Source: Bdellovibrionales bacterium (GTDB lineage Bacteria > Bdellovibrionota > Bdellovibrionia > Bdellovibrionales > UBA1609). From it: DNA of 64,000 bases. Below, piece after piece: positions 1-64,000 of this stretch; position 1 is the first letter of the stretch; every line of letters starts with the position of its first letter. The position numbers and the translations under genes were made by a program. The notes under the pieces were generated by a model. That model was not told the origin of the DNA. It did not search any database and saw only the letters and a list, made by a program, of their open reading frames with translations. Location of the stretch: contig OZ244719.1 of the NCBI GenBank assembly GCA_965219095.1, positions 459,071 through 523,070 of the forward strand. The letters run 5' to 3'.

Positions 1-373
1 CTGTACTTAATTTTTGAGAAGTTGAACCTGAACGAATATAAAAACCTGCAGAACATCTATGGGGCTTATTTTTACTTTCTTTTACAACTATAAGTAATAC
101 CTTTTCTTTTGCCATTTCTTTAATAGAGATAGAAACTTTAGGATCGCAGTTTCTTGCAATAGTCTCTATTTGACCTTTTAGACGATTGGTGATGTTGATT
201 CCCTTAACCTTTCCTTTGTCAGTTATGCCAATATAAATCTCACCTCCAGAAGAGTTAGCAAAGGCTACTATTGTCCTATCTAAACCAGATCTGACACTTT
301 CTTTGAGCTCGACTTTAGAGTTTTCACCTTTTTCTAGAATGGATTTGAGTTTAGGAGAGATTGAGTTTTTCAT
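1..373 (-). CDS. AlbA_2/Schlafen-like ATP-binding protein, N-terminal part (gene runs out of the window)
   Basis: Hand translation of the minus strand from ATG 373-371 gives MKNSISPKLKSILEKGENSKVELKESVRSGLDRTIVAFANSSGGEIYIGITDKGKVKGI... This carries the E-x-K...AFAN-x-x-GG-x-I-x-IG-x-x-D signature of AlbA_2 (divergent AAA-4) domains. ATGA start/stop overlap with the helicase gene. Confidence 0.6.
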   Translation of the reverse strand, partial: MKNSISPKLKSILEKGENSKVELKESVRSGLDRTIVAFANSSGGEIYIGITDKGKVKGINITNRLKGQIETIARNCDPKVSISIKEMAKEKVLLIVVKESKNKPHRCSAGFYIRSGSTSQKLST

Positions 374-3300
374 TTTTTCACTAACCCCATTGAGCAGACT
401 ATTCTTGGTTTCTCATCCATTCGCTTTTCTTCTTTTTTATTTAAGAGAGTTTCATTTTTATCTTTTTCAACTATGTAAGAAATAATCTCACTTTCAGAAA
501 CCTTTCTCCTAAACATCCTTTTAAGGGTGTTTTCGGAATCATTAGATAAAGAATATTTAAAAATATCATCCTGAAGTTGAAGTAGGATATCATCTTTATT
601 TTCTTTTTTTTCTAAAAGCTCAGACACTTTTCTTCTTGGATTTCTAGTCCCTCCAAGTCTTCCAATCATATCTATAGATTTTATAGATTCTTCTATACTC
701 TTTAAACCATTTCTAACAACTTCGTAATGGTTTTCTCGTTTTTCAAGTGGCTTTGTCTCTGGCTGGCACTTTGCTGTTTCTAAAATTTTAAATTGGTTTT
801 CTGTAAGAACTTCTCCTTTTTCATTAATCTGCATTAAGTAGTTTGTAATATGAGATTTAGCAAACAGTAAGACATCGCTAAGGCTTGAGTGCTCTTTTGT
901 AGAATGAATAACATCTGGCATATTCTTAATCTTCTCTTCTAAGGCAGGGTCTTTTTTTATTGCCTCTTCCCATACGCTAAGGGCTTGAGAAGGAAGATCA
1001 ATGTCACTAAAGACCTCTTTTTCTAAAACTTCCGACTTTTCATTATACAAATCTATTATAATCTTCCTGTCTCCTCCAAAAAAGCTCTCATCTGTACCTA
1101 TAACCTCTGCATTTTCTTTCAATCTTCTTTGTACACGAGCTTGTAAGTTAATAATCTTTTCTAGCTCTTGGTCTGGCATAAAAGAATAGCATAAAATCTT
1201 ATCGGATTTTTGCCCTATTCTATCCACTCTCCCAACTCTTTGAATAAGTTTAATAATTGCCCATGGAAGATCATAGTTAACCACTACATGGCAGTCTTGG
1301 AGATTCTGTCCCTCGCTTAGAATGTCTGTTGCTATTAAAATATCAATTTCTTCTTCGTTTTCATTTTTGATCCCATAGTCATTACTCTTAGGGCTAAATC
1401 TATGAATTGAGTCTTGTATATTGCTCATACCTCCGGTAACAAGATTTAATTTTTCTATTCCTCGGTTTTTAAGTTCATTTTCAAGATATTTTGCTGTGTC
1501 TTTATATTGAGTGAAGATAAGTGCTTTTTTTTCTTTACATTCATTTCTTAAAAGACTTTCAAGCTTTTTAAGCTTGAAATCTTTTTTAGGATTCCATTTC
1601 TGAGATTTCTTTAACAAATCAATAAGCTTTTCTGTATCTTGTCTGAGATTTTTTCTTAACTCTTCAGTAAAATAAGAAGATGAGATCCACCTGATGCTTT
1701 TACTTCCTTTCCTTTTATATTCATCGTAAGCTTTTTTCCCTTTTTTGTAAAAATTGTCAAATTCAGTAAAAAAGTATGTCCTTTCATTGTCTTCTTGAGA
1801 AAAGCCTGTAATATCACCTTCATTCTCATCAAAAGCATTTGTGATGATATCACTTCCTGAGTCTTTCACTATAAGATTATCTTTACTGTCAATGGCATAA
1901 ATAAAGATACAATTTCTTAAAATATGCCTTTGTATGGCTTGAAGAAAAGAATAGCCACTGCTTTCTAAGGTTTTAAATAGGTTTATACGACAAAACCCTC
2001 TTGGTTGGGATCGAGCTTGTTCTAAATCTTTAAATAATTTCTTTTCTTTATCTGTTAAATTCTTAAGATCAGGCCTTTTGTATTTTGAAAGAGCGTATCT
2101 TGGAAGTTCTAGATCATTGATCATATCTACAACTTCATCAGAAAAAAATCTCCTATACTGCTTATCAATGGAATATTTAACTGTCTTAGCTATCCTATTG
2201 GGGAAATAATTTTTTTTGCCCTTTATTTCAAGGTAATATCCAGTATCATCTTTATTTCCATAGTATTCTTTTATAAATGTCCTTGTCCTTCTAATAAGAA
2301 ATAAAGACATAAGTTGTTGCCAATCTTCAGAGTGAGAAGACTGCTCAAAAGCTTTCAATGAACTAGGGTTACCTTGAAATGAATCCTCTTTTTCTTTTAG
2401 AAACTTTTCTGGCCTTATTCCTATATTTTGATCAGAATCAAGAAAAAGTCCAAGCTGGCTTGATAGATCAGAATAGGTTTTATTATAAGGAGTTGCTGAC
2501 AGTAAAACACATTTACTATCATTATTTGCAATATAATCCTTTATTATCTTATATCTCTTACCTTGAGGATTTCTTAAATTATGACTCTCATCTATAATAA
2601 CTAGATGATGTCTTCTTAGCTCCTGTAGATCATACATAACTTTACTTATAGACATAATACGCCCTCTTAAACCATATTTATCTCTATAATCTTCCCACAT
2701 TCTTTCAAGATTCTTTGGGCATAGAATAAGGGTTTGCCAACCATTTTCTTCTTCTAAAATTTTAGCAATAGCTACCGCTTGAAGAGTTTTTCCAAGTCCC
2801 ACGACATCTCCAATAAGAACACCGCCTTTATTCATTACATGGTGAGTGGCTATACGAATAGCCGCTGACTGAAAAGGAAATAAAATATCTTTTAACTCTT
2901 TTGGAATAAAAAAATCACTCAAGCCTTTCCTTGCATCTTCTGAAAGATGATACGCCATTTTAATATAGATATGATAGGGCATATAAAGAGTTTCTCCGGC
3001 CCAACTCTCTTCAATAATTTTTTCTATTTCTTCTGATATATCTAAAGAAAACTGATCTTGCCATTTATCTTCAAACCACTTGCAAAGATAGTCACAAGAA
3101 CTCTGATCAAGAACATCTATATTGAGTTCTCCTTGTTTTTCTAATCCTGAAAGAGTTAAATTACTGCTTCCAAGAAAACCTATTTTCTCTGCAAATTCTT
3201 TGTGATTAAAAGTGAGGTATAATTTTGCATGAAGTGGATGGCGAGTGAAGCACTTTACAATAACTTTCTTCTCTCTAATTTGCTTAGCCAAAAGTCTTAA

Positions 3301-3645
3301 ACCATTTTCATCTTCATTAGAAGGCACTCCCAACATTAACTGCTTTTTAAAATTTTCTACTGCTTGATTCTTTAGTTTTCGAGCTAATTTATTATCTGGC
3401 TCTCTTAATTTAGATTCATCTTCTAAAAGCTCTTTTTTTAGCTGATAATTCGCACTATACATTCCAAGCAAAAGACGGCATTGGTTTTCTTCACCCCCCT
3501 TATACTCATTAATTGCTCTAGCAATTTTTTTCCAGCCTCTAAGGTTAAAGTAGCCTACAGAAATATCTGATCGGTAAGAGCGATTAAGAGCATTCTCTAG
3601 GCCAGATAAAAAAGAAACTTCTTTGTTGTCATAAATTTTTGACAT
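370..3645 (-). CDS. PLD-family nuclease domain fused to SNF2/SF2 helicase
   Basis: N-terminal HKD-type motif HPLHAKLYL...GSSNLTLSGL. Helicase motifs GDVVGLGKT (I), DESHNLRN (II), LLSATP (III), QRVGRVDRIGQ (VI). 1091-aa ORF. Confidence 0.85.
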   Translation of the reverse strand: MSKIYDNKEVSFLSGLENALNRSYRSDISVGYFNLRGWKKIARAINEYKGGEENQCRLLLGMYSANYQLKKELLEDESKLREPDNKLARKLKNQAVENFKKQLMLGVPSNEDENGLRLLAKQIREKKVIVKCFTRHPLHAKLYLTFNHKEFAEKIGFLGSSNLTLSGLEKQGELNIDVLDQSSCDYLCKWFEDKWQDQFSLDISEEIEKIIEESWAGETLYMPYHIYIKMAYHLSEDARKGLSDFFIPKELKDILFPFQSAAIRIATHHVMNKGGVLIGDVVGLGKTLQAVAIAKILEEENGWQTLILCPKNLERMWEDYRDKYGLRGRIMSISKVMYDLQELRRHHLVIIDESHNLRNPQGKRYKIIKDYIANNDSKCVLLSATPYNKTYSDLSSQLGLFLDSDQNIGIRPEKFLKEKEDSFQGNPSSLKAFEQSSHSEDWQQLMSLFLIRRTRTFIKEYYGNKDDTGYYLEIKGKKNYFPNRIAKTVKYSIDKQYRRFFSDEVVDMINDLELPRYALSKYKRPDLKNLTDKEKKLFKDLEQARSQPRGFCRINLFKTLESSGYSFLQAIQRHILRNCIFIYAIDSKDNLIVKDSGSDIITNAFDENEGDITGFSQEDNERTYFFTEFDNFYKKGKKAYDEYKRKGSKSIRWISSSYFTEELRKNLRQDTEKLIDLLKKSQKWNPKKDFKLKKLESLLRNECKEKKALIFTQYKDTAKYLENELKNRGIEKLNLVTGGMSNIQDSIHRFSPKSNDYGIKNENEEEIDILIATDILSEGQNLQDCHVVVNYDLPWAIIKLIQRVGRVDRIGQKSDKILCYSFMPDQELEKIINLQARVQRRLKENAEVIGTDESFFGGDRKIIIDLYNEKSEVLEKEVFSDIDLPSQALSVWEEAIKKDPALEEKIKNMPDVIHSTKEHSSLSDVLLFAKSHITNYLMQINEKGEVLTENQFKILETAKCQPETKPLEKRENHYEVVRNGLKSIEESIKSIDMIGRLGGTRNPRRKVSELLEKKENKDDILLQLQDDIFKYSLSNDSENTLKRMFRRKVSESEIISYIVEKDKNETLLNKKEEKRMDEKPRIVCSMGLVKK

Positions 3646-3647
3646 TT

Positions 3648-6600
3648 TTAAGAGGCCTTTTTAATGAACTTATCTTTTTGATAAGCATTAAGGGCAGATT
3701 CCTTTAATTTTTCTAATCTTTCTCTATTTTTTCCTGTCTTAAAGGTACTTAAAATGTATTCAAATTCTTTAAGGCTAAATCCATAAGTGTAGGTGACCAT
3801 AGCATCAATTTCTCCCTGGAGTTTTAAACGCTCGTTTTTATCTTTTACCCCGCCTCTTTTTACTCTTATCTCATCTGCTAGATCATCAAACTTTTTTCCT
3901 ATGCAGGTTAAAAGAGCTGATCGTTTTACAATTTCTTTAAAGTAAGGGTCCTTTTCAGTAAGTCTGGGAATTCTTAAAGGGGTAATGTACTTCTTGTTTA
4001 TATTAGAAGAGACTTTTTGCCTAATAAAGTAGTCCACAATAAAGCTATTGAAAAAAGCTTGTAGAAAAAGCATATAGTGATTGTTTTTCTTGGGATTTTC
4101 TGAATTTATATACACTCCATAAAGACTATTTGAGATAAAGTGATTTTTTGGAATCACCGCTGAAATAAGACTTCTTTCATTGGTATTGCTTGCTATCGTT
4201 CGAATGACAAGACGATGGTTTTCATAGCATTTGTTTTTGAAAGCAAAGCCTGTTCTATTTTGCACTTTATGATCGTTTCTATCAATATAGCGATTGGCTT
4301 TTGAAAGATCAAAATTATATTGAAATTGATGAATAACACTTCCTTTGTAAAGAGGAAGGTAACTTGAGAATAATTTTTTATCTTTGAATAAATCAGCATC
4401 ATTTTTTTCATCAAATTCTCTGTAAAGCTCTACATTCCAAGAGTTTTTTAAATTTTCTCCTAGCATTGGAAAGCTAAGTATTTTTTTTAAAAGGTTTCTA
4501 TCCCTTAAGTTTTTGAATTCAATGATTTGACAATCACGAGGAGAAAGTTCTTTTATTTCCTTTATAGACTGCTTCATTGAATTCTCATTGGGGAATGAAT
4601 TTAAAATTCTAAGACTTCTTGTATGAAAATGGCAAGGAAACTTATCTTGAGGCTTTTCATTTTTTAAATTCAAAATAAGAAATTTAAACCTTGAATCAAC
4701 TCCCTCAAATATTTTTCCCTTTCTGCCTTCCATTTTATTTTGAAAATCAATGAGACTTTCTATTTTAAGATTATCAAAAATAAAACATCTTAAAGCTATG
4801 GCTCCGTCATCTTTTGAAAGACCGCTAGGAAGCACGGCTCCGATAACCCCATTTTTATTTAAAAGATTAAAGCACCTTTCTGTAAATAAAAGATAGGTGT
4901 TCATATCTGAACTTGCATTCTTTTCTGTACCGTCTGATTCGATAATTTTTCCCGTCTGCTTTTCATAAAATGAAGAAAAATAATTTCTTTGAAATTGGTA
5001 GAATTCTTCTGTTTTTAAGTAATCAGTTGCTATTTTGCCTTTGTTTAACAGTTCCTCTCTTTTTTCCTCAAACTCTTTCTTATCATTTTTTTTCTTTTTT
5101 ATAGATTTATCATACCTAGAAAAAAACTCTCTATCTTCAGTTTTAACCTTATCCCAAGGAGGGTTTGTTACAATAACATCAAAACCTCCTCTATCTATAA
5201 TATCATTAAAAGCAATGTCCCAATGAAAGGGATTTAAATTTTTAGAATCATCTTCACTTTCAAAATCTTTTGGAAATACACTTCGTTTCTTTATTGTTTT
5301 CTTTTTGCCTTTAATTTCTGTGATTTCAGGATATCTCAAGCCCTTTTCATTGCATTTATTAGCAAGAGTACGGCTTAGGTTAGAATTATTTTCTTCTAAA
5401 AATTTATGTATTTTTTCTTTTAGTTCTTTCAATTTATCAAAAGACAAGGGTTTCTTTTTATAGTTATTAACTAGCTTATTGTATTCATCTTTAATTTGAG
5501 GGTAAGATTTGTCTAAAAGAGATAGTTGCCCTTTATTAGGTTCTTTTAAAAAGCCTATGAGAGAGTTTCCATGCATAATATTAAAGTCCATATTAGGAAG
5601 AGGTTCTAACTCTTCCATGGTTAAAGCTGAGCTTACAAGGGATAAGAAAAGCCTCAGTTTACAAACTTCTGTGGCTTCTTTCATAATGTCAACACCGTAT
5701 AGGTTTTTAAGTATAATGTTCTTTTTTATACCGTAAGGTATGCTTTTATGGTCATTTCTAAAATTTTCATACCAATTTTTTAAATCTCTGTTATTTGATG
5801 TTTCTATTTTTCCAATAACAGGTGAGTATATGTTAAGTAGCTCTTTCATAGCAGAAACTAGAAAGGCTCCAGAACCTACAGCTGGATCTAAAATTGTTAG
5901 CGTATTTAAAATGCTATCTTCGTTTGTAAGTAAAACCTTACAAAGATTTGTGTCGAGATTTAGATTCATATCACTGATAGTCTTAAATGAGTGACCTTTT
6001 TTGCTTAGCTTATCTAGAATGCATTTTTCAATGGTATTTCTACTAAGATATGAAGTAATCTCATCTTTAGTGTAGTAGGCACCCATACTTTTTTGCTGAA
6101 TTTCAGTAATGTATTTTTCAAAAATATAGCCTAAAACATCTGGACTGATTTCTTTTCCCTCACCCTTACTATCTTCAATATGCCACTCGTATTTAGAAAA
6201 TATATCAAATGTTTTTTCAAAAGCTTTGTCTTTTATTTTTATATCAGGATACTTATTTTCTATAAGATGTGGGGTAAAAAGTCCACCGTTTAGGTACTTG
6301 ATTTCACCGAGCATTTTTTTTGCTTCTTTACTTCTTTCTTTTAGTTTTTTTGCAAACCCCTCAAAAAATAAAAGCTTTAGAAAATTGGAATAGTAGATAT
6401 CTTTTTTTGTTTTTTTTAGTTCCTCTAGCTTATCGTTCAAGTAGTTATAGTTATTATCTACAAACCCTTTTTTTTGTAAAAACCAAATAAACATTAGCCT
6501 ATTAAGGACAACGGAAGAGTACCAGTTTTTATCTTCTTTCTTATCAATTCCAGAGATATATTTTTGGAAATCGAAATGGTTGTTCTTGAAGTCTTCATAA

Positions 6601-7088
6601 AACTTCTTAGTAACTTTTTCTGTATCAAAAGCTTTTTCTAGCTTTTCTCCTATTTCAGATATTTTTGGCTCATCTTCAATGTTAAAATGTATATTTGCAA
6701 TTTTACTTATAAAGAAATCCCCGTTTTGATTTTTATAGAAGTCATGAACTCTAACTTTATTATTTTTTGAAAGATAAGACCATGAGCAATAGGTTTTATT
6801 ATCAGAAAAGATGAGAATATGTTTGTTATGAATTTTCTTTATTTCTTTATGAACTTTTTCCCTATTTAAATCAAAATTTTTAAGATTTTCTTCTCTAAAT
6901 TGTAATACTTTTGCTCCGCCAATCTCTGCTAGGGGAGAGTATTCTATTTTTTTAGAACTATCTATACGGATTGACCGATTCTTTTTATCTTCTGAGCAAT
7001 TCCAACCCAGACCCTCCGTGAACAATTCTCGTAGCTTAAAATCTCCAAGACATTCTCGTAGCTTCTTAGCATTGATAGGCGATGACAT
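3648..7088 (-). CDS. Large gamma-class N6-adenine DNA methyltransferase (Eco57I/type IIG-like architecture)
   Basis: Motif I LDPAVGSGAFL and motif IV VIVTNPPWDK. GAYYTKDEI and LNRLMFIWFLQKKGF resemble large type IIG/BREX-like MTases. Only 2 nt separate it from the helicase start. Confidence 0.8.
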   Translation of the reverse strand: MSSPINAKKLRECLGDFKLRELFTEGLGWNCSEDKKNRSIRIDSSKKIEYSPLAEIGGAKVLQFREENLKNFDLNREKVHKEIKKIHNKHILIFSDNKTYCSWSYLSKNNKVRVHDFYKNQNGDFFISKIANIHFNIEDEPKISEIGEKLEKAFDTEKVTKKFYEDFKNNHFDFQKYISGIDKKEDKNWYSSVVLNRLMFIWFLQKKGFVDNNYNYLNDKLEELKKTKKDIYYSNFLKLLFFEGFAKKLKERSKEAKKMLGEIKYLNGGLFTPHLIENKYPDIKIKDKAFEKTFDIFSKYEWHIEDSKGEGKEISPDVLGYIFEKYITEIQQKSMGAYYTKDEITSYLSRNTIEKCILDKLSKKGHSFKTISDMNLNLDTNLCKVLLTNEDSILNTLTILDPAVGSGAFLVSAMKELLNIYSPVIGKIETSNNRDLKNWYENFRNDHKSIPYGIKKNIILKNLYGVDIMKEATEVCKLRLFLSLVSSALTMEELEPLPNMDFNIMHGNSLIGFLKEPNKGQLSLLDKSYPQIKDEYNKLVNNYKKKPLSFDKLKELKEKIHKFLEENNSNLSRTLANKCNEKGLRYPEITEIKGKKKTIKKRSVFPKDFESEDDSKNLNPFHWDIAFNDIIDRGGFDVIVTNPPWDKVKTEDREFFSRYDKSIKKKKNDKKEFEEKREELLNKGKIATDYLKTEEFYQFQRNYFSSFYEKQTGKIIESDGTEKNASSDMNTYLLFTERCFNLLNKNGVIGAVLPSGLSKDDGAIALRCFIFDNLKIESLIDFQNKMEGRKGKIFEGVDSRFKFLILNLKNEKPQDKFPCHFHTRSLRILNSFPNENSMKQSIKEIKELSPRDCQIIEFKNLRDRNLLKKILSFPMLGENLKNSWNVELYREFDEKNDADLFKDKKLFSSYLPLYKGSVIHQFQYNFDLSKANRYIDRNDHKVQNRTGFAFKNKCYENHRLVIRTIASNTNERSLISAVIPKNHFISNSLYGVYINSENPKKNNHYMLFLQAFFNSFIVDYFIRQKVSSNINKKYITPLRIPRLTEKDPYFKEIVKRSALLTCIGKKFDDLADEIRVKRGGVKDKNERLKLQGEIDAMVTYTYGFSLKEFEYILSTFKTGKNRERLEKLKESALNAYQKDKFIKKAS

Positions 7089-7598
7089 AAAATTTCTCCT
7101 TTTTAATCTAAGTTTCTTAAAAAACTCGTGTTTTATGCAGTTGTATCGGTTGATTTATTTGACTAGCTTTAGGGAATTAAAGGGTTTCTGGACAAAAGTT
7201 TCTAATTTTGACTGAAAATGTCAACTTTGCTAAGACTTAAAATTAATGCTTTTGTCTTGATTCTGGTGGGTTTTGTTGAAATTGCTCTAACTGTAACTCG
7301 GTTTTTAAACCACCCCTAACTTATACTGACTACATTTCTTTCAAAAAACCCTTTAAAATCTAAGAAAAATCCCACTCGTAGGAGTCAAGGGCGGTCAGAT
7401 AACCGACTTATTACAGAATTTGGAAGAGATAGATGAGGTCTCCATCTCAGAGGGAAGAAGCTTGTTTCGCAGAGAGTAAAAAAAGCAAAATGGAAAAAAA
7501 GTTTTTTTCATATTTACTTCCAATTTCTATAAAAAGCCTTGAAAGGCTGGCTAGTAAATGGTAAAGGTGTAGTTGGTTTAACTTAAGGCGGGCACAGA

Positions 7599-8621
7599 GT
7601 GGCAAGAAGTCATCGAATTAATCTGATTAAAAAAATTCAGAAAAAAAGGAACTCAAAAGTGTTTTGTTACCTTACTTCTGATCGTCCAAATGCAAGTTCT
7701 GTTTTTGCCAAAGACACTTTCCCTATTTTTAGTGAACACTTAAAGGAAAATGAATATGATAGCATTGATGTGTTTCTCTTTACACTTGGTGGTGACACTT
7801 TGGCAGCTTTTGGCTTAAACAAATTATTGAGAGAATATACTACAAATTTAAACGTCCTTGTTCCTGATAAGTGCCACAGTGCTGGAACTTTATTTGCTTT
7901 AGGCTGTAATCAAGTATTGATGACAAAAACCTCTTCTCTTGGCCCAATTGATCCAAGCATTCATAGACCTCTAAATCCAGCGGTAAGAATCAATAATCAA
8001 GTTCAACAGCTTCCTTTAAGTGTTGAAAGCGTTGCTGGCTTTAAAGGATTGGTAAAAGATGAATGGGGCATAAAAAAACAGACGGAATTATCCGCACTTT
8101 TAAAACTTCTTTCAGAAAAAGTCCATCCCCTTGCTTTAGGTGATGTTTATAGAGCTAGACAACAAATAGAGCTTCTTGCAATAAATTTATTAAAACTGCA
8201 CAGACAAGACTCTAATAAAATTCACGATATTGTTCAAAAATTAACCAAAGAACTGGGTTCACATGATTACCTTATTTTTCGCAAAGAAGCAACAGAGCTT
8301 TTAGGACATCAAGTCGTAGATGATCTGGATTTGGAACGTCTAATAAGAGAACTCCACAAGGATTTTGCTAAAGATCTAGAACTGGGAAAACCATTTAGGC
8401 CAAATCTTATACTTTCTTCTTCCGGAGACTCTGGCAATAAAAGTACTCGAACAGCCACAGTTGAATTAAAACGAGTCGCTATAGAAAGTGAAGAACGAGG
8501 AGATCACTTTATTGAAAGAAAAACTCTTACTGAAGTCAAACTTCAACCACGACCTAACACTGTCCCTATAATGGGTGTACAGCAGGAAGATCAATTTAGC
8601 GGATGGGAAACTTATGATTGA
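7599..8621 (+). CDS. Clp-fold (SDH-family-like) serine proteinase
   Basis: GTG start. VFLFTLGGDTLAAF...CHSAGTLFALGCNQVLM resembles the ClpP/SppA-like SDH proteinase fold. Confidence 0.55.
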   Translation: MARSHRINLIKKIQKKRNSKVFCYLTSDRPNASSVFAKDTFPIFSEHLKENEYDSIDVFLFTLGGDTLAAFGLNKLLREYTTNLNVLVPDKCHSAGTLFALGCNQVLMTKTSSLGPIDPSIHRPLNPAVRINNQVQQLPLSVESVAGFKGLVKDEWGIKKQTELSALLKLLSEKVHPLALGDVYRARQQIELLAINLLKLHRQDSNKIHDIVQKLTKELGSHDYLIFRKEATELLGHQVVDDLDLERLIRELHKDFAKDLELGKPFRPNLILSSSGDSGNKSTRTATVELKRVAIESEERGDHFIERKTLTEVKLQPRPNTVPIMGVQQEDQFSGWETYD

Positions 8622-8684
8622 CACAGCATTGTATTCATGCTACTCTTAAATAGGTTATAGTGGAGTAATGGAGGTATAAGAGTT

Positions 8685-8882
8685 ATGAATGATGTAAAAA
8701 TAAGTTACCGCTTCAATGAGTCCCATAGCGGGGAAAATTTTTGGATACCTTCGGATAGTTCAAAAAAAATAAGTATATTTAATGAATTAGAGATTATCAG
8801 TTATTTAGAAAATGTTGAAATAGATACTCAAATTTCCCTTGAAGAAAACACAGAAAGCTTTCCAGAATTATCTAAAGGGTAG
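8685..8882 (+). CDS. Small acidic hypothetical protein
   Basis: 65-aa ORF 60 nt after the protease gene, preceded by GGAGG-like aatggaggt. No recognisable motif. Confidence 0.3.
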   Translation: MNDVKISYRFNESHSGENFWIPSDSSKKISIFNELEIISYLENVEIDTQISLEENTESFPELSKG

Positions 8883-9209
8883 AGCCGAATTCACTCTTTG
8901 GTAAGTTATCCATAGCTCTTTTCATAAAGAGATGGAGTCCAAAGACTTTGGTGTTGACACTATAGGATAAACATGTCCTTAGGAGTTCGTTAGTTAATAA
9001 ATGCTTGCGAACTAACGTATTCTTTTGAACTCTTTTCATCAAATTATTTTTATTTCCTCAATTTCATGTGTGATCTATAGGTGATCAATAATTAAAATGT
9101 GGGTACTATCGAGAAGTTTCAGGAAAATCAAGGTGCTTACAGTAATGGATAAGTTATTTATATTTATTTATTTTTTACTGATTCCAACAACATAGCAGAT
9201 CTCTTTTAG

Positions 9210-9635
9210 CCGATTATAGGAATTCTTGCAGCAGTTGCCATTCCTGCATTCGATGGGTTTAGAAAAAAAGCACGAAGCGGTGAAGCTAAAACTAACTTAG
9301 GCGCTCTTTATACAGCAGAAAAAGCTTTTAGTTATGAGCACTCAGGCTACTGTGCTAGTCTTGGAACAATAGGTTTTGAAGAACCCCAAGGAACACGCCA
9401 CTACGCTATTGGCTTTCATTCTACAGGTAACAAAGCTAACTCAGCAGTTACAAATTGTACTGTTACAGGAGAAAATTATGACTCTAATGGTGGAGGTACC
9501 CCTATTACTGCTATAACGGGTACATCATGTAAAGTAGACCCTGTAGACAAATTTATAGCTTGTGCTGAAGGAGAAATGGCTTCAACAAATTCCAACTGGA
9601 AAATTGATGATGAGAAAGTAATAGGTCAGCTATAA
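9210..9635 (+). pseudogene. Pilin cassette A: 5'-truncated PilA-type type IV pilin, no start codon
   Basis: Open frame begins right after in-frame TAG 9207-9209 and encodes PIIGILAAVAIPAFDGFRKKARSGEAKTNLGALYTAEKAF... up to TAA 9633-9635. It lacks the leader, the G|FTLIE site and an ATG. Confidence 0.8.
9216..9310 (+). repeat. Conserved pilin 5' core (candidate recombination site), copy A
   Basis: ATAGGAATTCTTGCAGCAGTTGCCATTCCTGCATTCGATGGGTTTAGAAAAAAAGCACGAAGCGGTGAAGCTAAAACTAACTTAGG. Similarity to the other five copies starts exactly at ATAGG. Confidence 0.85.
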
Positions 9636-9656
9636 AATACTTAAACTCCACTTTAA

Positions 9657-9690
9657 AACCCCTCTCTTAAAGAGGGGTTTTTCTTTTTTC
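9657..9690 (+). terminator. Rho-independent terminator after cassette A
   Basis: Stem CCCCTCT / AGAGGGG with loop CTTAA, followed by a T-run. Confidence 0.65.
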
Positions 9691-9785
9691 CTCACAAAAT
9701 CCAAGCTAAAAAAACCCACTCATTTTGCTTTTTGAAGTGATTTTAGGAGTGATTTTTAACTCCTATTTTTCCAGCTTGCTAGTAT

Positions 9786-10988
9786 TCATTTCACTTCCAA
9801 AATTTCTTTGCCTTTAAGTTTAAGAGGTGAAGCTTTGAAGCTTGTTTCTGAAAGTTGGTTTAAACTTTCTAATTCATACATCTGAGCTGTTTTTTCCGCC
9901 ATATCCGAGTTAATGAGAGCTACCACTTTCGCATACCTTTGAGTCATAGCTTGATCCTTATGTCCAAGACTTGCTTGGACAGCTGAGAGGCTCTTTGTGG
10001 CCATCAAAGCCATTGTGGCATAAGTATGACGGCAAATGTGAGTTCCTCTCCAAGGAAGTCCGCAAGCTCTAAAAGACTTATCAAAAGCCCAGCGAATGGT
10101 CGTATAAGGCACAATTCCACCTTCCATTGAATGAAAGACTAAGGGGTTTTTGGAATGTTTCTTTATGGCTTTTAACATCTCTATAAGTTTATCAGGAAGA
10201 GTAAGCACTCTAACCGAGGTCTTTGTCTTTGTTGATTCCCTAATCTGAGGAACATCTAAAGCCCAATCAGCTGTTCGAACCACTCTTGCAAACTTGTTTC
10301 TAAAATCAACTTCTTTCCACATAAGTCCACACGCTTCACTTACTCTCGCTCCTGTTAAAATCATAAACTGGGCTAAGTGGTAGTAAACAGGATTAGAGAT
10401 CTTTTCAAGCTCAGAAAGCCACTTTCTAATCTCTTCAGGTTTAGCAAAGTAATCAGGCCTTTTGATTTTTGAAGGCCTCTGATGTTGATAGCACCTGTTT
10501 CTATGTCCTTGGACAATGGGAAAGGTAAAGCTAGGATCAATGTTGTTCCTCCACCAATGAAGAACTGAGCCTAAACGTCTTAACTCCATTTTAAAAGAGT
10601 GACGTTGATTTTTGCACTTTTGCTTCTTAAAAAGCCATTCAATCCAATGATCTATACTGATGTGATGTAAGTTTGACATTCTAACTTTTGCTAAAGGACT
10701 GTTAAGTAAGAATTTTTGGCATATGTTTTGAATTTTCTTTTGACTGCTAGCTCTTAAAGAAACAACATACTCTTTAAGATATCTTTTTACACAATCTTCA
10801 AAGAAAATCTCCTCTCTTTCTTGTGGAAGAAAGTTAGTTCCATGAAAAAATCGTTGCTTTTGTTTTTCTTCCCATAGAATAGCTTCCGTCTTTGTTGGAA
10901 AAGACTTGGATTTGACACGAACTCCTCTAACATACACTTGAGCATAATAGACAGTTTTATTTTTTCCTTTTCTTTTTGTTATCGACAT
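9786..10988 (-). CDS. Tyrosine recombinase/integrase (module 1)
   Basis: GARVSEACGL (Arg), WRGTHICRHTYAT (HxxR) and TQRYAK (Tyr). Start chosen at MSITKRK behind a GGAG; the ORF track allows 11012. Confidence 0.9.
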   Translation of the reverse strand: MSITKRKGKNKTVYYAQVYVRGVRVKSKSFPTKTEAILWEEKQKQRFFHGTNFLPQEREEIFFEDCVKRYLKEYVVSLRASSQKKIQNICQKFLLNSPLAKVRMSNLHHISIDHWIEWLFKKQKCKNQRHSFKMELRRLGSVLHWWRNNIDPSFTFPIVQGHRNRCYQHQRPSKIKRPDYFAKPEEIRKWLSELEKISNPVYYHLAQFMILTGARVSEACGLMWKEVDFRNKFARVVRTADWALDVPQIRESTKTKTSVRVLTLPDKLIEMLKAIKKHSKNPLVFHSMEGGIVPYTTIRWAFDKSFRACGLPWRGTHICRHTYATMALMATKSLSAVQASLGHKDQAMTQRYAKVVALINSDMAEKTAQMYELESLNQLSETSFKASPLKLKGKEILEVK

Positions 10989-11236
10989 GATTTCTCCTTT
11001 TGTTGAAGCCATTTCTCTAACTTATCATTCGGGAAATAGACGTTTCGGCCTATTTTCAAGAAAGGGATTTTTCTCATAGACATCCAATTACGGATGGTCT
11101 TAGGAGAAATTTCCAAAAACTCCGAAAGCTCTCTAAGGTTTATTAAATTGTCAAAGAACAGGCCCTTTTTTTGAGGGCGAATAGTGTTCTCTAAGCTACT
11201 ATTTTTTTTGATTGGTTTCAATTCTTTTTTATCCAT
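10979..11236 (-). CDS. Excisionase-type HTH DNA-binding protein (module 1)
   Basis: MDKKELKPIKK...LRELSEFLEISPKTIRNWMSMRKIPFLKIGRNVYF is a MerR/excisionase-like HTH. It overlaps the integrase start. Confidence 0.7.
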   Translation of the reverse strand: MDKKELKPIKKNSSLENTIRPQKKGLFFDNLINLRELSEFLEISPKTIRNWMSMRKIPFLKIGRNVYFPNDKLEKWLQQKEKSCR

Positions 11237-11559
11237 TTTTATTTCTCCTTTTAAAATATGGCGAAGAAGCTTAAAAAGCTCCCTCATTTGGTTTCTTCTA
11301 AGAACTCTGACTTTTCCTCACTGAATATGGTGAATTTACGCACTCAAAAAAGTGTTGTAAATTTTACTTTTCTTGCTTTGCATTATGTAACTCCTTTCCT
11401 TTTCGATTTGTTATTTGTTTTTTGACCTTTTTTTTACTCCTTTCTGAGCCATTAAAAAAACTAAAGCTAAACTCAAAAAAACAAAAATTTTTTAACCTGA
11501 TAGAGAAAATTTTTAATTTAAAAGTTCTAAAAATTTTCTCTATTTTTTCCTCCTCCCAC

Positions 11560-11722
11560 ACCCCCCTTTCCTCTTCCCACATCTATACACCCAACTCTGT
11601 GGTACCGTGACCACCCTCTCCCATACTAAAAAAAGTATGAGCGGGAGAGGGTGGTCACGGTGAAAACCGAAGGTTTTAGCAGAGTTGGGTGTATAAAGAC
11701 AAAGGGAAAAGGAAAGGGGGGG
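11560..11722. repeat. Nested long palindrome (module 1 copy)
   Basis: Outer arms TATACACCCAACTCTG / CAGAGTTGGGTGTATA enclose arms CCGTGACCACCCTCTCCC / GGGAGAGGGTGGTCACGG. Inverted copy of 21367-21529. Confidence 0.8.
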
Positions 11723-11787
11723 CATGCAAGACATGTTTTCAGCACTATAAGAAAATTCCAGAATTTTTTTAAAACTACTCATAAAGC

Positions 11788-12057
11788 TCACTCCTTTAAG
11801 TTAAAAATTTGAAACAAATCTTGTGAAGTTTTGATCTTATCAATGAGTACAGCCTGACCTACTTTTAAGTTCTTAAAAACATCAGGTTCGCTCTTCATTT
11901 TTTTGGTCTCCAAAAGATTCCCTAAGCCTGTTTTTATAGCACTCCCTTGAAGAATTTGGCTTTGAGCTTTTAGGCTTACAAGGTCTTGAGATTCTTCTTC
12001 TATATTCATAAGAAGCCTTAAATTCTTTTTTTGTTTTTTGTACTGTTTAAATTTCAT
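11788..12057 (-). pseudogene. Remnant of T4CP (TraD/VirD4-like) gene, internally deleted
   Basis: DLVSLKAQSQIL and KMKSEPDVFKNLKVGQAVLIDKIKTSQDLFQIFNLKE match the middle and C-terminus of the intact 531-aa protein at 37447-39042. No ATPase motifs are left. Confidence 0.6.
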
Positions 12058-12307
12058 GTCTATATGATCTTGATTTGAAGGTGTTTTGCGTTTTTGAGTT
12101 CAAAAAATGTTCATCAGTGATAAGAGAAATGGATTTTTGAACAAAGTCTTTTGGGTTTATTTTCTTAGCATAAGAGCTTTGATGAGCTTTTTTTAAAAGA
12201 TCTTTTAGTTTTAAAAAAGTACGTTTTTCAAGAATAAGACGTGCTACTTTCTTCTTAACTTTTATGCCTTTTCTTTTTGTGTCTTTATTTAATTTATTTC
12301 TTTTCAC
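12047..12307 (-). CDS. Basic hypothetical protein (possibly a gene remnant)
   Basis: ORF only. Confidence 0.2.
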   Translation of the reverse strand: MKRNKLNKDTKRKGIKVKKKVARLILEKRTFLKLKDLLKKAHQSSYAKKINPKDFVQKSISLITDEHFLNSKTQNTFKSRSYRHEI

Positions 12308-13736
12308 AAATAAACCTTTCTTTTTTATTCTTTTAATTTCTAACTTAAGTGATAGTTTTTTATTTTTTTTTTAACCCTTTAGCTTAAGAGTTTTTAAAAA
12401 CCCTGAAATAGGGGTCAGGCAGGTTTTTTAAATTTGCAAAAGATAGCTAAAAAATAAATAATTTCAATAAGTTATAACGCTTAAAAATATTTTTTCACTG
12501 TGGAGTTCTCATCATCAATTCATCACTTGTTTTTACTCCCTTTTTTGTTTTTTAAAAGAGTCTTTTTCCTTTTTTTAAAAACTACAATCTCTCTTCTCTA
12601 AAATGGGCTAAGCTCATTAAATTTTTATCCATGAAATCCTCAAACAGGCTATAAAAATCTTAGAAGGGCTATTAAAAAAAAAGACTTTTTTCTTCATCCA
12701 TTAAGCTATTTCTTCTTCTTTTTTTAAAAAAAATGTATAAAACAGCTAAATTTCAGGTTTTGAAAGTAGCTTTTTAAAGCTCTTTGAAGACGATTTTTTG
12801 ACCTGTAGCTACATAGGATTTGAACCCTGTAAAAACTCTTTTTTATCTTTTAGAGATATAACATTTTCTGTCTATGGCCTCCTTTTCTTTTATGAAGCGG
12901 TTTTTTTAACTTCAAGGGTTTTGGCATGGATATTCTTTTTTTATTTCTTCGAACAAATAGAGCTGATCTTGACCGGACATGGAAAATTTCCCCCTCACTA
13001 TAGGGGAGGTGCTAACCCCCATGGGGGTTAAATTCCTTCTAAGTGATTGAATTTCTTGGTTTTTTTGTTTTTTAGCTTCTGAACTGGAAATGTTTAATTT
13101 TTTAGAAATCTTTCGTTCTGTCAAGCCTTCATAGAGACCATTTGAATCACACTTTTTTTTTACTTGAAAGTAACTGAGAGTAGATTTTTTTAAGAAGCTG
13201 ACTTAAAAAACTCATCTTTTAAAGCTGCTTTTGGATTTTCTTTTTGGCACTTCTTAAACCTCACATCGATACAATCCTGATTAGAAAGTGTTTCATCTCT
13301 TAAGCTCAAATAGGTGATCCTTTGGTATAGGAGAAAGGGCTTTTTTGAAAATATCTTTGGCTTTGATTTTTCTACTATAAGGGATTTTATGGGATTTTAC
13401 TAAAAGCTCTTTTAATTTAAAAAAGCTCCATTTAACTTCTCAAATTAGAGCCCCCTCTTTACGATCGGTCAGAAAGCTTATGGAGGCTTTAGTACAAGGT
13501 AAGCTAGAGGGTGAGAGTCAATTGATTTAATGTGCCTAACTTTTAGCCTAAGAAAGAAAATAAAAGTAGCTAAGAAGATAGGAAGTAACAACTTAAAATA
13601 TGGAAGAAGATAGAGTTTTTACTTAGCGATCGGAAAAAGACAGTAGAAGTTAGAAGCAAAAAACTTTCCAACAATTTGTTAACTTAAGCCTTTTGGAGAT
13701 ATCTTCCGTAACCTTATGCTATAAAAGAATGTCGAA

Positions 13737-14426
13737 TTATTTTTTGGAATTGGTATTACTAAAGTTTTTTGGTTTAAAGTGTTTGGCATTAATAATACTT
13801 GCACTACTTCCTAAAGCTTGAATCACAAAAAGACCTTCTTTCTCAGCCTTTCTAGCTGAACCTTGATTGGCCTTAAGATAAGCTACAGCACCATAAATTA
13901 TTTTATCTTTATACAAAGGAAGCATTTGTTTAAAGTTTTTTAATTTGTTTATAAAATGAGTCAAATCTTTTAGCCATAAGGTGGTCTTGACTTCTGTCAC
14001 AACCACTTCACTGCCATTAACTACAATAATGTCAAATTCAAAAGGCTCATCATTCCATACCCCGGAAGACTCTTGAGAAATACTCTGCACTTCAATGTTT
14101 CTTTCTTGAAGAAGTTTAACTAAATCACCTTTTACCAGAGCCTCCATAAGCTTTCCCCATTGACCTATGAAAAGTTCGTCTAACTTTGCCATACGTTTAT
14201 CAGACTTTTTAAACTGACGATCGGTCTCAAGTTTTGACTCTTTTAACAAACGCTCTGTTTCTTTGTGGGCTTTTGCGGTCTCTTGTTGAGCTTTAGAGGT
14301 TTCTTTGAGTTGGCGGTCAGTCTCTTTTTGAGCTTTTGCCAGCTCTTTAATTCCCTTAAAAGCTCCTTTAATAGATTCCTGAAGAGCTTTGGGAATCTGG
14401 TTGTTTTTTGTTACTTTTATAGCCAT
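13737..14426 (-). CDS. Coiled-coil protein with C-terminal PD-(D/E)XK (DUF3782-like) nuclease fold, paralogue 1
   Basis: KAQ(K/Q)ETDRQLKE repeats followed by GQWGKLMEALV...FEFDIIVVNGSEVVVTEVKTTL (D...E-x-K). Start taken at MAIKVTK. Confidence 0.6.
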   Translation of the reverse strand: MAIKVTKNNQIPKALQESIKGAFKGIKELAKAQKETDRQLKETSKAQQETAKAHKETERLLKESKLETDRQFKKSDKRMAKLDELFIGQWGKLMEALVKGDLVKLLQERNIEVQSISQESSGVWNDEPFEFDIIVVNGSEVVVTEVKTTLWLKDLTHFINKLKNFKQMLPLYKDKIIYGAVAYLKANQGSARKAEKEGLFVIQALGSSASIINAKHFKPKNFSNTNSKK

Positions 14427-14785
14427 ATTATTTATAGTAGTATAAAAAAACTTTCTTTTCAAGTGGTTTTAAAAAAAAAATTCTTTTAAATAGCCTCACT
14501 GCGACATCTCTCTCTAACCTACTGTAAAAACAAGAAAATAAGAAAGTGCCAGATAAAAAAGTGCCAGAAAGATGCCGCTAGAGATAATACAACAATTAAA
14601 TCCGCTTTCAAAAGTAATACAAAAGCTAAGCTCTTATAAAACTACAAGTAACTTATCACACACTTAGTTTTTTTAGAGTGAGTTCAGAGTAAAAAATTAA
14701 GGAACCTTAGAGAACTTTCAGGAAATTTTAAGATAGATAGTGACGGCTAAGTTGTTAATTTTATTATTTCCTTTTAAATTTTTTA

Positions 14786-15271
14786 ATGATTCTAAGAACT
14801 TACAAAAGTTCACAGACCATTTTTATAGGAATTCTTGCAGCATTTGCCATTCCTGCATTCGATGGGTTTAGAAAAAAAGCACGAAGCAGTGAAGCTAAAA
14901 CCAATTTAGGGGCTCTTTTTACTGCACAGAAAGCTTTTTTCTATGAACACTCAACTTATTGTGCTCATCTAGCTGATGTAGGTTTTTCTGTAACCGGAGC
15001 AGACACATATTACACCATTGGTTTTGGTGCGAACTCTGGTGGTAGTAATAGTGGTTGTACCGCAGGTACTGCACCTGACTGGAAATCAGATGGCAGTAAA
15101 GCAACTGCACAAGCTCCTGAAGCAGCTTGTGATGCTGACACAACAGATTTTACTGCTGGTGCAGTCGGTCCAAAGGATGGTACTGACCTTATAGACGTAG
15201 ATAGTAACTATCGTATGGACCAAACAAAGAAGCTTAACTCCAATAGTATTTTCGACAAAGCTGGTTGTTAA
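14786..15271 (+). CDS. Pilin cassette B: PilA-type pilin lacking the leader and processing site
   Basis: MILRTYKSSQTIF|IGILAAFAIPAFDGFRKKARSSEAKTNLGALFTAQKAFFYE... The fortuitous ATG lies upstream of the core (core starts 14825). No G|FTLIE. Confidence 0.7.
   Translation: MILRTYKSSQTIFIGILAAFAIPAFDGFRKKARSSEAKTNLGALFTAQKAFFYEHSTYCAHLADVGFSVTGADTYYTIGFGANSGGSNSGCTAGTAPDWKSDGSKATAQAPEAACDADTTDFTAGAVGPKDGTDLIDVDSNYRMDQTKKLNSNSIFDKAGC
14825..14920 (+). repeat. Conserved pilin 5' core, copy B
   Basis: Same core sequence, with one G->T change (GCAGCATTTGCC). Confidence 0.85.
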
Positions 15272-15309
15272 TAACAAAGCCTAATTCTTAGAAACACTTC
15301 TTAAGTTTT

Positions 15310-15336
15310 TCAAACCCCTCTCTTAAAGAGGGGTTT
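15310..15336. terminator. Bidirectional hairpin terminator between convergent cassettes B and C
   Basis: CAAACCCCTCT cttaa AGAGGGGTTTG, with A/T runs on both sides. Confidence 0.7.
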
Positions 15337-15358
15337 GAAATGAAGTTTAGATATTTTT

Positions 15359-15847
15359 TTATTGACTCGCAATTTTTTTGTTTTGATCAATTTGCCAGTT
15401 GGAATTTGTTGAAGCCGTTTCTCCTTCAGCACAAGCTATGAACTTCTCAGGAGTTGTTGGAGTTGCTTCTTCTGTTAAGCAAGCAGCATCCAGATCCGAT
15501 GCTGATTTTTTATTAGCAGTAGTAGCAGTAGAATCATAAGCTAGTGTTCCTGAGGAGGGACAAGCAGCAGAAGCAGCACTAGTTGTACCTGCAGCCTTAA
15601 ATCCAACAGCGTAGTGGCGTGTTCCATCAGGTTCATCAAAACCTACTGCTTTAAGATTAGAACAGAAGCCGTTTTGTTCATAGAAAAAAGCTTTCTGTGC
15701 AGTAAAAAGAGCCCCTAAGTTAGTTTTAGCTTCACCGCTTCGTGCTTTTTTTCTAAACCCATCGAATGCAGGAATGGCAACTGCTGCAAGAATTCCTATA
15801 AATTGATTTGTAAACTTTTGTAAGTTTGCAGAATCACTAAAAAACAA
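15359..15847 (-). CDS. Pilin cassette C: PilA-type pilin lacking the leader and processing site
   Basis: MFFSDSANLQKFTNQF|IGILAAVAIPAFDGFRKKARSGEAKTNLGALFTAQKAFFYE... The core starts at 15799 on the minus strand. Confidence 0.7.
   Translation of the reverse strand: MFFSDSANLQKFTNQFIGILAAVAIPAFDGFRKKARSGEAKTNLGALFTAQKAFFYEQNGFCSNLKAVGFDEPDGTRHYAVGFKAAGTTSAASAACPSSGTLAYDSTATTANKKSASDLDAACLTEEATPTTPEKFIACAEGETASTNSNWQIDQNKKIASQ
15704..15799 (-). repeat. Conserved pilin 5' core, copy C
   Basis: Reverse complement of the core sequence. Confidence 0.85.
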
Positions 15848-16178
15848 AAAGAAAATAATAAATTAACCTACCCATCTATTCCCGAATGTTAAGACTTTTC
15901 CCCTACATTGAACCTAGTTGATCACGACAAAACTCCGTACAAGAACGCATATGAGAATCACGATAGTTTTGATTAAAAACAAACTTTAATTTCTTTTGTA
16001 CTTACTTTTGAAAGCCAGGATTTAATTGTTGTATTATCTCTAGCGACATCTTTCTGGTACTTTCTTATTTTCCTGTTATATTACAGTAGGTTAGAGAGAG
16101 ATGTTGCAGTGAGGCTATTTGAAAGAAATTCTCTTAAAATCACTTGAAAAGAAAGTTTTTTTATATTATTATAACCGC

Positions 16179-16994
16179 ATGTCTTTAAAAAAAACCAATC
16201 ATTCAATTCCTAAAGCTGTATGGGCTTCGATTCAAGCTGTTGCTAAAGAAACTCAAGAACTGGCAAAGTCTCAAAAAGAGAATGCCAAAGCTCAAAAAGA
16301 GACTGACCGCCAACTCAAAGAATCTCAAAAAGAAATCGCTAAAGCTCAAAAAGAGAATGCCAAAGCTCAAAAAGAGACTGATCGCCAACTCAAAGAAACC
16401 TCTAAAGCTCAAAAAGAGACTGATCGCCAACTCAAAGAATCTCAAAAAGAAACCGCAAAAGCCCACAAAGAAACAGAGCGTTTGTTAAAAGACTCAAAAC
16501 TTGAGACCGATCGTCAGTTTATAAAGTCTGATAAACGTATAGCAAAGTTAGACGAACTTTTCACAGGTCAATGGGGAAAGCTTATGGAGGCTCTGGTAAA
16601 AGGTGATTTAGTTAAACTTCTTCAAGAAAGAAACATTGAAGTGCAGAGTATTTCTCGAGAGTCTTCCGGGATATGGAATGATGAGCCTTTTGAATTCGAC
16701 ATTATTGTAGTTAATGGCAGTGAAGTGGTTGTGACAGAAGTCAAGACTACCTTATGGCTAAAAGATTTAACTCATTTTATAAACAAATTAAAAAACTTTA
16801 AACAAATGCTTCCTTTGTATAAAGATAAAATAATTTATGGTGCTGTAGCTTATCTTAAGTTCAATCAAGGTTCAGCTAGAAAGGCTGAGAAAGAAGGTCT
16901 TTTTGTGATTCGAGCTTTAGGAAGTAGTGCAAGCATTATTAATGCCAAACACTTTAAACCAAAAGTTTTTAGTAATACCAATTCCAAAAAATAA
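16179..16994 (+). CDS. Coiled-coil protein with C-terminal PD-(D/E)XK (DUF3782-like) nuclease fold, paralogue 2
   Basis: Start taken at MSLKKTNHSIPKAVW. It has more KAQKETDRQLKES repeats than paralogue 1, and the C-terminal domain is nearly identical. Confidence 0.6.
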   Translation: MSLKKTNHSIPKAVWASIQAVAKETQELAKSQKENAKAQKETDRQLKESQKEIAKAQKENAKAQKETDRQLKETSKAQKETDRQLKESQKETAKAHKETERLLKDSKLETDRQFIKSDKRIAKLDELFTGQWGKLMEALVKGDLVKLLQERNIEVQSISRESSGIWNDEPFEFDIIVVNGSEVVVTEVKTTLWLKDLTHFINKLKNFKQMLPLYKDKIIYGAVAYLKFNQGSARKAEKEGLFVIRALGSSASIINAKHFKPKVFSNTNSKK

Positions 16995-17926
16995 TTCGAC
17001 ATTCTTTTGTAGCATAAGGTTCCAGAAGAGATCTCCAAAAGGCTTAAGTTCTCAAAATACATAGGACTTAAGTTAACAGTAAGTCGGTTTCTTAACTGAG
17101 TTACAATTTAGGGGTCAACATGGGGACACTGCCCCCATGTATAGGGGCAAAAGAAAATTTTTATGCTCCTTTCTCCAGTTATAACCCAAGTTTAGAATCA
17201 AAATGGAGGAAGAAAATCAACGTCACTCTGATAAACTTCCAAAGGGTTTTTATGGTTTGTTTGAAGATTTAAAACCAAGCTCTCATATCACTTTGACCGA
17301 TCGTAAAGAGGGGGGCTCCAATTTGAGAAGTTAAATGGAGCTTTTTTAAAAGATGTGAGCTCTGTCCACAATAAAGGAAAAAGTGTGTCTAGAATTGGAC
17401 AAAACAAAAGAGATGCCAAAGCTTAAAATCACTTAAGATCATTTCATTTTTTTTATTCAGAAAAAATGTTAAGAAAGTGTCTGACCCCTTAAAAGCTTAT
17501 TTTTCACTCTATCTTAAGATTTTCTTATTGGGGAGTATTTTCTGCTTTTCATTACTTATAAAAAACAAAGTCTATAGTTTCTTTCATTCTAAGAAAGCAG
17601 ATGAAACATCAAAGGAAGTTTGATGACAAAAGAAAATTTGTCTCAAAAAGACGAGAAGAAAAGGTGCAAAATGAAAAAACAAGAATTCCATTTGAGGGTT
17701 CCTAGAAAGACCTTTTTTTTATCCCAACTGCAATTCACTAGTGCAACCTTTTCTTTCATCATAACCTCATAAAATCCCTTATGGTAGAAAAATCAAAGCC
17801 AAAGATATTTTTGAAAAAGCCCTTTGTCTTATAACAGAGGATCATTTGTTTGAACTAAGAGATTCAAGTATAGATATAAAGGATTGATTAGCTCTTTTTG
17901 AAATAACAACTTTTATTACAGTCTTA

Positions 17927-18241
17927 TCATTCATCTTTGTAGTCCTCTGTTTTCTCTTTTTTTTTGAACTTTTTATAATAGTCTTTTGCAGTTAAACTAC
18001 TAAGCGACTGGAAAAACAGCCTATCTTCAAAGCTAGGCTTGAGATGCTTTAATAGCTGAACTACGTCTTTTCCTCCTAGCTTAAGGCCTAGGATTCCTTT
18101 TTCACATTTTTTTAAATCAGAAAGAGGAACGTTCAGAATAACAGCAATTTCTTCCTGTGATCTCCCTGACCTAATACGCATCTCTCGAATTTTACGCCCT
18201 AAGCAGTAGGTTATCATTGTCTTTAAAAGTTCTTTTTTCAT
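17927..18241 (-). CDS. XRE-family HTH regulator
   Basis: LGRKIREMRIRSGRSQEEIAVILNVPLSDLKKCEKG. Confidence 0.6.
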   Translation of the reverse strand: MKKELLKTMITYCLGRKIREMRIRSGRSQEEIAVILNVPLSDLKKCEKGILGLKLGGKDVVQLLKHLKPSFEDRLFFQSLSSLTAKDYYKKFKKKEKTEDYKDE

Positions 18242-18372
18242 AAGATGTACTGTCTTTGAGTCTTTTAGGGTTTTCTTTCAAATACATACGACCGTATGGT
18301 AACTAAAAGAAAATAGAAAGTCTAGAGTAATTACATATGTATATAACGATTTAATGCAGGGAGATGTAAACT

Positions 18373-18630
18373 TTGGCTTATAACCCTAAAGGCATTCAAA
18401 ACACTGTCAAGCGATCTGAATGGCAGAGCATTCAAAAAATTGGCTCTAATATAAAAAAGCTTAGAGAAAAAAGAAACTGGACTTTAGAATCAGTAGAAGA
18501 TCGTGGCTATCGTTCATGGAAGCACTGGCAAGCTATTGAGGCTGGGAAAAGAAACGTCAATGTGACAACCATTCTTAGAATCGCAAAAGTTTTGAAAGTA
18601 AAGCCTGAACAACTTTTTTCAAAACTTTAA
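18373..18630 (+). CDS. XRE-family HTH regulator (divergent partner)
   Basis: GSNIKKLREKRNWTLESVEDRG...NVNVTTILRIAKVLKVKPEQLF. Confidence 0.6.
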   Translation: MAYNPKGIQNTVKRSEWQSIQKIGSNIKKLREKRNWTLESVEDRGYRSWKHWQAIEAGKRNVNVTTILRIAKVLKVKPEQLFSKL

Positions 18631-18712
18631 TTCTTTAATAAGAAGACAGTTTTCAAATTCATAATATAAAGTAAAGACATTGATCTGTTTTCTTTAATTT
18701 CTCTAAAAAACC

Positions 18713-20245
18713 GTAACTGCTCACCTACATTGTTCAGTTATCCCTAACTTTAGACCTGTTTTAAGATAAAAGTCTTGCTCTTACAGATTTTCTTTTAAAT
18801 ACTTTTTTCAAATGACAATAAATAAGACCTCCATCAGAAATGAGATTAAAAATATAAGAAGTGACTTTGATAAGTTTGCAAAGAAAGGTTCTGTGCCTAC
18901 TGAGATTTCTGTGATTGTTGAATCTCTCTTTAAGGTTGTGAACATTCTGATTGTTGTGTTTTTAGAAAAACAGGTTCGAAAAAATTCCAGCAACAGCGGT
19001 CTTCCTCCTTCGCAAGATTTTAGTCGTCAAGGGAATCGTAATAAGAAAGCTAGTGGGAGTCAGAAAAAGGGCTCTAGACTTGATAACAGTAAAGATACAA
19101 ACAGTGAGGAGACTGTCTCTCCCTCAGAGTGTTCTCAGTGTGGGATGTGTTTAAAGACAGCAGAGGTAAAAAGCCTTGAGAAGCGTAAAAAGATTGATAT
19201 TTTTTATGAAATTCAGACCCATACTGTAACTTCTGAAGTTAAGGATTGTCCCTCATGTGGAGCTAGAAATAAAGGTCAATTCCCTAAAGGTATGAGTGGT
19301 CCTCTTCAGTATGGTGTAGGCATTAGAGCTTCCATCATCAATTTCATTATAGTTCAGATGCTGTCTTTTAGAGCGTGTTGGGGAACATTACATGGGGCTT
19401 ATAGGTCGAATGATTTCTCCTGCAGTTATGTTGAGATACATTGCTGAATTAGGAGAGTTTCTTAAAAGTTGGGAAGAGCAGATGAAAGAAAAGATACTTG
19501 AATCAGAGGTCATTCATGTTGATGAGACCTCTATGAGGGTTAAGGGTAAAAACTACTGGATTCATACTTATAGTTCAGGAGAATTAGTCTTGCAGTTTCT
19601 CCACCTTTCAGGTGGAAGGGAAGCCATAAAAGATATTGGTCTCTTGGATAGATATGCAGGAGTGCTTGTGCATGATTGTTGGAGTCCTTACTTTTGTTAT
19701 GATAAGATAACTCATGCTTTGTGTGTGGCTCACCTTTTGAGAGAGCTTAAATTTATAGAAGAAAGCAATGGATTCAAATGGGCTACAAATCTCAAAAAAC
19801 TTCTTAAAGAGACTGTGGAGTTAGTTCATAAAAAAGAGTCAAGAGTTCTGACTCAAAAAGAGTACGAAACTCTTCAGAGAAGGTATAGGAGTATTCTTAC
19901 AAAAGGCTTAAAAGAGCTTCCAGAATTTCCTAAGAAAAATGGCAAGAAAGGACGAATAAAGCATACACAAGCTCAAAACCTTTGGCTGCGATTTAAAAAG
20001 TATGAAGCAGAAATACTGTGTTTTGCTAAAAGAAAGAACGTAGATCCTACTAATAACAGAGCTGAAAGAGATCTAAGAATGACTAAAGTGAAAAAGAAAG
20101 TGTCAGGGTGTTTCAGAACAGAAGAAATGGCGAAATATTTTTGTCGTATTACCAGCTATGTTAAAACAATGAGAAATAGAGGGTATTCTTCTTTAGAAGC
20201 CATCTCTATGGCTTTAAATAAAAACTTACGAGAGTGAGCAGTTAC
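18713..20245 (+). mobile_element. IS66-family insertion sequence (single-ORF type) with 8-bp target duplication
   Basis: Terminal inverted repeats GTAACTGCTCAC (18713) and GTGAGCAGTTAC (ends 20245). Flanked by direct AAAAAACC at 18705-18712 and 20246-20253. The uninterrupted target is visible in the paralogous copy at about 44005. Confidence 0.85.
18812..20237 (+). pseudogene. IS66-family transposase, frameshifted
   Basis: CPSCG zinc-finger motif, DETSMRV, HDCWSPY, CVAHLLREL and TNNRAERDLR. Two overlapping frames (18812-19447 and 19392-20237). Confidence 0.8.
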
Positions 20246-20330
20246 AAAAAACCAAGCTATTGTTTTCATATATGCACATTTTTAAGAATCTGTTTGAAAG
20301 AAATACACACTTGAATGCTGTTTGAATGTT

Positions 20331-20460
20331 GCAGATCTGTTACAAATTTGCATATTTGTTACAAATGTAACAGATCTGTTACAAAATTGCATATTTGTTA
20401 CAAATGTAACAGATCTGTTACAAATGTATCGGATTCAGCAAATTTGTAACAAATATGCAA
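20331..20460. repeat. GTTACAAAT iteron/palindrome array (module 2 copy, one extra 41-bp unit)
   Basis: Repeated TTGCATATTTGTTACAAATGTAACAGATCTGTTACAAA units. AACAGATCTGTT is a perfect palindrome. The outer 19-bp inverted repeat is TTGCATATTTGTTACAAAT / ATTTGTAACAAATATGCAA. Confidence 0.8.
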
Positions 20461-20564
20461 CTTTTCAAAAAAAAACAAGAAAAACCTTTTTTTTCATTTA
20501 AAACTTTATTGTAGCAAAAGGTTTTATAAAAGAGTCCTTTTTATAAAACCAAAAAGAAAGGAGT

Positions 20565-21301
20565 ATGTATGAAGCAAAAAACAAAAAAAGAGTTCTTATG
20601 AAGATAGAAGCACCTCAAAACCTTGTAAGCTTAAAAGCTCAAATCCAGACCCTTACTTCTCCAGAATTTAGAAACTCCTCTATACATGAAGAAAAAGAAA
20701 TCGATCTCCTGGATGTTATGAAAAAAAATCAAATAGCCTATTTCCAGTTGAATTTAAACAGCTATGGTTTTTTAGGTAAGAAAATCGGTAAAATTCTAGT
20801 TCAAGATCTAAAGGTTATAAGCTCTCAGATTCAATCAGGACAAGTGGATTTTAAGCCTTTACTTTTAGGGGTCTTGATTGATGAATTTGGATCTTTTGCT
20901 ACACCTGATTTTTCAGATTTTTTAAAGCAAGTAAGATCTGCTGGTACAGGAGTTCACTTATTTTGCCAAGGCTTAGCTGATTTAAATGTTGTAAGTCAGA
21001 GTTTTAGCAATCAAGTGTTGGGAAGTGCGGCCACTAAAATCATACTTCGACAAGATGTGAAGAGGACTCTCGAAAAATGGGCTTTTACAGTTGTCACTAG
21101 GGGCACTGTAGGTAGGAGTTTTCAGGTCAGTGAACGCATTCTGGGGAACTTAAAAAAACAGGCTTAGGGAATCTTTTGGAGACCAAAAAAATGAAGATCG
21201 AACATGATGTTTTTAAGAGCTTAAAAGTAGGTCAGGCTGTACTCATTGATAAGATCAAAACCTCACAAGATTTGTTTCAAATTTTTAGCTTAAAGGAGTG
21301 A
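20565..21301 (+). pseudogene. T4CP (TraD/VirD4-like) gene lacking the N-terminal half, frameshifted near the 3' end
   Basis: Aligns to residues of about 290-531 of the 37447-39042 protein (QIAYFQLNLNSYG, LIDEFGSFAT, GVHLFCQGLADL). The Walker A part is absent. The C-terminal KMKIEHDVFKSLKVGQAVLIDK is in another frame (21171-21301). Confidence 0.75.
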
Positions 21302-21366
21302 GCTTTATGAGTAGTTTTAAAAAAATTCTGGAATTTTCTTATAGTGCTAAAAACATGTCTTGCATG

Positions 21367-21529
21367 CACCCCCTTTCCTTTTCCCTTTGTCTTTATACAC
21401 CCAACTCTGCTAAAACCTTCGGTTTTCACCGTGACCACCCTCTCCCGCTCATACTTTTTTTAGTATGGGAGAGGGTGGTCACGGTACCACAGAGTTGGGT
21501 GTATAGATGTGGGAAGAGGAAAGGGGGGT
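21367..21529. repeat. Nested long palindrome (module 2 copy), oriT-like
   Basis: Outer arms CCCCCTTTCCTTTTCCC..TATACACCCAACTCTG / CAGAGTTGGGTGTATA..GGGAAGAGGAAAGGGGGG. Inner arms CCGTGACCACCCTCTCCC(gctc)ATACT / AGTATGGGAGAGGGTGGTCACGG. Confidence 0.8.
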
Positions 21530-21851
21530 GTGAGAGGAGGAAAAAATAGAGAAAATTTTTAGAACTTTTAAATTAAAAATTTTCTCTATCAGGTTAAAAA
21601 ATTTTTGTTTTTTTAAGTTTAACTTGAGTTTTTTTAATGGCCGAGAAAGGAGTAAAAAAAAAGGTCAAAAAACAAATAACAAATCAATCATGAAAGGAGT
21701 AGCATAATGCAAAGCAAGAAAAGTAAAATTTACGACACTTTTTTGAGTGCGTAAATTCATCATATTCAGTGAGGAAAAGTCAGAGTTCTTAGAAGAAACC
21801 AAATGAGGAAGTTTTTTAAGCTTCTTCGCCATATTTTGAAAGGAGAAAAAA

Positions 21852-22109
21852 ATGGATAAAAAAGAATTGAAACCAATTAAAAAAGGTAGTAGTTTAGAGA
21901 ACACTATTCGCCCTCAAAAAAAGGGCCTGTTCTTTGACAATTTAATAACCGTAGAGGAATTAGCCTTAGCGTTTGGGCTGTCTCCTAGAACGATTAAAAA
22001 TTGGGTGAGTTTAAGACAAATCCCCTTTATTCAGTTCAGAAGAAGGACTTACTTTCTTAAAGACAGTATCCATAGATGGCTTCAACAAAAGGAGAAATCA
22101 TGTCAATAA
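21852..22109 (+). CDS. Excisionase-type HTH DNA-binding protein (module 2)
   Basis: MDKKELKPIKK...VEELALAFGLSPRTIKNWVSLRQIPFIQF. It overlaps the integrase start. Confidence 0.7.
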   Translation: MDKKELKPIKKGSSLENTIRPQKKGLFFDNLITVEELALAFGLSPRTIKNWVSLRQIPFIQFRRRTYFLKDSIHRWLQQKEKSCQ

Positions 22110-23275
22110 CCAAACGTAAAAGGAAAAATAAAATAACATATCAAGCAGAAATTTATGTAAGAGGAATTCGTCTGAAAGCAAAAAGCTTTCAAACAAAAAC
22201 AGAAGCCTGTATATGGCACGATAAGGAAAAAAAACGTCTTCAAGAAGGAAGAGTTTCTCTTCAAGAAGAGTTAAGAGAACTTTTCTTTGAAGACTGTGTG
22301 AGAAGGTATCTTAAAGAGTATGTTCCTACTTTAAGAGATTCCAGTCAAAAGAAGATTCAACTTCTTTGCGAGAGGTTTTTTCTACAAAGTCCTTTAGCAA
22401 AAACAAAAATGTCAGATATAGACCATGTCAGTATTGACACTTGGATTGACTGGCTTTTTAGAAGCTTTAAAAACACTGTCAACCGCCATTCTTTTAGAAT
22501 AGAGTTAAGGCGTCTTGGCTCTGTTCTTCACTGGTGGAGAAACTACCTTGATCCAAGCTTTAGCTTTCCTATTGTTCGTGGTCATAGAAATCGGTGTTAT
22601 GTGAAGAAGCGAGAATCTAAGGTGAAAAGGCCAGATTACTTTGCTAAACCTGAAGAGGTGAGGGCTTGGCTTAACGAACTTAAGAAGATTCAAAACCCTG
22701 TTTATTACCGTTTAGCTCAGTTTATGATTTTAACAGGAGCGAGAGTAAGTGAAGCTTGTGGACTTATGTGGAGTGAAATTGATTTTAAGAATCGTTTTGC
22801 AAGAGTTGTTAGAACAGCTGACTGGTCTTCTGAAAAACCTCAAATTCTAGAAACCACAAAGACTAAGACTTCTGTAAGAGTTTTAACTCTTCCTGAAAAG
22901 CTCATAGAGCTTTTGTATGAAATGAAAGAGGAATCTAATAATCCTCTTGTGTTTTACTCTTCAGAAGGAAAGGTCGTTCCTTACACTACCATTCGTTGGG
23001 CCTTTGATAAGTCTTTTAAGACCTGCAATCTTCCTTGGAGAGGAACTCATATTTGCCGTCATACTTATGCCACAATGGCTTTAATGGCGACAAAAAGCCT
23101 CTCAGCTGTCCAAGCAAGTCTTGGGCATAAGGATCAAGCTATGACTCAAAGGTATGCAAAAGTGGTGGCTCTCATTAACTCGGATATGGCAGAAAAAACA
23201 GCTCAGATGTATGAAATGAACTCTTTAGGTTCATCTCCATCACGACAGATCACGACGTCTTTACAGACAAAATGA
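22100..23275 (+). CDS. Tyrosine recombinase/integrase (module 2)
   Basis: Same catalytic motifs as module 1. ATG 22100 lies behind GGAGAAATC; the ORF track allows 22076. Confidence 0.9.
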   Translation: MSITKRKRKNKITYQAEIYVRGIRLKAKSFQTKTEACIWHDKEKKRLQEGRVSLQEELRELFFEDCVRRYLKEYVPTLRDSSQKKIQLLCERFFLQSPLAKTKMSDIDHVSIDTWIDWLFRSFKNTVNRHSFRIELRRLGSVLHWWRNYLDPSFSFPIVRGHRNRCYVKKRESKVKRPDYFAKPEEVRAWLNELKKIQNPVYYRLAQFMILTGARVSEACGLMWSEIDFKNRFARVVRTADWSSEKPQILETTKTKTSVRVLTLPEKLIELLYEMKEESNNPLVFYSSEGKVVPYTTIRWAFDKSFKTCNLPWRGTHICRHTYATMALMATKSLSAVQASLGHKDQAMTQRYAKVVALINSDMAEKTAQMYEMNSLGSSPSRQITTSLQTK

Positions 23276-23481
23276 ACTTTAGGATCAAAAGGATACTGGT
23301 AGTTGAATTTTAAAATTTTTTAAAATTTAAAAAAAGAATTCTAGCAGGAACACTTGGAATGAAAAACTCACGACGGAAATCACGACTTCTCACTAAAATA
23401 GCTAAGATATCACTCATAAAGTAGAGCGTGAAAGAAGTTCTAGCAGTGGAAAGTTTAAGGGATTTTTTGAAAGTAAAAATT

Positions 23482-23509
23482 AAAACCCTCTCTAAAAAAA
23501 GAGGGTTTT
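23482..23509. terminator. Hairpin terminator between int2 and cassette D
   Basis: AAAACCCTC tctaaaaaaa GAGGGTTTT. Confidence 0.6.
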
Positions 23510-23535
23510 AAGAAAAGTTTTTTAAACTTAGAAAG

Positions 23536-23970
23536 TTAATATGCTGTTAATATTTTGTCTTGCTTGATTTCCCATTTCTGAACACTGGTTTGGCCTGAGT
23601 TCCCCTCTGCACAAGCTGTAAATTTCTGGGGATTCACACTATTATCTATTTTACATGCTGCTCTTGCAATAGCTGAAGTTTTCGTGCCTACAGTATTTTC
23701 ATGTGCCAGATCACTTGCTCCACCTGTCACACACCCTGACGGTAGTGTTGTAAGTGCAGTATTAAAGCCAATTGTGTAATGGGTTGCTCCATCAGGTTTA
23801 TCAAAACCTATGATGTTAAGATTATGGCAATACCCTGTGCTTTCATACTGAAAAGCTTTTTCTGCTGTATAAAGAGCCCCTAAGTTAGTTTTAGCTTCAC
23901 CGCTTCGTGCTTTTTTTCTAAACCCATCGAATGCAGGAATGGCAACTGCTGCAAGAATTCCTATAATCGG
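23536..23970 (-). pseudogene. Pilin cassette D: 5'-truncated PilA-type pilin, no start codon
   Basis: The minus-strand frame opens after an in-frame TAG (23971-23973) and encodes PIIGILAAVAIPAFDGFRKKARSGEAKTNLGALYTAEKAFQYE...KWEIKQDKILTAY. Only the last 64 aa follow an ATG. Confidence 0.8.
23870..23964 (-). repeat. Conserved pilin 5' core, copy D
   Basis: Reverse complement of the core. The upstream 175 bp are also shared with copy A. Confidence 0.85.
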
Positions 23971-24343
23971 CTAAAAGAGATCTGCTATGTTGTTGGAATC
24001 AGTAAAAAATAAATGAATATAAATAACTTATCCATTACTGTAAGCACCTTGATTTTCCTGAAACTTCTCGATAGTACCCACATTTTAATTATTGATCACC
24101 TACAGATCACACATAAAATTAAGGAAATAATTTATACATACTCATATGAATTACCGCTCTATCCAAGCTTAAATTTCTCTTATAAGTTTTTCTTAGAGGG
24201 AAGATTTTATGGAAGAAAGAATTAATTTAAAAGAGAAAATACAGCTTTGTCGAGAGGAGAGTTTGAACAAAAAGCTTCATCTTTGCTTCCTCCAAACTTG
24301 AAGTCCTTCTTCTTTTGTAAATTCTTTGCTATACCTGTTGGCG

Positions 24344-24970
24344 TTAGGTTTTCTGATCATTTTTTACCTTGCCATTAAGACCGACTTGTTGAAGAAATTT
24401 TTTCCAAATCAAAATAGATCGATCTATAAACTCCTTATGCTCATAAGAGTATTGTTTTTTTTCTGAATAGAAAGTGACTTTAATTACGTGGCAATCACGA
24501 GTATAATCGTATGCACGATAAAACCCTATTTTTTCGCTAAGAGATGGTTTGTTTAATTTTAGATGCTTTAATCCATTTGCAATATCTCGACAAATTAAAA
24601 ACTCTGGGAAGCAAAAAAGCATACAAGAATCTTTATTCAAGTCTTCACTTATAGATAAGTCAACATAATCCTTTAAATGGAAGCAAACTAAGACAAAGGC
24701 ATGAAGATAGTCTATTATGTCTTCAATATTTTTATCATTAGCTATACCTAAATATTCAATTCGCCATTTCCATCTTAATAAAGCCTTCCACTGAATTTTC
24801 CAATTATCTTTATCCTTACCGAAAGCCAAACCAACGTTGTGAAAGCCTGCCTCACCAGGTATCCAAACATCATCTCTTGTATCAATTGATGTGATTGTAT
24901 ATGGTGGTTTATGACCTCCTTTTTCTAATTCTCTTACGATACTCTCAATATCTTTTTTGTTTTTTTCCAT
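24344..24970 (-). CDS. Hypothetical protein
   Basis: 208-aa ORF. It contains RDIANGLKH, only loosely HEPN-like because the R-to-H spacing is 7 rather than the canonical 4-6. That is not enough for a call. Confidence 0.4.
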   Translation of the reverse strand: MEKNKKDIESIVRELEKGGHKPPYTITSIDTRDDVWIPGEAGFHNVGLAFGKDKDNWKIQWKALLRWKWRIEYLGIANDKNIEDIIDYLHAFVLVCFHLKDYVDLSISEDLNKDSCMLFCFPEFLICRDIANGLKHLKLNKPSLSEKIGFYRAYDYTRDCHVIKVTFYSEKKQYSYEHKEFIDRSILIWKKFLQQVGLNGKVKNDQKT

Positions 24971-25122
24971 TTAAAAAATTCTCATTTAAATATCTCAGAA
25001 TTAACTTATTACTGCACTGGAATTTTAATTTTTTCTATTTTTTATTTAATTTTAGCTATTCTTTTTTCTGTATATTGTCAATACAAGGGGCATTATGTTT
25101 TGTCATGAGGATTTTTTTGGTT

Positions 25123-25226
25123 ATCTTTTTTATGAAAGAACGTTAAGTTAGTTTCTTAACAGCCCTTGACTTCTACGAGGAGGATGTTTCTTAGATGCTT
25201 TTGCCCACAGATTCTCGGGAGGAGCC
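25123..25226 (+). mobile_element. Solo chimeric IS end (IS66-type terminal motif plus ISL3 right inverted repeat)
   Basis: Near-identical to 27811-27919 and ends in CCACAGATTCTCGGGAGGAGCC. Confidence 0.6.
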
Positions 25227-25681
25227 AAATAAATAAATATAAATAACTTATGCATTTCTGAAAGCGCCTTGATTTTCCTGAAACTTCTTGATAGTACCTA
25301 AACTTTAATTATTGATTACCTACAGATCACACATAAAATTAAAGATATAATTTAATCCATATTTTCTTTCTTTTTACAACTTTGAGATAATAGTCCTGTT
25401 TTGTAGCCACTCTGTGTCACTATGTTTAGAATCTCTTATGATAATTAGGGTCATTTTAATCTTGTTGTACTTGGGGGGCAAGCAATCAATAAGGTAGCTT
25501 GTATGCAACGCAAAACAACCTTTTGGTAAATAAATGCTTAATTTTAGTATCACCTTAATTTTCATAGCTTGGATGTCATTGAAAATAACGCACATGAGAA
25601 TAGATTTTTATGAGCCAAAATTTTTACTTTTGAAATAAGCATTGAAACTTTTACATAGATCAACCTAAAATAAAAATAATT

Positions 25682-25930
25682 ATGCCTCAATTAAAATATA
25701 GAGATTTACCTTGGAATTTAAAGAGAAGAATAGATGCTTCAGGGCCTATGATGCAACCAAGGAAATCTGAAAATCCCACGGTAAATGGTATTTTAAAAAG
25801 ACTAAAAACCTCTGAAGAACGAGCCTTACAAGCAAAAGCATCTGCCACCGCAAAACAAAAAAGAGATGTTATTGATCTTATTGAAAGCTACTTAGGAGAA
25901 CACAGTACATCAAGGTCTGCTGAACTTTAA
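25682..25930 (+). CDS. Hypothetical protein
   Basis: 82-aa ORF immediately upstream of the methyltransferase-like fragment. Confidence 0.3.
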   Translation: MPQLKYRDLPWNLKRRIDASGPMMQPRKSENPTVNGILKRLKTSEERALQAKASATAKQKRDVIDLIESYLGEHSTSRSAEL

Positions 25931-25933
25931 AAA

Positions 25934-26347
25934 ATGGCGAAAAAGAAGAGAAAAAAGAAACCGGCTGTTTCAAAGCCAATTGAAATTTATAAACATAAGA
26001 GTAAAAGAAAAAACAATCCTCATGTTGGAGGAGTCACCTCTAAAAGAGAAAGTCCAAAAGTTAAAGCTAAAAAATATCAGTATGACTCTCATTTAGATCC
26101 GCTACTACAGTGGGCTGGTAAAGCTGAGCGGACTTCCTTTGAAGTGCCAAGTGTATCCCTTCATGTTCATGAAAAAATTGATCCAAGAAGCATTATTGAA
26201 ACTGTAAGAAATAGAAATTCTATAGATTACGAGCAACTTTCTCTTTTTCAGAGGATGTTCCATTTCTCGGTGGAATTATTAGAGGGCGATTTCATGTTTA
26301 AGCGACCTTTCTTTGTTTTGCAATCATTTTTTCTAAGTTTTCTTTAA
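25934..26347 (+). pseudogene. N-terminal fragment of a DNA methyltransferase-like gene (type III Mod-like), truncated
   Basis: YQYDSHLDPLLQWAGKAERTSFEVPSVSLHVHEKIDPRSIIE resembles, from memory, the N-terminus of large N6/N4 methylases. Similarity stops at about 26250, where a 91-bp repeat and then an ISL3 end begin. Confidence 0.4.
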
Positions 26348-26353
26348 AGTTTT

Positions 26354-27919
26354 GGCTCCTCCAGGGAATCTGTGGGTAAAAAGTAGCTAGAAATCCCCAA
26401 AAAAGCTCATATTAGCCAAAGCAAGAGTAAGATATCCTGTCTTGTATTTTTGAGTTCTTTAAGGCCTTACTGGCCTCTATCGCCGCTGGCGATTGAACTC
26501 AAAAACATTCATTTTATTTGCTGTATTACATTAAAATCTTAAAAAAGAAGCACCTACTTCCCAGATGCCTTAAAATGTTATTCAAAAAAAAAAAAACAAA
26601 GGAGGGAAGAGATGCTTTTGAAGACTATACTAAATGATTGTTTAAAATGGAAGTCTTTTGTGTATGGAGACATTTATTTTTCAAAAGATAGAAAGTCAAT
26701 TAATGTTCCTATTAAGGCTCGTAAAAATGGCCAAGTTCTTTGTAATGTTTGTAAGAAGCCCTAGTGTATGACACCAGTAAATCATCACGGGACTTTGAAT
26801 CCCTTCCTATTTTAAGTTACAGGGTGTTCTTTGTTTATACTGTAAGAAGAGTCAATTGTCCTTGCTGTGGGGTAAAAGTTGAACATTTACCTTGGGCTGA
26901 TGGTAAGAAGAGTTTAACGATCTTTTACATGAAGTACTTAGCTGACTGGTGTCGTCACCTATCTTGGAAAGAGGTTTCTTGTAAGTTTCAGGTCAGTTGG
27001 AATCAGGTCTATGCTTCAGTGGAGTGGGTTGTAGAGTATGGTTTAAAACAGAGGGTTTTAGAGGGGATATATGCTATAGGAGTCGACGAGATACAATGGA
27101 AAAAGAACCATAAGTATCTCACCTTAGTCTATGAAATAAGCAAAGAAAGTGTTCGTTTGCTATGGATAGGAGAAAAAAGAACAGAGGAGAGTTTCAACAA
27201 GTTTTTTGATTTGCTAGGAGAGAAGTCAAAAGATATACAGTTTGTGTGTTCTGATATGTGGAAGCCCTATTTAAAAGTTATAAAGGAAAGGGCAAGTCAA
27301 GCTTTGAATATATTAGATCGCTTTCATATTGTAGCAAAACTCAATAAAGCTTTAGATGAAGTGAGAGCCTCAGAACATAGAAAAATGAAAGAAGATGGCT
27401 GTCAACCACTTTTAACAAAAGCTAGATGGCCTTTGTTAAAAAATGCAGAAAATTTAAAATCTTATGAGAAAGTAAAATTAAGGCATTTAATACAGTACAA
27501 CTTAAAAAGTATCCGCTGTTATCTTTTAAAAGAAGACTTCCGACAGTTATGGACCTATGTTTCACCAACTTGGGCTGGGAAATTTATAGACAGTTGGACG
27601 AAACGAGTCATGCTTTCAAAAATTGAACCCTTAAAGAAAGAAGCAAAAACCATACGAAGACATAAAACTCTTATCCTTAATTACTTCAAAGCTAAAAAAA
27701 CCTTCTCCTCAGGGATTGTAGAGGGTTTAAATGTAATAGTCGCAACTTGATCTGACAGTTACCCTTTCTGGGTTGATAAAAAACTGTCTGTCAGTTTGCG
27801 TTCTGTTCAATCATCTTTTTTATGAAAGAAAGAACGTAAGTTGGTTTCTTAACAGCCCTTGACTCCTACGAGGAGGATGTTTCTTAGATGCTTTTAACCA
27901 CAGATTCTCGGGAGGAGCC
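26354..27919 (+). mobile_element. Degenerate ISL3-family element
   Basis: Left IR GGCTCCTCCAGGGAATCTGTGGG and right IR CCACAGATTCTCGGGAGGAGCC. The transposase frame is broken by TAG at about 26762 and diverges from intact copies after GIVEGLN (about 27732). Confidence 0.8.
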
Positions 27920-27926
27920 GATATTT

Positions 27927-29258
27927 TTATGAAGTTGAAGTTTCAGCCAAAGCATCAATCCAATTATTAATATATCTAGCTTTGCTTTGAATTACATGAG
28001 ATTCAGCCAAACCTTTGATTTCTTTAAGTTGATTCACAAGTTTGTCAATGTCTTTTTTACGAACTTCCTCTCTTTCCTTTAGCATACATAACAAAAAGTG
28101 AAAGCGTGCCTTTTTTGCTGCAGCAGGAGTTTGTACCTCTCTATTTGATTTCTTACTTTTACTAGAACGAGTCTCTCCAAAGTTTTTAAAGTTATTAAGA
28201 TCATCTTTGATTACACCCTTACATATTGCACAATCACAAATTTTTTGAAAAAAATCATGGTGAGTATTGATATGAAGATTTTCAAATAATAGCTCTATCT
28301 CAGGAATTCCAAATTTTCCATGCAATGGTGGAAAGTAATAATTTATAACTGGAGTCCCTCCCCCTAAAACAGGCATAATATTTTTTTTAGAACCATAGCC
28401 TACACCGTGAGAAACACTTGTCATGCCAAATTTAGATAGAAGGTAAGAGAAATACCCTCCATGCCTATTAAATACTTCAAGCCCGTTTTCCTTATATTTT
28501 TCAACTAGTCTGCGAAATGAAGAAAGATAGTTAGCACTTCTTTCGCTTTCATCAAAGTCATTTATCCATAGATAAACCCCTTTGAAACCATTTCCCAGCT
28601 TTAAAATGGCATTAATAAAATTAGAGTCTAATAAAAGATCATAATCGAAACAGAGACTTAGATATAAATCATTAGAGTATGAAAGAGAATCTTGACGGAT
28701 TTTTTGATATATATTAATCCAGAGATCTTTTCGCTTTTTATCTATAAAAAAATAAGGCGTGAAAATTATTTTTGGCATTGAGAGGTCATTTGCAAAAGAA
28801 GCTGTTTCTTCGTCTTCTCGTAAGATATTTTTAATTCGATTATTTTGATACTCAATTACAGATTTACAAATATCTTTTCGTTTTATATCGCCATCTAAGT
28901 CCTTCAAAGTAATGGCCTTACTATTTTCAACAGCATCACTAAAGCTATTACCTAATTTTAAAGCTAATTTTTTATATGAAGCTTTAATTTCAAATCCTTT
29001 TTTAGTTTTAGATTTTAACCATTGAAGATCAGAAATGAGTTGCCCATCATGCGAATAGTATTCGCCAAAAGAGTAGGTCATAGGATCAATAAGATAATCT
29101 CTATTATTTTCTTTGCAATGCTTTATTATTAAACTTGCAACGGCATTAGGAGTCATCTCTATTAAGTTTCCGCTAAAGGTAACCCCATCGAAAAATCGAA
29201 GAATCTTATCAAAATAATCTTTTTCTGAGTGACTACCATATCTTAAAAAAATATTCAT
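27927..29258 (-). CDS. Uncharacterised 443-aa protein with a TGT/DpdA-like CxCxxC...H motif
   Basis: C-terminal CDCAICKG...ARFHFLL resembles the zinc site and following R-x-(Y/H)-L-x-H-L helix of tRNA-guanine transglycosylase-type enzymes. Last gene of four overlapping genes. Confidence 0.35.
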   Translation of the reverse strand: MNIFLRYGSHSEKDYFDKILRFFDGVTFSGNLIEMTPNAVASLIIKHCKENNRDYLIDPMTYSFGEYYSHDGQLISDLQWLKSKTKKGFEIKASYKKLALKLGNSFSDAVENSKAITLKDLDGDIKRKDICKSVIEYQNNRIKNILREDEETASFANDLSMPKIIFTPYFFIDKKRKDLWINIYQKIRQDSLSYSNDLYLSLCFDYDLLLDSNFINAILKLGNGFKGVYLWINDFDESERSANYLSSFRRLVEKYKENGLEVFNRHGGYFSYLLSKFGMTSVSHGVGYGSKKNIMPVLGGGTPVINYYFPPLHGKFGIPEIELLFENLHINTHHDFFQKICDCAICKGVIKDDLNNFKNFGETRSSKSKKSNREVQTPAAAKKARFHFLLCMLKEREEVRKKDIDKLVNQLKEIKGLAESHVIQSKARYINNWIDALAETSTS

Positions 29259-29671
29259 TTTTTTCTTATTCCTTGAGCTTTCTTAATAGATTCAGTTTTA
29301 TATCTCATATTTATCACTTTAGATTTTGAAGGTTTCAATGTTATTCTGCAGTGTCCAGATGAATCAACAGCAATGACACCCACTCCAAATGGTTGAAGTT
29401 CTTGCAAAATTTTCTTGTTAATTTTCGTTTTAGGCATCGCTATGTAAACATAGTCAGAACAAAGCTGGTATATAAGTGCTTGTTGTAGAGCTTTTTTCCA
29501 TTTTATTAATTTTAATTCAACAGACACTGCTTCCATATCCTTAGAGTAAGTAAATAAATCTATATTATACCTATAGAAACTCAACTCTTTACAAGGAGGA
29601 TTAACATATTTGTTTTTTAAAAAACGAAAAACAGGTGTTAAAAGCTGAGCTTCCTTACTAAAATCCAACAT
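29255..29671 (-). CDS. Small PD-(D/E)XK (RecB-like) nuclease-fold protein
   Basis: NIDLFTY...AVSVELKLIKWKKALQQALIYQL carries D...E-x-K...QxxxY. It overlaps both neighbouring genes. Confidence 0.45.
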   Translation of the reverse strand: MLDFSKEAQLLTPVFRFLKNKYVNPPCKELSFYRYNIDLFTYSKDMEAVSVELKLIKWKKALQQALIYQLCSDYVYIAMPKTKINKKILQELQPFGVGVIAVDSSGHCRITLKPSKSKVINMRYKTESIKKAQGIRKK

Positions 29672-30245
29672 TTTTTTCCTCCATATCTCTTAATTTATTC
29701 TCTAAATAGAGTATGTAAACCATTGAACATATTCCGATCATAAAAAATACAGCACTAAAAATAAGAGGATAACATAATATATATCTATCCAGATTATTTA
29801 CATTTTTCTCGTAGAGTGCCATTAAACACAGAATAATGAATTCTAGACCAGCAAGAATTAAGGATAGATATTTTAGAAGGCGTGAATAAATCTTCCACTT
29901 CCAGTATGCAGTTTTTATTTCACTATACTGTTTAAAGAAAGTATTTTTTTTCTCTAAATAATCATCTAGCCAATTCTTAAAGGCTTCACTCTCAGCAGGA
30001 TTTTCCATGCCTTCTATGTACTTAAGACCCTCATCCTTTTCAACATATACATTAGGAATAGGTTTTAATAGCTTGGTAAGTTCTTCTGCTATTTCACCTG
30101 TTATTGAGTTTTTTATATTTAATATCGAACTATAAATGTATTCAAAAAAATCTTTTTTTCTTTCACTAAATTTAAAAAAATAGATAAGATAGGCTGTTAA
30201 AAGAAAACCATGAATCCATGTAATAGTTCCATAACTCAAAATCAA
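29658..30245 (-). CDS. Membrane protein with three predicted TM helices
   Basis: Hydrophobic stretches ITWIHGFLLTAYLIYFF, YLSLILAGLEFIILCLMAL and PLIFSAVFFMIGICSMVYILYL. Confidence 0.5.
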   Translation of the reverse strand: MILSYGTITWIHGFLLTAYLIYFFKFSERKKDFFEYIYSSILNIKNSITGEIAEELTKLLKPIPNVYVEKDEGLKYIEGMENPAESEAFKNWLDDYLEKKNTFFKQYSEIKTAYWKWKIYSRLLKYLSLILAGLEFIILCLMALYEKNVNNLDRYILCYPLIFSAVFFMIGICSMVYILYLENKLRDMEEKNVGF

Positions 30246-30799
30246 AACCCTCTTTTTAAAACTTGCTTTTTAACCTCAGATTCAGTTGTCATACCAGGGT
30301 ATTTCTTATAAACATAGTAAAGCAAATCACGAAGAGAATATTTACTAAAATTAGATTTAATTTTTCTAATCTTATTAAGAGTCGGTTGATGCTCTTCAGA
30401 GTTAAGCATGCTTTGAATTTTACTTCTGCCTTTTTCCGTAAGTTTAAATCTTTTTTCAACATAACTATCAGAGTAAGAACTATCATCTTCCTTTCCAATT
30501 AAATCTTCAAATTTTATTTCAACTGATTCAAACGAAGTACTTTCACCCACAACTTCACTCTTGATATAACCAAGGTTTTCTAAAAACTCTAAGGAATCAT
30601 AAATCTTTGATGAAAAAGGCCCTGCTTTATAGGGTTCAAACTTAAAGCCATCATCTAGGGCTTGAACTTCTTCTTCAGTTTCTAATAAATAGAGAAATTT
30701 TTGAAGACGAGTTGCCCCACCTAGTTTACCTTGAAGACTTGAACCCTCAGCATCTAATCCAATCATGCACAAAATTAAAGATTTTGTGTTCATACTCAT
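30242..30799 (-). CDS. Panacea/DUF4065 (SocA/GepA-like) domain protein
   Basis: ATRLQKFLYLL...FEPYKAGPFSSKIYDSLEFLENLGYI resembles the LQKLLY...W.YGPV...Y pattern. Start taken at MSMNTK; the ORF track allows 30853. Confidence 0.45.
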   Translation of the reverse strand: MSMNTKSLILCMIGLDAEGSSLQGKLGGATRLQKFLYLLETEEEVQALDDGFKFEPYKAGPFSSKIYDSLEFLENLGYIKSEVVGESTSFESVEIKFEDLIGKEDDSSYSDSYVEKRFKLTEKGRSKIQSMLNSEEHQPTLNKIRKIKSNFSKYSLRDLLYYVYKKYPGMTTESEVKKQVLKRGF

Positions 30800-31941
30800 A
30801 AGTTCAGACCCCTCATAACTAAACTGTATCCCATAATGCAGAATAGGCAACAAATTAAACCGGTGACTGATGATAGAAGCTATGCAAGTAGCCCAGCCAA
30901 ATCTAACAACAGTTAGTACACTGTAAAGCTATAAAATCAATATACTTTGAACTCCAAATCTAATGGCCGAACCTACAAATGTATAAATTATGTGTTGTTT
31001 TGCGTTAGGACTTCCTATGATAAAGCTAAAGGTTGCTATCACAAGACCAATCACCGAAATAAGGGGGCAAAATCACATTGTGAGCCTTGATTTGATATCG
31101 ATAAGGGAAGATTCAAGGCTTGCAAGCCGGCTTTTCAAAGAAGCCATAAAATAACTCCTGCTAGAAACACCGTAAAAAAAAGTCGGTTGTCTGCCCTATC
31201 CAAGCTTAAATTTCTCTTATAATTTTTCTTAGAGGGGGATTTTAGAAGAAATCCTAAAGGAGGCTCTGGGGACTTTAAGAGAAAATTGACTATCCGCAGA
31301 AACAGGAGAAGTCCACTTTTGCTACTGAGCAACGATTTGCGACGCTTATTGTTGATCTTGAGGTATGGATGGAATCAAAAGTTCTTTGGATTAGTGAGTT
31401 AAAGGCTTTATTAGAAAAATTCGGAAATCCTAGGCTGTAGCTAATTTTATTGGTGCTAGTGAAGCGTTTGTCCGGAAAAACGTCCGAATTTCGGACATTA
31501 AAAAGCAAAAAAAATAATTTCAAAAAAATATTAAAAAAATCCCTAATTATTGCTATGCTTTCCTAAAAAGAAGGAGACAAATTGCCAACACTTGATTTTA
31601 GAGGAAAGTCTATGCAAAAAATTATGAAGAAAAAAATTGTGGGAAAGCCATTGTTTTCGCATCAACTTGTTTTGAGAAGGCAAAAGAACTTTCTCAAGAA
31701 AGCATTACTTTATTGTCAACTTCCATTCGCTATCCATAGAATAGTAGGATCTTAATGCATTTAAAAGAATTTCAAGAATCTATTTTAGAAAAGCTAGATA
31801 ATTACTTAGATGCTCTTAAATATGAATATAGGGAAGAGTTAGACATAAAAGAGGTAAAAAAAGGCAAAAGCTACCAACTAGAGGAATACTTACAAAAAAT
31901 ATGGAGCAAGTTTTGAAAAGAGGGTTTTGATTTTGGAACGT

Positions 31942-32997
31942 ATGATAAAGCAATATTTTTTCTTATTCCTTATCCTAGTTTTTATTGTTTTAATTATTTT
32001 GCTTCCGTTTTGGTATGAGGATGTAATAAAAAGCTATTTTAAAATAGATGGCAACAATATCTCTAAGTGGGAAGTCATCAAGAGCTTAGGTTATGCTATT
32101 GGCGTAGTGGCTCTTCTTGCACAAATATCAATTTCTAGTCGCAGAACAGATGCCTCAGAAGAGTCAAATTTAAATCAACGTTACCATAACGCTATCGATC
32201 ACTTATCGAGAGAAAATACAACAGCTAGGATTGGTGCTATTTATAACTTATATAATATATCAAAATCTTCAAGAGCTTATTGCAGAGTAATTTTTGATAT
32301 ATTTTGCACACACCTAAAAGGAAAAGGCAATAACTTTGAAATCAGAAAGGAAGAAAAGCAATTGATTGTTGATAAGTTATTTCGAGCCAGAAAAGAAGAT
32401 AGAGTTTTGAGTAATCCTCAAAAAGTAGAACTTCAAAATATAGACTTTACAGATATAAATTTTGAAAAAGCATTTTTGAGAGAAGCAAAATTTATAGGAA
32501 CTAATTTAGAAAGTTGTTCTTTTAAAGAAGCAGACCTAACTGAGTCATGCTTGCCAGCAGAATTAAAAGGGGTTAAAAGCATGGAGAAAGCAATATTGAA
32601 TAAAACGGAGTTCAAATCTGGTAGTATTCTTAGAGGCCTTATCATGAATAACGGAAAGTGGAAAGATGCAAAGATTTTATATAGCGACTTGTCAAATGCA
32701 AAGTTAGAAAATGTGGATTTAACGAGAACAAAATTAACAGGAACAAAGTTAGAAAATGCAAATTTAAAAGGGGCAAATTTAAAAGGGGCAAATTTAAAAA
32801 AGGCTACCTTGGAAAATGTTGATTTAACAAAAGCAGATCTTTCGTATGCCAAGAACTTAACTTTTAATCAATTGGTTGAGGTGAGTAGCTTGCACGGTAT
32901 TATCGGATTAGATGAGAAAATTGAAAGGAAGTTAAAGACAGAAAAACCAGAGCTTTTTCAAAAAAAGCAAGAAAATATAAAGGAGGACGCAAAATGA
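31942..32997 (+). CDS. Membrane-anchored pentapeptide-repeat protein
   Basis: N-terminal TM segments (FFLFLILVFIVLIILLPFW, LGYAIGVVALLAQI). C-terminal repeats AKLENVDLTRTKLTGTKLENANLKGANLKGANLKKATLENVDLTKADLSYA. ATGA overlap with the next gene. Confidence 0.75.
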   Translation: MIKQYFFLFLILVFIVLIILLPFWYEDVIKSYFKIDGNNISKWEVIKSLGYAIGVVALLAQISISSRRTDASEESNLNQRYHNAIDHLSRENTTARIGAIYNLYNISKSSRAYCRVIFDIFCTHLKGKGNNFEIRKEEKQLIVDKLFRARKEDRVLSNPQKVELQNIDFTDINFEKAFLREAKFIGTNLESCSFKEADLTESCLPAELKGVKSMEKAILNKTEFKSGSILRGLIMNNGKWKDAKILYSDLSNAKLENVDLTRTKLTGTKLENANLKGANLKGANLKKATLENVDLTKADLSYAKNLTFNQLVEVSSLHGIIGLDEKIERKLKTEKPELFQKKQENIKEDAK

Positions 32998-33740
32998 GTA
33001 AAAATAAAATAAAAATCAATGGGAGAGAACAAGACATTCAGTGTGGTTTAATTAACGGGGAGAGTTTATATTCGCAACTTAATATGTCATGTGATGGAGA
33101 ACGGTTATTTTTAGATGTTCAAAGTGAAGTTGATATTCCAATTAACAAAGATGATTATATTGTTATATTAGGCAAAGAAAGCTTTGTAACTGGAAAATCT
33201 AAAATAGACGATAATCCTGCTTTAAAAAAGCAGATATCTATTAAAGTAGATGACAATCCTATCGAATTATCTAAACCCAAGATAACAGGAAAAGAAATTA
33301 AAGATAGTTGTAAAGATTCGCTACCCAATAGCAATCTTTACATAGACTTATTAAATATTCCTGATCAGCTAATCAAAGATGATTTTATGTTAATTATTAA
33401 CCCTGATCCTAAAAGCCCTGAGCATTGCTTTATAATAGTGCCTGTGTCAGATGATAATATTATTGATACTGAAGAATGTGCCAAACATAACAAAAAGCCT
33501 CCTAAAAAACAAGATAAGTATAAAATAAAAATAGATGGTCAAAAATATATTGCTCCTGCTTGGCAATTATCAGGTAAAGAAATATTAAAATTAGCAAATA
33601 AAGAATGGCAACAGTTTAGCTTGCAGCAAAAATTTAAAGGAGGAGAAAGAAAAGTTATAGGACCTGAGTCTAAAGTAGATTTTTCTACACCAGGTGTTGA
33701 ACGCTTTGAAACTGTTCCAAAAGAAGCACAACAAGGATAA
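32994..33740 (+). CDS. Multi-ubiquitin (three beta-grasp repeats) protein ending in Gly
   Basis: Repeats KIKINGREQDIQCGLINGESL, ISIKVDDNPIELSKPKITGKEI and KIKIDGQKYIAPAWQLSGKEIL. The C-terminus ...PKEAQQG lies directly before the stop codon. Confidence 0.65.
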   Translation: MSKNKIKINGREQDIQCGLINGESLYSQLNMSCDGERLFLDVQSEVDIPINKDDYIVILGKESFVTGKSKIDDNPALKKQISIKVDDNPIELSKPKITGKEIKDSCKDSLPNSNLYIDLLNIPDQLIKDDFMLIINPDPKSPEHCFIIVPVSDDNIIDTEECAKHNKKPPKKQDKYKIKIDGQKYIAPAWQLSGKEILKLANKEWQQFSLQQKFKGGERKVIGPESKVDFSTPGVERFETVPKEAQQG

Positions 33741-33742
33741 AT

Positions 33743-34123
33743 ATGGATTTTGAATTGCCAGAAGATGACGTAGGTTTTCTCAACAATTCGTTTGAAGGTA
33801 GATGGAGTACTATAATTAACTCTACAGAGCAGGGTATAATTATTAGGAACTATTCTTTACCAGAGGGTTATGATCCATCTGAGGTAAAAGTAATGATTTT
33901 AATTCCACAAAATTATCCTATGGCTGCCCTTGATATGTTTTATTTATGCCCTGGGACATTTAAAAAAAATGGTCATAACATAGAACAATTAAGTGATGAA
34001 TCTCATTTTGATAAGCAGTGGCAACGTTGGTCAAGACACTACGAATGGCAGGCTGGGACCAATAATATTGCAATACATTTGAAATTTGTTGAAAATGCTT
34101 TAATAGACGAGTTAAAAAAATGA
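33743..34123 (+). CDS. Prokaryotic E2-like (Prok-E2 family E-like) protein
   Basis: 126 aa with IPQNYPMAALDMFYLCPG, which holds the candidate catalytic Cys. Its position between the Ubl and E1 genes fits. Confidence 0.55.
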   Translation: MDFELPEDDVGFLNNSFEGRWSTIINSTEQGIIIRNYSLPEGYDPSEVKVMILIPQNYPMAALDMFYLCPGTFKKNGHNIEQLSDESHFDKQWQRWSRHYEWQAGTNNIAIHLKFVENALIDELKK

Positions 34124-35496
34124 AATACTCTCTCTCTTTAAACAACGAACAGCATCAGAAGCTAAAAAATCATCTGCTTATAGATCATTTGGAATCTGTT
34201 GCATTGATCCTTTGCCATCAATCTAAGAGTACAAGTCAGATAAAGCTAATTGCCTCTGAAATTATTTTAATTTCACATAGCTTATGCAAAAGAACAAAGG
34301 CCAATATTACTTGGCCAGTTGAAAAATATTTTACTCCATTGCAAATTGAGAGAATGGACAAAGAAAAATTATCTTTAATGACGATACATAGTCACCCCAA
34401 CGGATATAACAATTTTTCAAATTTAGATAACAATAACGATAATATCTTATTTAGATCAGTAAATAATTGGTTTAATGACGAGAGACCAAATGGTTCGCTT
34501 GTAATGTTGCCAAATGATCATCTCTTTGGAAGAGTTGTTAATAAGGCTGGGGATTTTACTCCATTATCACACATTAGTATTGCAGGAAGTAATATAAAGA
34601 TTTTAAAGCATAAAAAGGAAAATAGCAATGTACCGAAGTTTAGTAAACGAGTCGCTCAAACTTTTGGAAAACACACACTTTCTACTCTAAAGCAATTGAA
34701 TGTTGGTGTCGTTGGATGCTCTGGAACAGGAAGTATTATTATTGAGTTGTTAGCTCGTAACTGCATTGGAGAATTAGTTATTGTCGATCCTGATATAGTT
34801 GAAGAAAAAAACTTAAATAGGATATTAAATACTGCATCGAGTGATGCCAATAGGACAAACCCTAAAGTTAAAGTTCTAAAAAGAGCAATTCAAAAGTTAG
34901 ATATGGGAACGGAGGTATCTGCTTACCAATCTACTACATCTGATAGAAAAGTCATATCGGCATTAAAAAACTGTGATATTTTATTTGGTTGTGTTGATTC
35001 AGCTATTGGTAGATACCATCTTGATTGTGTGTCATCTGCTTATATAATTCCTTACTTTGATATTGGAGTTCGAATTGATGCAGATAAAAAGGGAAATATC
35101 TCTCAGGCAATTACAGTTGCCCATTATATTGAACCAGGACAATCGAATCTTTTGTCAAGGGGGGCCTATACTAGTGAACAAGTGAGGGTGGAGAGTTTAA
35201 AGATACACAACCCAACTCATTATGAACAACAAAAAAAAGAAGGCTATATTTCTGGAATAGATGAAGATCAACCTGCAGTAATATCAGTTAATATGCAAGC
35301 TGCGTGTATGTCATTTAATGACTTTATAGCACGTATTCATAATTATCGGCTAGATAGTAATTGTGATTTTGCTATTCAACAAATGAGTTTAACCCATGGA
35401 TACTATAGACATCAAAAAAACAAGCAAGGACTTCATCCACTCTTTGCTAAAAATTTTAGCAAAGCCGATCAATCTGATCTATTGAAATTGATATGA
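34120..35496 (+). CDS. JAB/JAMM deubiquitinase-like domain fused to ThiF/E1-like adenylation domain
   Basis: JAMM motif HSHPNGYNNFSNLD. Rossmann motif VGVVGCSGTGSIIIELLARNCIGELVIVDPDIVEEKNLNR. Confidence 0.75.
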   Translation: MKYSLSLNNEQHQKLKNHLLIDHLESVALILCHQSKSTSQIKLIASEIILISHSLCKRTKANITWPVEKYFTPLQIERMDKEKLSLMTIHSHPNGYNNFSNLDNNNDNILFRSVNNWFNDERPNGSLVMLPNDHLFGRVVNKAGDFTPLSHISIAGSNIKILKHKKENSNVPKFSKRVAQTFGKHTLSTLKQLNVGVVGCSGTGSIIIELLARNCIGELVIVDPDIVEEKNLNRILNTASSDANRTNPKVKVLKRAIQKLDMGTEVSAYQSTTSDRKVISALKNCDILFGCVDSAIGRYHLDCVSSAYIIPYFDIGVRIDADKKGNISQAITVAHYIEPGQSNLLSRGAYTSEQVRVESLKIHNPTHYEQQKKEGYISGIDEDQPAVISVNMQAACMSFNDFIARIHNYRLDSNCDFAIQQMSLTHGYYRHQKNKQGLHPLFAKNFSKADQSDLLKLI

Positions 35497-35837
35497 TAAG
35501 ATTATTTTTTGAAAAAATAAAAATATTTCTATATAACCTTTGGAAACCAAGCTATAGAACTGTCTGGACAGAAAATTTTCCAGAAAAACTCAAGAAAAGA
35601 ATAGTTTATATTATTGGAAATAAAAAACATCCGTTTCAAGTTGTATTTTTGTGTCCTAAAAATTGTAATAAAAAAATTTTTCTTAATATATCAAAACAAC
35701 ACAATAAATTTGAACGTTGGAAGCTTATTGAACATAAAGATGGAACAGTCTCACTTGTTCCATCTATTTACATGAAAACTCTTGATTGTGACTGTCATTA
35801 TTGGTTCAAAAGAGGACGCATCAATTGGATTCGATGA
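35493..35837 (+). CDS. DUF6527-like zinc-binding protein
   Basis: VFLCPKNCNKKIFLN...VPSIYMKTLDCDCHYWFKRGRINW, i.e. CPxxC...CxCH. It overlaps the E1 stop. Confidence 0.55.
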   Translation: MIRLFFEKIKIFLYNLWKPSYRTVWTENFPEKLKKRIVYIIGNKKHPFQVVFLCPKNCNKKIFLNISKQHNKFERWKLIEHKDGTVSLVPSIYMKTLDCDCHYWFKRGRINWIR

Positions 35838-36061
35838 AGTAAATTAACCAGCTCATATTTTTAATCAGTGTAGTAGTTGTAACTTATCCCTATCAATCTT
35901 TCCAGAAAGACTTTTTTCAGTAACTTAACTTTGTCTAACAGACCTCTTTAGTGACTTTTTTACGATGTGTTCGTGATTGGTTCATGATTTTTTAAAAACC
36001 AAGAGCAGCAAAAGTTTGCTTTTTTCCTCAGAACAAAGTAAGTAGTCGCACGAGAAACTCT

Positions 36062-36454
36062 TTACGACAAGTTAAAAAGAAAAAACTGATCAGCTATTTC
36101 TATATCATTTCCTTTTCTTTCGGGATCAGGAAAAAACTCAGGCACTCTATCTCTTACTTGATAATAAATATGTCTATGAGATTCTTGTTTTTTAAGCTCA
36201 CTTTTATAATAACCTTCATCAAAAAGTTCTTTAAGTTCATAAAATTCATTTTCTAAAACATTTGGCGTTTCATTTTCTTGAAACACTATAGAGTAAGACT
36301 CAAAAAACTCTAAAAGTTGAAGTTCAATAATCTTTGAATCAATTTCTTTTTTATCAGCAAAGCTAAAATCCACACCTGAGCCTCCTGCCCATATAAAACT
36401 TTTAAAAGAAAAAGTAAAGAATAAAACTGTTATTATGAATAGGTTTTTAGCCAT
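36062..36454 (-). CDS. Small secreted hypothetical protein
   Basis: N-terminal signal-like sequence MAKNLFIITVLFFTFSFKSFIWA. Confidence 0.4.
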   Translation of the reverse strand: MAKNLFIITVLFFTFSFKSFIWAGGSGVDFSFADKKEIDSKIIELQLLEFFESYSIVFQENETPNVLENEFYELKELFDEGYYKSELKKQESHRHIYYQVRDRVPEFFPDPERKGNDIEIADQFFLFNLS

Positions 36455-36995
36455 GATTTTCTCCTTTTGGTTTTATGTTAGACGTTTTTATTATGCCTAA
36501 ATTTATGTTATAAATAGATTTTTCAGATTTTTCTTCATTTTTTAAAGAGTTCTCTGAGCTTTCAAGAAGTTCAGAGATAATTCTGTCAAAATCCTGTTTA
36601 AATTTATTCATAGCTTCTTTGCTACAGGCCACTGTATAATTTGAGATTTTTTCTATAGTTTCGGGTTTTATTTGAGCTAAGAGGTATCTTGTTTTTAAAA
36701 TATGTTGATGTATGGCCTGATTTTTTGTGATTTCTTTTTTTGTGATGACAAAGTTTCTCTTCCCAGCTTTATAAAAACTCCCTTCTTTGACAAGAAAGCC
36801 TAACTCCTCTAATCCGTCAATAGCATCTGTAGCTTCTTCTAAGGTTACAGAGAAGGTTTCTGCTACGACTTGTGGTGAAGCGGGAAGGTTTTCTATTGTG
36901 AGGTGAGCATGAAGTTCTGGCCAAAAAGGATCACAAAGCCAATTTTCTAAAAGCATGTTATCTCTTTCTTGAATGCTTTGTTTTACTTTTAACAT
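36447..36995 (-). CDS. DUF4423/TIGR02147-like winged-helix protein (C-terminal part?)
   Basis: VTLEEATDAIDGLEELGFLVKEGSFYKAG pattern. It overlaps the upstream HTH ORF, so the two may be one split regulator. Confidence 0.35.
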   Translation of the reverse strand: MLKVKQSIQERDNMLLENWLCDPFWPELHAHLTIENLPASPQVVAETFSVTLEEATDAIDGLEELGFLVKEGSFYKAGKRNFVITKKEITKNQAIHQHILKTRYLLAQIKPETIEKISNYTVACSKEAMNKFKQDFDRIISELLESSENSLKNEEKSEKSIYNINLGIIKTSNIKPKGENHG

Positions 36996-37420
36996 AATTT
37001 AGCCTGCTTTCTTTTATACCTCATCTCTTGCAGGTGTTCTTTTAATCTTGTGCGTGAGTTTTCTATGGTTTTATTTTTATCAGCACAACGTTCACTAGAA
37101 GCTATAACATCTTTAAGAATCGATCTTTTATCATGTTTTGAAAGCCCCTTTAAAATAAGCTCCATGTCTTCTCCTATAGGGGTATCGCTTTGCTCTCTTC
37201 TTTCTAACTCATCTCTCACAATAGCTCTTAAGTTAATGCCTGCTAGTTTAAGGACTCTCATAAAATCATAAGAGTTTATATGACTTTTACCGTTTAGGAA
37301 AGTGCTTATAGTATTCTTATTGAGTTCTAAAAGACGAGCAGCTTCAAGAACTCCAATGCTATTATAAGTCAATAATGAATCTAAGTTATTTAAAAAAGCA
37401 AAATCTCTGTTGATCTTCAT
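36989..37420 (-). CDS. HTH DNA-binding protein
   Basis: LELNKNTISTFLNGKSHINSYDFMRVLKLAGINL. Divergent from the T4CP gene. Confidence 0.5.
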   Translation of the reverse strand: MKINRDFAFLNNLDSLLTYNSIGVLEAARLLELNKNTISTFLNGKSHINSYDFMRVLKLAGINLRAIVRDELERREQSDTPIGEDMELILKGLSKHDKRSILKDVIASSERCADKNKTIENSRTRLKEHLQEMRYKRKQAKLC

Positions 37421-37446
37421 AAGAAAAAAGTTTCAATATACTTTTT

Positions 37447-39042
37447 ATGATTTTCTTTTTAGGGGGAGTGATTGCACATAAAGAGATTAAAAAAGCTCCT
37501 TATGCTTCTAAAAGGCTTGCGAAAAACTATAAATTTATAATTTGTATTTTTATTGGCCTTGTCATTTTAGAGACTCTTTTTTATCTACTTGTTTTAGACC
37601 TCTTGTTTTTCTGGTTAGCACAGCTTTTTGTATTTTGGATCTTTCAGGCTTTTTTACTTTTTATAACTTGTAATTTTTGGCTTAAGGATGAGAACATAAA
37701 ATCCAAAAAACGCATTACAGTGGATCATTTGGAGGGAGAAGAAGTTGATTTCAAAACTTTTGAGAAGGCTCTTGAGTCTAAAGACTCAGCTCCTATAGGA
37801 GCCAATTTTGTCAAAAAAGAGCTTGTAAGTTTACCTGTCAGTTCTAGAACAGAGCATTTACTTGTTACAGGAGCGACAGGCACAGGAAAAACAACCTTGA
37901 TGATGAATTTACTGAGGCACAGTTTTTTGCATAAACACCCTCTTGTGATCCTTGATCCTAAGGGGGAAATAAAGGACATAGAGATGATAAAATTCCTTTT
38001 TTGTGAGTTAGGAAGAAAAGAGGAAGACTTTAAGCTTTTTTCTCTTGCACAGCCTGAAAAGAGCTTGTCCTACGATCCTTTGAAGTATGGAACAAGTGAA
38101 CAAGTGAGGTCGAAACTGATGCTTGGCCTTAGTTTTACTCATGATTATTATGCTTCACAAGCCAGTCAGTATCTTTCTATCTTGCTTTCTTGTTTTGAAG
38201 CTCTAAAAAAGAAAATGAATCTTAAAGAATTAAAACAAGCCCTCAACAACTCTCACAAAGAATTTATGGAGAAAAAAGAGCTGGAAGGGATGGAAGATGA
38301 TGTAGCTTCTTTATCTCAAATTAAAAAAGAAGACCTTGCAGGATTAAAAGCTCAGGTTGAGATTTTAAACTCTAGAGAGTTTTCTCATCTTCTTTCTTCT
38401 TCAAAGTGTCAAATTGATTTAGTTGAGATTTTGGAAAAAGGTCAGGTGGCTTATTTTCAACTGAACACAAACGGATATGGTGATTTTGCAAGACGTTTAG
38501 GCAAAATGATTGTGCAAGACTTGAAAGTTATAAGCAGTCAAATTCATGCAGGACAAATAGCACCTAAGTTTAACTTTGCAGGGATATTTATTGACGAATT
38601 TGGCTCTTTTGCAACAAGAGATTTTAGCGACCTTCTTAAAATGATCAGAAGCTCTAACATAGGGGTTCATCTTTTTTGTCAAGGCTTGGCTGATTTAAAA
38701 GCTGTATCTTCTGAGTTTTCGGATCAGATTTTAGGTAACACTGCTTATAAGCTGATCTTCCGTCAAGATGTCCCTCAAGACTGTGAAACATGGTCTTCTG
38801 TTTGTGGAACTATAGAAGATAAAGCTATGACCTTTCAAGTGTCATCACAAGAGATGTTAAGCGAGTTTGAAAAAACAGGCTTAGGTTCACTTTTTAACAC
38901 CAAAAAGATGAAAGTGGATTTTGATGTTTTTAAGTCTTTAAAAAGAGGTCAAGCTCTTCTTATTGATAAACTTCAAAACAAGCAAATTTTACTTCAAGTT
39001 TACAATGCTAAAGAAAAAAAGAAGAAAGGCTTGGAGAAATGA
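37447..39042 (+). CDS. Type IV coupling protein-like ATPase (TraD/VirD4/TrwB family), the only intact copy
   Basis: N-terminal TM helices, Walker A VTGATGTGKT and Walker B-like FIDEFGSFAT. 531 aa. Confidence 0.75.
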   Translation: MIFFLGGVIAHKEIKKAPYASKRLAKNYKFIICIFIGLVILETLFYLLVLDLLFFWLAQLFVFWIFQAFLLFITCNFWLKDENIKSKKRITVDHLEGEEVDFKTFEKALESKDSAPIGANFVKKELVSLPVSSRTEHLLVTGATGTGKTTLMMNLLRHSFLHKHPLVILDPKGEIKDIEMIKFLFCELGRKEEDFKLFSLAQPEKSLSYDPLKYGTSEQVRSKLMLGLSFTHDYYASQASQYLSILLSCFEALKKKMNLKELKQALNNSHKEFMEKKELEGMEDDVASLSQIKKEDLAGLKAQVEILNSREFSHLLSSSKCQIDLVEILEKGQVAYFQLNTNGYGDFARRLGKMIVQDLKVISSQIHAGQIAPKFNFAGIFIDEFGSFATRDFSDLLKMIRSSNIGVHLFCQGLADLKAVSSEFSDQILGNTAYKLIFRQDVPQDCETWSSVCGTIEDKAMTFQVSSQEMLSEFEKTGLGSLFNTKKMKVDFDVFKSLKRGQALLIDKLQNKQILLQVYNAKEKKKKGLEK

Positions 39043-39047
39043 GAAGA

Positions 39048-39282
39048 CACCCAACCCAACCACTCTTTTATAACCTATCACTACTGTGTACCTGTGGTGA
39101 CGAAAGTGAGTTAGGGTGGTCAAATCTTAAACCCTTTCAACAAGTCGTAAGAATGGGCGTAATAAGGCCCTTTGATAAGGTCTTGTTTTCATTGGGTTTA
39201 GGATTTGACCACCCTAACTCACTTTCTAATCTCTCTGGTAGATGTGGTGTGTGATGTGTGGTGTGAGTGGTTGGGTTGGGTA
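39048..39282. repeat. Nested long palindrome (module 3 version), oriT-like
   Basis: Outer arms CACCCAACCCAACCACTC (39048-39065) / GAGTGGTTGGGTTGGGT (39265-39281). Perfect 25-bp inner arms GAAAGTGAGTTAGGGTGGTCAAATC (39102-39126) / GATTTGACCACCCTAACTCACTTTC (39202-39226). Confidence 0.8.
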
Positions 39283-39441
39283 GTAGGTTGGTGGAAAAGG
39301 AAAGGAAAGAAAATTTTTTTAAAGCTAGTCTTAAAAAAATTTTCTGTTTGTTAAATCTGCGGACGAACTTTTATAAGCTCTCCGCACTATCCTCTCTTGA
39401 AGCTCAAGAAAGGATGTAAATCAATAAGGAAAGGAGTAGAA

Positions 39442-39669
39442 ATGAAACTAAAAACTACAATTTATGACGCACTCTCAGTCAGAGCTTATAAAGACTCTCA
39501 GGGAAACGAAAAAGTGGACTACCAAAGAATAGGTGTAGCCTTTGGTTTAAAGAACAAAAACGGTTTTTCTTTGAAGCTCACAAGCTTGCCTGTCTCAGGG
39601 GAGCTTGTGGTTATAGAAAGAATACCAAAAAAAGAGCAGAAAAATGATACAGAAGAAATGCCCTTTTAA
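39442..39669 (+). CDS. Small hypothetical protein (module 3 only)
   Basis: ATG behind AAGGAAAGGAG. Encodes MKLKTTIYDALSVRAYKDSQGNEKVDYQRIGVAFGLKNKNGFSLKL... Confidence 0.4.
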   Translation: MKLKTTIYDALSVRAYKDSQGNEKVDYQRIGVAFGLKNKNGFSLKLTSLPVSGELVVIERIPKKEQKNDTEEMPF

Positions 39670-39734
39670 AGGCTTAGAATACCAAATGAGGGAGCTTTAA
39701 GCTCCCTCGTTATATTTTGAAAGGAGAAATAAAA

Positions 39735-39995
39735 ATGAATAAAAAAGAATTGAAACCAATCAAGAAAAGTAGTAGTTTAGAGAACACTATTCGCCCTCAA
39801 AAAAAGGGCCTGTTCTTTGACAATTTAATAACTATTGAGGAGCTTTCAGAAAATTTAGGTTTATCTAAGAAGACTTTACAAAATTGGGTTTCTTTAAGGA
39901 AAATCCCTTATGTAAAAATAGGCCGAAAGGTTTATTTTAGGTCTTCTCGCTTACAGCAGTGGATTGAACGAAAGGAGTTCAAATCATGTCTGTAA
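39735..39995 (+). CDS. Excisionase-type HTH DNA-binding protein (module 3)
   Basis: MNKKELKPIKK...IEELSENLGLSKKTLQNWVSLRKIPYVKIGRKVYF. Confidence 0.7.
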   Translation: MNKKELKPIKKSSSLENTIRPQKKGLFFDNLITIEELSENLGLSKKTLQNWVSLRKIPYVKIGRKVYFRSSRLQQWIERKEFKSCL

Positions 39996-41188
39996 CTAAA
40001 ATTAAAAGAAAAAAAAAGAACGTCTATCAAGCTCAAGTGTATGTCAGAGGAGTGAGGCTTTCGAGTAAAGTTTTTGAAAACAAAACTCAAGCTTACATTT
40101 GGCATGATAGAGAAAAAGATCGCCTTGAAAAAGGTGAAACTATAGAAGAAAAAGAACTTAAAGAATTGCTTTTTTGCGATTGTGTAGAAAAGTACATCAA
40201 AGAGTATCTGCCTAAACTGAGAGCTTCCAGCCAGAGAAAAATCTTATTGAATCTGAAAAATCTTTCAGTTAACAGCCCCTTAAATAAAGTCAAGATGTTA
40301 GACTTAAAGGCAAAGGAGATAAGCCTTTGGATTTCTTGGTTTCAAAAGAAAACTAAGAAGTGTAGGCAAAGACAGAGTTTTAAAACAGAGTTTAGGCGAC
40401 TTGTAGCTGTTCTAAACTGGTGGAGAAATTATGTTGACCCAAATTTTGTTGTTCCTGTAGTGAAAATGCATAGAGATATTTGCTATGAGACAACTCAAAA
40501 ACTAAGACGACCTGACTACTTTGCTAGACCAGAAGAAATACAGCTTTGGCTTCAAAAGCTTCAGAAAATATCTAACCCTGTTTATTATAGACTGGCAAAG
40601 TTTATGATTTTAACAGGAGCTAGAGTGAGTGAAGCTTGTGGGCTTTTATGGAAAGAAGTTGTCTTTGAAGAAAAATTTGTACGTGTGGTAAGGACAGCTG
40701 ATTGGGGAGGTAACAAAATAACTCTCTGTGAAGACACTAAAACGAAAGCATCTAACAGGCTTTTGGTTCTTCCAGAGAGACTTGTGGAGTTGTTAAGGGT
40801 TATGAAAAGTGAGTCTCCCGAAAATCCCTTAGTCTTTCATTCAAGAGAAGGTGAAATGGTGTCTTATACAAGCATTCGCTGGGCTTTTGATAAGTCCTTT
40901 AAGGCCTGCAATCTTCCTTGGAGAGGGACTCATATTTGCCGTCATACTTATGCCACAATGGCACTTATGGCGACAAAAAGTCTTTCCGCTGTGCAAGCAA
41001 GTCTTGGGCATACAGATCAAGCTATGACTCAAAGGTATGCTAAAGCGGTAGCTTTAATAAATTCTGATATGGCAGAAAGAACGGCTAGCATGTACGAATC
41101 GAAATCACTTACAAAATCACTTACGCACCCTCAAAAGACCCTAAATGAGTCCTCATTAAGGATAAGGGAAAGTGATTCTAGCAGTTGA
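39986..41188 (+). CDS. Tyrosine recombinase/integrase (module 3)
   Basis: GARVSEACGL, WRGTHICRHTYAT and TQRYAK. More diverged in the N-terminal half than int1, int2 and int4. Confidence 0.9.
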   Translation: MSVTKIKRKKKNVYQAQVYVRGVRLSSKVFENKTQAYIWHDREKDRLEKGETIEEKELKELLFCDCVEKYIKEYLPKLRASSQRKILLNLKNLSVNSPLNKVKMLDLKAKEISLWISWFQKKTKKCRQRQSFKTEFRRLVAVLNWWRNYVDPNFVVPVVKMHRDICYETTQKLRRPDYFARPEEIQLWLQKLQKISNPVYYRLAKFMILTGARVSEACGLLWKEVVFEEKFVRVVRTADWGGNKITLCEDTKTKASNRLLVLPERLVELLRVMKSESPENPLVFHSREGEMVSYTSIRWAFDKSFKACNLPWRGTHICRHTYATMALMATKSLSAVQASLGHTDQAMTQRYAKAVALINSDMAERTASMYESKSLTKSLTHPQKTLNESSLRIRESDSSS

Positions 41189-41265
41189 ATTGTAAAGATT
41201 TAAAACCACTTCAAAAAGCAAAATGAATGGGTTTTTTTAGCTTGGATTTTGTGAGTTAAGAAAAG

Positions 41266-41295
41266 AAAAACCCCTCCAAAAAAGGGAGGGGTTTT
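41266..41295. terminator. Hairpin terminator between int3 and cassette E
   Basis: AAAAACCCCTCC aaaaaa GGGAGGGGTTTT. Confidence 0.65.
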
Positions 41296-41314
41296 AAAGT
41301 AGAGTTTAAGTATT

Positions 41315-41752
41315 TTATGGTAGTACACTCAAACTTTTCTCATGATTAATTTGCCAGTTGGAATTTGTCGAATCCCCGTTTCCTTCAGCACAAGCTATGA
41401 ATTCATCACCTGCAGAGTTTAGCACACAGGTTGCCCCTATAATCTTAGCAACTACCGTAGCGGCAGTTGATGGGTGACATTTATCCGTACAAGCAGTTTC
41501 TTTAAATCCAACAGCGTAGTGGCGTGTTCCAGAAGGTTCCTCAAATCCTATATTAGCTAGGACGTCTGAATATTTATCACCTTCATAAAGGTAGGCTTTT
41601 TCTGCTGTATAAAGAGCCCCTAAGTTAGTTTTAGCTTCACTACTTCGTGCTTTTTTTCTAAACCCATCGAATGCAGGAATGGCAACTGCTGCAAGAATTC
41701 CTATAAATTGATTTGTAAACTTTTGTAAGTTTGCAGAATCACTAAAAAACAA
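41315..41752 (-). CDS. Pilin cassette E: PilA-type pilin lacking the leader and processing site
   Basis: MFFSDSANLQKFTNQF|IGILAAVAIPAFDGFRKKARSSEAKTNLGALYTAEKAYLYE... The core starts at 41704 (minus). The upstream 48 nt are identical to cassette C. Confidence 0.7.
   Translation of the reverse strand: MFFSDSANLQKFTNQFIGILAAVAIPAFDGFRKKARSSEAKTNLGALYTAEKAYLYEGDKYSDVLANIGFEEPSGTRHYAVGFKETACTDKCHPSTAATVVAKIIGATCVLNSAGDEFIACAEGNGDSTNSNWQINHEKSLSVLP
41610..41704 (-). repeat. Conserved pilin 5' core, copy E
   Basis: Reverse complement of the core sequence. Confidence 0.85.
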
Positions 41753-42094
41753 AAAGAAAATAATAAATTAACCTACCCATCTATTCCCGAATGTTAAGAC
41801 TTTTCCCCTACATTGAACCTAGTTGATCACGACAAAATTCCGTACACGGACGCATATAAAAATCACGATAGTTCTAAAACAAACTTTAATTTCTTTTGTA
41901 CTTACTTTTGAAAGCCAGGATTTAATTGTTGTATTATCTCTAGCGACATCCTTTCTGGTGCTTTTTTATCTGGTACTTTCTTATTTTCCTGTTACGTTAC
42001 AGTAGGTTAGTGAGGGATATCGCAGTGAGGCCATTTGAAAGAAATTCTCTTAAAATCACTTGAAAAGAAAGTTTTTTTATATTATTATAATTGT

Positions 42095-42847
42095 ATGTCT
42101 TTAAAAAAACTCAATCATTCAATTCCTAAAGCTGTATGGGCTTCGATTCAAGCTGTTGCTAAAGAAACTCAAGAACTAGTAAAGTCTCAAAAAGAGAATG
42201 CCAAAGCTCAAAAAGAGACTGATCGCCAACTCAAAGAATCTCAAAAAGAAATCGCTAAAGCTCAAAAAGAGACTGATCGCCAACTCAAAGAATCTCAAAA
42301 AGAAATCGCTAAAGCTCAAAAAGAAATCGCTAAAGCTCAAAAAGAGACTGATCGCCAACTCAAAGAATCTCAAAAAGATACTAATCAACGTATAGCACAA
42401 CTCAACGAACTTTTCACAGGTCAATGGGGGAAGCTTATGGAAGCCTTTGTAAAAGGTGATTTAGTTAAACTTCTTCAAGAAAGGAACATCGATGTTAATG
42501 ATATATGCTCTAATAGAGAGAAGACCTTTGAAGGTCAAAAATATGAGTTTGATATCATAGCCATTAATGGAAAAGAAACAGTAGCTGTGGAAGTAAAGAC
42601 TACTTTACGGCTGAAAGACTTAACTTATTTTTTAAAAAAGTTAAAAACCTTTAAAAAGATGTTTCCTGAATATGAAGATAAGAAAATATACGGAGCTATG
42701 GCTTTTATAAAAGTGAATGAAGGAGCTGATAGGAGAGCTGAAAAAGATGGTTTATTTGTGATTCAAGCTGTAGGAGATAGTGGAAGCATTATTAATGCCA
42801 AACACTTTAAACCAAAGATCTTTTGTAATAACAATTCCAAAAAATAA
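42095..42847 (+). CDS. Coiled-coil protein with C-terminal PD-(D/E)XK (DUF3782-like) nuclease fold, paralogue 3
   Basis: KAQKETDRQLKESQKEIA repeats followed by YEFDIIAINGKETVAVEVKTTL. The C-terminal domain is more diverged than in paralogues 1 and 2. Confidence 0.6.
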   Translation: MSLKKLNHSIPKAVWASIQAVAKETQELVKSQKENAKAQKETDRQLKESQKEIAKAQKETDRQLKESQKEIAKAQKEIAKAQKETDRQLKESQKDTNQRIAQLNELFTGQWGKLMEAFVKGDLVKLLQERNIDVNDICSNREKTFEGQKYEFDIIAINGKETVAVEVKTTLRLKDLTYFLKKLKTFKKMFPEYEDKKIYGAMAFIKVNEGADRRAEKDGLFVIQAVGDSGSIINAKHFKPKIFCNNNSKK

Positions 42848-43683
42848 TTCGATATTCTTTTGTAGCATAAGGTTCTGGAAGAGATCTCCAAAAGGCTTAA
42901 GTTAACAGTAAATCAGTTTCTTAACTGAGTTACAGCTTTCTAAGCTAACGTAAGGTGGCAGAAGGGGGTTAAGCTTATTACAAACGTCAAATTAAAAAAA
43001 CAAATTCTTTTCTATGGAAAAAGCCTCAAAAGGTACAAACTCAGTTTCTTTTTGCTCCACTTAAATAAAACTCTTAAAAGGCTTATTTCAAAGCAAAGAA
43101 AAGTCCTCAAAATGTTCTTTTAGGATGGTTTCACTGAAGAACAAATAGGACGAAAGCTCAGCCACTCTTGAAGCACAATTAAAAACATAAAAGCTCAAGC
43201 ATTCAAGTCACTTAGGAAGAATTTAGAGGTCAACATGGGGACACTGTCCCCATGTATAGGGGCAAAAGAAAATTTTTATGCTCCTTTTTCCAGTTATAAA
43301 CCCAAGTTTAGAATCAAGATGGAAGAAGAAAATCAACGTCACTCTGATAAACCTCCAAAGGGTTTTTATAGTTTGTTTGAAGATTTAAAACAAGCTTTCA
43401 CATCACTTTGACCGATCGTAAAGAGGGGAAGCTCCAATTTGAAAAGTTAAATGGAGCTTTTTTAAAAGATGTGAGTTGTGTCTAATCAAAGGGGTAAAAG
43501 TGTGTCTAGAATTGGACAAAACCAAAGAGATGCCAAAGCTTAAAAGCACTTAAGATCATTTCATTTTTTCTTATTCAGAAAAAATGTTAAGAAAGTGTCT
43601 GACCTCCCTAAAAGCTTTTTTTCATTCTATCTTAAGATTTTCTTATTGGGGACTATTTTCTGCTTTTAACTACTTATAAAAAA

Positions 43684-43878
43684 TGGCTCCTCCAGGGAAT
43701 CTGTGGGTAAAAAGTAGTAGAAATCCCCCAAAAGAGCTCATATTAATCAAAGCAAGAGTAAGACATCCTGTCTTGTATTTTTGAGTTCTTTGAGGCCTTA
43801 CTGACCTCTATCACCTCCGGTGATTGAACTCAAAAACATTCATTTTATTTGCTGTATTACATTAAAATCTTAAAGAAA
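43684..43878 (+). mobile_element. Solo ISL3 left-end fragment
   Basis: GGCTCCTCCAGGGAATCTGTGGGTAAAAAGTAG... matches the first ~195 bp of the ISL3 copies (26354-, 57781-). No transposase follows. Confidence 0.75.
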
Positions 43879-44088
43879 GAGAAGAAAAGGTGCGGAATGA
43901 AAAAATAAGAATCCTGAGGGTTCCTAGAAAGACCTTTTTTAAATTAAAAGAGCAGTTAGGTAATATAAAGTAAAGATATTGATCTGTTTTCTTTAAATTT
44001 CTCTAAAAACCAAGCTATTGTTTTCATATATGCACATTTTTAAGAATCTGTTTGAAAGAAATACACACTTGAATGCTGTTTGAATGTT

Positions 44089-44180
44089 GCAGATCTGTTA
44101 CAAATTTGCATATTTGTTACAAATGTAACAGATCTGTTACAAATGTATCGGATTCAGCAAATTTGTAACAAATATGCAAC
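44089..44180. repeat. GTTACAAAT iteron/palindrome array (module 4 copy)
   Basis: Same as 20331-20460 but one 41-bp unit shorter. Confidence 0.8.
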
Positions 44181-44283
44181 TTTTCAAAAAAAAACAAGAA
44201 AAACCTTTTTTTTCATTTAAAACTTTATTGTAGCAAAAGGTTTTATAAAAGAGTCCTTTTTATAAAACCAAAAAGAAAGGAGT

Positions 44284-45020
44284 ATGTATGAAGCAAAAAA
44301 CAAAAAAAGAGTTCTTATGAAGATAGAAGCACCTCAAAACCTTGTAAGCTTAAAAGCTCAAATCCAGACCCTTACTTCTCCAGAATTTAGAAACTCCTCT
44401 ATACATGAAGAAAAAGAAATCGATCTCCTGGATGTTATGAAAAAAAATCAAATAGCCTATTTCCAGTTGAATTTAAACAGCTATGGTTTTTTAGGTAAGA
44501 AAATCGGTAAAATTCTAGTTCAAGATCTAAAGGTTATAAGCTCTCAGATTCAATCAGGACAAGTGGATTTTAAGCCTTTACTTTTAGGGGTCTTGATTGA
44601 TGAATTTGGATCTTTTGCTACACCTGATTTTTCAGATTTTTTAAAGCAAGTAAGATCTGCTGGTACAGGAGTTCACTTATTTTGCCAAGGCTTAGCTGAT
44701 TTAAATGTTGTAAGTCAGAGTTTTAGCAATCAAGTGTTGGGAAGTGCGGCCACTAAAATCATACTTCGACAAGATGTGAAGAGGACTCTCGAAAAATGGG
44801 CTTTTACAGCTGTCACTAGGGGCACTGTAGGTAGGAGTTTTCAGGTCAGTGAACGCATTCTGGGGAACTTAAAAAAACAGGCTTAGGGAATCTTTTGGAG
44901 ACCAAAAAAATGAAGATCGAACATGATGTTTTTAAGAGCTTAAAAGTAGGTCAGGCTGTACTCATTGATAAGATCAAAACCTCACAAGATTTGTTTCAAA
45001 TTTTTAGCTTAAAGGAGTGA
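44284..45020 (+). pseudogene. Truncated/frameshifted T4CP gene (module 4, duplicate of 20565-21301)
   Basis: The 200-aa ORF is identical except for one residue (TVVTRG versus TAVTRG). Confidence 0.75.
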
Positions 45021-45085
45021 GCTTTATGAGTAGTTTTAAAAAAATTCTGGAATTTTCTTATAGTGCTAAAAACATGTCTTGCATG

Positions 45086-45248
45086 CACCCCCTTTCCTTT
45101 TCCCTTTGTCTTTATACACCCAACTCTGCTAAAACCTTCGGTTTTCACCGTGACCACCCTCTCCCGCTCATACTTTTTTTAGTATGGGAGAGGGTGGTCA
45201 CGGTACCACAGAGTTGGGTGTATAGATGTGGGAAGAGGAAAGGGGGGT
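45086..45248. repeat. Nested long palindrome (module 4 copy)
   Basis: Identical to 21367-21529. Confidence 0.8.
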
Positions 45249-45570
45249 GTGAGAGGAGGAAAAAATAGAGAAAATTTTTAGAACTTTTAAATTAAAAATT
45301 TTCTCTATCAGGTTAAAAAATTTTTGTTTTTTTAAGTTTAACTTGAGTTTTTTTAATGGCCGAGAAAGGAGTAAAAAAAAAGGTCAAAAAACAAATAACA
45401 AATCAATCATGAAAGGAGTAGCATAATGCAAAGCAAGAAAAGTAAAATTTACGACACTTTTTTGAGTGCGTAAATTCATCATATTCAGTGAGGAAAAGTC
45501 AGAGTTCTTAGAAGAAACCAAATGAGGAAGTTTTTTAAGCTTCTTCGCCATATTTTGAAAGGAGAAAAAA

Positions 45571-45828
45571 ATGGATAAAAAAGAATTGAAACCAATTAAA
45601 AAAGGTAGTAGTTTAGAGAACACTATTCGCCCTCAAAAAAAGGGCCTGTTCTTTGACAATTTAATAACCGTAGAGGAATTAGCCTTAGCGTTTGGGCTGT
45701 CTCCTAGAACGATTAAAAATTGGGTGAGTTTAAGACAAATCCCCTTTATTCAGTTCAGAAGAAGGACTTACTTTCTTAAAGACAGTATCCATAGATGGCT
45801 TCAACAAAAGGAGAAATCATGTCAATAA
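45571..45828 (+). CDS. Excisionase-type HTH DNA-binding protein (module 4)
   Basis: Identical to 21852-22109. Confidence 0.7.
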   Translation: MDKKELKPIKKGSSLENTIRPQKKGLFFDNLITVEELALAFGLSPRTIKNWVSLRQIPFIQFRRRTYFLKDSIHRWLQQKEKSCQ

Positions 45829-46994
45829 CCAAACGTAAAAGGAAAAATAAAATAACATATCAAGCAGAAATTTATGTAAGAGGAATTCGTCTGAAAGCAA
45901 AAAGCTTTCAAACAAAAACAGAAGCCTGTATATGGCACGATAAGGAAAAAAAACGTCTTCAAGAAGGAAGAGTTTCTCTTCAAGAAGAGTTAAGAGAACT
46001 TTTCTTTGAAGACTGTGTGAGAAGGTATCTTAAAGAGTATGTTCCTACTTTAAGAGATTCCAGTCAAAAGAAGATTCAACTTCTTTGCGAGAGGTTTTTT
46101 CTACAAAGTCCTTTAGCAAAAACAAAAATGTCAGATATAGACCATGTCAGTATTGACACTTGGATTGACTGGCTTTTTAGAAGCTTTAAAAACACTGTCA
46201 ACCGCCATTCTTTTAGAATAGAGTTAAGGCGTCTTGGCTCTGTTCTTCACTGGTGGAGAAACTACCTTGATCCAAGCTTTAGCTTTCCTATTGTTCGTGG
46301 TCATAGAAATCGGTGTTATGTGAAGAAGCGAGAATCTAAGGTGAAAAGGCCAGATTACTTTGCTAAACCTGAAGAGGTGAGGGCTTGGCTTAACGAACTT
46401 AAGAAGATTCAAAACCCTGTTTATTACCGTTTAGCTCAGTTTATGATTTTAACAGGAGCGAGAGTAAGTGAAGCTTGTGGACTTATGTGGAGTGAAATTG
46501 ATTTTAAGAATCGTTTTGCAAGAGTTGTTAGAACAGCTGACTGGTCTTCTGAAAAACCTCAAATTCTAGAAACCACAAAGACTAAGACTTCTGTAAGAGT
46601 TTTAACTCTTCCTGAAAAGCTCATAGAGCTTTTGTATGAAATGAAAGAGGAATCTAATAATCCTCTTGTGTTTTACTCTTCAGAAGGAAAAGTCGTTCCT
46701 TACACTACCATTCGTTGGGCCTTTGATAAGTCTTTTAAGACCTGCAATCTTCCTTGGAGAGGAACTCATATTTGTCGTCATACTTATGCCACAATGGCTT
46801 TAATGGCGACAAAAAGCCTCTCAGCTGTCCAAGCAAGTCTTGGGCATAAGGATCAAGCTATGACTCAAAGGTATGCAAAAGTGGTGGCTCTCATTAACTC
46901 GGATATGGCAGAAAAAACAGCTCAGATGTATGAAATGAACTCTTTAGGTTCATCTCCATCACGACAGATCACGACGTCTTTACAGACAAAATGA
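45819..46994 (+). CDS. Tyrosine recombinase/integrase (module 4)
   Basis: Protein identical to int2, with a few silent nucleotide differences. Confidence 0.9.
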   Translation: MSITKRKRKNKITYQAEIYVRGIRLKAKSFQTKTEACIWHDKEKKRLQEGRVSLQEELRELFFEDCVRRYLKEYVPTLRDSSQKKIQLLCERFFLQSPLAKTKMSDIDHVSIDTWIDWLFRSFKNTVNRHSFRIELRRLGSVLHWWRNYLDPSFSFPIVRGHRNRCYVKKRESKVKRPDYFAKPEEVRAWLNELKKIQNPVYYRLAQFMILTGARVSEACGLMWSEIDFKNRFARVVRTADWSSEKPQILETTKTKTSVRVLTLPEKLIELLYEMKEESNNPLVFYSSEGKVVPYTTIRWAFDKSFKTCNLPWRGTHICRHTYATMALMATKSLSAVQASLGHKDQAMTQRYAKVVALINSDMAEKTAQMYEMNSLGSSPSRQITTSLQTK

Positions 46995-47212
46995 ACTTTA
47001 GGATCAAAAGGATACTGGTAGTTGAATTTTAAAATTTTTTAAAATTTAAAAAAAAGAATTCTAGCAGGAACACTTGGAATGAAAAACTCACGACGGAAAT
47101 CACGACTTCTCACTAAAATAGCTAAGATATCACTCATAAAGTAGAGCGTGAAAGAAGTTCTAGCAGTGGAAAGTTTAAGAGTTTTGAAGTAAAAAAAGAC
47201 CTACTATAAATA

Positions 47213-47239
47213 AACCCCCCTTTTTCTAAAAAGGGGGTT
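47213..47239. terminator. Hairpin terminator between int4 and cassette F
   Basis: AACCCCCC tttttctaaaaa GGGGGTT. Confidence 0.6.
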
Positions 47240-47256
47240 CTAGAAAGGTTTTCAGA

Positions 47257-47700
47257 TTAAGTACAGTCAGCTCCTGCGCCATTTGATTTTAAAATTTTAA
47301 GATTATCCATCTGCCAATTTGTTCCAACACTATCAAGCTTATTGCTTGTGTGATTTCCAAAAGCTCCAGCTTTGAAGGTTGTAGTTGTGTGTTCACATGC
47401 AGGTCCAGGAGCCCTTTTAGTGCCGGTAGCATGAGTAGAGTCGTGTTTTGCAGCAGCAGCCGCTGTTGCTGGGCATGTTCCCACTACAGCACTCGCCTTA
47501 AATCCGATAGAAAAATATTGCGTTCCCTCGGGTTTTCCAAAACCTATCAAATCCAAGTTATTACAATAATCGCCTTGTTCATAAAAGTACGCTTTTTCTG
47601 CTGTATAAAGAGCCCCTAAGTTAGTTTTAGCTTCACCGTCTCGTGCTTTTTTTCTAAACCCATCGAATGCAGGAATGGCAACTGCTGCAAGAATTCCTAT
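47257..47700 (-). pseudogene. Pilin cassette F: 5'-truncated PilA-type pilin, no start codon
   Basis: The minus frame reads ...LF|IGILAAVAIPAFDGFRKKARDGEAKTNLGALYTAEKAYFYEQGDYCNNLDLIGFGKPEGTQYF... An in-frame TGA lies 8 codons upstream of the core and no ATG precedes it. Confidence 0.8.
47606..47700 (-). repeat. Conserved pilin 5' core, copy F
   Basis: Reverse complement of the core. The sequence beyond 47700 is an unrelated IS fragment. Confidence 0.85.
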
Positions 47701-47738
47701 AAAAAGAAAGAGATGAAGTTTTCCTCAAAGAGGCAGTT

Positions 47739-48275
47739 ATGAAAATGGGAAAGTTTATTTTTATTACAAATGAAAGGGGCTTAGATCGGAAGGATGTGTT
47801 ATCGCTTTATCGCAGTAGAGATGGGATAGAAAGATTATTTAGATCTTTTAAGCACAATATTCTTGAAAAAAGGAGTAGGGTAAAATCAGAGGATGTCCCA
47901 TTTCTCGGTGGAATTAGTTAGAGGGCGATTTCATGTTTAAGCGACCTTTCTTTGTTTTGCAACCATTTTTTCTAAGTTGTAATAGTCGCAACTTAATCTC
48001 TCACATAAACAATGTGATGAAAGAAAAGAATCTGTACAAGAAATTTTCAAAAACAGAGGTCTATAAAATTTTAGATAAATTAAAGTTCTATAAATTGGCC
48101 ACAGGACAAACAAGATTAGGAGAGTTGTCCGGTAAGCAAAAGAGCCTTTATAAAGCTTTTAATGTGACTCGGGAAATCCCACACAGCTTTAAGTTGTAAA
48201 ATCCCCTCTGACTAATGCGACGCATTACGAGGGCCGAATAAAAACCTAGTACCAAAATCCACAGAATTCAGGAAG
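47739..48275 (+). pseudogene. C-terminal fragment of an IS4/IS1634-family transposase and IS end, interrupted by a 91-bp repeat
   Basis: DVLSLYRSRDGIERLFRSFKHNI parallels DMLKLYFDKDIIEKAFKTLKGI of the 57782-58825 ORF. The frame is broken at about 47887-47995. Confidence 0.5.
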
Positions 48276-48792
48276 TTACAGTATGGGTCTGAATTTCATA
48301 AAAAATATCAATCTTTTTACGCTTCTCAAGGCTTTTTACCTCTGCTGTCTTTAAAAACATCCCACACTGAGAACACTCTGAGGGAGAGACAGTCTCCTCA
48401 CTGTTTGTGTCTTTACTGTTATCAAGTCTAGAGCCCTTTTTTTGACTCCCACTAGCTTTCTTATTACGATTCCCTTGACGACTAAAATCTTGCGAAGGAG
48501 GAAGACCGCTGTTGCTGGAATTTTTTCAAACCTGTTTTTCTAAAAACACAACAATCAGAATGTTCACAACCTTAAAGAGAGATTCAACAATCACAGAAAT
48601 TTCAGTAGGCACAGAACCTTTCTTTGCAAACTTATCAAAGTCACTTCTTATATTTTCAATCTCATTTCTGATGGAGGTCTTATTTATTGTCATTTGAAAA
48701 AAGTATTTAAAAGAAAATCTGTAAGAACAAGACTTTTATCTTAAAACAGGTCTAAAGTTAGGGATAACTGAACAATGTAGGTGAGCAGTTAC
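48274..48792 (-). mobile_element. Partial inverted copy (first ~519 bp) of the IS66-family element
   Basis: Reverse complement of 18713-19231 and ends with GTGAGCAGTTAC at 48781-48792. Confidence 0.8.
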
Positions 48793-48949
48793 GAATCGGT
48801 ATGCTGTTTTAATACATCTCCTCCCAATAAAGGTGCCTTTGGACCTCTTGATTCTCTTAAAGGCCTCACCTCCCAAGCACTTTTATTGCTGTTTCCTTGA
48901 AAGTAGGGAAACTTTCCTGAAACCTAGTACCAAAATTAACAGATTTCAG

Positions 48950-49721
48950 GATACAATGGAAAAAGAACCATAAGTATCTCACCTTAGTCTATGAAATAAG
49001 CAAAGAAAGTGTTCGTTTGCTATGGATAGGAGAAAAAAGAACAGAAAAGAGTTTTAGGAAATTCTTTGATTTACTAGGAGAGAAGTCAAAAGAGATACGG
49101 TTTGTGTGCTCTGACATGTGGAAGCCTTATTTAAAAGTCATAAAGGAAAGGGCAAGTCAAGCTTTGAATATATTAGATCGGTTTCATATCGTAGCAAGAC
49201 TCAATAAGGCTTTAGACGAAGTGAGAGCTTCAGAACACAAAAAAATGAAAGAAGATGGGTATGAACCCCTTTTAACAAAATCTAGATGGCCCTTGTTAAA
49301 AAATGCAGAAAATTTAAAATCTTATGAAAAAGTAAAATTAAGGCATTTAATACAGTACAATTTAAAAAGTATCCGCTGTTATTTTTTAAAAGAAGACTTC
49401 CGACAGTTATGGACCTATGTTTCACCAACTTGGACTGGTAAATTTATAGACAGTTGGACGAGACGAGTCATGCTTTCAAAAATTGAACCTATGAAAAGAG
49501 AAGCAAAAACCATACGAAGACATAAGCTACTTATTCTTAATTACTTCAAGGCTAAAAAAGCCTTCTCCTCAGGGATTGTAGAGGGTTTAAACAACAAAGT
49601 AAAACTCACTATGAGAAAATCTTACGGCTTTAGAACCTCTAAAGCTATAAAAATCGCCTTATATCATAACCTTGGAAAACTGCCAGAACCTCCGGAACCC
49701 ACAGATTCTTTTGAGGAGGCA
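48950..49721 (+). mobile_element. 5'-truncated ISL3 copy (3' half of the transposase plus right IR)
   Basis: ORF 49017-49748 matches residues of about 220-458 of the intact ISL3 transposase. It ends in CCACAGATTCTTTTGAGGAGGC. Confidence 0.8.
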
Positions 49722-49744
49722 ATTATTTTAACTTTAGTGAAATT

Positions 49745-49981
49745 ATGACAGCTCAAGATAGGGATACCTCTTTAGCTGTCATGTCGGCTGTGATGAGTGA
49801 GTTCTCTCACCAGCTCTTAGAAAAAGAAGATCATGACAAGCTCATTTTTATTGTGGATGAAACACCTTTTTTCATTCAACACTCTTTTGAGACTTTTAAA
49901 CTTTTGAGTAAAAACGTAAGAAAGCTTGAAAAGGATAAAAATCTGGAGGAAAACATGGAATCTATTTTTAAAAACAAATGA
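49745..49981 (+). pseudogene. Possible fragment of a conjugative/secretion ATPase
   Basis: LIFIVDETPFFIQ is Walker-B-like. The ORF is short and isolated. Confidence 0.2.
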
Positions 49982-50116
49982 CTTTTTATCAAGACCTTAG
50001 AATAAAAACTAGACCTCAACTCAAAAAAACGGAAAACTTAAACGGAAGCACTATATGTGAAAATAATTGCAAAGAAATAAAAAGTGTTTAAAAACCTTAT
50101 TTTTCACAAATCATAG

Positions 50117-51253
50117 CTAAAATTTAAGGTTAAAGACGTTACCTCTTTTAGAAAGAAAGAAGATTTTTTTTGAATCCAAAATCACTGGAGGAGAGACAAG
50201 CCCCTCTCCTGGATTCATAAAAGCTTTTAGTTTTCCGTCTTTTAAACTGAGAGCTTTGAGAGCACCTTGAAACTCCCCCACCCAAAGGTGCTTTTTTCCT
50301 ATAACAGGAGCTAAAGCAATACCTTTTGTTTTGTAAGACCAGATAAGATCTCCTGATAGATTTAAAGCCACAACTTCTCCTCTAGAAGTCGAATGATAAA
50401 TGAGTCCTTTTTGAGAGTCTAAGGTGACAGAAAAAGCACTCCCGTAAGGTTTTTTCCATAAAACTCTACCTGTTGAAATATTTAAACAGTATAAATAGCT
50501 GTCAAAATTAGATACAAAGACCTTAGAGCGAAATACTACAGGTGTTGCATCTACATCTAAAAGGGGAAGGGATTGATTTTCAGACTTTAAACTTTGAGAC
50601 CATAACAAAATTCCATCAACAGCTCGATAAGCATTAATGATACCATTTTGAAAGCCCACAAGAAGTTTTCCCTTATAAAAAAAAGGTCTTCCTATACCTT
50701 TAACAGAAAGGTTATTTTCAATCCTCTCTGATCTTTCCCATACTTTTTTTCCTGTTTTTTTATCAAGAGAGTATACTTCTCCTAAAGAAGTTTGAAAATA
50801 AACCCGTTTTTTAGTCACCCAAGGAGAACTTACAGAAGTACTTTTTGTTTTATAAGACCAGATCTTTTCTCCTGTATCTAAAGAAATTACATAAAAAACA
50901 CCATCTCTTCCTCCTAAAAATACTCTTTTTTCACTAATAACAGGCTCTCCTTCAACCCCCCCTGAAATAGCAAATTCCCATACTTTTCTCCCTGTCTTTA
51001 CTTCAAAGGCTAATAGCTTATTTGAACCATTACTTACAACGAAGGTTTCTTTTTGAGGAGAAAAGCTAAGATAGGAAGAACCCACAATAATATGATACTT
51101 ATCTATAGAGTTTATGTTTTGAACCCAGAGGGTTTGGAATTCAATTTCTTGAAATTCGAGAGCTTCGTATCCAGAAACTTTAAAGAAGTTTTTAAAAGAA
51201 GAACAACTTGTTAACAAGAAAGAACTCAAAAAGAAAAAAAAGATGAATTTCAT
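50117..51253 (-). CDS. bamB: Outer-membrane assembly lipoprotein BamB-like (PQQ-type beta-propeller)
   Basis: Lipobox LLTSCSS. Repeated G-x-V/I-x-A-x-D-x-x-T-G-x-x-x-W blades. Sits directly downstream of the yfgM-like gene, as in enterobacteria. Confidence 0.75.
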   Translation of the reverse strand: MKFIFFFFLSSFLLTSCSSFKNFFKVSGYEALEFQEIEFQTLWVQNINSIDKYHIIVGSSYLSFSPQKETFVVSNGSNKLLAFEVKTGRKVWEFAISGGVEGEPVISEKRVFLGGRDGVFYVISLDTGEKIWSYKTKSTSVSSPWVTKKRVYFQTSLGEVYSLDKKTGKKVWERSERIENNLSVKGIGRPFFYKGKLLVGFQNGIINAYRAVDGILLWSQSLKSENQSLPLLDVDATPVVFRSKVFVSNFDSYLYCLNISTGRVLWKKPYGSAFSVTLDSQKGLIYHSTSRGEVVALNLSGDLIWSYKTKGIALAPVIGKKHLWVGEFQGALKALSLKDGKLKAFMNPGEGLVSPPVILDSKKIFFLSKRGNVFNLKF

Positions 51254-51966
51254 AAGGGTTTTTTAGATTTTAATAAAAACATTTTTAAATAAGCTTCTGC
51301 GTAAGATGACCAAGGGGCGTATTGTTTGTCTGTTTTAGAGAGCTTCAAAAGCTTTCTTAAAATTTGTTCTGATTTTTTTGTATCCCCTAGCTTCCAGTAC
51401 AGGAACCCTTTCCTTAATAAAGCTTCGGGGTGAGAAAAAAAGAGTTGTTTTCTATTTAAAATGTGTTCGTATTGTAAAAGGGCTTTTTTGGTTTCCTTTC
51501 TATCTTCAAAAAGGCTTGCTTTAAAGAGATAGAAAAGACTGTAAAGAAAGTTTTCTTCTGGAATATGTTTTATGGTTTTATCAATAAGCTCTAAGGCTTT
51601 TTGTTCTTGTTTGTAACGTCTTAGCATGGAAGCTAGATGCAAAACTCCTTGAAAGGTAGCATTTTGATCGGGGTAAGTTTCAAAAAGACGTTCCAGATTA
51701 GAGATATAGCTTTGGGATTCCTTTAACCACTCTTTATCTGTAGGAGTTTTTTGAAAGGTTTTCTTTATATGATCTTTATGAGCTTTTTGGAGAAAATAAA
51801 CTTTTTCGAAAACGTTTTTCTGAGCCTCTGTCTCTTTATACTGAAGACCATAAAAAAGAACACAAGACAATAAGATAAGAACAAAGATAATCACAATGTG
51901 AGTTCTATTTTGTTGTAAAAAATGAACTAGTTTATCTTCTAAAAGAACGTGTTTTTTTTCCGACAT
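51250..51966 (-). CDS. YfgM-like TPR membrane protein
   Basis: Single N-terminal TM helix (HIVIIFVLILLSCVLFYGL) plus a TPR-like helical region. Overlaps the bamB start. Confidence 0.55.
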   Translation of the reverse strand: MSEKKHVLLEDKLVHFLQQNRTHIVIIFVLILLSCVLFYGLQYKETEAQKNVFEKVYFLQKAHKDHIKKTFQKTPTDKEWLKESQSYISNLERLFETYPDQNATFQGVLHLASMLRRYKQEQKALELIDKTIKHIPEENFLYSLFYLFKASLFEDRKETKKALLQYEHILNRKQLFFSHPEALLRKGFLYWKLGDTKKSEQILRKLLKLSKTDKQYAPWSSYAEAYLKMFLLKSKKPL

Positions 51967-53087
51967 TACTTTAACCTCTGCTTCATTTCCTTTAAGTTAG
52001 CAAAGGAGCGTGAAATACGTCCTTGATGATGAGTTCTCAGGTTTGCTATGTATTTCACTCTTTGCTCTGCTACATCAAAGGCTGCTTGGTGAGAGGTGAT
52101 GTTTTTCTTTTTCGCTAAATCATAGACTTTCATTAAGTTATCATAAACTCTCAAAGTCTTTTCATTAGCTCTCACAGTAGAATAACCTTCAAGTTCAGCA
52201 AAAACATTCATAAGACCTCCAGCATTGATTACAAAATCAGGAGCATAAAGGATTCCTAACTCTTCAAGAGCTTTAGAGTGGTTTTTTTCATCAGCTAATT
52301 GGTTGTTTGCTCCTCCTGCCACAATTGAGGCCTTTAATTGTGTTATGGTTCTGTCGTTAATGACGGAACCTAAAGCACAGGGAGCAAAAACATCACATTC
52401 TGCGGAAATAATATGCTCAGGTTTTGTAGCCTCTAATCCATACTTTTCTGCTATATCTTGTGTTCTGTTCTCGTTGATGTCACTGATAATTACCTTAGCC
52501 TTTTTTTCCACTAAATATTGAACTAAAAAACTTCCCACCTGCCCTAAGCCCTGAACTGCTACACGTACTCCTTCTAGAGAATCGGTCTTAAGTTTTCTTT
52601 TCACAGAGGCTTTGATGCCCATAAGAACCCCATGAGCTGTATGGGGACTGGGATTTCCAGAACCTCCAAAAACTTCAGGGATTCCCGTAACATAAGGGGT
52701 TTCCATAAAGATATATTCCATATCCTTGACCGTAGTTCCCACATCTTCTGCTGTAATGTAAAGGCCATTTAAAGAATTTACAAAAGTTCCAAAACTTCGA
52801 AGTAAAGCCTCTGACTTAGCTTTAGGGTCTCCTATGATCACAGCTTTTCCTCCTCCTAAGTTAAGACCTGCTACAGCTGCTTTATAAGTCATGCTTTTAG
52901 AAAGACGTAATACATCAATAAGAGCTTCTTTTTCGTTCTCATAGTTCCATATACGAAGGCCACCTAAAGCAGGTCCTAAGGTGGTGTTATGGATCGCAAT
53001 AATACCCTTAAGTCCAATCTTCTTATCATTGATAAAAAGAACCTCCTCATGGCCACCACCTAACTCATCCATCGTATCAAATACCAT
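51966..53087 (-). CDS. Leucine (Glu/Leu/Phe/Val family) dehydrogenase
   Basis: GPALGGLRIW, NLGGGKAVI (catalytic Lys) and the Rossmann motif VAVQGLGQVGS. Confidence 0.85.
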   Translation of the reverse strand: MVFDTMDELGGGHEEVLFINDKKIGLKGIIAIHNTTLGPALGGLRIWNYENEKEALIDVLRLSKSMTYKAAVAGLNLGGGKAVIIGDPKAKSEALLRSFGTFVNSLNGLYITAEDVGTTVKDMEYIFMETPYVTGIPEVFGGSGNPSPHTAHGVLMGIKASVKRKLKTDSLEGVRVAVQGLGQVGSFLVQYLVEKKAKVIISDINENRTQDIAEKYGLEATKPEHIISAECDVFAPCALGSVINDRTITQLKASIVAGGANNQLADEKNHSKALEELGILYAPDFVINAGGLMNVFAELEGYSTVRANEKTLRVYDNLMKVYDLAKKKNITSHQAAFDVAEQRVKYIANLRTHHQGRISRSFANLKEMKQRLK

Positions 53088-53433
53088 ATGCTCTCCCTTA
53101 CTTTACAAAATCATAAAAAAAATTAGTCTTTAGAGCAAGTCTTTATAACAGGAAAAAGGAAGATAAAGGAGTTTATTTATTAAAAAAACTTCCAAAAGGC
53201 CTTTTTGATAACAGATGAGTCAAAAGATTTGGGGGGTATTATTTAAAAACCTAAGGATTCTTAAATCTTAGCGAAGAATCTTAAAAGTTTTTATGATTAA
53301 AAACCTTTTTAATAGCTTCACATCTCGTATGAGAAGTTTTTCCTAGTCTGTATAGTCTTTGAATTTTAGCGAAATTTTAGCTCAAACTCCCCTTTTTTTT
53401 GACTTTTTCCTACAAAGAGCTTAAAAAATAAGG

Positions 53434-53937
53434 ATGTCATCAAAACTGCCTTTTATCTTTCTCAATAGAATGTCTCAAAAGGAAGAAAGCTTTTGTTTTT
53501 CTTCAAAAAAAGTCTCCTTTCTCATTGACCCCTATATCAGAAAAGTTATTCCTTACCCTAAGGATTACGAAATCACCTTTACTATTAGTCCATTATCAAG
53601 GGTTTATGAGGTTTCAGGTGAGATAAAAACCTCTTTTCCTTTAGAATGTGTAGTCTGTTTGAGGGCTTATGAAGAGCCTTTAGAGAAAGTTTTTTGCGAA
53701 ATTTGGTCCCCTCCTTCTCAGAACTCCCATTTTTCAGAGCGTCATTTACTTGGTGATTGCAGGAAAAAAAAAGATCTGTCTTATTTTCAGCCTCTAAAAA
53801 GTTTTAAAGTGAATTTAGGGAAGTGGTTGGAGGAGCTTCTTTTAAGCCTTAAACCCTCTTACCCTAAACCTCTTGATTGTGATGACAATTGTATTTATAG
53901 AAGAGAGTTCATGTCTTATACCAATTACAGAAATTAA
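53434..53937 (+). CDS. yceD: DUF177/YceD-family protein, 3' end replaced by an IS630-type repeat
   Basis: The pattern EVSGEIKTSFPLECVVCLRAYEEPL is typical of YceD. The last codons and stop lie in ATACCAATTACAGAAATTAAT (53918-53938), a copy of the IS630-like IR. Confidence 0.55.
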   Translation: MSSKLPFIFLNRMSQKEESFCFSSKKVSFLIDPYIRKVIPYPKDYEITFTISPLSRVYEVSGEIKTSFPLECVVCLRAYEEPLEKVFCEIWSPPSQNSHFSERHLLGDCRKKKDLSYFQPLKSFKVNLGKWLEELLLSLKPSYPKPLDCDDNCIYRREFMSYTNYRN

Positions 53938-53938
53938 T

Positions 53939-54486
53939 CCAAGGTACAAGAAAAGATAAGCATTGGAATGCCCTTCTCAAGTGCTGTGTTCTTGCAAGGT
54001 TTTTAGAGCCTTCAAGTAAGTTAAGAGCTGTTGATTTAATTTTAAACCGCTTTCAGGAAAAGTTTACTCATGATCAAGTTTTAAAGATGATGGATCATCT
54101 TTCAAATTCGGAGGAGAGACTTAAGTCAAAGCTTTCTGGTGTGATGTTAAAACGAAGTCAAGGCATGGAGGTCTTACTTTTTGACGTAACCACCTTATTT
54201 TGAGAGCATCATAGAGAGTGATATAAAAACCTTTGGTTACAGTAAAGATGCTAAGTTTAAGGGGGTCCAGGTTGTTTTAGCCCTTATGACAGATACGGAT
54301 GGTCTTCCCATAAATTATGAGATTTACCCTGGAAATATGTCAGAAACAAAGACCTTCATACCTTGTCTTGAGAAGACCCAGAAAAAATACAATTTAAAAA
54401 AGATAAGAGTGACAGCAGATAAGGCAATGTTTTCAAAAAAAAATCTCTCTTATTTTGATAGCAGTTCCTTTTCCATGGAGTATATT
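53939..54486 (+). pseudogene. IS4/IS1634-family transposase fragment (part 1)
   Basis: LLFDVTTLF*ESI...GYSKDAKFKGVQVVLALMTDTDGLPINYEIYPGNMSETKTF...IRVTADKAMFSKKNL. It has an internal stop and is interrupted by the IS630-like element. Confidence 0.65.
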
Positions 54487-55896
54487 ATACCAATTACAGA
54501 AATTAATTCGACATTTTTATGTTCAAATTTAAAATTTTAAAATTGACTTAAGGAAAAGTTTCAATTAGGAGGCTTTAAAAAAGTTTTTTTTGAAGGGAGG
54601 TTGAGTTTTCATAAGATATGTTTATTTTATGTATATCTATTGTTGTGTGAATCGATTGATGGGTTAAAATAAGTGTAAAAAAGTGAGGTTAAGATGTAAA
54701 ATGAAAAAAATCAGTTACGCAATTTAATTTATAGGTTCAAATTAATTTACAAGCTTGATTCATCTTGTTGTTTTGCCCAAGATCGAGTGCATAATTTTTT
54801 AATCCTGCCCTCCTGATCGCAAAAAGTATTCCAGGCCTCACAACAAGTATTCAGTATATGGTCATAGTTTTTAAAACATGCATTCGATAATTTGATCCTT
54901 CGTAATTGTTGCCAGACTTGTTCCATGGGATTTAATTCTGGACTATAAGGAGGTAAAGGCATCAGGGATAAATTCTTAGGAACTATCAAAGTCTCTGTGG
55001 TATGCCAACTGGCTCTGTCCATTAAAACAATTCCATGATAGTTTTCTTGAATATTTTTAGATATCTTATCTAAGTGAATTTGCATCATCCCTGAATTACA
55101 TTCCGGTAAAACCCAAGCACAGCCTTTATCTTTATCCGGACAAACTGCTCCAAAAATATAAGTGGATAAAAATTGTCTTTGTCTCACAACTCTAGGTCGT
55201 GTGCCTTTTCTTGCCCAAATCCTGCTTAAAGAACCTTGCTGGCCTATTCTGCATTCATCCTGCCACCAAATCTCTATTTTATGAGTCTGAATCTTTTCCT
55301 TTATTTTCTCCACCTCTTCTGGAAAATGTTCCTTAAACTGTTCCATAGCTTCTTGTGAACTTTTAGGATGAAGAGAACGACCACTGATCCATACAATATT
55401 AAGACGGTCTAAAAGAGCATAAACCCCAGAAAGAGAATAGCAACAGTCAAATTCATTTGCTAAAAGTTCCTGTATTCCCTTTGCTCCTATGCTTCCTCCT
55501 TCTCTCTTGTCTTGAATTTCATCTAACTTGATTTTGAAGTTCTCTTCTTCTGTCACTGGTAAACGAGGCTTGCGCCCTCTGCCTTCTCGATCTATCAATC
55601 CCTCGTAATCAAAGTCTACAAAAAAAGACTGTAACCAAGATTTGATACTGTGACGGTGATACAAAACCATACCTGCTGTTTCTTGAATCGATTTTCCTTC
55701 TTGCATATGCTGCAAAGCTTGGAGTTTTATCTTGATGTTGGCACTTCTTTCTACTTTGTAAGTAGCTAGAAAATCATACCCTTGAATTTGTGTAACTAAA
55801 TCTTTTTTCGACACTCTAAAAATTTAACAGAGTTTGATCAAAAAGCCAGGACGCTATGCGTTAAAAGAATGTCGAATTAATTTTTGGAAATGGTAT
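54487..55896 (-). mobile_element. IS630-family insertion sequence
   Basis: Inverted repeats ATACCAATTACAGAAATTAATTCGACATT (54487-) and AATGTCGAATTAATTTTTGGAAATGGTAT (ends 55896). Inserted in TA-rich TATATTATATCC of the IS1634-like gene; the exact ends are +/-2 nt. Confidence 0.8.
54747..55814 (-). CDS. IS630-family (Tc1/mariner-like) DDE transposase
   Basis: WWQDECRIGQQG, VLMDRASWHTT and LPPYSPELNPMEQVW. Confidence 0.9.
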   Translation of the reverse strand: MSKKDLVTQIQGYDFLATYKVERSANIKIKLQALQHMQEGKSIQETAGMVLYHRHSIKSWLQSFFVDFDYEGLIDREGRGRKPRLPVTEEENFKIKLDEIQDKREGGSIGAKGIQELLANEFDCCYSLSGVYALLDRLNIVWISGRSLHPKSSQEAMEQFKEHFPEEVEKIKEKIQTHKIEIWWQDECRIGQQGSLSRIWARKGTRPRVVRQRQFLSTYIFGAVCPDKDKGCAWVLPECNSGMMQIHLDKISKNIQENYHGIVLMDRASWHTTETLIVPKNLSLMPLPPYSPELNPMEQVWQQLRRIKLSNACFKNYDHILNTCCEAWNTFCDQEGRIKKLCTRSWAKQQDESSL

Positions 55897-56262
55897 TATA
55901 TCCTGTCCCTTGAGGAAGATGTCTGAAAAGATAAAGAAAGAAATTTTAGACAAAAAAAATTATAGTACAATCAATGAAGATAAGAGGGTTTTTAAATTTT
56001 CTTATGAACAAAAAGATGTCTTTGTGATTCACTCTGAGAAAAGGTCAGCTCATGATAGAAAAAAAAGAGAAAAGATACTTGAAATGATCACAAAAGCGCA
56101 GAACTCAAAGGGAGACATTCAAACAGAGAAACTGATTAAAAACAGAGGAATGAGTAAATATTTAGAGAAAGTTAAAAGCTCTACTCGACTGAATAAGGAT
56201 AAAGTATTAGAGGATTGTCAGTGGTATGGAATTGTAGGAATTTGCACCAATATAAAAAACTT
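55897..56262 (+). pseudogene. IS4/IS1634-family transposase fragment (part 2)
   Basis: Continues the frame of 53939-54486 across the IS630 insertion (...YII|SCPLRKMSEK...) and ends at the ISL3 insertion. Confidence 0.55.
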
Positions 56263-57781
56263 GCCTCCTCAAAAGAATCTGTGGGTTCCCGGAGGTTCTG
56301 GCAGTTTTCCAAGGTTATGATATAAGGCGATTTTTATAGCTTTAGAGGTTCTAAAGCCGTAAGATTTTCTCATAGTGAGTTTTACTTTGTTGTTTAAACC
56401 CTCTACAATCCCTGAGGAGAAGGTTTTTTTAGCCTTGAAGTAATTAAGAATAAGTAGCTTATGTCTTCGTATGGTTTTTGCTTCTCTTTTCATAGGTTCA
56501 ATTTTTGAAAGCATGACTCGTCTCGTCCAACTGTCTATAAATTTACCAGCCCAAGTTGGTGAAACATAGGTCCATAACTGTCGGAAGTCTTCTTTTAAAA
56601 AATAACAGCGGATACTTTTTAAATTGTACTGTATTAAATGCCTTAATTTTACTTTTTCATAAGATTTTAAATTTTCTGCATTTTTTAACAAGGGCCATCT
56701 AGCTTTTGTTAAAAGGGGTTCATACCCGTCTTCTTTCATTTTTTTGTGTTCTGAAGCTCTCACTTCGTCTAAAGCCTTATTGAGTCTTGCTACGATATGA
56801 AACCGATCTAATATGTGTAAAGCTCCACTTGCCCTCTCCTTTATGACTTTTAAATAAGGCTTCCACATATCAGAACACACAAACCGTATATCTTTTGACT
56901 TCTCTCCTAGTAAATCAAAGAATTTTCTAAAACTCTTTTCTGTTCTTTTTTCTCCTATCCATAGCAAACGAACACTTTCTTTGCTTATTTCATAGACTAA
57001 GGTGAGATACTGATGGTTCTTTTTCCATTGTATTTCATCTACACCTATAGCTTGTATTCCCTTTAAAACCCTTTGTTTTAAACCATATTCTACGACCCAT
57101 TCTACCGAAGCATAGACCTGATTCCAACTGACATGAAACTTACAAGAAACCTCTTTCCAAGACAGGTGACGACACCAGTCAGCTAAGTACTTCATGTAAA
57201 AAATTGTTAGGTTTTTCTTCCCATCTGCCCAAGGTAAATACTCAACTTTTACTCCACAGCAAGAACAATTAACTCTTCTTACAAAATAAACAAAAAACAC
57301 CCTGTAACTTAAAATAGGAAGGGATTCAAAGTCCCGTGATGATTTACTGCTGTCATACACTGAACAGGGCTTCTTACAAACACTACAAAAAGCTTGGCCA
57401 TTTTTACGAGCCTTAATAGGAACATTAATTGACTTTCTATCTTTTGAAAAATAAATGTCTTCGTACACAAAAGACTTCCATCTTAAACAATCATTTAGTA
57501 TAGTCTTCAAAAGCATCTCTTCCCTCCTTTTTTTTTTTTTGAATAACATTTTAAGGCATCTGGGAAGTAGGTGCTTCTTTTTTAAAATTTTAATGTAATA
57601 CAGCAAATAAAAGCAAATAAAATGAATGTTTTTGAGTTCAATCACCGGAGGTGATAGAGGCCAGTAAGGGCCTCAAAGAACTCAAAAATACAAGATAGGA
57701 TGTCTTACTCTTACTTTGATTAATATGAGCCTTTTTGGGGGATTTCTACTACTTTTCACCCACAGATTCCCGGGAGGAGCC
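56263..57781 (-). mobile_element. Intact ISL3-family insertion sequence
   Basis: Inverted repeats GCCTCCTCAAAAGAATCTGTGGG (56263-) and CCACAGATTCCCGGGAGGAGCC (ends 57781). The 8-bp flanks differ (AAAAACTT versus AAAAATAT), so there is no clean target duplication. Confidence 0.85.
56269..57516 (-). CDS. ISL3-family transposase
   Basis: Start at MLLKTILNDCL behind GGAGGGA. Zinc-finger CSVCKK...CSCCG plus a DDE region. Paralogous to the degenerate copies at 26612-27750 and 49017-49748. Confidence 0.9.
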   Translation of the reverse strand: MLLKTILNDCLRWKSFVYEDIYFSKDRKSINVPIKARKNGQAFCSVCKKPCSVYDSSKSSRDFESLPILSYRVFFVYFVRRVNCSCCGVKVEYLPWADGKKNLTIFYMKYLADWCRHLSWKEVSCKFHVSWNQVYASVEWVVEYGLKQRVLKGIQAIGVDEIQWKKNHQYLTLVYEISKESVRLLWIGEKRTEKSFRKFFDLLGEKSKDIRFVCSDMWKPYLKVIKERASGALHILDRFHIVARLNKALDEVRASEHKKMKEDGYEPLLTKARWPLLKNAENLKSYEKVKLRHLIQYNLKSIRCYFLKEDFRQLWTYVSPTWAGKFIDSWTRRVMLSKIEPMKREAKTIRRHKLLILNYFKAKKTFSSGIVEGLNNKVKLTMRKSYGFRTSKAIKIALYHNLGKLPEPPGTHRFF

Positions 57782-58825
57782 AAAAATATATATGATCTGT
57801 CCACAAAGGGAATCGTTTATGATGTGACCAATACTTATTTGTATGGGACAAAATGCCAGCTTGCTAAGCTTGGAAAAAGCAAGGATGGGAAATCAAAGCC
57901 TCTTATTCAAATAGGCCTTGCAACAACTCAAAAGGAAGGCATCCCCGTTTTTCATAAAACCTTCAATGGAAACATACATGACAGTAAGGCTCTATTTTCT
58001 CTTATTAAAAGTTTTTCTAGCTATAATCTTCGCTCAGGTGTTTTTGTATCAGACAGAGGGGTAACATCTCGACAGAATATAGAGGGGATAAAAGGCTTGG
58101 GGTGGAATAGCTTATGTGGTCTTCCTTTAAAAGATCGAGAAAAAAAAGTGCTTAGAAAAGCCCTAAAGACAAAACCTATAAGTCATGTTTCTAACATGGC
58201 AAGGCTTGGTAAAAACACTTTTTATATCAAGAGCTTTCCTTATAAGCTAGGTAAGATAAAAGGGAAGTTGGCTATTTGTTTCAATGAGCGCAGAAAAGTA
58301 GAGATAAAAGAATCCCGTCACCATGAGATAGAACATGCTCAAAACCAAATTCTTCAAGGAAAGCCTATAAAGACGGGCTTAGAAAAATACTTGACGTCTC
58401 AAGGAAGAATTAGAAAACAAGAATTAGAAAAGGCAGAAGAATTTGACGGCTATTTTTGTTTATTTTCTACAAAAAATATCCCTGACAGAGACATGTTAAA
58501 ATTATATTTTGACAAAGATATTATAGAAAAAGCATTTAAGACTTTAAAAGGAATCACTCATCTGCGTCCGATTCGACATTGGTTGTATAACCGAGTTATC
58601 GCTCATGTTTTTATATGTTATTTATCCTATCTTTTGCTGTCCGTTCTAAAGTTAAGTTTAAACAATCTTAAGATATCTCCTGAAGAAGCACTAAAAGAAT
58701 TGGGAAGTGTGTACAAAGTTTATATGGAGGACAAGAAAAAACGCCATATGTTCTCTAAAATAGTCACATTGAGTAAATCTCAAGAAAAAATACTCAAAGC
58801 CGTGGATAAACACCTTGTAAAATGA
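57782..58825 (+). pseudogene. IS4/IS1634-family transposase, N-terminally truncated by the ISL3 insertion
   Basis: GIVYDVTNTYLYG...GKSKDGKSKPLIQIGLATTQKEGIPVFHKTFNGNIHDSK...VFVSDRGVTSRQNI and C-terminal YFDKDIIEKAFKTLKG. A different copy from 53939-56262. Confidence 0.7.
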
Positions 58826-58859
58826 CAACTGTAGTGTATATTTTTAACACCGAATTTAG

Positions 58860-60270
58860 GTAAATGAGCTTAAGAAGAAAAAGGCCAAAGAAGATCAATT
58901 AAAGCTTTTTAATGATGAGCTACTTAGTAAGTTCAAGAAAATAGTATTTGGAAAATCCAGTGAAAAAAGAAAACTATCTTTTCGTAGTAGAAAGAAGCTT
59001 AAAAAGACAATTCTTCTTGAATCTGAGAGTTTAGTTCCTGCTCCTAAAGAAGGGGAGGTGAAGGCCTTAAAAGAGATAAGAGTAGATCATAAGCTCACAG
59101 ACGAAGAACTTTCTGATATAGCACAGCAGTATGGTTATCCTAAGGACAGTGAGTGGGAGGAATTAAAGATTCAAGACGTGTCAGGAGAGGTTGATGTTCA
59201 TGTAAGAAGCTATGTTAGAAAGAAGTATCATCTTTAGAAGTACCGTCTGAAGGCAAGCAAAGTGGGAGAAAAAGAGATCATAGTATCAGCTCCTGTTCCT
59301 AAGAAAATTGTTCCAGGATCTAAGTACTCCCCAAAATTTGCGGTAGAAGTAGCGAGTCAAAAGTACTTGTATCACCTTCCTTTAGAGAGAGTAAGAAGAA
59401 TGATGGAATCAGATGGTTTGAAGGTGAATTGTAGAACTCTTTATAATCTTTGTTATTTTGTGAGTTGTTATTTAGAGCCTGTGAGAGAAAAGATCAAAGA
59501 GGAACTTCTTAAACTAGACAGAACGATTCATATTGATGAAACTCCATGGCCTATTAATAATTCACATCAAAAGGACGGCTACATGTTTGTTATAAGTCAT
59601 CAGGGAGGAAGTTTTTATTACTTTAGTAGAGCCCTGTTAAAGAACTCTTAGGCTCTTATAAGGGGCCTATTTTAACAGATGGCTACGCTAGTTATAAAAC
59701 ACATTTTAAGGGTGAAAAGGGAATTGATCTTGCTTTTTGCTGGTCTCAGTGATAAGAAAGTTTATTGACATAGAACAGAATTACCCTGAGGAGTGTGGAA
59801 AAGTATTAAAGCTTATGGGGAAGATTTTTAAAGTTGAATCAAAGGCAAAAACTTATGAAGAGCTCAAAAATTTAAGACAAACAGAATCAAAGGATTTAGT
59901 TCTTTCTCTGCAAGATCTGTATTATAAACTTTATGGAGAAGCTCGTCCTGAGAGTGGGTTAAAAAAGGCTATTGATTATAGCTTTAATCACTGGGATGGC
60001 TTAAATTTATTTTTAGAAAATGAGAAAATTCCTATGACAAACAATGAAGCAGAAAGAACGATTCGACATTCTGTGATGGGAAGAAAGAACTTTCATGGGT
60101 CAAGGACTCAGAGAGGAGCTGAAACAGCATCAGTACTTTACAGTATTGTGGAAAGTTGTAAGAAGGTGGAGTTAGATCCTAAGGACTATATTTTAATGGT
60201 TGTGGGAAACTCCCTCGATAAGATACCTATTAAAACGCCTTTTGAGTATACAAGTGAGCTTCGTTCTTAA
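58860..60270 (+). pseudogene. Second IS66-family transposase, with a stop and frameshifts
   Basis: FGKSSEKRK, an in-frame TAG at about 59236, HIDETPWPI and MTNNEAERTIRHSVMGRKNFHGS. Split over at least 3 frames. Confidence 0.75.
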
Positions 60271-60460
60271 AGAATAAAGCACAAAAAAAATCAAAATTAC
60301 GAAAAAAAACTAAGAATTATTCTTTTAAGAACTTCTCTAATACTTTTGTAACGGGGAAGGCCTTAGGAAAACGTCTTACAACGCCGTTTTACAACAAGAT
60401 CAATAAAAACTTCTCCTTTAAAATCTAAGAAATATCCTCCTCAGTAGAAGTCAAGGGCTG

Positions 60461-60874
60461 TTAAAAAACCGACTTACGATAAAGCTCGGCACAAACAGGA
60501 ACATGAAACTTTTTTGTTGCGAACTGCCAAGACACAAGAGTTTGGCAATTATCAACTTTTCCACTCGCTCCACAGTATTGTCTTCCAACACCAACAGAAT
60601 GTTTGCCTTTTTTAGGAAAAGTAGTGTCATCAAAAATAAGAACGCCCTTTTTTAACTTTAGGTCTTTAAGAGATTTTGCAAAAAGCTTTTTCATTACAGA
60701 ACGATGATCCCAAGGACTGTCTTTAACAAAATTTTGAAGAGAATCATAACTCACATTCTTTAAACGTTGAGATATGGGCTGAATGGACTTTCGTTCCCCA
60801 TCAAGTATCAAACCTGAAAGATAGTCATGGCAACAACGATGCCGATCAGAACGCCCCAGTTCCGAAGAAAACAC
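60461..60874 (-). pseudogene. IS701-family transposase N-terminal fragment
   Basis: CCHDYLSGLILDGERKSIQPISQRL...VLIFDDTTFPKKGKHSVGVGRQYCGASGKVDNCQ. Truncated where the GTAAGTCGGTTTTTTAACAGCCCTTGAC terminal motif begins. Confidence 0.7.
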
Positions 60875-60980
60875 GGAAACAAAAGATGAAAGACTCTTCT
60901 TTATTTTTTTAACTCTGAATATCTCATACTCAACCCCTCCTTAGGTATCTTTGAGCCTATTATAGCACAACTTAATTCAC

Positions 60981-61445
60981 TTACCAAAGTAGCACTAAAT
61001 AATCCATTGGGTTTATAACTTTTTTATCAATCATCAATTCAAAGTGAAGGTGCACTCCTTTTACTCGACCTGTACTCCCCATAAGACCGATAACTTCTGC
61101 TCTTTTCACTTTTTGTCCTGTTTTCACATAAATTTTATCCAAGTGAGCATATAAAGTCGCCCAAGGTTTTTTTTCTAAAATGATCATTTTTCCATAACCT
61201 CTATAACGTTTACCTGCAAAGATCACAACCCCCTTATGGGCCGCCAAAATAGGAGTTCCTCTTTGAGCAGCTAAATCAATACCTTCATGACGTTGTGAAC
61301 GGTAAATGCTTTTCTTGAATCCACGAATGAATTTTGCTCTTTTCACAGGCCATTGAAGTTTTAAATCATAAGGTAAATAACGATAGGGAGGTTGAGAAGA
61401 ACTGCAACCAAGAAAAATCAAGAATAAAAAGGAAAATTTCCACAT
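60981..61445 (-). CDS. M23-family (LytM-type) metallopeptidase lipoprotein
   Basis: Lipobox [14 protein letters not shown] and [15 protein letters not shown]. Confidence 0.85.
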
Positions 61446-62656
61446 AATTCTTTGACTTCATTTCTTATTTTTTCTAGAAGCTTTTCATTTTTAAAATCTT
61501 TTAAAATTAAAGCAAGCCATTTTGCAATTTGCTTCATCTCATTTTCTTTCATTCCCCTTGTGGTCAAAGCAGGGGTACCAACACGAATGCCACTTGTGAT
61601 AAAGGGGCTTCTTTTTTCATAAGGGACTGTATTTTTGTTTACAGTAATGCCGGCTTTATCCAAAGCCTCTTCAGCATTTTTTCCTGTTATCTTTTTAAGA
61701 TTCGTTAAATCAATAAGTATTAAATGGTTATCTGTCCCTTTTGTGACAAGATCGAAACCTTCTGAAAGAAGGTTTTTTGCTAAAACTTTTGCATTTTTTA
61801 AAACTTGTTTCATATAAACTGTAAATTCTGAGTTTAAAGCTTCTTTAAAACTTACTGCTTTAGCTGCAATCACATGTTCTAAAGGTCCTCCTTGAAGGCA
61901 GGGAAAGATTTTAGAGTTAATTTTTTTTGATTCACTTTCTTGACATAAAATAAGCCCTCCCCTAGGACCTCTTAACGTTTTATGAGTTGTGGATGTTACC
62001 ACATGAGCATAAGGAATTGGTGAAGGGTGAAGTTTTGTAGCTACAAGCCCTGCAAAATGAGCCATATCCACAAGTAAAAAAGCTCCTACTTCATCGCAAA
62101 TCTCTCTAAAGATTTTAAAGTTTAAAACTCTAGGATAAGCACTATAACCTGCTATAATCATTTTAGGCTTATGTTTTAAAGCTAAAGTGCGAATACGATC
62201 ATAATCTAAAAGCAAAGTTTCTGGATGAAGTTCGTAAGAAACAGCTTCATACAAACGACCACTAAAATTCACAGGACTTCCATGTGTTAAATGCCCTCCA
62301 TGAGAAAGAGACATCCCTAAAATCTTATCCCTGGGCTCTAAGTAAGCCATATAAGCTGCCATATTGGCTTGAGATCCTGAATGAGCCTGCACATTTGCAT
62401 GTTCGCACAAAAAAAGCTTTCTTGCTCTATCAATAGCAAGCTGCTCAATTTCATCAATAAATTCACAGCCTCCATAATACCTTTTACGAGGATAACCTTC
62501 AGCATACTTGTTAGTAAGCTCCGATCCCTGAGCCTCCATGACAGCTAAAGAAGTGTAATTTTCAGAAGCGATCATTTCTAGGCCTAAACTCTGCCTTTGT
62601 TTTTCTTTTTCAATGAAGTCAAAAACTTCTTTGTCTGTATTTTCTAAAAAACTCAA
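61418..62656 (-). CDS. glyA: Serine hydroxymethyltransferase
   Basis: [27 protein letters not shown] and [14 protein letters not shown] (PLP Lys). Confidence 0.97.
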
Positions 62657-63108
62657 ACCAAAAAATCCTCCCCCTTAATATTGATTTTTTTCATTTTCTT
62701 TACTCTTCTTTCATGACGACCTCCTTCAAAAGGAGTTTTCAAGAACTCTGTCAAAATAGTTTGAGCTTCTTTTAAGGACACAAATTGTGAACCTAAACAC
62801 AAAACATTGGCATTGTTATGCTGTCTTGCAAGGTGGGCTAAAGTTTTGTTAAAACAAAGGGCTGCTCTTATATGAGGGTAACGGTTAGCTGTCATAGCTA
62901 TACCCTGACCTGATTTACAGATAAGAACTCCTTGAGGGCTTTGTTGATCTGCTTTAATTCCTTCACAAAGCTTTTGAGCATAATCAGGATAATCTACAGA
63001 AGCTTCATCATAACAGCCTAAATCCTTCCATTGAATTTCATTTACAACTTCCATAAGCTTCTTTTTTAAAAGAAATCCTCCATGATCTGAGGCTATCAAT
63101 AATTTCAT
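62653..63108 (-). CDS. rpiB: Ribose-5-phosphate isomerase B
   Basis: [33 protein letters not shown] and NNANVLCLG. Confidence 0.9.
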
Positions 63109-64000
63109 ACTTCTCCCAACTTTTTAAAAATAAGACTTACATTGGTCCCTCCAAAACCAAAACTGTTTTTAAGAACATAATTAATTTTAACATCTCGAGC
63201 CTCTTTACCTATAAAATTTAAAACACAGTCGTCTAAAGGACTATCTAAGTTAACATTAGGATGAAGTTTTTGTTTTTTTAAAGACATAACACTCACAATA
63301 CTTTCTATAGCCCCTGCAGCTCCTAAAGTATGCCCTATCATACCTTTCGTACTGTTAACTAAAACTTTATGATCTTTAAACACCTTTTTTATAGCATAAG
63401 CTTCTGACAGATCACCTGAAGGGGTGCTGGTGCTGTGAGCATTAATAGAATCGATCTTGTCATAACAGATATGAGCATCTCTTAAAGCTCTTGTCATAGC
63501 TAAAACAGCACCTTCTTGTGAGGGATTTGTTATATGATAGCCATCAGAAGAGGATCCATAACCTACAATTTCAGCATAAATAGGAGCCTTTCTTTTTTTT
63601 GCTCTTTCGTATTCTTCTAAAATAAAAATCCCACTTCCTTCACTCATCACAAAACCATCTCTATTCTTATCCCAAGGTCTTGAAGCACTCTTAGGATCAG
63701 AATTGGTCGACAAAGCCCTCATAGAAGTGAAACCTGAAAAAGCCAGAGGAGATAGACAAGCTTCTGTTCCCCCTGAAATCATCATATCACATCTATTATT
63801 TTTAATCATAAGATAACTTTCTCCTAAGGAGTGGCTTCCTGAAGCACAAGCTGAGGTGATGGAGTAATTAGGTCCTTTAAGCTTGTAACGAATTGTGATC
63901 TGACCAGATGCTAAGTTAGCAATCATAGCAGGGATCAAAAAACTAGTGACTTGTCTAAAATTACCCTCTTGAACAAACTTTGTTTGAGCTTCCATCAAAG
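63105..64000 (-). CDS. fabF: Beta-ketoacyl-ACP synthase II, C-terminal ~297 aa (5' end outside the window)
   Basis: SACASGSH (active-site Cys), NAHSTSTPSGD, GHTLGAAGAIE and NSFGFGGTNVSLIF. Confidence 0.93.
   Translation of the reverse strand, partial: LMEAQTKFVQEGNFRQVTSFLIPAMIANLASGQITIRYKLKGPNYSITSACASGSHSLGESYLMIKNNRCDMMISGGTEACLSPLAFSGFTSMRALSTNSDPKSASRPWDKNRDGFVMSEGSGIFILEEYERAKKRKAPIYAEIVGYGSSSDGYHITNPSQEGAVLAMTRALRDAHICYDKIDSINAHSTSTPSGDLSEAYAIKKVFKDHKVLVNSTKGMIGHTLGAAGAIESIVSVMSLKKQKLHPNVNLDSPLDDCVLNFIGKEARDVKINYVLKNSFGFGGTNVSLIFKKLGEV

What the first reader, a model, noticed from the sequence alone, without database searches (positions are those of the whole stretch)
23965..41704. 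Candidate intact 17.7-kb family member carrying both defence-like operons as cargo
The interval between core D (23964) and core E (41704) ends with the only complete module. That module has HTH regulators (36447-37420), an intact 531-aa T4CP with Walker A/B, its own palindrome version, an extra 75-aa gene, xis, int3 and cassette E. The other three modules have T4CP genes that are truncated, frameshifted or internally deleted. Everything else in the interval is accessory: the ubiquitin-like operon (31942-35837), the 4-gene operon (27927-30853), a methyltransferase fragment and an ISL3 copy. If the core-to-core unit is the mobile entity, this is a pilin-targeting element that ferries anti-phage cargo. 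That would link surface-receptor variation and intracellular defence in one vehicle.
Basis: inference. Interest (0 to 1): 0.65.

Follow-up and report, generated by a model that had tools for sequence, protein, structure and literature searches.

The report
Decayed pilin-gene-targeting conjugative element with cargo
The 17.7-kb interval is one integrated mobile element inserted in a pilin-gene repeat, with two accessory operons in a variable cargo slot, but it has lost its DNA-transfer machinery and so is a stripped-down derivative, not an intact member.

Summary
The described features are present. Six copies of a ~125-bp pilin N-terminal-coding "core" occur in the window. Cores D and E are direct repeats 17,740 bp apart and share a 64-bp exact run. 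All six pilin copies lack the leader peptide.

D-E looks like a single element. A conserved arm sequence lies beside core D. xis, int3 and a pilin cassette lie beside core E. Three backbone blocks are 90-97% identical to a metagenome contig (L011/L005) that carries a type IV secretion system (T4SS).

That relative has 13 genes (VirB4, VirB9-like, VirB2-like, a relaxase-like gene) where D-E has 26 bp. So D-E is not intact. It is a T4SS-less, relaxase-less mosaic derivative with IS debris, at best mobilizable in trans.

Both operons lie in a cargo slot (25162-36048). In the relative that slot holds IetAS and a ThsB-like defence system.

The ubiquitin-like operon is a Bub (6E/DUF6527) system. Its anti-phage role is unproven. 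The 4-gene operon has unknown function.

In a related genome both operons lie outside any int module. Bub there sits next to the native full-length pilA.

Pilin targeting with cassette replacement remains an inference. No occupied expression locus was seen.

The parts
23842..23966 (-). Core D: pilin N-terminal-helix coding repeat (IGILAAVAIPAFDGFRKKARSGEAKTNLGALYTAEKA). It is the left att core of the D-E unit.
   Evidence: It shares a 64-bp exact run with core E.
23967..24130 (.). X2a arm: the element's left-end arm. It carries the conserved motifs GTGATcTgtagGTGATCAA, GAGAAGTTTCAGGAAAATCAAGG and TTTTTTACTGATTCC.
   Evidence: It is 96% identical to the inverted copy left of core A (9050-9213) and 70% identical to the arms in L006.
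24344..24970 (-). orf208: a backbone gene of unknown function next to the left arm.
   Evidence: The L011 homologue is 84% identical in aa and 90.5% in nt over 24346-25161. No Pfam, NCBIfam or PDB match.
25162..36048 (.). Variable cargo slot, bounded by the backbone blocks shared with L011.
   Evidence: One search gives the homology end points. L011 holds IetA/IetS and ThsB-like/PDC-M50 in the same slot.
25227..25354 (.). X2b: a partial second copy of the X2 arm, lacking the core-proximal 40 bp and the core. It is debris from another element.
   Evidence: about 89-91% identical to the other X2 copies.
25682..26347 (+). Two short ORFs (82 aa and 137 aa). The second looks like the N-terminal stub of a DNA methyltransferase, cut off by ISL3.
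   Evidence: translation. Pfam gives no significant hit. The methyltransferase assignment is inference from the motif LQWAGK...P...L.
26350..27731 (+). Decayed ISL3 copy. The ORF is only 328 aa, against 458 aa in the full copy at 56269-57645.
   Evidence: 91% nt identity to 56393-57785.
27927..30853 (-). Conserved 4-gene module (203, 195, 138 and 443 aa) of unknown function. The 443-aa protein is a TIM-barrel-like fold with an invariant CxCxxC. The 203-aa protein has weak PADLOC hits (PDC-M19A, DarG, type I S subunit) over one short N-terminal stretch.
   Evidence: The same four genes lie in a housekeeping context in a relative (L014).
31927..32997 (+). Pentapeptide-repeat protein (hydrophobic N-terminus, by eye) that leads the Bub operon.
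   Evidence: It is conserved with the operon in L009.
32994..35837 (+). Bub (6E/DUF6527) ubiquitination-like operon: BubA Ubl 32994-33740, BubB E2 33743-34123, BubCD JAB-E1 34120-35496, BubE 35493-35837.
   Evidence: PF20137 is labelled BubE. Literature.
36062..37420 (-). Backbone regulatory trio: a 130-aa protein, a DUF4423/TIGR02147-family protein (182 aa) and an HTH protein (143 aa).
   Evidence: They are 85%, 96% and 97% identical in aa to the L011 trio, with identical lengths.
37421..37446 (.). Junction where the relative carries 13 T4SS and relaxase-like genes (9.2 kb). Here it is only 26 bp with no Shine-Dalgarno sequence.
37447..39042 (+). Coupling protein (T4CP), full length with Walker A GATGTGKT. 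It is a divergent allele, 48% aa identical to the L011 T4CP.
39102..39226 (.). Large palindrome downstream of the T4CP gene, a candidate oriT. Its position is conserved across family members but its sequence is not.
   Evidence: The function is inferred. There is no Rfam hit.
39397..39669 (+). Small ORF (75 aa from its ATG). Its position is conserved with the 91-aa ORF of L011.
   Evidence: 24% aa identity.
39717..39995 (+). Excisionase-type HTH_17 protein (xis).
39986..41188 (+). Tyrosine recombinase int3. Residues that fit the R..HxxR..H..Y catalytic set (by position and motif) are present.
   Evidence: It is 99% aa identical to P0001 on L005/L011.
41315..41706 (-). Pilin cassette E: an intact C-terminal domain with no leader. 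It includes core E (41582-41706), the right att core.

Best explanation
Window 23967-41706 is one integrated member of a family of integrative conjugative elements found in Bdellovibrionota-like bacteria.

How the family is built:
- Its tyrosine recombinases recombine at a conserved stretch of the type IV pilin gene. That stretch begins at the codons for I-I-G-I-L-A-A-V-A-I-P.
- Each element carries, tail-to-tail with its integrase, its own leaderless pilin C-terminal cassette.
- Repeated integration at cores has built a tandem array (C-D, D-E, E-F, plus a mirrored A-B).

How D-E is built:
- It keeps both ends: the X2 arm beside core D, and xis-int3-cassette beside core E.
- It keeps the backbone: orf208, a regulatory trio, a T4CP, a palindrome and a small ORF.
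- It has lost the whole mating-pair-formation block and the relaxase-like gene.
- Its T4CP-to-xis segment was replaced by recombination with another family member.
- It acquired IS debris.

It therefore cannot transfer itself. It may still excise as a 17,740-bp circle and be mobilised in trans, or it may be fixed.

Between orf208 and the regulators lies a cargo slot. Here the slot holds two independently mobile modules: a 4-gene module of unknown function, and a pentapeptide plus Bub ubiquitination-like operon.

Shown: repeats, gene content, synteny, loss of the T4SS, variability of the slot. Inferred: the integration mechanism, pilin replacement, oriT, any present-day mobility, and a defence role for the cargo.
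For: - Six cores against 0 expected by chance. D and E are direct repeats with a 64-bp exact run.
- Every integrase is followed by a converging leaderless pilin cassette that starts at the same codon. This holds in the window and in L006, L007 and L008/L010.
- The flanks of cores A-E, of both L006 cores and of one L008 core share arm motifs. The flanks of core F and of the native pilA do not.
- The L011/L005 contig shares three blocks with the window: 24346-25161 (90.5%), 36049-37447 (94.4%) and 39784-40664 (97%). It has 13 genes between the HTH gene and the T4CP, including VirB4, VirB9-like, VirB2-like and Replic_Relax/MobC-like genes.
- Slot content differs: IetA/IetS plus ThsB/PDC-M50 in L011, against the two operons here.
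- Other family members carry RM, TIR and DRT cargo.
- A related genome has a full-length pilA whose sequence becomes alignable with the cassettes at exactly the cassette start.
Against: - No occupied expression locus (leader-core-cassette-int) was seen in any locus.
- The outermost cores examined (F, L007/L008_16506) are flanked neither by a leader nor by an arm.
- In the related genome the element cores are only about 88% identical to the native pilA core.
- The Bub and 4-gene modules occur outside int elements in that genome.
- A second partial arm (X2b) inside D-E leaves room for a fusion of two elements.
- All relatives are a handful of metagenome contigs from three samples.
- No read-level evidence of excision is available.
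Confidence: 0.7

Rival explanations
1. D-E is still an active integrative mobilizable element. int3 and xis excise exactly the 17,740-bp core-to-core unit. Its own T4CP and the palindromic oriT let it hitch a ride on the T4SS and relaxase of a co-resident full-length relative of the L011 type.
For: - int3, xis and the T4CP are intact ORFs.
- Both att cores and the arm are present.
- int3 is 97% nt identical to the integrase of a T4SS-bearing element, which implies recent exchange.
- A palindrome sits in the conserved position.
Against: - No relaxase was detected.
- The T4CP has no Shine-Dalgarno sequence and only 26 bp upstream.
- No helper T4SS is present in the 64-kb window.
- IS debris and a partial second arm lie inside.
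- No second copy of this configuration was found elsewhere: the closest integrase relatives lie in different contexts.
Confidence: 0.25
2. D-E is not a unit. It is a stretch of defence island trapped between two independently arisen pilin-core copies. It was assembled by IS activity and homologous recombination among elements. The right-hand module (regulators to int3) is the remnant of one element, and the left part belongs to others.
For: - A second partial arm (X2b), a methyltransferase stub and a dead ISL3 lie inside.
- There are internal direct repeats: 25123-25226 matches 27813-27919, and 24156-24218 matches 31193-31251.
- Bub lies beside the native pilA, inside a ~41-kb defence island with no int, in a relative.
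- The 4-gene module is chromosomal in that relative.
Against: - orf208 next to the left arm and the regulatory trio are both conserved, in the same order and orientation, in L011, together with the near-identical int.
- The X2-type arm tends to pair with int3-type integrases in an independent contig, but only weakly: 70-71% identity to X2 against 64-65% to X1.
- The X2b/ISL3 block is bracketed by a 104-bp duplication and reads as a later insertion.
Confidence: 0.15
3. The locus is a host pilin-variation system of the shufflon, Piv or pilS type. The recombinases serve to bring silent leaderless cassettes to an expression site by inversion or gene conversion. The conjugation genes are incidental.
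For: - All six cassettes are leaderless yet are intact ORFs with conserved C-terminal pilin motifs.
- Cores occur in both orientations. B and C converge 88 bp apart between inverted cores.
- In a relative, a core remnant lies head-to-head 470 bp from the native pilA.
Against: - Each cassette travels with its own xis-int pair and with T4CP or T4SS genes.
- Conserved arms lie beside the cores.
- There is no leader-bearing expression site in the window.
- The recombinases belong to the phage-integrase family with excisionase partners, not to a single resident Rci- or Piv-type enzyme.
Confidence: 0.1

Closest known systems
Integrative conjugative and mobilizable elements that insert in the end of a protein-coding gene and replace that end. 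Examples: dusA-specific islands (PMC4482086), SGI1 at trmE with tandem arrays (PMC2297512), SXT at prfC (my own knowledge).
   Same: A tyrosine integrase plus excisionase. Direct repeats of the target at both ends. The element supplies a substitute gene end. Tandem accretion occurs. There is a cargo region. Derivatives without a T4SS can hitch on helpers (10.64898/2026.01.13.699239, seen only as a search hit).
   Different: The target here is the conserved 5' part of a type IV pilin gene. The replaced part is the hypervariable C-terminal domain, so integration would change the product rather than restore it. No report of such a target turned up in five literature searches. The backbone has no relative above 27% identity among PLSDB plasmids or INPHARED phages.
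Bub (6E/DUF6527) bacterial ubiquitination-like operons, Type I (Ye et al. 2024 preprint, PMC11601596).
   Same: A Ubl with a multi-ubiquitin domain, an E2 of family E, a JAB-E1 fusion and a BubE/DUF6527 peptidase. It is located in a mobile element or defence locus.
   Different: BubA and BubB are separate ORFs here, where Type I has a fusion, and BubA ends in Gly. A conserved pentapeptide-repeat protein (hydrophobic N-terminus, by eye) precedes the operon. No CapW or CapH/CapP regulator was seen. According to that paper, anti-phage activity has not been demonstrated for any Bub operon.
Silent or invertible pilin cassette systems: Neisseria pilS/pilE, the Moraxella Piv inversion, the R64 shufflon with Rci (my own knowledge).
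   Same: Promoterless pilin copies without a leader share a conserved N-terminal-coding segment with variable C-terminal parts. A recombinase gene lies nearby. Some copies are inverted.
   Different: Each cassette here belongs to an element with xis-int and T4CP or T4SS genes and a conserved arm. No expression site is present in the window. The mechanism inferred is integration and excision, not gene conversion or programmed inversion.
Phage-defence elements with rapid cargo turnover (Hussain et al., 10.1101/2021.03.26.437281, seen only as a search hit).
   Same: Mobile elements whose variable region holds defence systems. Closely related backbones differ in cargo.
   Different: Here the same vehicle would also alter a surface structure, the pilin. 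Defence activity of the D-E cargo is untested.

Membership tests
Integrative conjugative element (ICE) | Site-specific integrase, with direct repeats of the target at both ends | tested here: met
   int3 hits PF00589. Cores D and E are direct repeats with a 64-bp exact run.
Integrative conjugative element (ICE) | Mating-pair-formation genes (T4SS, including a VirB4 ATPase) | tested here: not met
   No such gene was found in the ORFs searched between 24344 and 41752. The relative L011 has 13 genes, including VirB4 and a VirB9-like gene, where the window has 26 bp.
Integrative conjugative element (ICE) | Relaxase and oriT | tested here: not met
   No relaxase family hit in D-E. The weak Replic_Relax/MobC-like gene of L011 has no counterpart here. 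The palindrome at 39102-39226 is only a candidate oriT.
Integrative conjugative element (ICE) | Type IV coupling protein | tested here: met
   A 531-aa protein with TraG-D_C, TrwB_AAD_bind and TIGR03743 hits. It is full length against homologues.
Integrative mobilizable element (IME) | Own integration and excision module, but no complete T4SS | tested here: met
Integrative mobilizable element (IME) | A functional oriT and/or relaxase recognised by a helper, with demonstrated excision and mobilisation | not testable with these tools
   This needs reads, PCR or matings. Only a palindrome in a conserved position was seen.
Bub (6E) operon, Type I | Ubl (BubA), E2 of family E (BubB), JAB-E1 fusion (BubCD) and DUF6527 peptidase (BubE) in one operon | tested here: met
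   PF14452 8e-16, PF14462 6e-28, PF00899 2e-25 plus a weak PF14464 hit at 8e-4, and PF20137 2e-16. The definition comes from PMC11601596.
Bub (6E) operon, Type I | BubA and BubB encoded as one fusion protein | tested here: not met
   They are separate ORFs, 32994-33740 and 33743-34123. In L009 the E2 is likewise called as its own 126-aa gene.
Anti-phage defence system (either cargo operon) | Match to a validated defence system, or demonstrated protection | tested here: inconclusive
   PADLOC gives only generic E1 hits for BubCD and weak partial hits for the 203-aa and 138-aa proteins. The Bub authors report no protection so far. The 443-aa protein is a TIM-barrel-like fold with no PDB relative.
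Shufflon or Piv-type invertible pilin system | A leader-bearing expression site next to invertible cassettes, served by one resident recombinase | tested here: not met
   There is no prepilin leader anywhere in the window. There are four xis-int pairs, each belonging to its own element.

The most novel reading that the evidence does not exclude
A family of conjugative and mobilizable elements in predatory Bdellovibrionota-like bacteria integrates into the conserved 5' part of the major type IV pilin gene. In the same event it does two things. It swaps the exposed C-terminal domain of the pilin for the element's own cassette. It also delivers a slot full of immune systems. One vehicle would thus change a surface phage (or prey-contact) receptor and install intracellular defence. 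Older cassettes are left behind as a silent archive that inversion or excision between cores can reuse.
Probability: 0.4. Interest if true: 0.75.

Novelty: new variant of a known kind. Interest (0 to 1): 0.55.

Why it matters
If integration really replaces the pilin's variable domain, these elements would perform a conjugative-element version of lysogenic conversion on a major phage receptor. In Bdellovibrio-like predators that structure is also needed for prey entry. The same elements carry defence cargo. That would tie receptor variation and immunity to a single transfer event, and it would explain why defence islands gather at a pilin locus.

For this particular interval the practical message is more modest. 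D-E is a good natural example of an ICE decaying into a T4SS-less hitcher or a fixed island. It also gives a cleanly delimited cargo slot, with the same backbone carrying different cargo in a relative. That slot nominates the 4-gene module and this split-BubA/BubB operon as candidates for defence testing.

Tried and rejected
- Exact look-ups of the window's own int3 and E1 proteins returned nothing.
- The genome-contig scan with the four-integrase alignment gave only 44-47% relatives. In L001 and L002, the two examined, no pilin cassette follows the integrase.
- The metagenome contigs and viral-contig scans gave no relatives.
- I tested whether the X2 flank is a degraded pilA leader or promoter by aligning it with the pilA upstream region of L009. 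There was no convincing homology, so I rejected this.
- I considered orf208 as a fifth gene of the 4-gene operon. I rejected this because orf208 is backbone in L011 and the relative's module has exactly four genes.
- I suspected from the CxCxxC motif that the 443-aa protein is a TGT/DpdA-like transglycosylase. Pfam, NCBIfam, PDB sequence search and Foldseek did not support it. The best hits were generic TIM barrels with TM 0.34 or lower.
- tRNA and Rfam scans of the window found nothing.
- Plasmid and phage collections hold no relative of the T4CP or int3 above 27% identity.
- Five literature searches for pilin genes as integration targets found no precedent. The library is limited to open-access text.

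Full report
**Observation**

The window is about 33% G+C. It contains six copies of a segment that encodes the N-terminal helix of a type IV pilin (IGILAAVAIPAFDGFRKKARSGEAKTNLGALYTAEKA).
- Two 27-29-nt probes each hit six times, against 0 expected in shuffles.
- The copies are A (from 9214, +), B (from 14823, +), C (to 15801, -), D (to 23966, -), E (to 41706, -) and F (to 47703, -).
- D and E are direct repeats 17,740 bp apart. They share a 64-bp exact run that begins at TATAGGAATTC.
- None of the six pilin ORFs has a prepilin leader or the GF(T/S)LIE motif. No such motif exists anywhere in the window.

- a DUF4423 protein and an HTH protein;
- a 531-aa coupling protein (T4CP);
- a 33-nt-arm palindrome;
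- a small ORF, an HTH_17 excisionase, a tyrosine recombinase (int3) and cassette E;
- a pentapeptide / Multi_ubiq / Prok-E2_E / JAB-ThiF / DUF6527 operon;
- a 4-gene operon without Pfam hits, and an ISL3 transposase.

The T4CP genes of the other three modules are 89-200-aa remnants.

**Architecture of the array**

A self-comparison shows four units.
- A-B is mirrored.
- C-D is 8.2 kb, D-E is 17.7 kb and E-F is 6.0 kb.
- Each ends with xis, int and a converging pilin cassette.
- C-D and E-F are near-duplicates (98% over 3.2 kb).

The sequence just outside each core, on the side away from the cassette, is not random. The flanks of A, B, C, D and E share three motifs at fixed distances from the core:
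- a tandem GTGAT..GTGATCAA;
- GAGAAnTTTCAGGAAAATCAAGG;
- TTTTTTAGTGATTC.

The same motifs occur beside both cores of contig L006 and beside one core of L008. I read these flanks as the element's arm, with probable Int/Xis arm sites. That reading is inference.

Two arm types occur in the window: X1 at C and E, and X2 at D and, inverted, left of A. The flank of core F is different. It runs into an IS4-like transposase fragment within about 40 bp.

**Relatives**

No exact copy of the window's proteins could be looked up. A search with int3 found a 99%-identical integrase and others at 78%, 63% and 58%.
- In L006, L007 and L008/L010, each integrase is followed by a converging pilin cassette. Each cassette is leaderless and starts at the same codon, I(I)G(I/V)LAAVAIP.
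- More distant integrases (44-47%) in Bdellovibrionales MAGs lack a pilin neighbour in L001 and L002, the two examined.
- The arm type leans towards tracking the integrase type, but the margin is small. The L006 element, with a 78% int3-like integrase, has an arm 70-71% identical to X2 against 64-65% to X1. The L008 element, with an int2/4-like integrase, has an arm 71-74% identical to X1 against 64% to X2.

This supports X2a and int3 being the two ends of one element.

**The decisive comparison**

The contig with the 99% integrase (L005, extended as L011) is collinear with D-E in three blocks:

| Window | L011 | nt identity | Content |
|---|---|---|---|
| 24346-25161 | 840-1655 | 90.5% | orf208 |
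| 36049-37447 | 6563-7960 | 94.4% | 130-aa, DUF4423 and HTH143 genes (same lengths; 85/96/97% aa) |
| 39784-40664 | 19453-20333 | 97% | xis 3' end and int |

Three things differ.

1. Transfer genes. Between the HTH gene and the T4CP, L011 has 13 genes over 9.2 kb.
   - They include a VirB4-family ATPase (PF19044, TIGR00929), a VirB9/CagX-like protein, a weak VirB2/TrbC-like protein and a weak Replic_Relax/MobC-like protein just before the T4CP.
   - The window has 26 bp there, with no Shine-Dalgarno sequence before the T4CP ATG.
2. The T4CP-to-xis segment. The T4CP, palindrome, small ORF and 5' part of xis are a different allele: 48% aa for the T4CP and 24% for the small ORF. D-E is therefore a recombinant.
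3. The slot between orf208 and the regulators.
   - L011 carries IetA/IetS (E 1e-98 / 1e-112) and a ThsB-like plus PDC-M50 pair.
   - D-E carries a partial second arm (X2b), a methyltransferase-like stub, a decayed ISL3, the 4-gene operon and the pentapeptide-Bub operon.

So D-E is a genuine family member with matched ends. Measured against the family it is not intact. It lacks the mating apparatus and the relaxase-like gene.

**Cargo**

The variable slot is 25162-36048.
- The X2b/stub/ISL3 block is bracketed by a 104-bp duplication: 25123-25226 matches 27813-27919. It reads as a later insertion.
- The ubiquitin-like operon matches the Bub (formerly 6E/DUF6527) definition of Ye et al. (PMC11601596). 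Unlike Type I Bub, BubA and BubB are separate ORFs here.
- Those authors state that no Bub operon has yet been shown to protect against phage. 'Defence' is therefore contextual only.
- PADLOC gives only generic E1 hits for BubCD.
- The 4-gene module has about 185 homologues of its largest protein.
- That protein folds with high confidence (pLDDT 93) into a TIM-barrel-like structure with an invariant CxCxxC. It has no PDB neighbour above TM 0.34. Its function is unknown.

One related genome (ENA contig ctg150159l, 611 kb) holds homologues of both operons.
- The Bub operon (78% aa for E1; 73-80% nt) lies 780 bp from a full-length pilA with a normal leader, MKIINKTKNKGFSLIELMVVVAIIGVLAAVAIPSF.
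- It sits on the promoter side of that gene. It is followed by about 41 kb of defence genes (a helicase/MZB system, SIR2-HerA, a KAP NTPase). There is no int, xis or T4CP before the first int-cassette unit.
- A 60-nt core remnant lies head-to-head with that pilA.
- The 4-gene module lies 400 kb away, between a permease and carbohydrate-kinase/Suf genes.

So both operons are self-contained modules that also live outside elements of this family. In the window they are cargo of D-E, but they are not specific to it. The same genome shows what the target looks like: alignment between its pilA and the cassettes begins exactly at ATTATCGGA (I-I-G).

**Mechanism**

Most likely, each element integrates by Int-mediated recombination between its attP (arm, core, own cassette) and a core in a pilin gene.
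- In an expressed gene this would give leader - core - new cassette - int ... arm - core - old cassette.
- That would replace the variable domain and silence the old one.
- Repetition would give the tandem array.

This fits several facts: the common start point of all 11 cassettes examined, their intact reading frames with conserved C-terminal pilin motifs, the arms, and the perfect conservation of 62 bp in five of the six window cores (B has one mismatch) while integrases and cassettes have diverged to 60-83%.

It remains an inference.
- No locus shows a leader joined to an element cassette.
- The outermost cores (F, L007/L008_16506) have neither a leader nor an arm.
- The window's array end is eroded by IS elements.

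For D-E itself, excision between D and E is structurally possible. Transfer would need a helper's T4SS and relaxase.

**What is known**

Integration into a gene end with a substitute end, tandem accretion and T4SS-less hitchers are all established for ICEs and IMEs. Examples are the dusA islands (PMC4482086) and SGI1 (PMC2297512).
- I found no report of a pilin gene as target in five full-text searches.
- I found no backbone relative above 27% identity in curated plasmid or phage collections.
- I therefore rate the family as a new variant of a known kind.
- I rate this specific finding as partly right: a unit with cargo, yes; intact, no; defence, unproven.

Noticed in passing
window 14823-15801: Cassettes B (+) and C (-) converge tail-to-tail 88 bp apart between inverted cores. 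This makes a ~1-kb segment that could invert. The whole 9050-24130 region is an imperfect mirror, with inverted X2 arms at both ends.
   Followed up: partly
L009 ~6318-6380 (+) and 5361-5849 (-): In a related genome, a 60-nt remnant of the pilin core lies head-to-head about 470 bp from the native full-length pilA, between pilA and the Bub operon. It may be the scar of a past inversion or recombination at cores.
   Followed up: partly
window 27927-29258 (-): The 443-aa protein of the 4-gene module has a confident AF2 model (pLDDT 93). It is TIM-barrel-like with an invariant CxCxxC and has no PDB neighbour above TM 0.34. About 185 homologues occur across several phyla, always labelled hypothetical.
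   Followed up: partly
window 13737-14462 (-), 16119-16994 (+), 42035-42847 (+): The first gene beside each X1-type arm, and beside the arm of core B, encodes a 241-291-aa protein. It has a variable number of KETDRQLKES-type tandem repeats and a weak Hjc-like nuclease C-terminal domain. Repeat copy number differs between the copies.
   Followed up: no
window 370-8621: Left of core A, beyond an inverted X2 arm, lie an SDH-type ClpP-like protease, a type IIG restriction-methylase (PADLOC 1e-93) and an HKD-Snf2 helicase. This looks like the cargo end of a further X2-type element whose integrase is outside the window.
   Followed up: partly
window 41189-41314 versus L005 11204-11630: int3 is 97% nt identical to the L005 integrase. 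Similarity stops 13 bp after the stop codon and the pilin cassettes are unrelated. Cassettes are therefore exchanged independently of their integrase.
   Followed up: partly
window 47704-49730 and 54747-60270: The IS load is heavy around the array end and in the adjacent core-genome region (BamB, Leu/Glu dehydrogenase, YceD, GlyA, FabF). It includes an IS4-like fragment abutting core F, ISL3 copies, IS66 pieces and DDE_3. This probably erased the leader-bearing head of the array.
   Followed up: partly
window 21369-21527, 39102-39226; L005 9152-9327; L006 3231-3347: Every family member has a large, often nested, palindrome just downstream of the T4CP gene. The position is conserved but the sequence is not. 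It is a candidate oriT.
   Followed up: partly
L008 2401-4470 (-); L007 1-874 and 5042-5878; L006 6957-13093: Other family members carry a DRT UG19 reverse transcriptase, a HinfI-type RM system plus a TIR protein, and a C5-methylase / Z1 / HATPase_c_3 set. Defence-type cargo is a recurrent feature of the family.
   Followed up: partly

Follow-up and report, generated by a model that had tools for sequence, protein, structure and literature searches.

A four-gene cassette built around a zinc-motif TIM-barrel protein is a candidate abortive-infection-type defence system

Background

Panacea antitoxins neutralise unrelated toxins, including membrane-depolarising toxins with C-terminal transmembrane (TM) helices, and the authors of the antitoxin studies have proposed that the Panacea domain is sensory (PMC8832971, PMC10440598). 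The PanA-PanT pairs that they form (Panacea/DUF4065, SocA-like) are two-gene type II toxin-antitoxin systems, and the surveys of PanAT operons excluded those longer than three genes. A second group of relevance comprises the tRNA-guanine transglycosylases (TGTs) and DpdA-type enzymes. These carry a structural zinc motif, CxCx2Cx(22-26)H, with the cysteines in the beta8/alpha8 insertion and the histidine in the terminal barrel helix, and their active site holds three invariant Asp residues that serve as general acid/base, in base recognition and as nucleophile (PMC10164549). Cap10 of type IV CBASS, a TGT-family protein that has no zinc site, shows that this fold already serves in defence. Thoeris, CBASS, Pycsar and similar systems pair a constant sensing or regulatory core with effectors that may be TM proteins, nucleases or SIR2 proteins, and their distribution is mobile and patchy.

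Here we describe a cassette of four genes in a 64,000-nucleotide stretch of a Bdellovibrionales genome (contig OZ244719.1; hereafter, the window). Its core of a Panacea-like protein, a PD-(D/E)xK nuclease and a zinc-motif TIM barrel is shared with none of the named PADLOC systems. We consider it probable, at roughly 0.6, that the cassette is a new anti-phage defence system of the abortive-infection type.

Results and discussion

Four overlapping genes on the minus strand

The cassette spans positions 27927-30853 and consists of four minus-strand open reading frames (Table 1), in which neighbours overlap at all three junctions: genes 1 and 2 by 4 nt (TTGA), genes 2 and 3 by 14 nt, and genes 3 and 4 by 4 nt (ATGA). 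This is the arrangement described in an earlier reading of the DNA made from the sequence only, except at the beginning of gene 1, where the true start is most likely the ATG at 30799 and not the TTG at 30853, because a GAGGGG Shine-Dalgarno sequence (30809-30814) lies 9 nt upstream of that ATG and the homologues of gene 1 begin there. The candidate promoter found further upstream carries little weight, since promoter-like matches are rarer in this region than in shuffled sequence.

Table 1. Positions of the cassette genes and of selected sites within and upstream of them
Feature	Position in window	Strand	Description
Gene 1, ORF	30242-30853	minus	TTG start, 203 aa (mechanical ORF call)
Gene 1, likely start	30242..30799	minus	Panacea/SocA-like, 185 aa from ATG at 30799
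Gene 2	29658-30245	minus	Membrane protein, 195 aa, TTG start
Gene 3	29255-29671	minus	Predicted basic PD-(D/E)xK nuclease, 138 aa
Gene 3, catalytic core codons	29510..29560	minus	D38 29558-29560; E52-L-K54 29510-29518; invariant columns, counted from ORF start 29671
Gene 4	27927-29258	minus	TIM-barrel protein by structure model, 443 aa
Gene 4, putative zinc site	28098..28238	minus	C341-x-C343-x-x-C346 28221-28238; H387 28098-28100
Candidate sigma-70-like promoter	30900..30927	minus	TTTACA-16-TAGATT with TG, upstream of gene 1; consensus match only

A co-inherited module that crosses phylum boundaries

The order gene 1-gene 2-gene 3-gene 4, with the same orientation and with close or overlapping junctions, recurs in about 45 independent loci from more than ten bacterial phyla and two archaea. 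The proposed operon is thus borne out, as a co-inherited unit, by the neighbourhoods of the four genes in other genomes. The hosts belong to the Bdellovibrionota, Acidobacteriota, Planctomycetota, Gemmatimonadota, Proteobacteria, Latescibacterota, Sumerlaeota, Armatimonadota, Ignavibacteriales and archaea, and the order is retained even around very distant relatives of gene 4 (about 26% identity). Identity in gene 4 reaches 74% between a gammaproteobacterium and a member of the Latescibacterota, but only 52% between two gammaproteobacteria. Since the closest relatives lie across phylum boundaries, the comparison points to a self-contained module that has spread horizontally.

In the window, repeated integrase/TraG modules and ISL3 copies enclose the cassette as cargo; it adjoins a Ubl-E2-E1/JAB operon, and a Type IIG R-M system and an Snf2/HKD helicase are encoded nearby, in agreement with the mobile, defence-rich context that had been recognised at the outset. 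Elsewhere, it lies beside an integrase within an element carrying T4SS genes (locus L001), or adjoins five integrase genes (L002). Many other copies lie in housekeeping surroundings where no mobile element is visible, and the flanks vary widely: 138 flanking ORFs hold 179 Pfam families, none of which occurs more than three times. Because the genes directly beside the cassette are, in most loci, housekeeping and not defence genes, an argument from defence-island enrichment would be weak. A set of 2.9 million viral contigs yielded only two complete cassettes, which is neutral for the defence reading.

The sequence-only reading could not place the cassette in any named defence or toxin-antitoxin system, and neither could we: PADLOC 2023, Pfam, NCBIfam and PHROGs gave no system-level match, and genes 2 and 4 had no match at all in PADLOC-DB 2.0.0, which holds no model for either.

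Exchange of proteins in the effector and nuclease slots

Three kinds of variant, each represented by one or two loci, show how the slots are filled. In an archaeal locus (L042) the order is gene 1-PIN_3-gene 3-gene 4, with a PIN RNase (PF13470, E 9.7e-13) in place of the membrane protein. In L073 and L074 it is gene 1-gene 3-gene 4-SIR2; the SIR2 gene, whose product has homologues carrying PF02146/PF13289, follows gene 4, and in L073 gene 2 is missing from its slot, so that gene 1 is retained without an adjacent toxin gene. In L071 and L072 (gene 1-TM-gene 4-NucS_C), a NucS_C nuclease replaces the small nuclease of gene 3. Separately, the ORF that precedes the cassette in L073 resembles an HsdS specificity subunit, as judged by eye only. 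Given that slots are swapped for PIN, SIR2 and NucS_C proteins, the best reading is a core of Panacea-like protein, nuclease and TIM barrel accompanied by an exchangeable, presumably toxic, effector. Abortive-infection systems typically draw on TM, PIN and SIR2 proteins as interchangeable effectors. The same combination of constant core and alternative effectors, together with a mobile and patchy distribution, is seen in Thoeris, CBASS, Pycsar and similar systems; unlike these, the cassette has no recognisable cyclase, TIR or other signal-generating enzyme.

Gene 2, which occupies the exchangeable effector slot in the window, is predicted to be a fast-evolving membrane protein with two to three TM segments. 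Hydropathy analysis gave two strong C-terminal hydrophobic segments (residues ~122-144 and 152-180), a helical middle region of ~95 aa, and a weaker N-terminal segment (residues 6-24, maximum Kyte-Doolittle value 1.34) whose counterpart in many homologues exceeds the threshold of 1.6. Of the three TM helices first proposed, the two C-terminal ones hold, and the N-terminal one is clear in many homologues but weak here. The alignment of homologues keeps this topology with not a single invariant residue. That a PIN or SIR2 protein takes this slot in the variants fits the original suggestion of an effector.

A Panacea-like protein next to a membrane protein

Gene 1 contains the motif RLQKFLYLLE...YKAGPFSSKIY, from which a Panacea-type domain had been proposed. 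Of 33 family members, 27 match PF13274 (SocA_Panacea), at best with E 1.3e-5, and the match covers model positions 1-107 of 113, but every one is below the gathering score; the window protein reaches 15 bits where the cutoff is 25.7. The likeness is weak but shared across the family, and we tentatively regard gene 1 as a divergent Panacea/SocA-like protein beneath the Pfam threshold. It also matches phrog_14939 (4.7e-13) and, in part, the PADLOC models PDC-M19A (1.6e-10), DarG and a Type I specificity subunit. G28, T30, R31, K34, G60, P61 and S63 are among the invariant residues of the gene 1 alignment, and the protein has an acidic insertion in its middle.

Gene 1 overlaps a gene whose product has C-terminal TM helices, as do validated membrane-depolarising toxins of PanA-PanT pairs (PMC8832971), and the PIN_3 protein that sits in the same slot in L042 agrees with the ability of PanA to partner unrelated toxin types. 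The cassette could accordingly be a toxin-antitoxin or addiction module in elaborated form, serving to stabilise mobile elements, since it often lies beside integrases or within integrative elements; a PanA-like gene 1 would neutralise a PanT-like gene 2, genes 3 and 4 would be accessories, and there would be no dedicated anti-phage role. An addiction module is expected to leave much the same signature in the genome as a defence system. Against it, the cassette has four genes, not two, and obligately includes the nuclease and the TIM-barrel protein. These are its most strictly conserved members and stay in place where the toxin slot is altered or relocated, whereas the accessory third genes of PanAT operons occur in a small minority of genomes. 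The sub-threshold Pfam score of gene 1 and its lack of a neighbouring toxin gene in L073 also set the cassette apart from PanA-PanT pairs. Many copies, moreover, stand amid housekeeping genes, and we consider an addiction module unlikely.

A TIM barrel with a TGT-like Cys3-His motif

Gene 4 founds a large unannotated family. At least 185 homologues were identified, none with a Pfam domain, and the family extends to 954 clusters at 50% identity (E<=1e-3); Pfam, NCBIfam and PDB profile searches with gene 4 returned no match. An AF2 model (pLDDT 92.3, pTM 0.90) confidently predicts a (beta/alpha)8 TIM barrel, and its Foldseek matches in the PDB are TIM barrels throughout, so that the barrel anticipated in the sequence-only reading was indeed found. 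The model adds a large helical insertion of ~100 residues behind strand 3 as well as a Cys3-His subdomain at the C terminus, in which the cysteines follow strand 8 and H387 lies within a long helix (378-401). In the window this region reads C341-D-C343-A-I-C346...R-F-H387-F-L-L; of 244 full-length family members, 242 carry CxCxxC, and the four putative zinc ligands are invariant or near-invariant in the family alignments. The invariant residues are D58, P59, K92, Y169, W231, P303, C341, C346, H387, E395 and W433. Besides D58, acidic residues are conserved at E237 (at least 90%) and at E395, which lies in the helix following H387.

The motif had suggested a base-exchange enzyme of the TGT/DpdA type. 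Were gene 4 such an enzyme, acting on DNA or tRNA by base exchange or excision, and were gene 3 to cut DNA lacking or carrying the modified base, the cassette would be a modification-restriction or modification-dependent system similar to Dpd; DpdA and Cap10 show that TGT-family enzymes do occur in defence, and gene 4, unlike Cap10, keeps the zinc motif. With hhalign, the Cys3-His motif aligns in register with C302, C304, C307 and H333 of E. coli Tgt (E 0.0036, probability 9%). The highest TMq values in the full-length Foldseek search belong to the TGTs 1iq8_A (0.43) and 6h62_A (0.42), although by E-value (~0.04) these rank 38 and 46, behind GH10 xylanases, and a viral queuine tRNA-ribosyltransferase ranks second in BFVD (E 5e-3). 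One of 53 family members matches TIGR00449 (E 0.063), and D58 sits where strand 3 ends, the place of the general acid/base Asp in TGT/DpdA enzymes (PMC10164549).

Other results speak against such an enzyme, beginning with the lack of profile-level similarity beyond the zinc motif. The zinc motif is the sole part that hhalign aligned to bacterial TGT, and phage DpdA gave no match. A fold search with the C-terminal zinc subdomain alone retrieved nothing better than E 4.8 and no TGT. The family has one invariant Asp in contrast to the three of TGT/DpdA, the residue after strand 8 is variable (S290 in the window), and the Cys-to-His spacing is 40 residues as opposed to 22-26; the helical insertion is a further difference. 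The survey of flanking ORFs found no conserved preQ0-pathway, DpdB-like ATPase or methyltransferase partner, and a swappable TM, PIN or SIR2 effector is at odds with plain R-M logic. Owing to the weak alignment, the missing DpdA match, the single invariant Asp and the matchless isolated subdomain, base exchange by gene 4 is not supported as first proposed. What survives of the comparison is the barrel, the in-register CxCxxC...H and the best TMq values, without profile significance or the Asp triad, and a Dpd-like function for the cassette seems distinctly unlikely.

A small, basic predicted nuclease

Gene 3 is predicted to be a small basic PD-(D/E)xK nuclease with the full catalytic constellation E...D...ExK...Q. 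E7, D38, E52, K54, W58 and Q64 are invariant in an alignment of 37 sequences, and the window protein has D38, E52-L-K54 and Q64xxxY68, so the RecB/Cas4-type signature recognised earlier is intact. In size and catalytic residues it resembles the small nucleases of this superfamily, including TnsA-N and NucS_C/Shedu-type proteins, and NucS_C stands in for it at L071. Sub-threshold profile matches were obtained to Mrr_cat, Hjc, PDDEXK_9, YhcG_C, MTES_1575, MmcB and YraN; sce7726 (NCBIfam) matches nine family members (best E 0.0029), LmuC (PADLOC) matches marginally (0.0038), and phrog_2776 gives 1.6e-6. No curated threshold was reached for any curated nuclease family, however, and a PDB profile search found no match. 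Gene 3 belongs to a separate family of at least 455 proteins, of which a single one bears a name, TnsA endonuclease N-terminal domain-containing, in UniRef.

The apparent co-translation of a membrane protein with this nuclease recalls SNIPE, a precedent for membrane-localised nuclease defence (PMC13190303). On that model, gene 2 would merely tether a complex of genes 3 and 4 at the inner membrane, where it would cut phage DNA during injection with no abortive infection. Because soluble PIN or SIR2 proteins replace the membrane protein in the variants, gene 2 is better explained as an effector than as an anchor, and its lack of conserved residues gives no hint of a particular docking surface; we assign direct nuclease defence of this kind a low probability.

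A proposed mechanism

In the abortive-infection system that we favour, genes 3 and 4 would bind and process nucleic acid and thereby sense or attack invading DNA or RNA, a role supported by the catalytic residues of gene 3 and by the net charges of the two proteins (+15 for gene 3, +9 for gene 4). Gene 1 would keep the effector inactive in the style of a Panacea antitoxin, and perhaps also act as the sensor of the trigger. Infection would then release the effector, which would arrest the cell, through membrane depolarisation in the case of the window cassette and, in the variants, by cleaving RNA or depleting NAD+. Of these elements, the co-conservation of the genes, their catalytic motifs, the gene 4 fold, the exchange of slots and the mobility are observed; the assignment of sensor and inhibitor, and phage defence as the outcome, are inferred. 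A housekeeping operon for DNA repair or nucleic-acid metabolism, with no role in conflict, would account for two basic proteins, for a TIM barrel (as in the repair enzyme Endo IV) and for the housekeeping genes that flank many copies, but it is very improbable in view of the patchy distribution, cross-phylum similarity and variable genomic context, the Panacea-like protein and TM, PIN or SIR2 effectors as partners, and the mobile region around the window cassette.

As a whole, the cassette has the look of a new anti-phage or toxin-type module organised around a previously undescribed zinc-motif TIM-barrel protein.

A widely conserved four-gene cassette

The cassette consists of four minus-strand ORFs: gene 1, encoding a Panacea-like protein; gene 2, a membrane protein; gene 3, a small putative nuclease; and gene 4, a protein with a CxCxxC zinc motif. 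The overlapping arrangement described in the sequence-only reading was borne out, with junctions of 4 nt (genes 1 and 2, TTGA), 14 nt (genes 2 and 3) and 4 nt (genes 3 and 4, ATGA), and every motif quoted in that reading was found in the four proteins. The likeliest start codon of gene 1 is the ATG at 30799, which gives 185 aa, because a GAGGGG Shine-Dalgarno sequence lies 9 nt upstream and its homologues begin at the equivalent residue. The cassette is slightly AT-richer than the window (30.4% versus 33.9% GC).

At curated thresholds, none of the four proteins matched Pfam, NCBIfam, PADLOC or PHROGs. Family-wide scans against Pfam (genes 1, 3 and 4) and NCBIfam (genes 3 and 4) also returned nothing at threshold, and PDB profile searches with genes 1, 3 and 4 gave no significant match. 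PADLOC-DB 2.0.0 matches the four proteins to no system as a whole, and our literature searches turned up no account of these genes together; the sequence-only reading, too, could place the combination in no named defence or TA system.

We surveyed 40 loci from one-genome-per-species contigs, together with loci from exact look-ups, and searched their ORFs with HMMs, one built per cassette protein. At essentially every surveyed locus with enough flanking sequence, genes 1 to 4 keep their order and orientation, and the junctions between them are close or overlap. The co-conservation on which the sequence-only reading depended was thus found, both across phyla and in archaea. Bacterial hosts belong to the Bdellovibrionota, Acidobacteriota, Planctomycetota, Gemmatimonadota, Gamma- and Betaproteobacteria, Latescibacterota, Sumerlaeota, Armatimonadota and Ignavibacteriales, and the two archaeal hosts are Wolframiiraptor and Methanoperedens; the cultured carriers are Bacteriovorax sp. 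BAL6_X, whose gene 4 protein is WP_021268105.1, and Gimesia spp. Even very distant relatives of gene 4 (about 26% identity) are found with all four parts retained. Only two complete cassettes were found in 2.9 million viral contigs.

The flanks are variable: 179 Pfam families were recorded among the 138 nearest neighbours, none seen more than three times, and the neighbour census revealed no conserved fifth gene. Gene 4 of a gammaproteobacterium is 74% identical to that of a Latescibacterota member, versus 52% between two gammaproteobacteria. Because gene order is kept, the flanks are unconserved and gene 4 identity crosses phyla in this way, we take the cassette to be a self-contained, horizontally moving unit.

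One Acidobacteriaceae contig (L003, 3583-6419) carries two DDE_Tnp_1 IS elements of identical length inserted within and around gene 2, unlike the uninterrupted copy in a sister assembly (L002). The insertions probably represent recent inactivation of the cassette in one lineage.

Genomic context in the window

Around the cassette, the window is a patchwork in which mobile DNA alternates with defence genes. The repeated integrase/TraG modules resemble integrative elements in tandem or nested one in another, two of which would enclose the cassette and the neighbouring Ubl operon as their cargo, and one ISL3 copy ends 176 nt from the gene 4 stop codon. Immediately upstream of the cassette, divergent and on the opposite strand, lie a pentapeptide-repeat gene and the Ubl genes; this segment, the Ubl operon of the sequence-only reading, is a bacterial ubiquitin-like conjugation operon. 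The intervening interval of about 1 kb (30854-31926) contains no convincing ORF, and an Rfam search of 24000-33000 returned no RNA family.

Features of the window and of variant loci (L handles denote other loci carrying the cassette or variants of it)
Feature	Location	Strand	Remarks
Four-gene cassette	27927-30853	minus	ORFs of 203, 195, 138 and 443 aa
Integrase (399 aa) and TraG/TraD-like fragment module	20247-23465; 44005-47185		about 96-100% identical over repeat segments found
Diverged direct copy of integrase/TraG module	38867-41106		73-92%
Inverted copy of integrase/TraG module	9873-11938
ISL3-family transposase element, three copies	26588-27750; 48950-49700; 56284-57540		92-98% identical, one inverted
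Ubl operon	31927-35496	plus	TM pentapeptide-repeat, Multi_ubiq (248 aa), Prok-E2_E (126 aa), JAB-ThiF/E1 fusion (458 aa)
Two very large genes	370-7088	minus	one (1091 aa) matches PADLOC HKD+Snf2, DrmD and BrxH helicase models
PIN_3-domain protein	L042 1304-1717		holds the usual membrane-protein slot
SIR2-family protein	L073 2896-3948; L074 2005-2568		4 nt after gene 4
NucS_C-domain nuclease	L071 6415-7488; L072 4017-5090		357 aa, downstream of gene 4

A window ORF with a strong match to Type IIG restriction-methyltransferases (1.2e-93) is presumably the 1146-aa gene adjoining the 1091-aa helicase gene, and these two large genes are probably another defence locus. Short-period direct repeats (16183-16514 and 42099-42442; start-to-start spacings of 21, 54 and 75 nt) sit within two paralogous ORFs (16119-16994 and 42035-42847), suggesting a repeat-containing protein duplicated with the mobile modules. 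The defence-rich mobile context noted earlier holds for the window but is not general, as most other copies of the cassette are flanked by housekeeping genes.

Genes 1, 2 and 3

The gene 1 family is well conserved, with 40% mean column identity in our alignment, and shares the pattern GGxTRLQKLLFLLE...F.xYKAGPYS..LYDDLEFLENLG, followed by an acidic insertion and then a conserved C-terminal half. The Panacea assignment proposed from the sequence is borne out as a weak but family-wide resemblance: 27 of 33 members match Pfam SocA_Panacea across nearly the whole model, but every score falls below the gathering score (best E = 1.3e-5; 15 bits for the window protein versus a cutoff of 25.7). Partial matches were obtained to the PADLOC models for PDC-M19A, DarG and a Type I specificity subunit, and to a DarG chain in the PDB. 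We therefore describe gene 1 as Panacea-like rather than as a demonstrated member.

Gene 2 has no family match in Pfam, NCBIfam, PADLOC or PHROGs and no invariant residues in its family alignment. What the family does conserve is its topology, in which a hydrophobic N-terminal segment is followed by some 95 residues of helical character and then by two C-terminal TM segments. The C-terminal pair predicted earlier is strong, whereas the N-terminal segment is weak in the window protein.

Across 37 sequences, gene 3 has invariant E7, D38, E52, K54, W58 and Q64, and so has the full PD-(D/E)xK constellation, in agreement with the RecB/Cas4-type signature first reported. The family comprises at least 455 proteins, and the window protein has a net charge of +15. 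Matches are spread over many PD-(D/E)xK families, all sub-threshold; a single Gimesia homologue is labelled in UniRef as TnsA endonuclease N-terminal domain-containing. We considered whether genes 3 and 4 correspond to the NCBIfam sce7726/sce7725 pair and rejected the idea, as gene 3 is only a marginal sce7726 match and gene 4 never matches sce7725.

Exchange of the fourth member

In a Wolframiiraptor MAG (L042), the product of the gene between genes 1 and 3 has a PIN_3 domain, matched above threshold with E 9.7e-13, and is not a membrane protein. At two other loci (L073 and L074), gene 1 directly overlaps gene 3, the TM gene is absent, and a SIR2-family protein follows gene 4; PF02146/PF13289 are found in homologues of this 350-aa protein (86% and 55% identity), several of which JGI names SIR2 family proteins. 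At a further two loci (L071 and L072), the small nuclease is absent between the TM gene and gene 4, and a NucS_C-domain protein, also of the PD-(D/E)xK type, is found after gene 4. These swaps, to us the main clue to function, point to an invariant core of Panacea-like protein, PD-(D/E)xK nuclease and zinc-motif TIM barrel, with an exchangeable TM, PIN or SIR2 protein as the fourth member. Proteins of these three kinds are classic alternative effectors in abortive-infection systems.

In L042 the PIN_3 gene begins within the overlap with the Panacea-like gene's stop codon, an arrangement like that of an archaeal PanA-PIN toxin-antitoxin pair within the cassette. The ORF upstream of gene 1 in L073 (3-701) resembles, by eye only, a Type I R-M specificity subunit.

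Panacea antitoxins are documented to counteract toxins that are unrelated to one another, among them toxins with C-terminal TM helices that depolarise membranes, and a mainly sensory role was suggested for the domain (PMC8832971, PMC10440598). The Panacea survey left out operons of more than three genes (PMC8832971), which may be why the cassette was missed. Viewed from gene 1 and its changing partner, the cassette could be an addiction or toxin-antitoxin module with accessory enzymes; with the nuclease and the TIM barrel both in the putative core, we consider this unlikely. A membrane-tethered direct nuclease is somewhat less likely still, PIN and SIR2 proteins being found at loci without the membrane protein.

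Gene 4 and the TGT/DpdA superfamily

A profile search of 1.84 billion representatives with gene 4 returned 954 clusters (at 50% identity) with E<=1e-3, including 404 with E<=1e-30. At least 185 close homologues carry no Pfam domain, and the few with a source name are called hypothetical protein. The CxCxxC motif is present in 242 of 244 full-length members. Eleven residues are invariant among 53 diverse members (D58, P59, K92, Y169, W231, P303, C341, C346, H387, E395 and W433), and at least 90% of them share C343, E237, H284, Y288 and G289. Two apparent fusions were excluded as likely chimeras produced by deletion or assembly: P0125, in which a truncated gene 4 follows the N-terminus of gene 2, and P0225.

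The AlphaFold2 model, built from a 40-sequence alignment, is confident (pLDDT 92.3, pTM 0.90), and its Foldseek matches are TIM barrels only, the fold anticipated from the sequence. The best E values (about 3e-3, TMq about 0.3) are to GH10 xylanases, whereas the highest TM-scores and longest alignments are to archaeosine TGT (1iq8_A, TMq 0.43) and QTRT1 (6h62_A, 0.42); in BFVD, a viral queuine tRNA-ribosyltransferase ranks second. A PDB profile search also gave a marginal GH53 galactanase match. Clan GH-A enzymes need Glu at the ends of strands 4 and 7, and, on our reading of the strand order in the model, the corresponding ends (PYFY and NMHGG) have none; we therefore rejected the GH53 galactanase and the GH10 xylanases as functional leads.

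Three features define the TGT/DpdA superfamily (PMC10164549). The fold is a TIM barrel; a zinc site, CxCx2Cx22H, pins a large beta8/alpha8 insertion, which supplies the Cys ligands while the terminal helix supplies the His; and the active site has three invariant Asp. Like these enzymes, gene 4 is a TIM barrel, and its zinc motif agrees in sequence and, in the model, in placement: the Cys residues come after strand 8 (279-285) and H387 lies in a long helix (378-401). D58 is at the end of strand 3, the general-acid position of TGT/DpdA. Unlike them, gene 4 has one invariant Asp rather than three, and has no conserved acidic residue after strand 8, the nucleophile position (S290 in the window protein).

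We compared gene 4, using hhalign, with bacterial TGT and phage DpdA alignments built from public records. With TGT, the motif residues pair with Tgt C302, C304, C307 and H333, with a 16-residue gap where gene 4 has a beta-hairpin; the zinc motif is the sole aligned segment, and a weak one (E 0.0036, probability 9%). No profile similarity to phage DpdA was detected, and the DpdA alignment (nine proteins) has no invariant Cys column and no CxCxxC visible by eye. The gene 4 family has no significant match in Pfam, NCBIfam or PDB profile searches. The C-terminal subdomain alone (residues 312-443, pLDDT 78) found no meaningful PDB neighbour, so that this model-based test failed to support the TGT reading.

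The TGT resemblance first noted thus stands as to the barrel and the placement of CxCxxC...H, but not as to the catalytic Asp residues or profile similarity. We regard gene 4 as a zinc-motif TIM barrel for which descent from the TGT superfamily has somewhat less than an even chance. Since the catalytic set of TGT is missing, base exchange is not what one would expect of it by default. The barrel and zinc motif would suit a genuine Dpd-like system, whether of modification or of modification-dependent restriction, but we rate this improbable, given the absence of profile similarity to phage DpdA.

Interpretation

We put at roughly 60% the probability that the cassette is a new abortive-infection-type defence system. 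In such a system, the basic gene 3/gene 4 pair would engage nucleic acid, the Panacea-like gene 1 would control the effector, in directions that we infer, and the effector would arrest the cell. Housekeeping repair is highly improbable for a unit with an apparently exchangeable fourth member. A constant core with swappable effectors and a Panacea switch follows a known logic; the composition of the core and the gene 4 family are new.

A more specific form of the defence reading, which we consider speculative and unlikely, derives gene 4 from TGT: a zinc-pinned TIM barrel that has lost transglycosylase chemistry and now recognises foreign nucleic acid, as a base-flipping sensor or as a glycosylase. 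Its target could be a tRNA, or phage DNA carrying 7-deazaguanine or some other hypermodification, and together with the PD-(D/E)xK nuclease it would signal via a Panacea-type switch to interchangeable killing effectors. If true, the immune architecture would be new, and the TGT superfamily would gain a functional branch.

If the cassette is a defence system, it would add a widespread, so far unnamed four-component system. Its carriers are for the most part environmental lineages that model-organism screens have hardly touched: Planctomycetota, Acidobacteriota, Bdellovibrionota and archaea. The natural TM, PIN and SIR2 variants offer an experimental handle to separate sensor from effector. A defence role would also give a first function to three unannotated families (genes 4, 3 and 2) and extend the Panacea antitoxin/sensor domain from two-gene toxin-antitoxin pairs to a multi-enzyme system, and it could show the TGT-like, zinc-pinned TIM barrel put to a new purpose, the surveillance of nucleic acids.

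Follow-up and report, generated by a model that had tools for sequence, protein, structure and literature searches.

Described ubiquitin-like conjugation systems

Type I Bub (bacterial ubiquitination-like; formerly 6E.1/DUF6527) has been characterized structurally and biochemically (Ye, Gong, Chambers and Corbett, 2024; 10.1101/2024.11.21.623953; PDB 9ea4, 9eae and 9eav), by crystal structures and by conjugation assays in vitro and in vivo. Its intermediates are oxyesters instead of cysteine thioesters: the E1 carries a Tyr on its crossover loop, and the E2 has a Ser/His/Asp site (10.1101/2024.11.21.623953). In the operon of Citrobacter sp. RHBSTW-00271 the order is BubAB-BubCD-BubE, and published Bub systems make BubAB as a pre-protein that is cut by JAB.

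Bil (bacterial ISG15-like; BilABCD) is another set of Ubl, E2, JAB and E1 proteins found on mobile/defence loci, and has in common with Bub the general logic of conjugating a Ubl to target lysines. An anti-phage role has been demonstrated for Bil, but none for Bub. To our knowledge, none of the Bub operons has a known phenotype, and phage protection was absent for every operon tested by the Bub authors.

Operon layout and genetic setting

The window, that is, the whole 64,000-nt stretch of DNA analysed here, contains five genes running in one direction on the + strand (31927/31942-35837 in the ORF list). The head gene encodes a membrane-anchored pentapeptide-repeat protein (PRP; 31927 with TTG, or 31942 with ATG, to 32997) and is followed by bubA (32994-33740), bubB (33743-34123), bubCD (34120-35496) and bubE (35493-35837). 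As read off the sequence, ATGA overlaps join genes at 32994, 34120 and 35493, and the bubA/bubB junction is a 2-nt gap (TAA-AT-ATG, 33738-33745). This is the five-gene coupled operon that an earlier note on this DNA had claimed. Its five domain calls are backed by Pfam, by sequence matches in the PDB and by AlphaFold models; the motifs it quoted (HSHPNG, GCSGTGS, DMFYLCPG and CPKNC...CDCH) were every one found in the sequence; and its reading as a ubiquitin-like conjugation operon is borne out by the domain calls and by the matches of BubCD and BubB to Citrobacter Bub. Other statements in it have to be revised. The multi-Ubl/DUF6527 type, described there as little characterized, is the Bub family, with structures and conjugation assays (10.1101/2024.11.21.623953), and in place of the E1/E2 Cys mechanism assumed there, Bub uses an E1 Tyr and an E2 Ser/His/Asp site, the E2 C69 column being variable.

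Candidate starts for PRP lie at 31927, 31933 and 31942, of which TTG 31933 best fits a Shine-Dalgarno-like AAGAGGG at 31918-31924. A 53-aa ORF (31755-31916, + strand, ORF list) stops 10-25 nt 5' of the PRP start; it has zero Pfam matches and its relatives are absent from all fetched loci, and it is possibly a leader or gene remnant and a putative operon member. Promoters and terminators were called by consensus matching alone, and the promoter-like site 5' of the operon (TTGTCA-18-TAGAAT, 31713-31742, + strand) is weak evidence because the scan of the region gave 33 sites against 24.5 expected.

The operon appears to ride on a putative integrative mobile element (23822-41707), with boundaries placed from ~146-nt direct repeats (families D3/D4; 23822-23967 and 41562-41707). 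Pfam matches inside it point to an ISL3 transposase at 26764-27750, a T4CP/HerA-like ATPase at 37447-39042 and a tyrosine integrase at 39986-41188. Restriction-modification and toxin-antitoxin genes flank the PRP-Bub operons of three other loci (L001, L002 and L075). BubCD homologues were found on 111 plasmids and in none of the phage records. The neighbouring restriction-modification, toxin-antitoxin and integrase genes favour a defence or conflict role.

Genes 2-5 as a Type I Bub operon

By their sequences, genes 2-5 are assigned to a Type I Bub conjugation operon. All four domain families are shared with the Citrobacter operon in identical order, as are the JAMM E/HxH/D residues, the adenylation Arg, the crossover-loop Tyr, the E2 Asp/Ser/His residues, and the C4 and Ser-His residues of BubE. 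In both, BubA is a Ubl3 protein ending in Gly, and both operons are carried by a mobile element and have defence genes around them. All of the published Bub catalytic residues were found by alignment to be conserved in the window operon.

BubA matches Pfam Multi_ubiq (8.3e-16), and its AF2 model (pLDDT 93) contains three beta-grasp units (residues 3-67, 81-151 and 176-242), with the multi-ubiquitin structures 9cd2 and 9d5a as best Foldseek matches and 9ea8_B also among them, in agreement with the triple beta-grasp architecture proposed before. The terminal Gly noted earlier is likewise present: the protein ends in ...KEAQQG*, Gly248 is invariant in 30 homologues, and the AQQG motif is common to several loci. 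Unlike in published Bub, BubA and BubB are separate proteins, and BubA is predicted to be produced with its mature C-terminus (...AQQG, Gly248); since it ends there as a gene separate from bubB, JAB would be unneeded for maturation.

BubB, encoded by its own gene, matches Pfam Prok-E2_E (5.9e-28) and Citrobacter BubB 9eae_C (E=1.5e-16, with QRWSRH aligned). Among 86 relatives, D64 is 98% conserved and S97 and H99 are 100% conserved. C69, the cysteine of the DMFYLCPG motif, is not a candidate for the E2 catalytic residue, its column being variable across the same relatives and the aligned residue in Citrobacter BubB being Tyr.

BubCD consists of a JAB/JAMM peptidase (residues ~1-165) joined in one protein to an E1 adenylation domain. 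Pfam ThiF was matched at 1.7e-25 and Prok-JAB at 7.9e-4, the latter under the gathering score, and Citrobacter BubCD (PDB 9ea4) was matched with E=1.8e-62 over residues 5-418. E25, H90, H92, S100 and D103 align to the JAMM active site of the solved BubCD and, together with R234 and Tyr376, are invariant in alignment A1 and in 83/83 locus homologues; the crossover loop is free of Cys in 81 of these 83. Whereas in Bil the E1 combines tandem inactive/active adenylation domains with a catalytic-cysteine domain, forms thioesters and works with a separate JAB protein, the window E1 carries just one adenylation domain, fused to JAB, and no Cys in its crossover loop. The JAB domain is fully conserved although BubA maturation would not need it.

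BubE matches Pfam PF20137 (DUF6527; 1.8e-16), a domain without counterpart in Bil. The earlier description as a DUF6527-like CPxxC...CxCH protein is correct in domain and motif but stops short: more than a zinc ribbon, BubE is predicted to be a protease that combines a Ser91-His102 dyad with a C4 zinc site (C54, C58, C99 and C101), each of these residues being kept in no fewer than 94% of 77 relatives. The serine-protease call is based on the function of Citrobacter BubE (10.1101/2024.11.21.623953). The protein also has a hydrophobic N-terminal extension, MIRLFFEKIKIFLYNLW.

The pentapeptide-repeat head gene

Genes 2-5 are of known Bub type, and the conserved membrane-anchored PRP gene coupled to their head is the one new feature of the operon. 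The two Bub papers make no mention of pentapeptide, membrane-partner or effector genes, in keeping with the earlier remark that PRP is not a standard component.

The membrane anchor and pentapeptide fold first read from the sequence agree with Pfam (Pentapeptide, 1.9e-24) and with an AF2 model (pLDDT 87; helices 2-33 and 39-88, beta-helix ~160-305). In PRP, a transmembrane hairpin (residues ~2-66) with a short external loop of ~20 residues is followed by a helical domain that is conserved (67-150) and then by a right-handed beta-helix (~160-305), which ends in a C-terminal cap. By our reading of the basic residues (..NRRAD..) after the second membrane helix, the beta-helix would face the cytoplasm. 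Conservation is highest in the helical domain (62% identity), against 44-54% for the beta-helix, which is fast-evolving and variable in repeat number, length and charge, and 41% for the hairpin region.

Foldseek matched PRP to HetL, QnrB1, MfpA, AlbG and the NleL beta-helix. QnrB1, MfpA, AlbG and EfsQnr share with PRP the right-handed quadrilateral pentapeptide beta-helix and are among the best structural matches, but those proteins are soluble, acidic dimers that mimic DNA, whereas PRP is hairpin-anchored and has an extra helical domain and a basic beta-helix. The earlier hint of a DNA-mimic-type protein is not upheld, since the window beta-helix has a net charge of +4 (pI 9.0) and charge across the family ranges from -10 to +4. 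The HECT-like E3s NleL (3sqv and 3naw among the matches) and SopA of enteric pathogens combine a pentapeptide beta-helix with ubiquitin-transfer machinery and are a precedent for the beta-helix as a ubiquitin-ligase module. In those ligases it shares one chain with a HECT-like catalytic domain and acts on the eukaryotic host ubiquitin system, whereas PRP is a separate membrane protein with no HECT-like domain; the likeness is one of fold only.

Linkage of PRP to Bub operons

The PRP gene and the start of bubA share 4 nt. Close homologues (39-60% identity) lie directly 5' of Bub operons with split BubA/B in another five distinct loci, with position and strand kept and a PRP-to-Bub spacing of +9 nt in L001, -14 in L002, -8 in L004, +2 in L075 and +38 in L096; in L003 the PRP copy is decayed. 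A linkage survey, set beforehand as a means of refuting the association, found it kept in all six of these loci. Four more PRPs appear to be tied to Bub genes by equally sized contigs. Pairwise identities of PRP and BubCD correlate (r=0.92, Mantel p~0.003, n=8, with 3 of the 8 pairs matched only by equally sized contigs). PRP was present in just 2/80 species-representative Bub loci surveyed, and is optional for Bub operons in general. Within its own Bub sub-lineage, PRP appears to be a genuine accessory subunit inherited together with the rest of the operon, with a role that we infer below.

The hairpin, helical and pentapeptide architecture belongs to a broad family of 468 representative relatives, with pentapeptide domains in 78 of the 99 best matches. 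Within it, the Bub-linked clade is small and distinct (~ten representatives at E<=1e-20; nine full-length homologues, 39-60% identity). Proteins of cyanobacteria and sponge symbionts annotated as 'pentapeptide repeat-containing protein / YjbI' have the same three-part architecture and the N-terminal motifs ..NRRA.. and ..R(I/L)GAIY.L..I.. in common with PRP, but most, unlike it, are not beside Bub genes. Relatives precede N6_N4 methylase and ResIII genes (Type III RM-like) in L007, L008 and L089 and stand in ordinary cyanobacterial/housekeeping neighbourhoods in L090-L093, and the family therefore has Bub-independent functions.

What is the role of PRP?

The best joint explanation, which we consider probable, is a Type I Bub system on an integrative mobile element with PRP as its specificity/localisation module. 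By homology to Citrobacter, BubCD would adenylate Gly248 of BubA and take it onto Tyr376 of the crossover loop as an oxyester; BubA would then pass to Ser97 of BubB, with the help of His99 and Asp64, and from there onto lysines of target proteins, in a pathway without a catalytic cysteine. BubE (Ser91-His102, C4 zinc) would strip the tag. The PRP hairpin would hold the helical domain and beta-helix against the inner membrane on its cytoplasmic side, where PRP may work as an E3-like adaptor, delivering charged BubB~BubA to targets near the membrane, or may itself be a dedicated conjugation substrate, acting alongside BubE, whose hydrophobic extension likewise points to the membrane. A recognition role is supported by the conserved helical domain next to a variable beta-helix, and by the place of the pentapeptide beta-helix as the N-terminal domain of NleL. 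PRP may be the first lead to what Bub systems target.

PRP could instead be a post-translational regulator or sensor that holds Bub inactive, or activates it upon envelope perturbation (phage adsorption or injection), filling the niche held by a CapH+CapP-like transcriptional pair in sister operons. CapW or CapH+CapP occurs in 39% of Bub operons (Bub paper), whereas no such regulator adjoins the window operon, nor was an HTH_3/Peptidase_M78-type regulator found adjoining the PRP-linked operons that were read. In the nearest PRP-less relatives, L010 and L097 (BubCD 63-64% identical), a divergent HTH_3 and Peptidase_M78 pair occupies the exact PRP position, and the hairpin does carry an external loop. 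We nevertheless regard this as unlikely: the alternative occupancy rests on a handful of loci, PRP has no recognisable sensor or signalling domain, its loop is short and poorly conserved, and its co-directional, translationally coupled gene, more typical of a subunit, implies stoichiometric co-production with Bub. A somewhat smaller chance is given to an independent passenger on the Bub transcript, whether a defence or anti-defence factor (e.g. a Qnr/MfpA-like DNA mimic) or a generic defence-island accessory. The fold matches, the broad pre-existing family, the distant relatives heading Type III RM-like modules and the absence of PRP from most Bub operons are all consistent with it, but exact place and tight coupling are kept though PRPs across loci are just 25-61% identical, their divergence follows that of BubCD, the beta-helix is basic and its charge differs between members of the clade, unlike that of a conserved acidic DNA mimic, and known gyrase-protecting PRPs are not membrane-tethered.

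Compared with PRP as a specificity/localisation module, the least probable of the readings weighed is that of an effector, in which BubA conjugation or Ca2+-dependent Ubl3 filaments on PRP would make the hairpin oligomerise and cause membrane damage or growth arrest by an abortive-infection logic. Small transmembrane effectors terminate many defence systems, the remaining operon genes offer no effector-like candidate, and BubA is in the Ubl3 class, shown to form Ca2+-dependent filaments. The lysine-rich beta-helix (21 Lys in 148 residues) would suit conjugation, but the clade does not conserve this feature (7-23 Lys), and the two transmembrane helices have no conserved polar or pore-lining features. 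PRP-less Bub operons are also without a transmembrane effector, which is therefore no obvious requirement.

Gene organization and assignment to the Bub family

In 2024 the Corbett laboratory, in two preprints, gave the operons formerly called 6E/DUF6527 the name Bub (bacterial ubiquitination-like). Type I Bub operons are defined by three products: the Ubl-E2 fusion BubAB, the JAB-E1 fusion BubCD and the DUF6527 protein BubE (10.1101/2024.11.21.623953). Genuine Ubl-lysine conjugates are formed by this family through oxyester intermediates on a Tyr of the E1 crossover loop (Y370 in the reference system of Citrobacter) and on an E2 Ser (S333, with H335 and D299), and the conjugates are stripped off by BubE, a Ser-His protease bearing a C4 zinc site (10.1101/2024.11.21.623953). 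Its authors regard the targets and function of Bub as unknown and did not find phage protection.

The operon in the window comprises five plus-strand genes: a pentapeptide-repeat protein (PRP) head gene (31927/31942–32997), bubA (32994–33740; Multi_ubiq, 8.3e-16), bubB (33743–34123; Prok-E2_E, 5.9e-28), bubCD (34120–35496; ThiF, 1.7e-25, and a weak Prok-JAB match, 7.9e-4) and bubE (35493–35837; DUF6527, PF20137, 1.8e-16). Start and stop codons overlap as ATGA at 32994, 34120 and 35493, and the junction between genes 2 and 3 reads TAA-AT-ATG, a gap of 2 nt. The ORF list and the junctions read from the sequence thus agree with the five coupled genes described in the earlier note. Its five domain assignments were also borne out, each by a Pfam match, with AlphaFold2 and Foldseek in agreement for genes 1 and 2.

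BubA was modeled by AlphaFold2 (pLDDT 93) as three beta-grasp units, and its best PDB matches in Foldseek were the multi-ubiquitin structures 9cd2 and 9d5a plus the BubA structure 9ea8_B. Its Gly248 is invariant among 30 homologues, and the AQQG motif is common to several loci; BubA is therefore a Ubl of the Type I kind, which has one to three beta-grasp domains and a conserved C-terminal Gly. BubB matches Citrobacter BubB (9eae_C) with E=1.5e-16 and an identical QRWSRH segment. S97 and H99 are kept by 100% of 86 relatives and D64 by 98%, a Ser/His/Asp set corresponding to Citrobacter S333/H335/D299, without a conserved catalytic Cys. BubCD is a JAB/JAMM-E1 fusion that matches Citrobacter BubCD (PDB 9ea4) over residues 5–418 (E=1.8e-62). 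Its E25, H90, H92, D103, R234 and Y376 align to E28, H91, H93, D104, R227 and Y370 of 9ea4, and these six residues together with S100 are invariant both in a 29-homologue alignment and in all 83 BubCD ORFs of the fetched homologous loci. The JAMM site and the adenylation Arg are thus intact, and a Tyr replaces the Cys of the crossover loop. In BubE, the four zinc-binding Cys (C54, C58, C99, C101) and the Ser-His dyad (S91, H102) are each 94–99% conserved among 77 relatives. The N-terminal Cys spacing is CxxxC in the window, unlike the CxCxC reported for Citrobacter, and BubE shares with the Bub family a hydrophobic N-terminal extension.

The essential E1 and E2 Cys residues presupposed by the earlier note do not apply to this system: the Tyr and Ser sites are the conserved ones, the crossover loop lacks Cys in 81 of 83 BubCD homologues, and C69 of BubB (in DMFYLCPG) corresponds to a Tyr of Citrobacter, in a column occupied by D, S, Y, C, H or F among the 86 relatives. 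From the BubCD, BubB and BubE matches and the conserved catalytic residues, genes 2–5 are almost certainly a Bub operon, and this core of the locus is a known, recently characterized system. Conservation of the residues essential in Citrobacter points to an ATP-dependent conjugation of BubA to targets via Tyr and Ser oxyesters. By homology, BubCD would adenylate Gly248 of BubA and then bear BubA on Tyr376; Ser97 of BubB would accept it and hand it to lysines, and BubE would deconjugate it.

Membership in the Bil (BilABCD) operons was rejected on the basis of E1 architecture. Bil systems have an inactive adenylation domain in tandem with an active one, a catalytic-Cys domain and a separate JAB, whereas the E1 of the window has a single ThiF domain (residues 178–332) fused to JAB and no crossover-loop Cys. 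PADLOC gave no whole-system match; only E1-E2 fusion models were matched, on the ThiF part of BubCD.

Split BubA and BubB with a retained JAB domain

Type I Bub operons are described as encoding a single BubAB pre-protein that is cut by JAB after the Gly. In the window, the bubA stop codon directly follows Gly248 (...AQQG), and the bubB ATG lies 2 nt on. A survey with a BubCD alignment yielded 80 species-representative loci; together with the window and two further homologous loci (L001 and L002), and minus one locus without BubA, these make a tabulated set of 82. BubA and BubB were found to be split in 61 of the 82 and fused in 21, making the split the majority form, and it was treated as a family variant that gives no ground for exclusion from Type I Bub. 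BubA ends exactly in QQG in 14 of the 82 loci; its other form has a tail of 1–5 residues. The JAMM site is intact throughout, also in the window (JAB domain, 34120–34620) and the 13 other loci where BubA is encoded with its mature Gly. Since split operons with such a "born-mature" Ubl, which needs no processing, still retain an intact JAB, this domain probably has a role beyond the proposed cleavage of the BubAB pre-protein.

Structure of the head-gene protein

The PRP matches PF00805 (1.9e-24) and PF13599 (1.6e-13) in Pfam. Its AlphaFold2 model (pLDDT 87) consists of two membrane-hairpin helices (residues 2–33 and 39–88), a helical domain (93–148), a regular beta-helix (about 160–305) and short C-terminal cap helices. 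The beta-helix shows a five-residue strand periodicity with pLDDT >90 and matches known PRPs in Foldseek; tandem A(D/N)LXX repeats in a right-handed quadrilateral beta-helix place the protein in the PF00805 family. The basic residues after the second membrane helix (..NRRAD..) suggest a cytoplasmic orientation, in which the PRP would set its variable beta-helix at the cytoplasmic membrane face. The start of the gene is ambiguous: a Shine-Dalgarno-like AAGAGGG (31918–31924) best suits a TTG at 31933, and the public-database version of the protein (P0001, 332 aa), which begins within the first membrane helix, is likely to be too short. Upstream of the PRP start, and preceded by a promoter-like site, is a 53-aa ORF (31755–31916; MHLKEFQESILEKL...) that matched nothing in Pfam and has no homologue in any fetched locus. 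L004–L006 likewise have 53-aa ORFs upstream of the PRP; a leader shared with the window was considered and discarded, the ORFs being unrelated.

The helical domain is the best conserved part of the PRP (62% identity, against 44–54% for the beta-helix). Across the clade, the beta-helix varies in repeat number, and its net charge ranges between −10 and +4; that of the window has +4 and a pI of 9.0. The earlier note had hinted at a DNA mimic, which is a reading that did not hold. The mimics Qnr and MfpA are soluble and have a strongly and consistently acidic surface resembling B-DNA, whereas the PRP has an N-terminal TM hairpin and basic repeats. Because the beta-helix of the window is basic and its charge is unconserved in the clade, a Qnr/MfpA-like role is unlikely. 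NleL, a bacterial HECT-like E3, likewise has a pentapeptide beta-helix at its N-terminus; the Foldseek match to NleL is limited to the beta-helix, and the likeness is an analogy only. Only the TM hairpin, helical domain and pentapeptide repeats were found in the PRP, with no HECT-like catalytic lobe and active-site Cys such as NleL and SopA have fused to their beta-helix.

Linkage of the head gene to Bub operons

Nine full-length homologues of the PRP were found, with 39–60% identity. Every homologue with a readable context lies immediately 5' of a Multi_ubiq/Prok-E2_E/ThiF/DUF6527 set on the same strand. The spacing between PRP and bubA is +9 nt in L001, −14 nt in L002 and L009, −8 nt in L004 and +38 nt in L096, where BubA has 86 aa; in L003 the PRP is a decayed copy interrupted by an IS. 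Four further homologues are on short contigs, and their pairing with BubCD/BubA contigs of equal size is inferred. The same arrangement, with a 2-nt gap, recurs in the far more distant locus L075, which has a BubA of one beta-grasp domain and in which the PRP is 26% and BubCD 45% identical. Pairwise identities of the PRPs correlate with those of the BubCDs (r=0.92, Mantel p about 0.003, n=8), also when L075 is left out (r=0.72, p about 0.02), which indicates that the two were co-inherited and not repeatedly juxtaposed by chance. The PRP evolves faster, with 39–61% identity as against 63–89% for BubCD. In the metagenomic contigs L004 (4238–8726) and L005, a PRP-BubA-BubB-BubCD' unit occurs as an inverted duplication with BubCD truncated centrally, probably an assembly artefact. 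Scanning metagenomes with the PRP alignment gave no more than two contigs, both short and uninformative. The supplementary text of the Bub paper has no entry for "pentapeptide" or PF00805, and no relevant work came up in literature searches that paired pentapeptide repeats with anti-phage defence or with ubiquitin-like systems of bacteria.

The Bub head position seems to be a variable accessory slot, given that an unrelated family of soluble proteins (about 170–235 aa), ending 0–90 nt before bubA, occupies it in 16 of the 80 surveyed loci (L012–L019, L021–L025, L027, L032 and L034). These proteins of about 180 aa have an N-terminus like "..VIDTNIFIDL.." and no Pfam match; a PIN-like identity, guessed by eye, was not confirmed by Pfam. 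The PRP shares its N-terminal module with a broad family (468 representative sequences), and pentapeptide repeats are present in 78 of the 99 top matches. Distant TM-PRP relatives (24–27% identity) lie directly 5' of an N6_N4 DNA methylase in three Type III RM-like loci, L007 (8001–13274), L008 (9741–12380) and L089 (9892–15172), two of which include a ResIII helicase; all three come from sponge-microbiome assemblies like those of the Bub relatives. Other distant relatives have ordinary cyanobacterial neighbourhoods. Within this older family, the Bub-linked PRPs thus form a small branch, recruited to this operon.

What does the head gene contribute to the Bub system?

Bub is a structurally solved but biologically orphan pathway, for which a conserved, translationally coupled and co-diverging PRP gives a concrete handle. 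That the PRP functions as part of the system is likely. Its tight coupling to bubA, its co-divergence with BubCD, the combination of a conserved helical domain with a variable beta-helix and the predicted membrane affinity of BubE together argue, tentatively, for a specificity or localization module, either an adaptor for BubB~BubA or the substrate itself. The PRP also points to the membrane as the site of Bub action, in agreement with the hydrophobic extension of BubE. A sharper form, in which the PRP is a dedicated, fast-evolving E3-like substrate-recognition or sensor subunit whose beta-helix captures an invader or host protein at the inner membrane for BubB~BubA, is rather doubtful. If true, no Bub system would have had a specificity factor, or a route to its physiological targets, before this one, and the TM-PRP family would be a modular "front end" reused across defence systems (Bub and Type III RM-like).

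A role as a regulator or sensor replacing CapH/CapP has the nearest PRP-less operons on its side: in L010 (4570–5741) and L097 (3600–4738), a divergent HTH_3 and Peptidase_M78 pair stands in the place of the PRP. This pair is of the CapH+CapP type, reported in 31% of operons in the Bub paper. The head gene of the window lies on the strand of the bub genes and is coupled to them, and the regulatory role is considered unlikely. The PRP is optional, being carried by 2 of the 80 surveyed loci, as would suit an independent passenger; its co-inheritance with BubCD speaks for the opposite, and a passenger is less likely still. Should the PRP be irrelevant, the locus would be just another mobile-element-borne operon of Type I Bub. 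A membrane effector is the least probable of these roles. The chief value of the locus is as a lead to Bub targets, and what is new here is the conserved membrane-anchored head gene and the born-mature split Ubl.

Distribution and mobile context

The BubCD relatives in the survey come almost all from MAGs of marine-sponge symbionts of many phyla (L009–L088; Spongiihabitans, Porisulfidus, Poriferihabitans, Tethybacter, Latescibacterota, Nitrospirales and Bdellovibrionales), which suggests extensive horizontal spread of the clade within the sponge habitat. BubCD homologues number more than 4,500. Plasmids that carry one total 111, of which half are conjugative, whereas a set of 50,697 phage records contained none. 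PRP-Bub loci elsewhere are bordered by restriction-modification and toxin-antitoxin genes, in agreement with the published view that Bub operons occupy mobile or defence loci, for which a protective phenotype is unreported.

In the window, the operon segment is flanked by direct repeats of about 146 nt at 23822 and 41562, part of a series of about 146–292 nt at 15657, 23822, 41562 and 47558 (array 15657–47703), and also holds an ISL3 transposase, a T4CP/HerA-like ATPase and a tyrosine integrase. Two modules that are nearly identical (about 20.2–23.5 kb and 44.0–47.2 kb, 99–100% identity), each ending in a 399-aa tyrosine integrase (22076–23275 and 45795–46994), lie on its two sides; a more diverged copy (73–92%) is at about 38.9–41.1 kb, and a fourth integrase is at 9786–11012. 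The region resembles a series of integrative elements in tandem, the middle one of which carries the Bub operon as its cargo. No tRNA gene or Rfam family was detected within the window, so the att site of the element could not be tied to a tRNA. Two paralogous ORFs of the repeated element modules (16119–16994 and 42035–42847) hold short-period repeats (16183–16514 and 42099–42442; spacings of 21, 54 and 75 nt), and their products look like repeat-containing proteins.

Just upstream of the Bub operon, on the minus strand (27927–30853), are four overlapping genes for proteins of 443, 138, 195 and 203 aa without Pfam matches. The 203-aa protein matches the PADLOC candidate PDC-M19A (1.6e-10), and the 138-aa one has a weak match to LmuC (0.0038); the cluster may be a second, uncharacterized defence module in the same element. 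The left end of the window (370–7088, minus strand) encodes a 1091-aa PLD-nuclease/SNF2 helicase as well as a 1146-aa methyltransferase of the Eco57I/MmeI type. Genes of these two kinds, with VapBC pairs, lie directly 5' of PRP-Bub in L001 (3588–7061) and L002 (1–6797).
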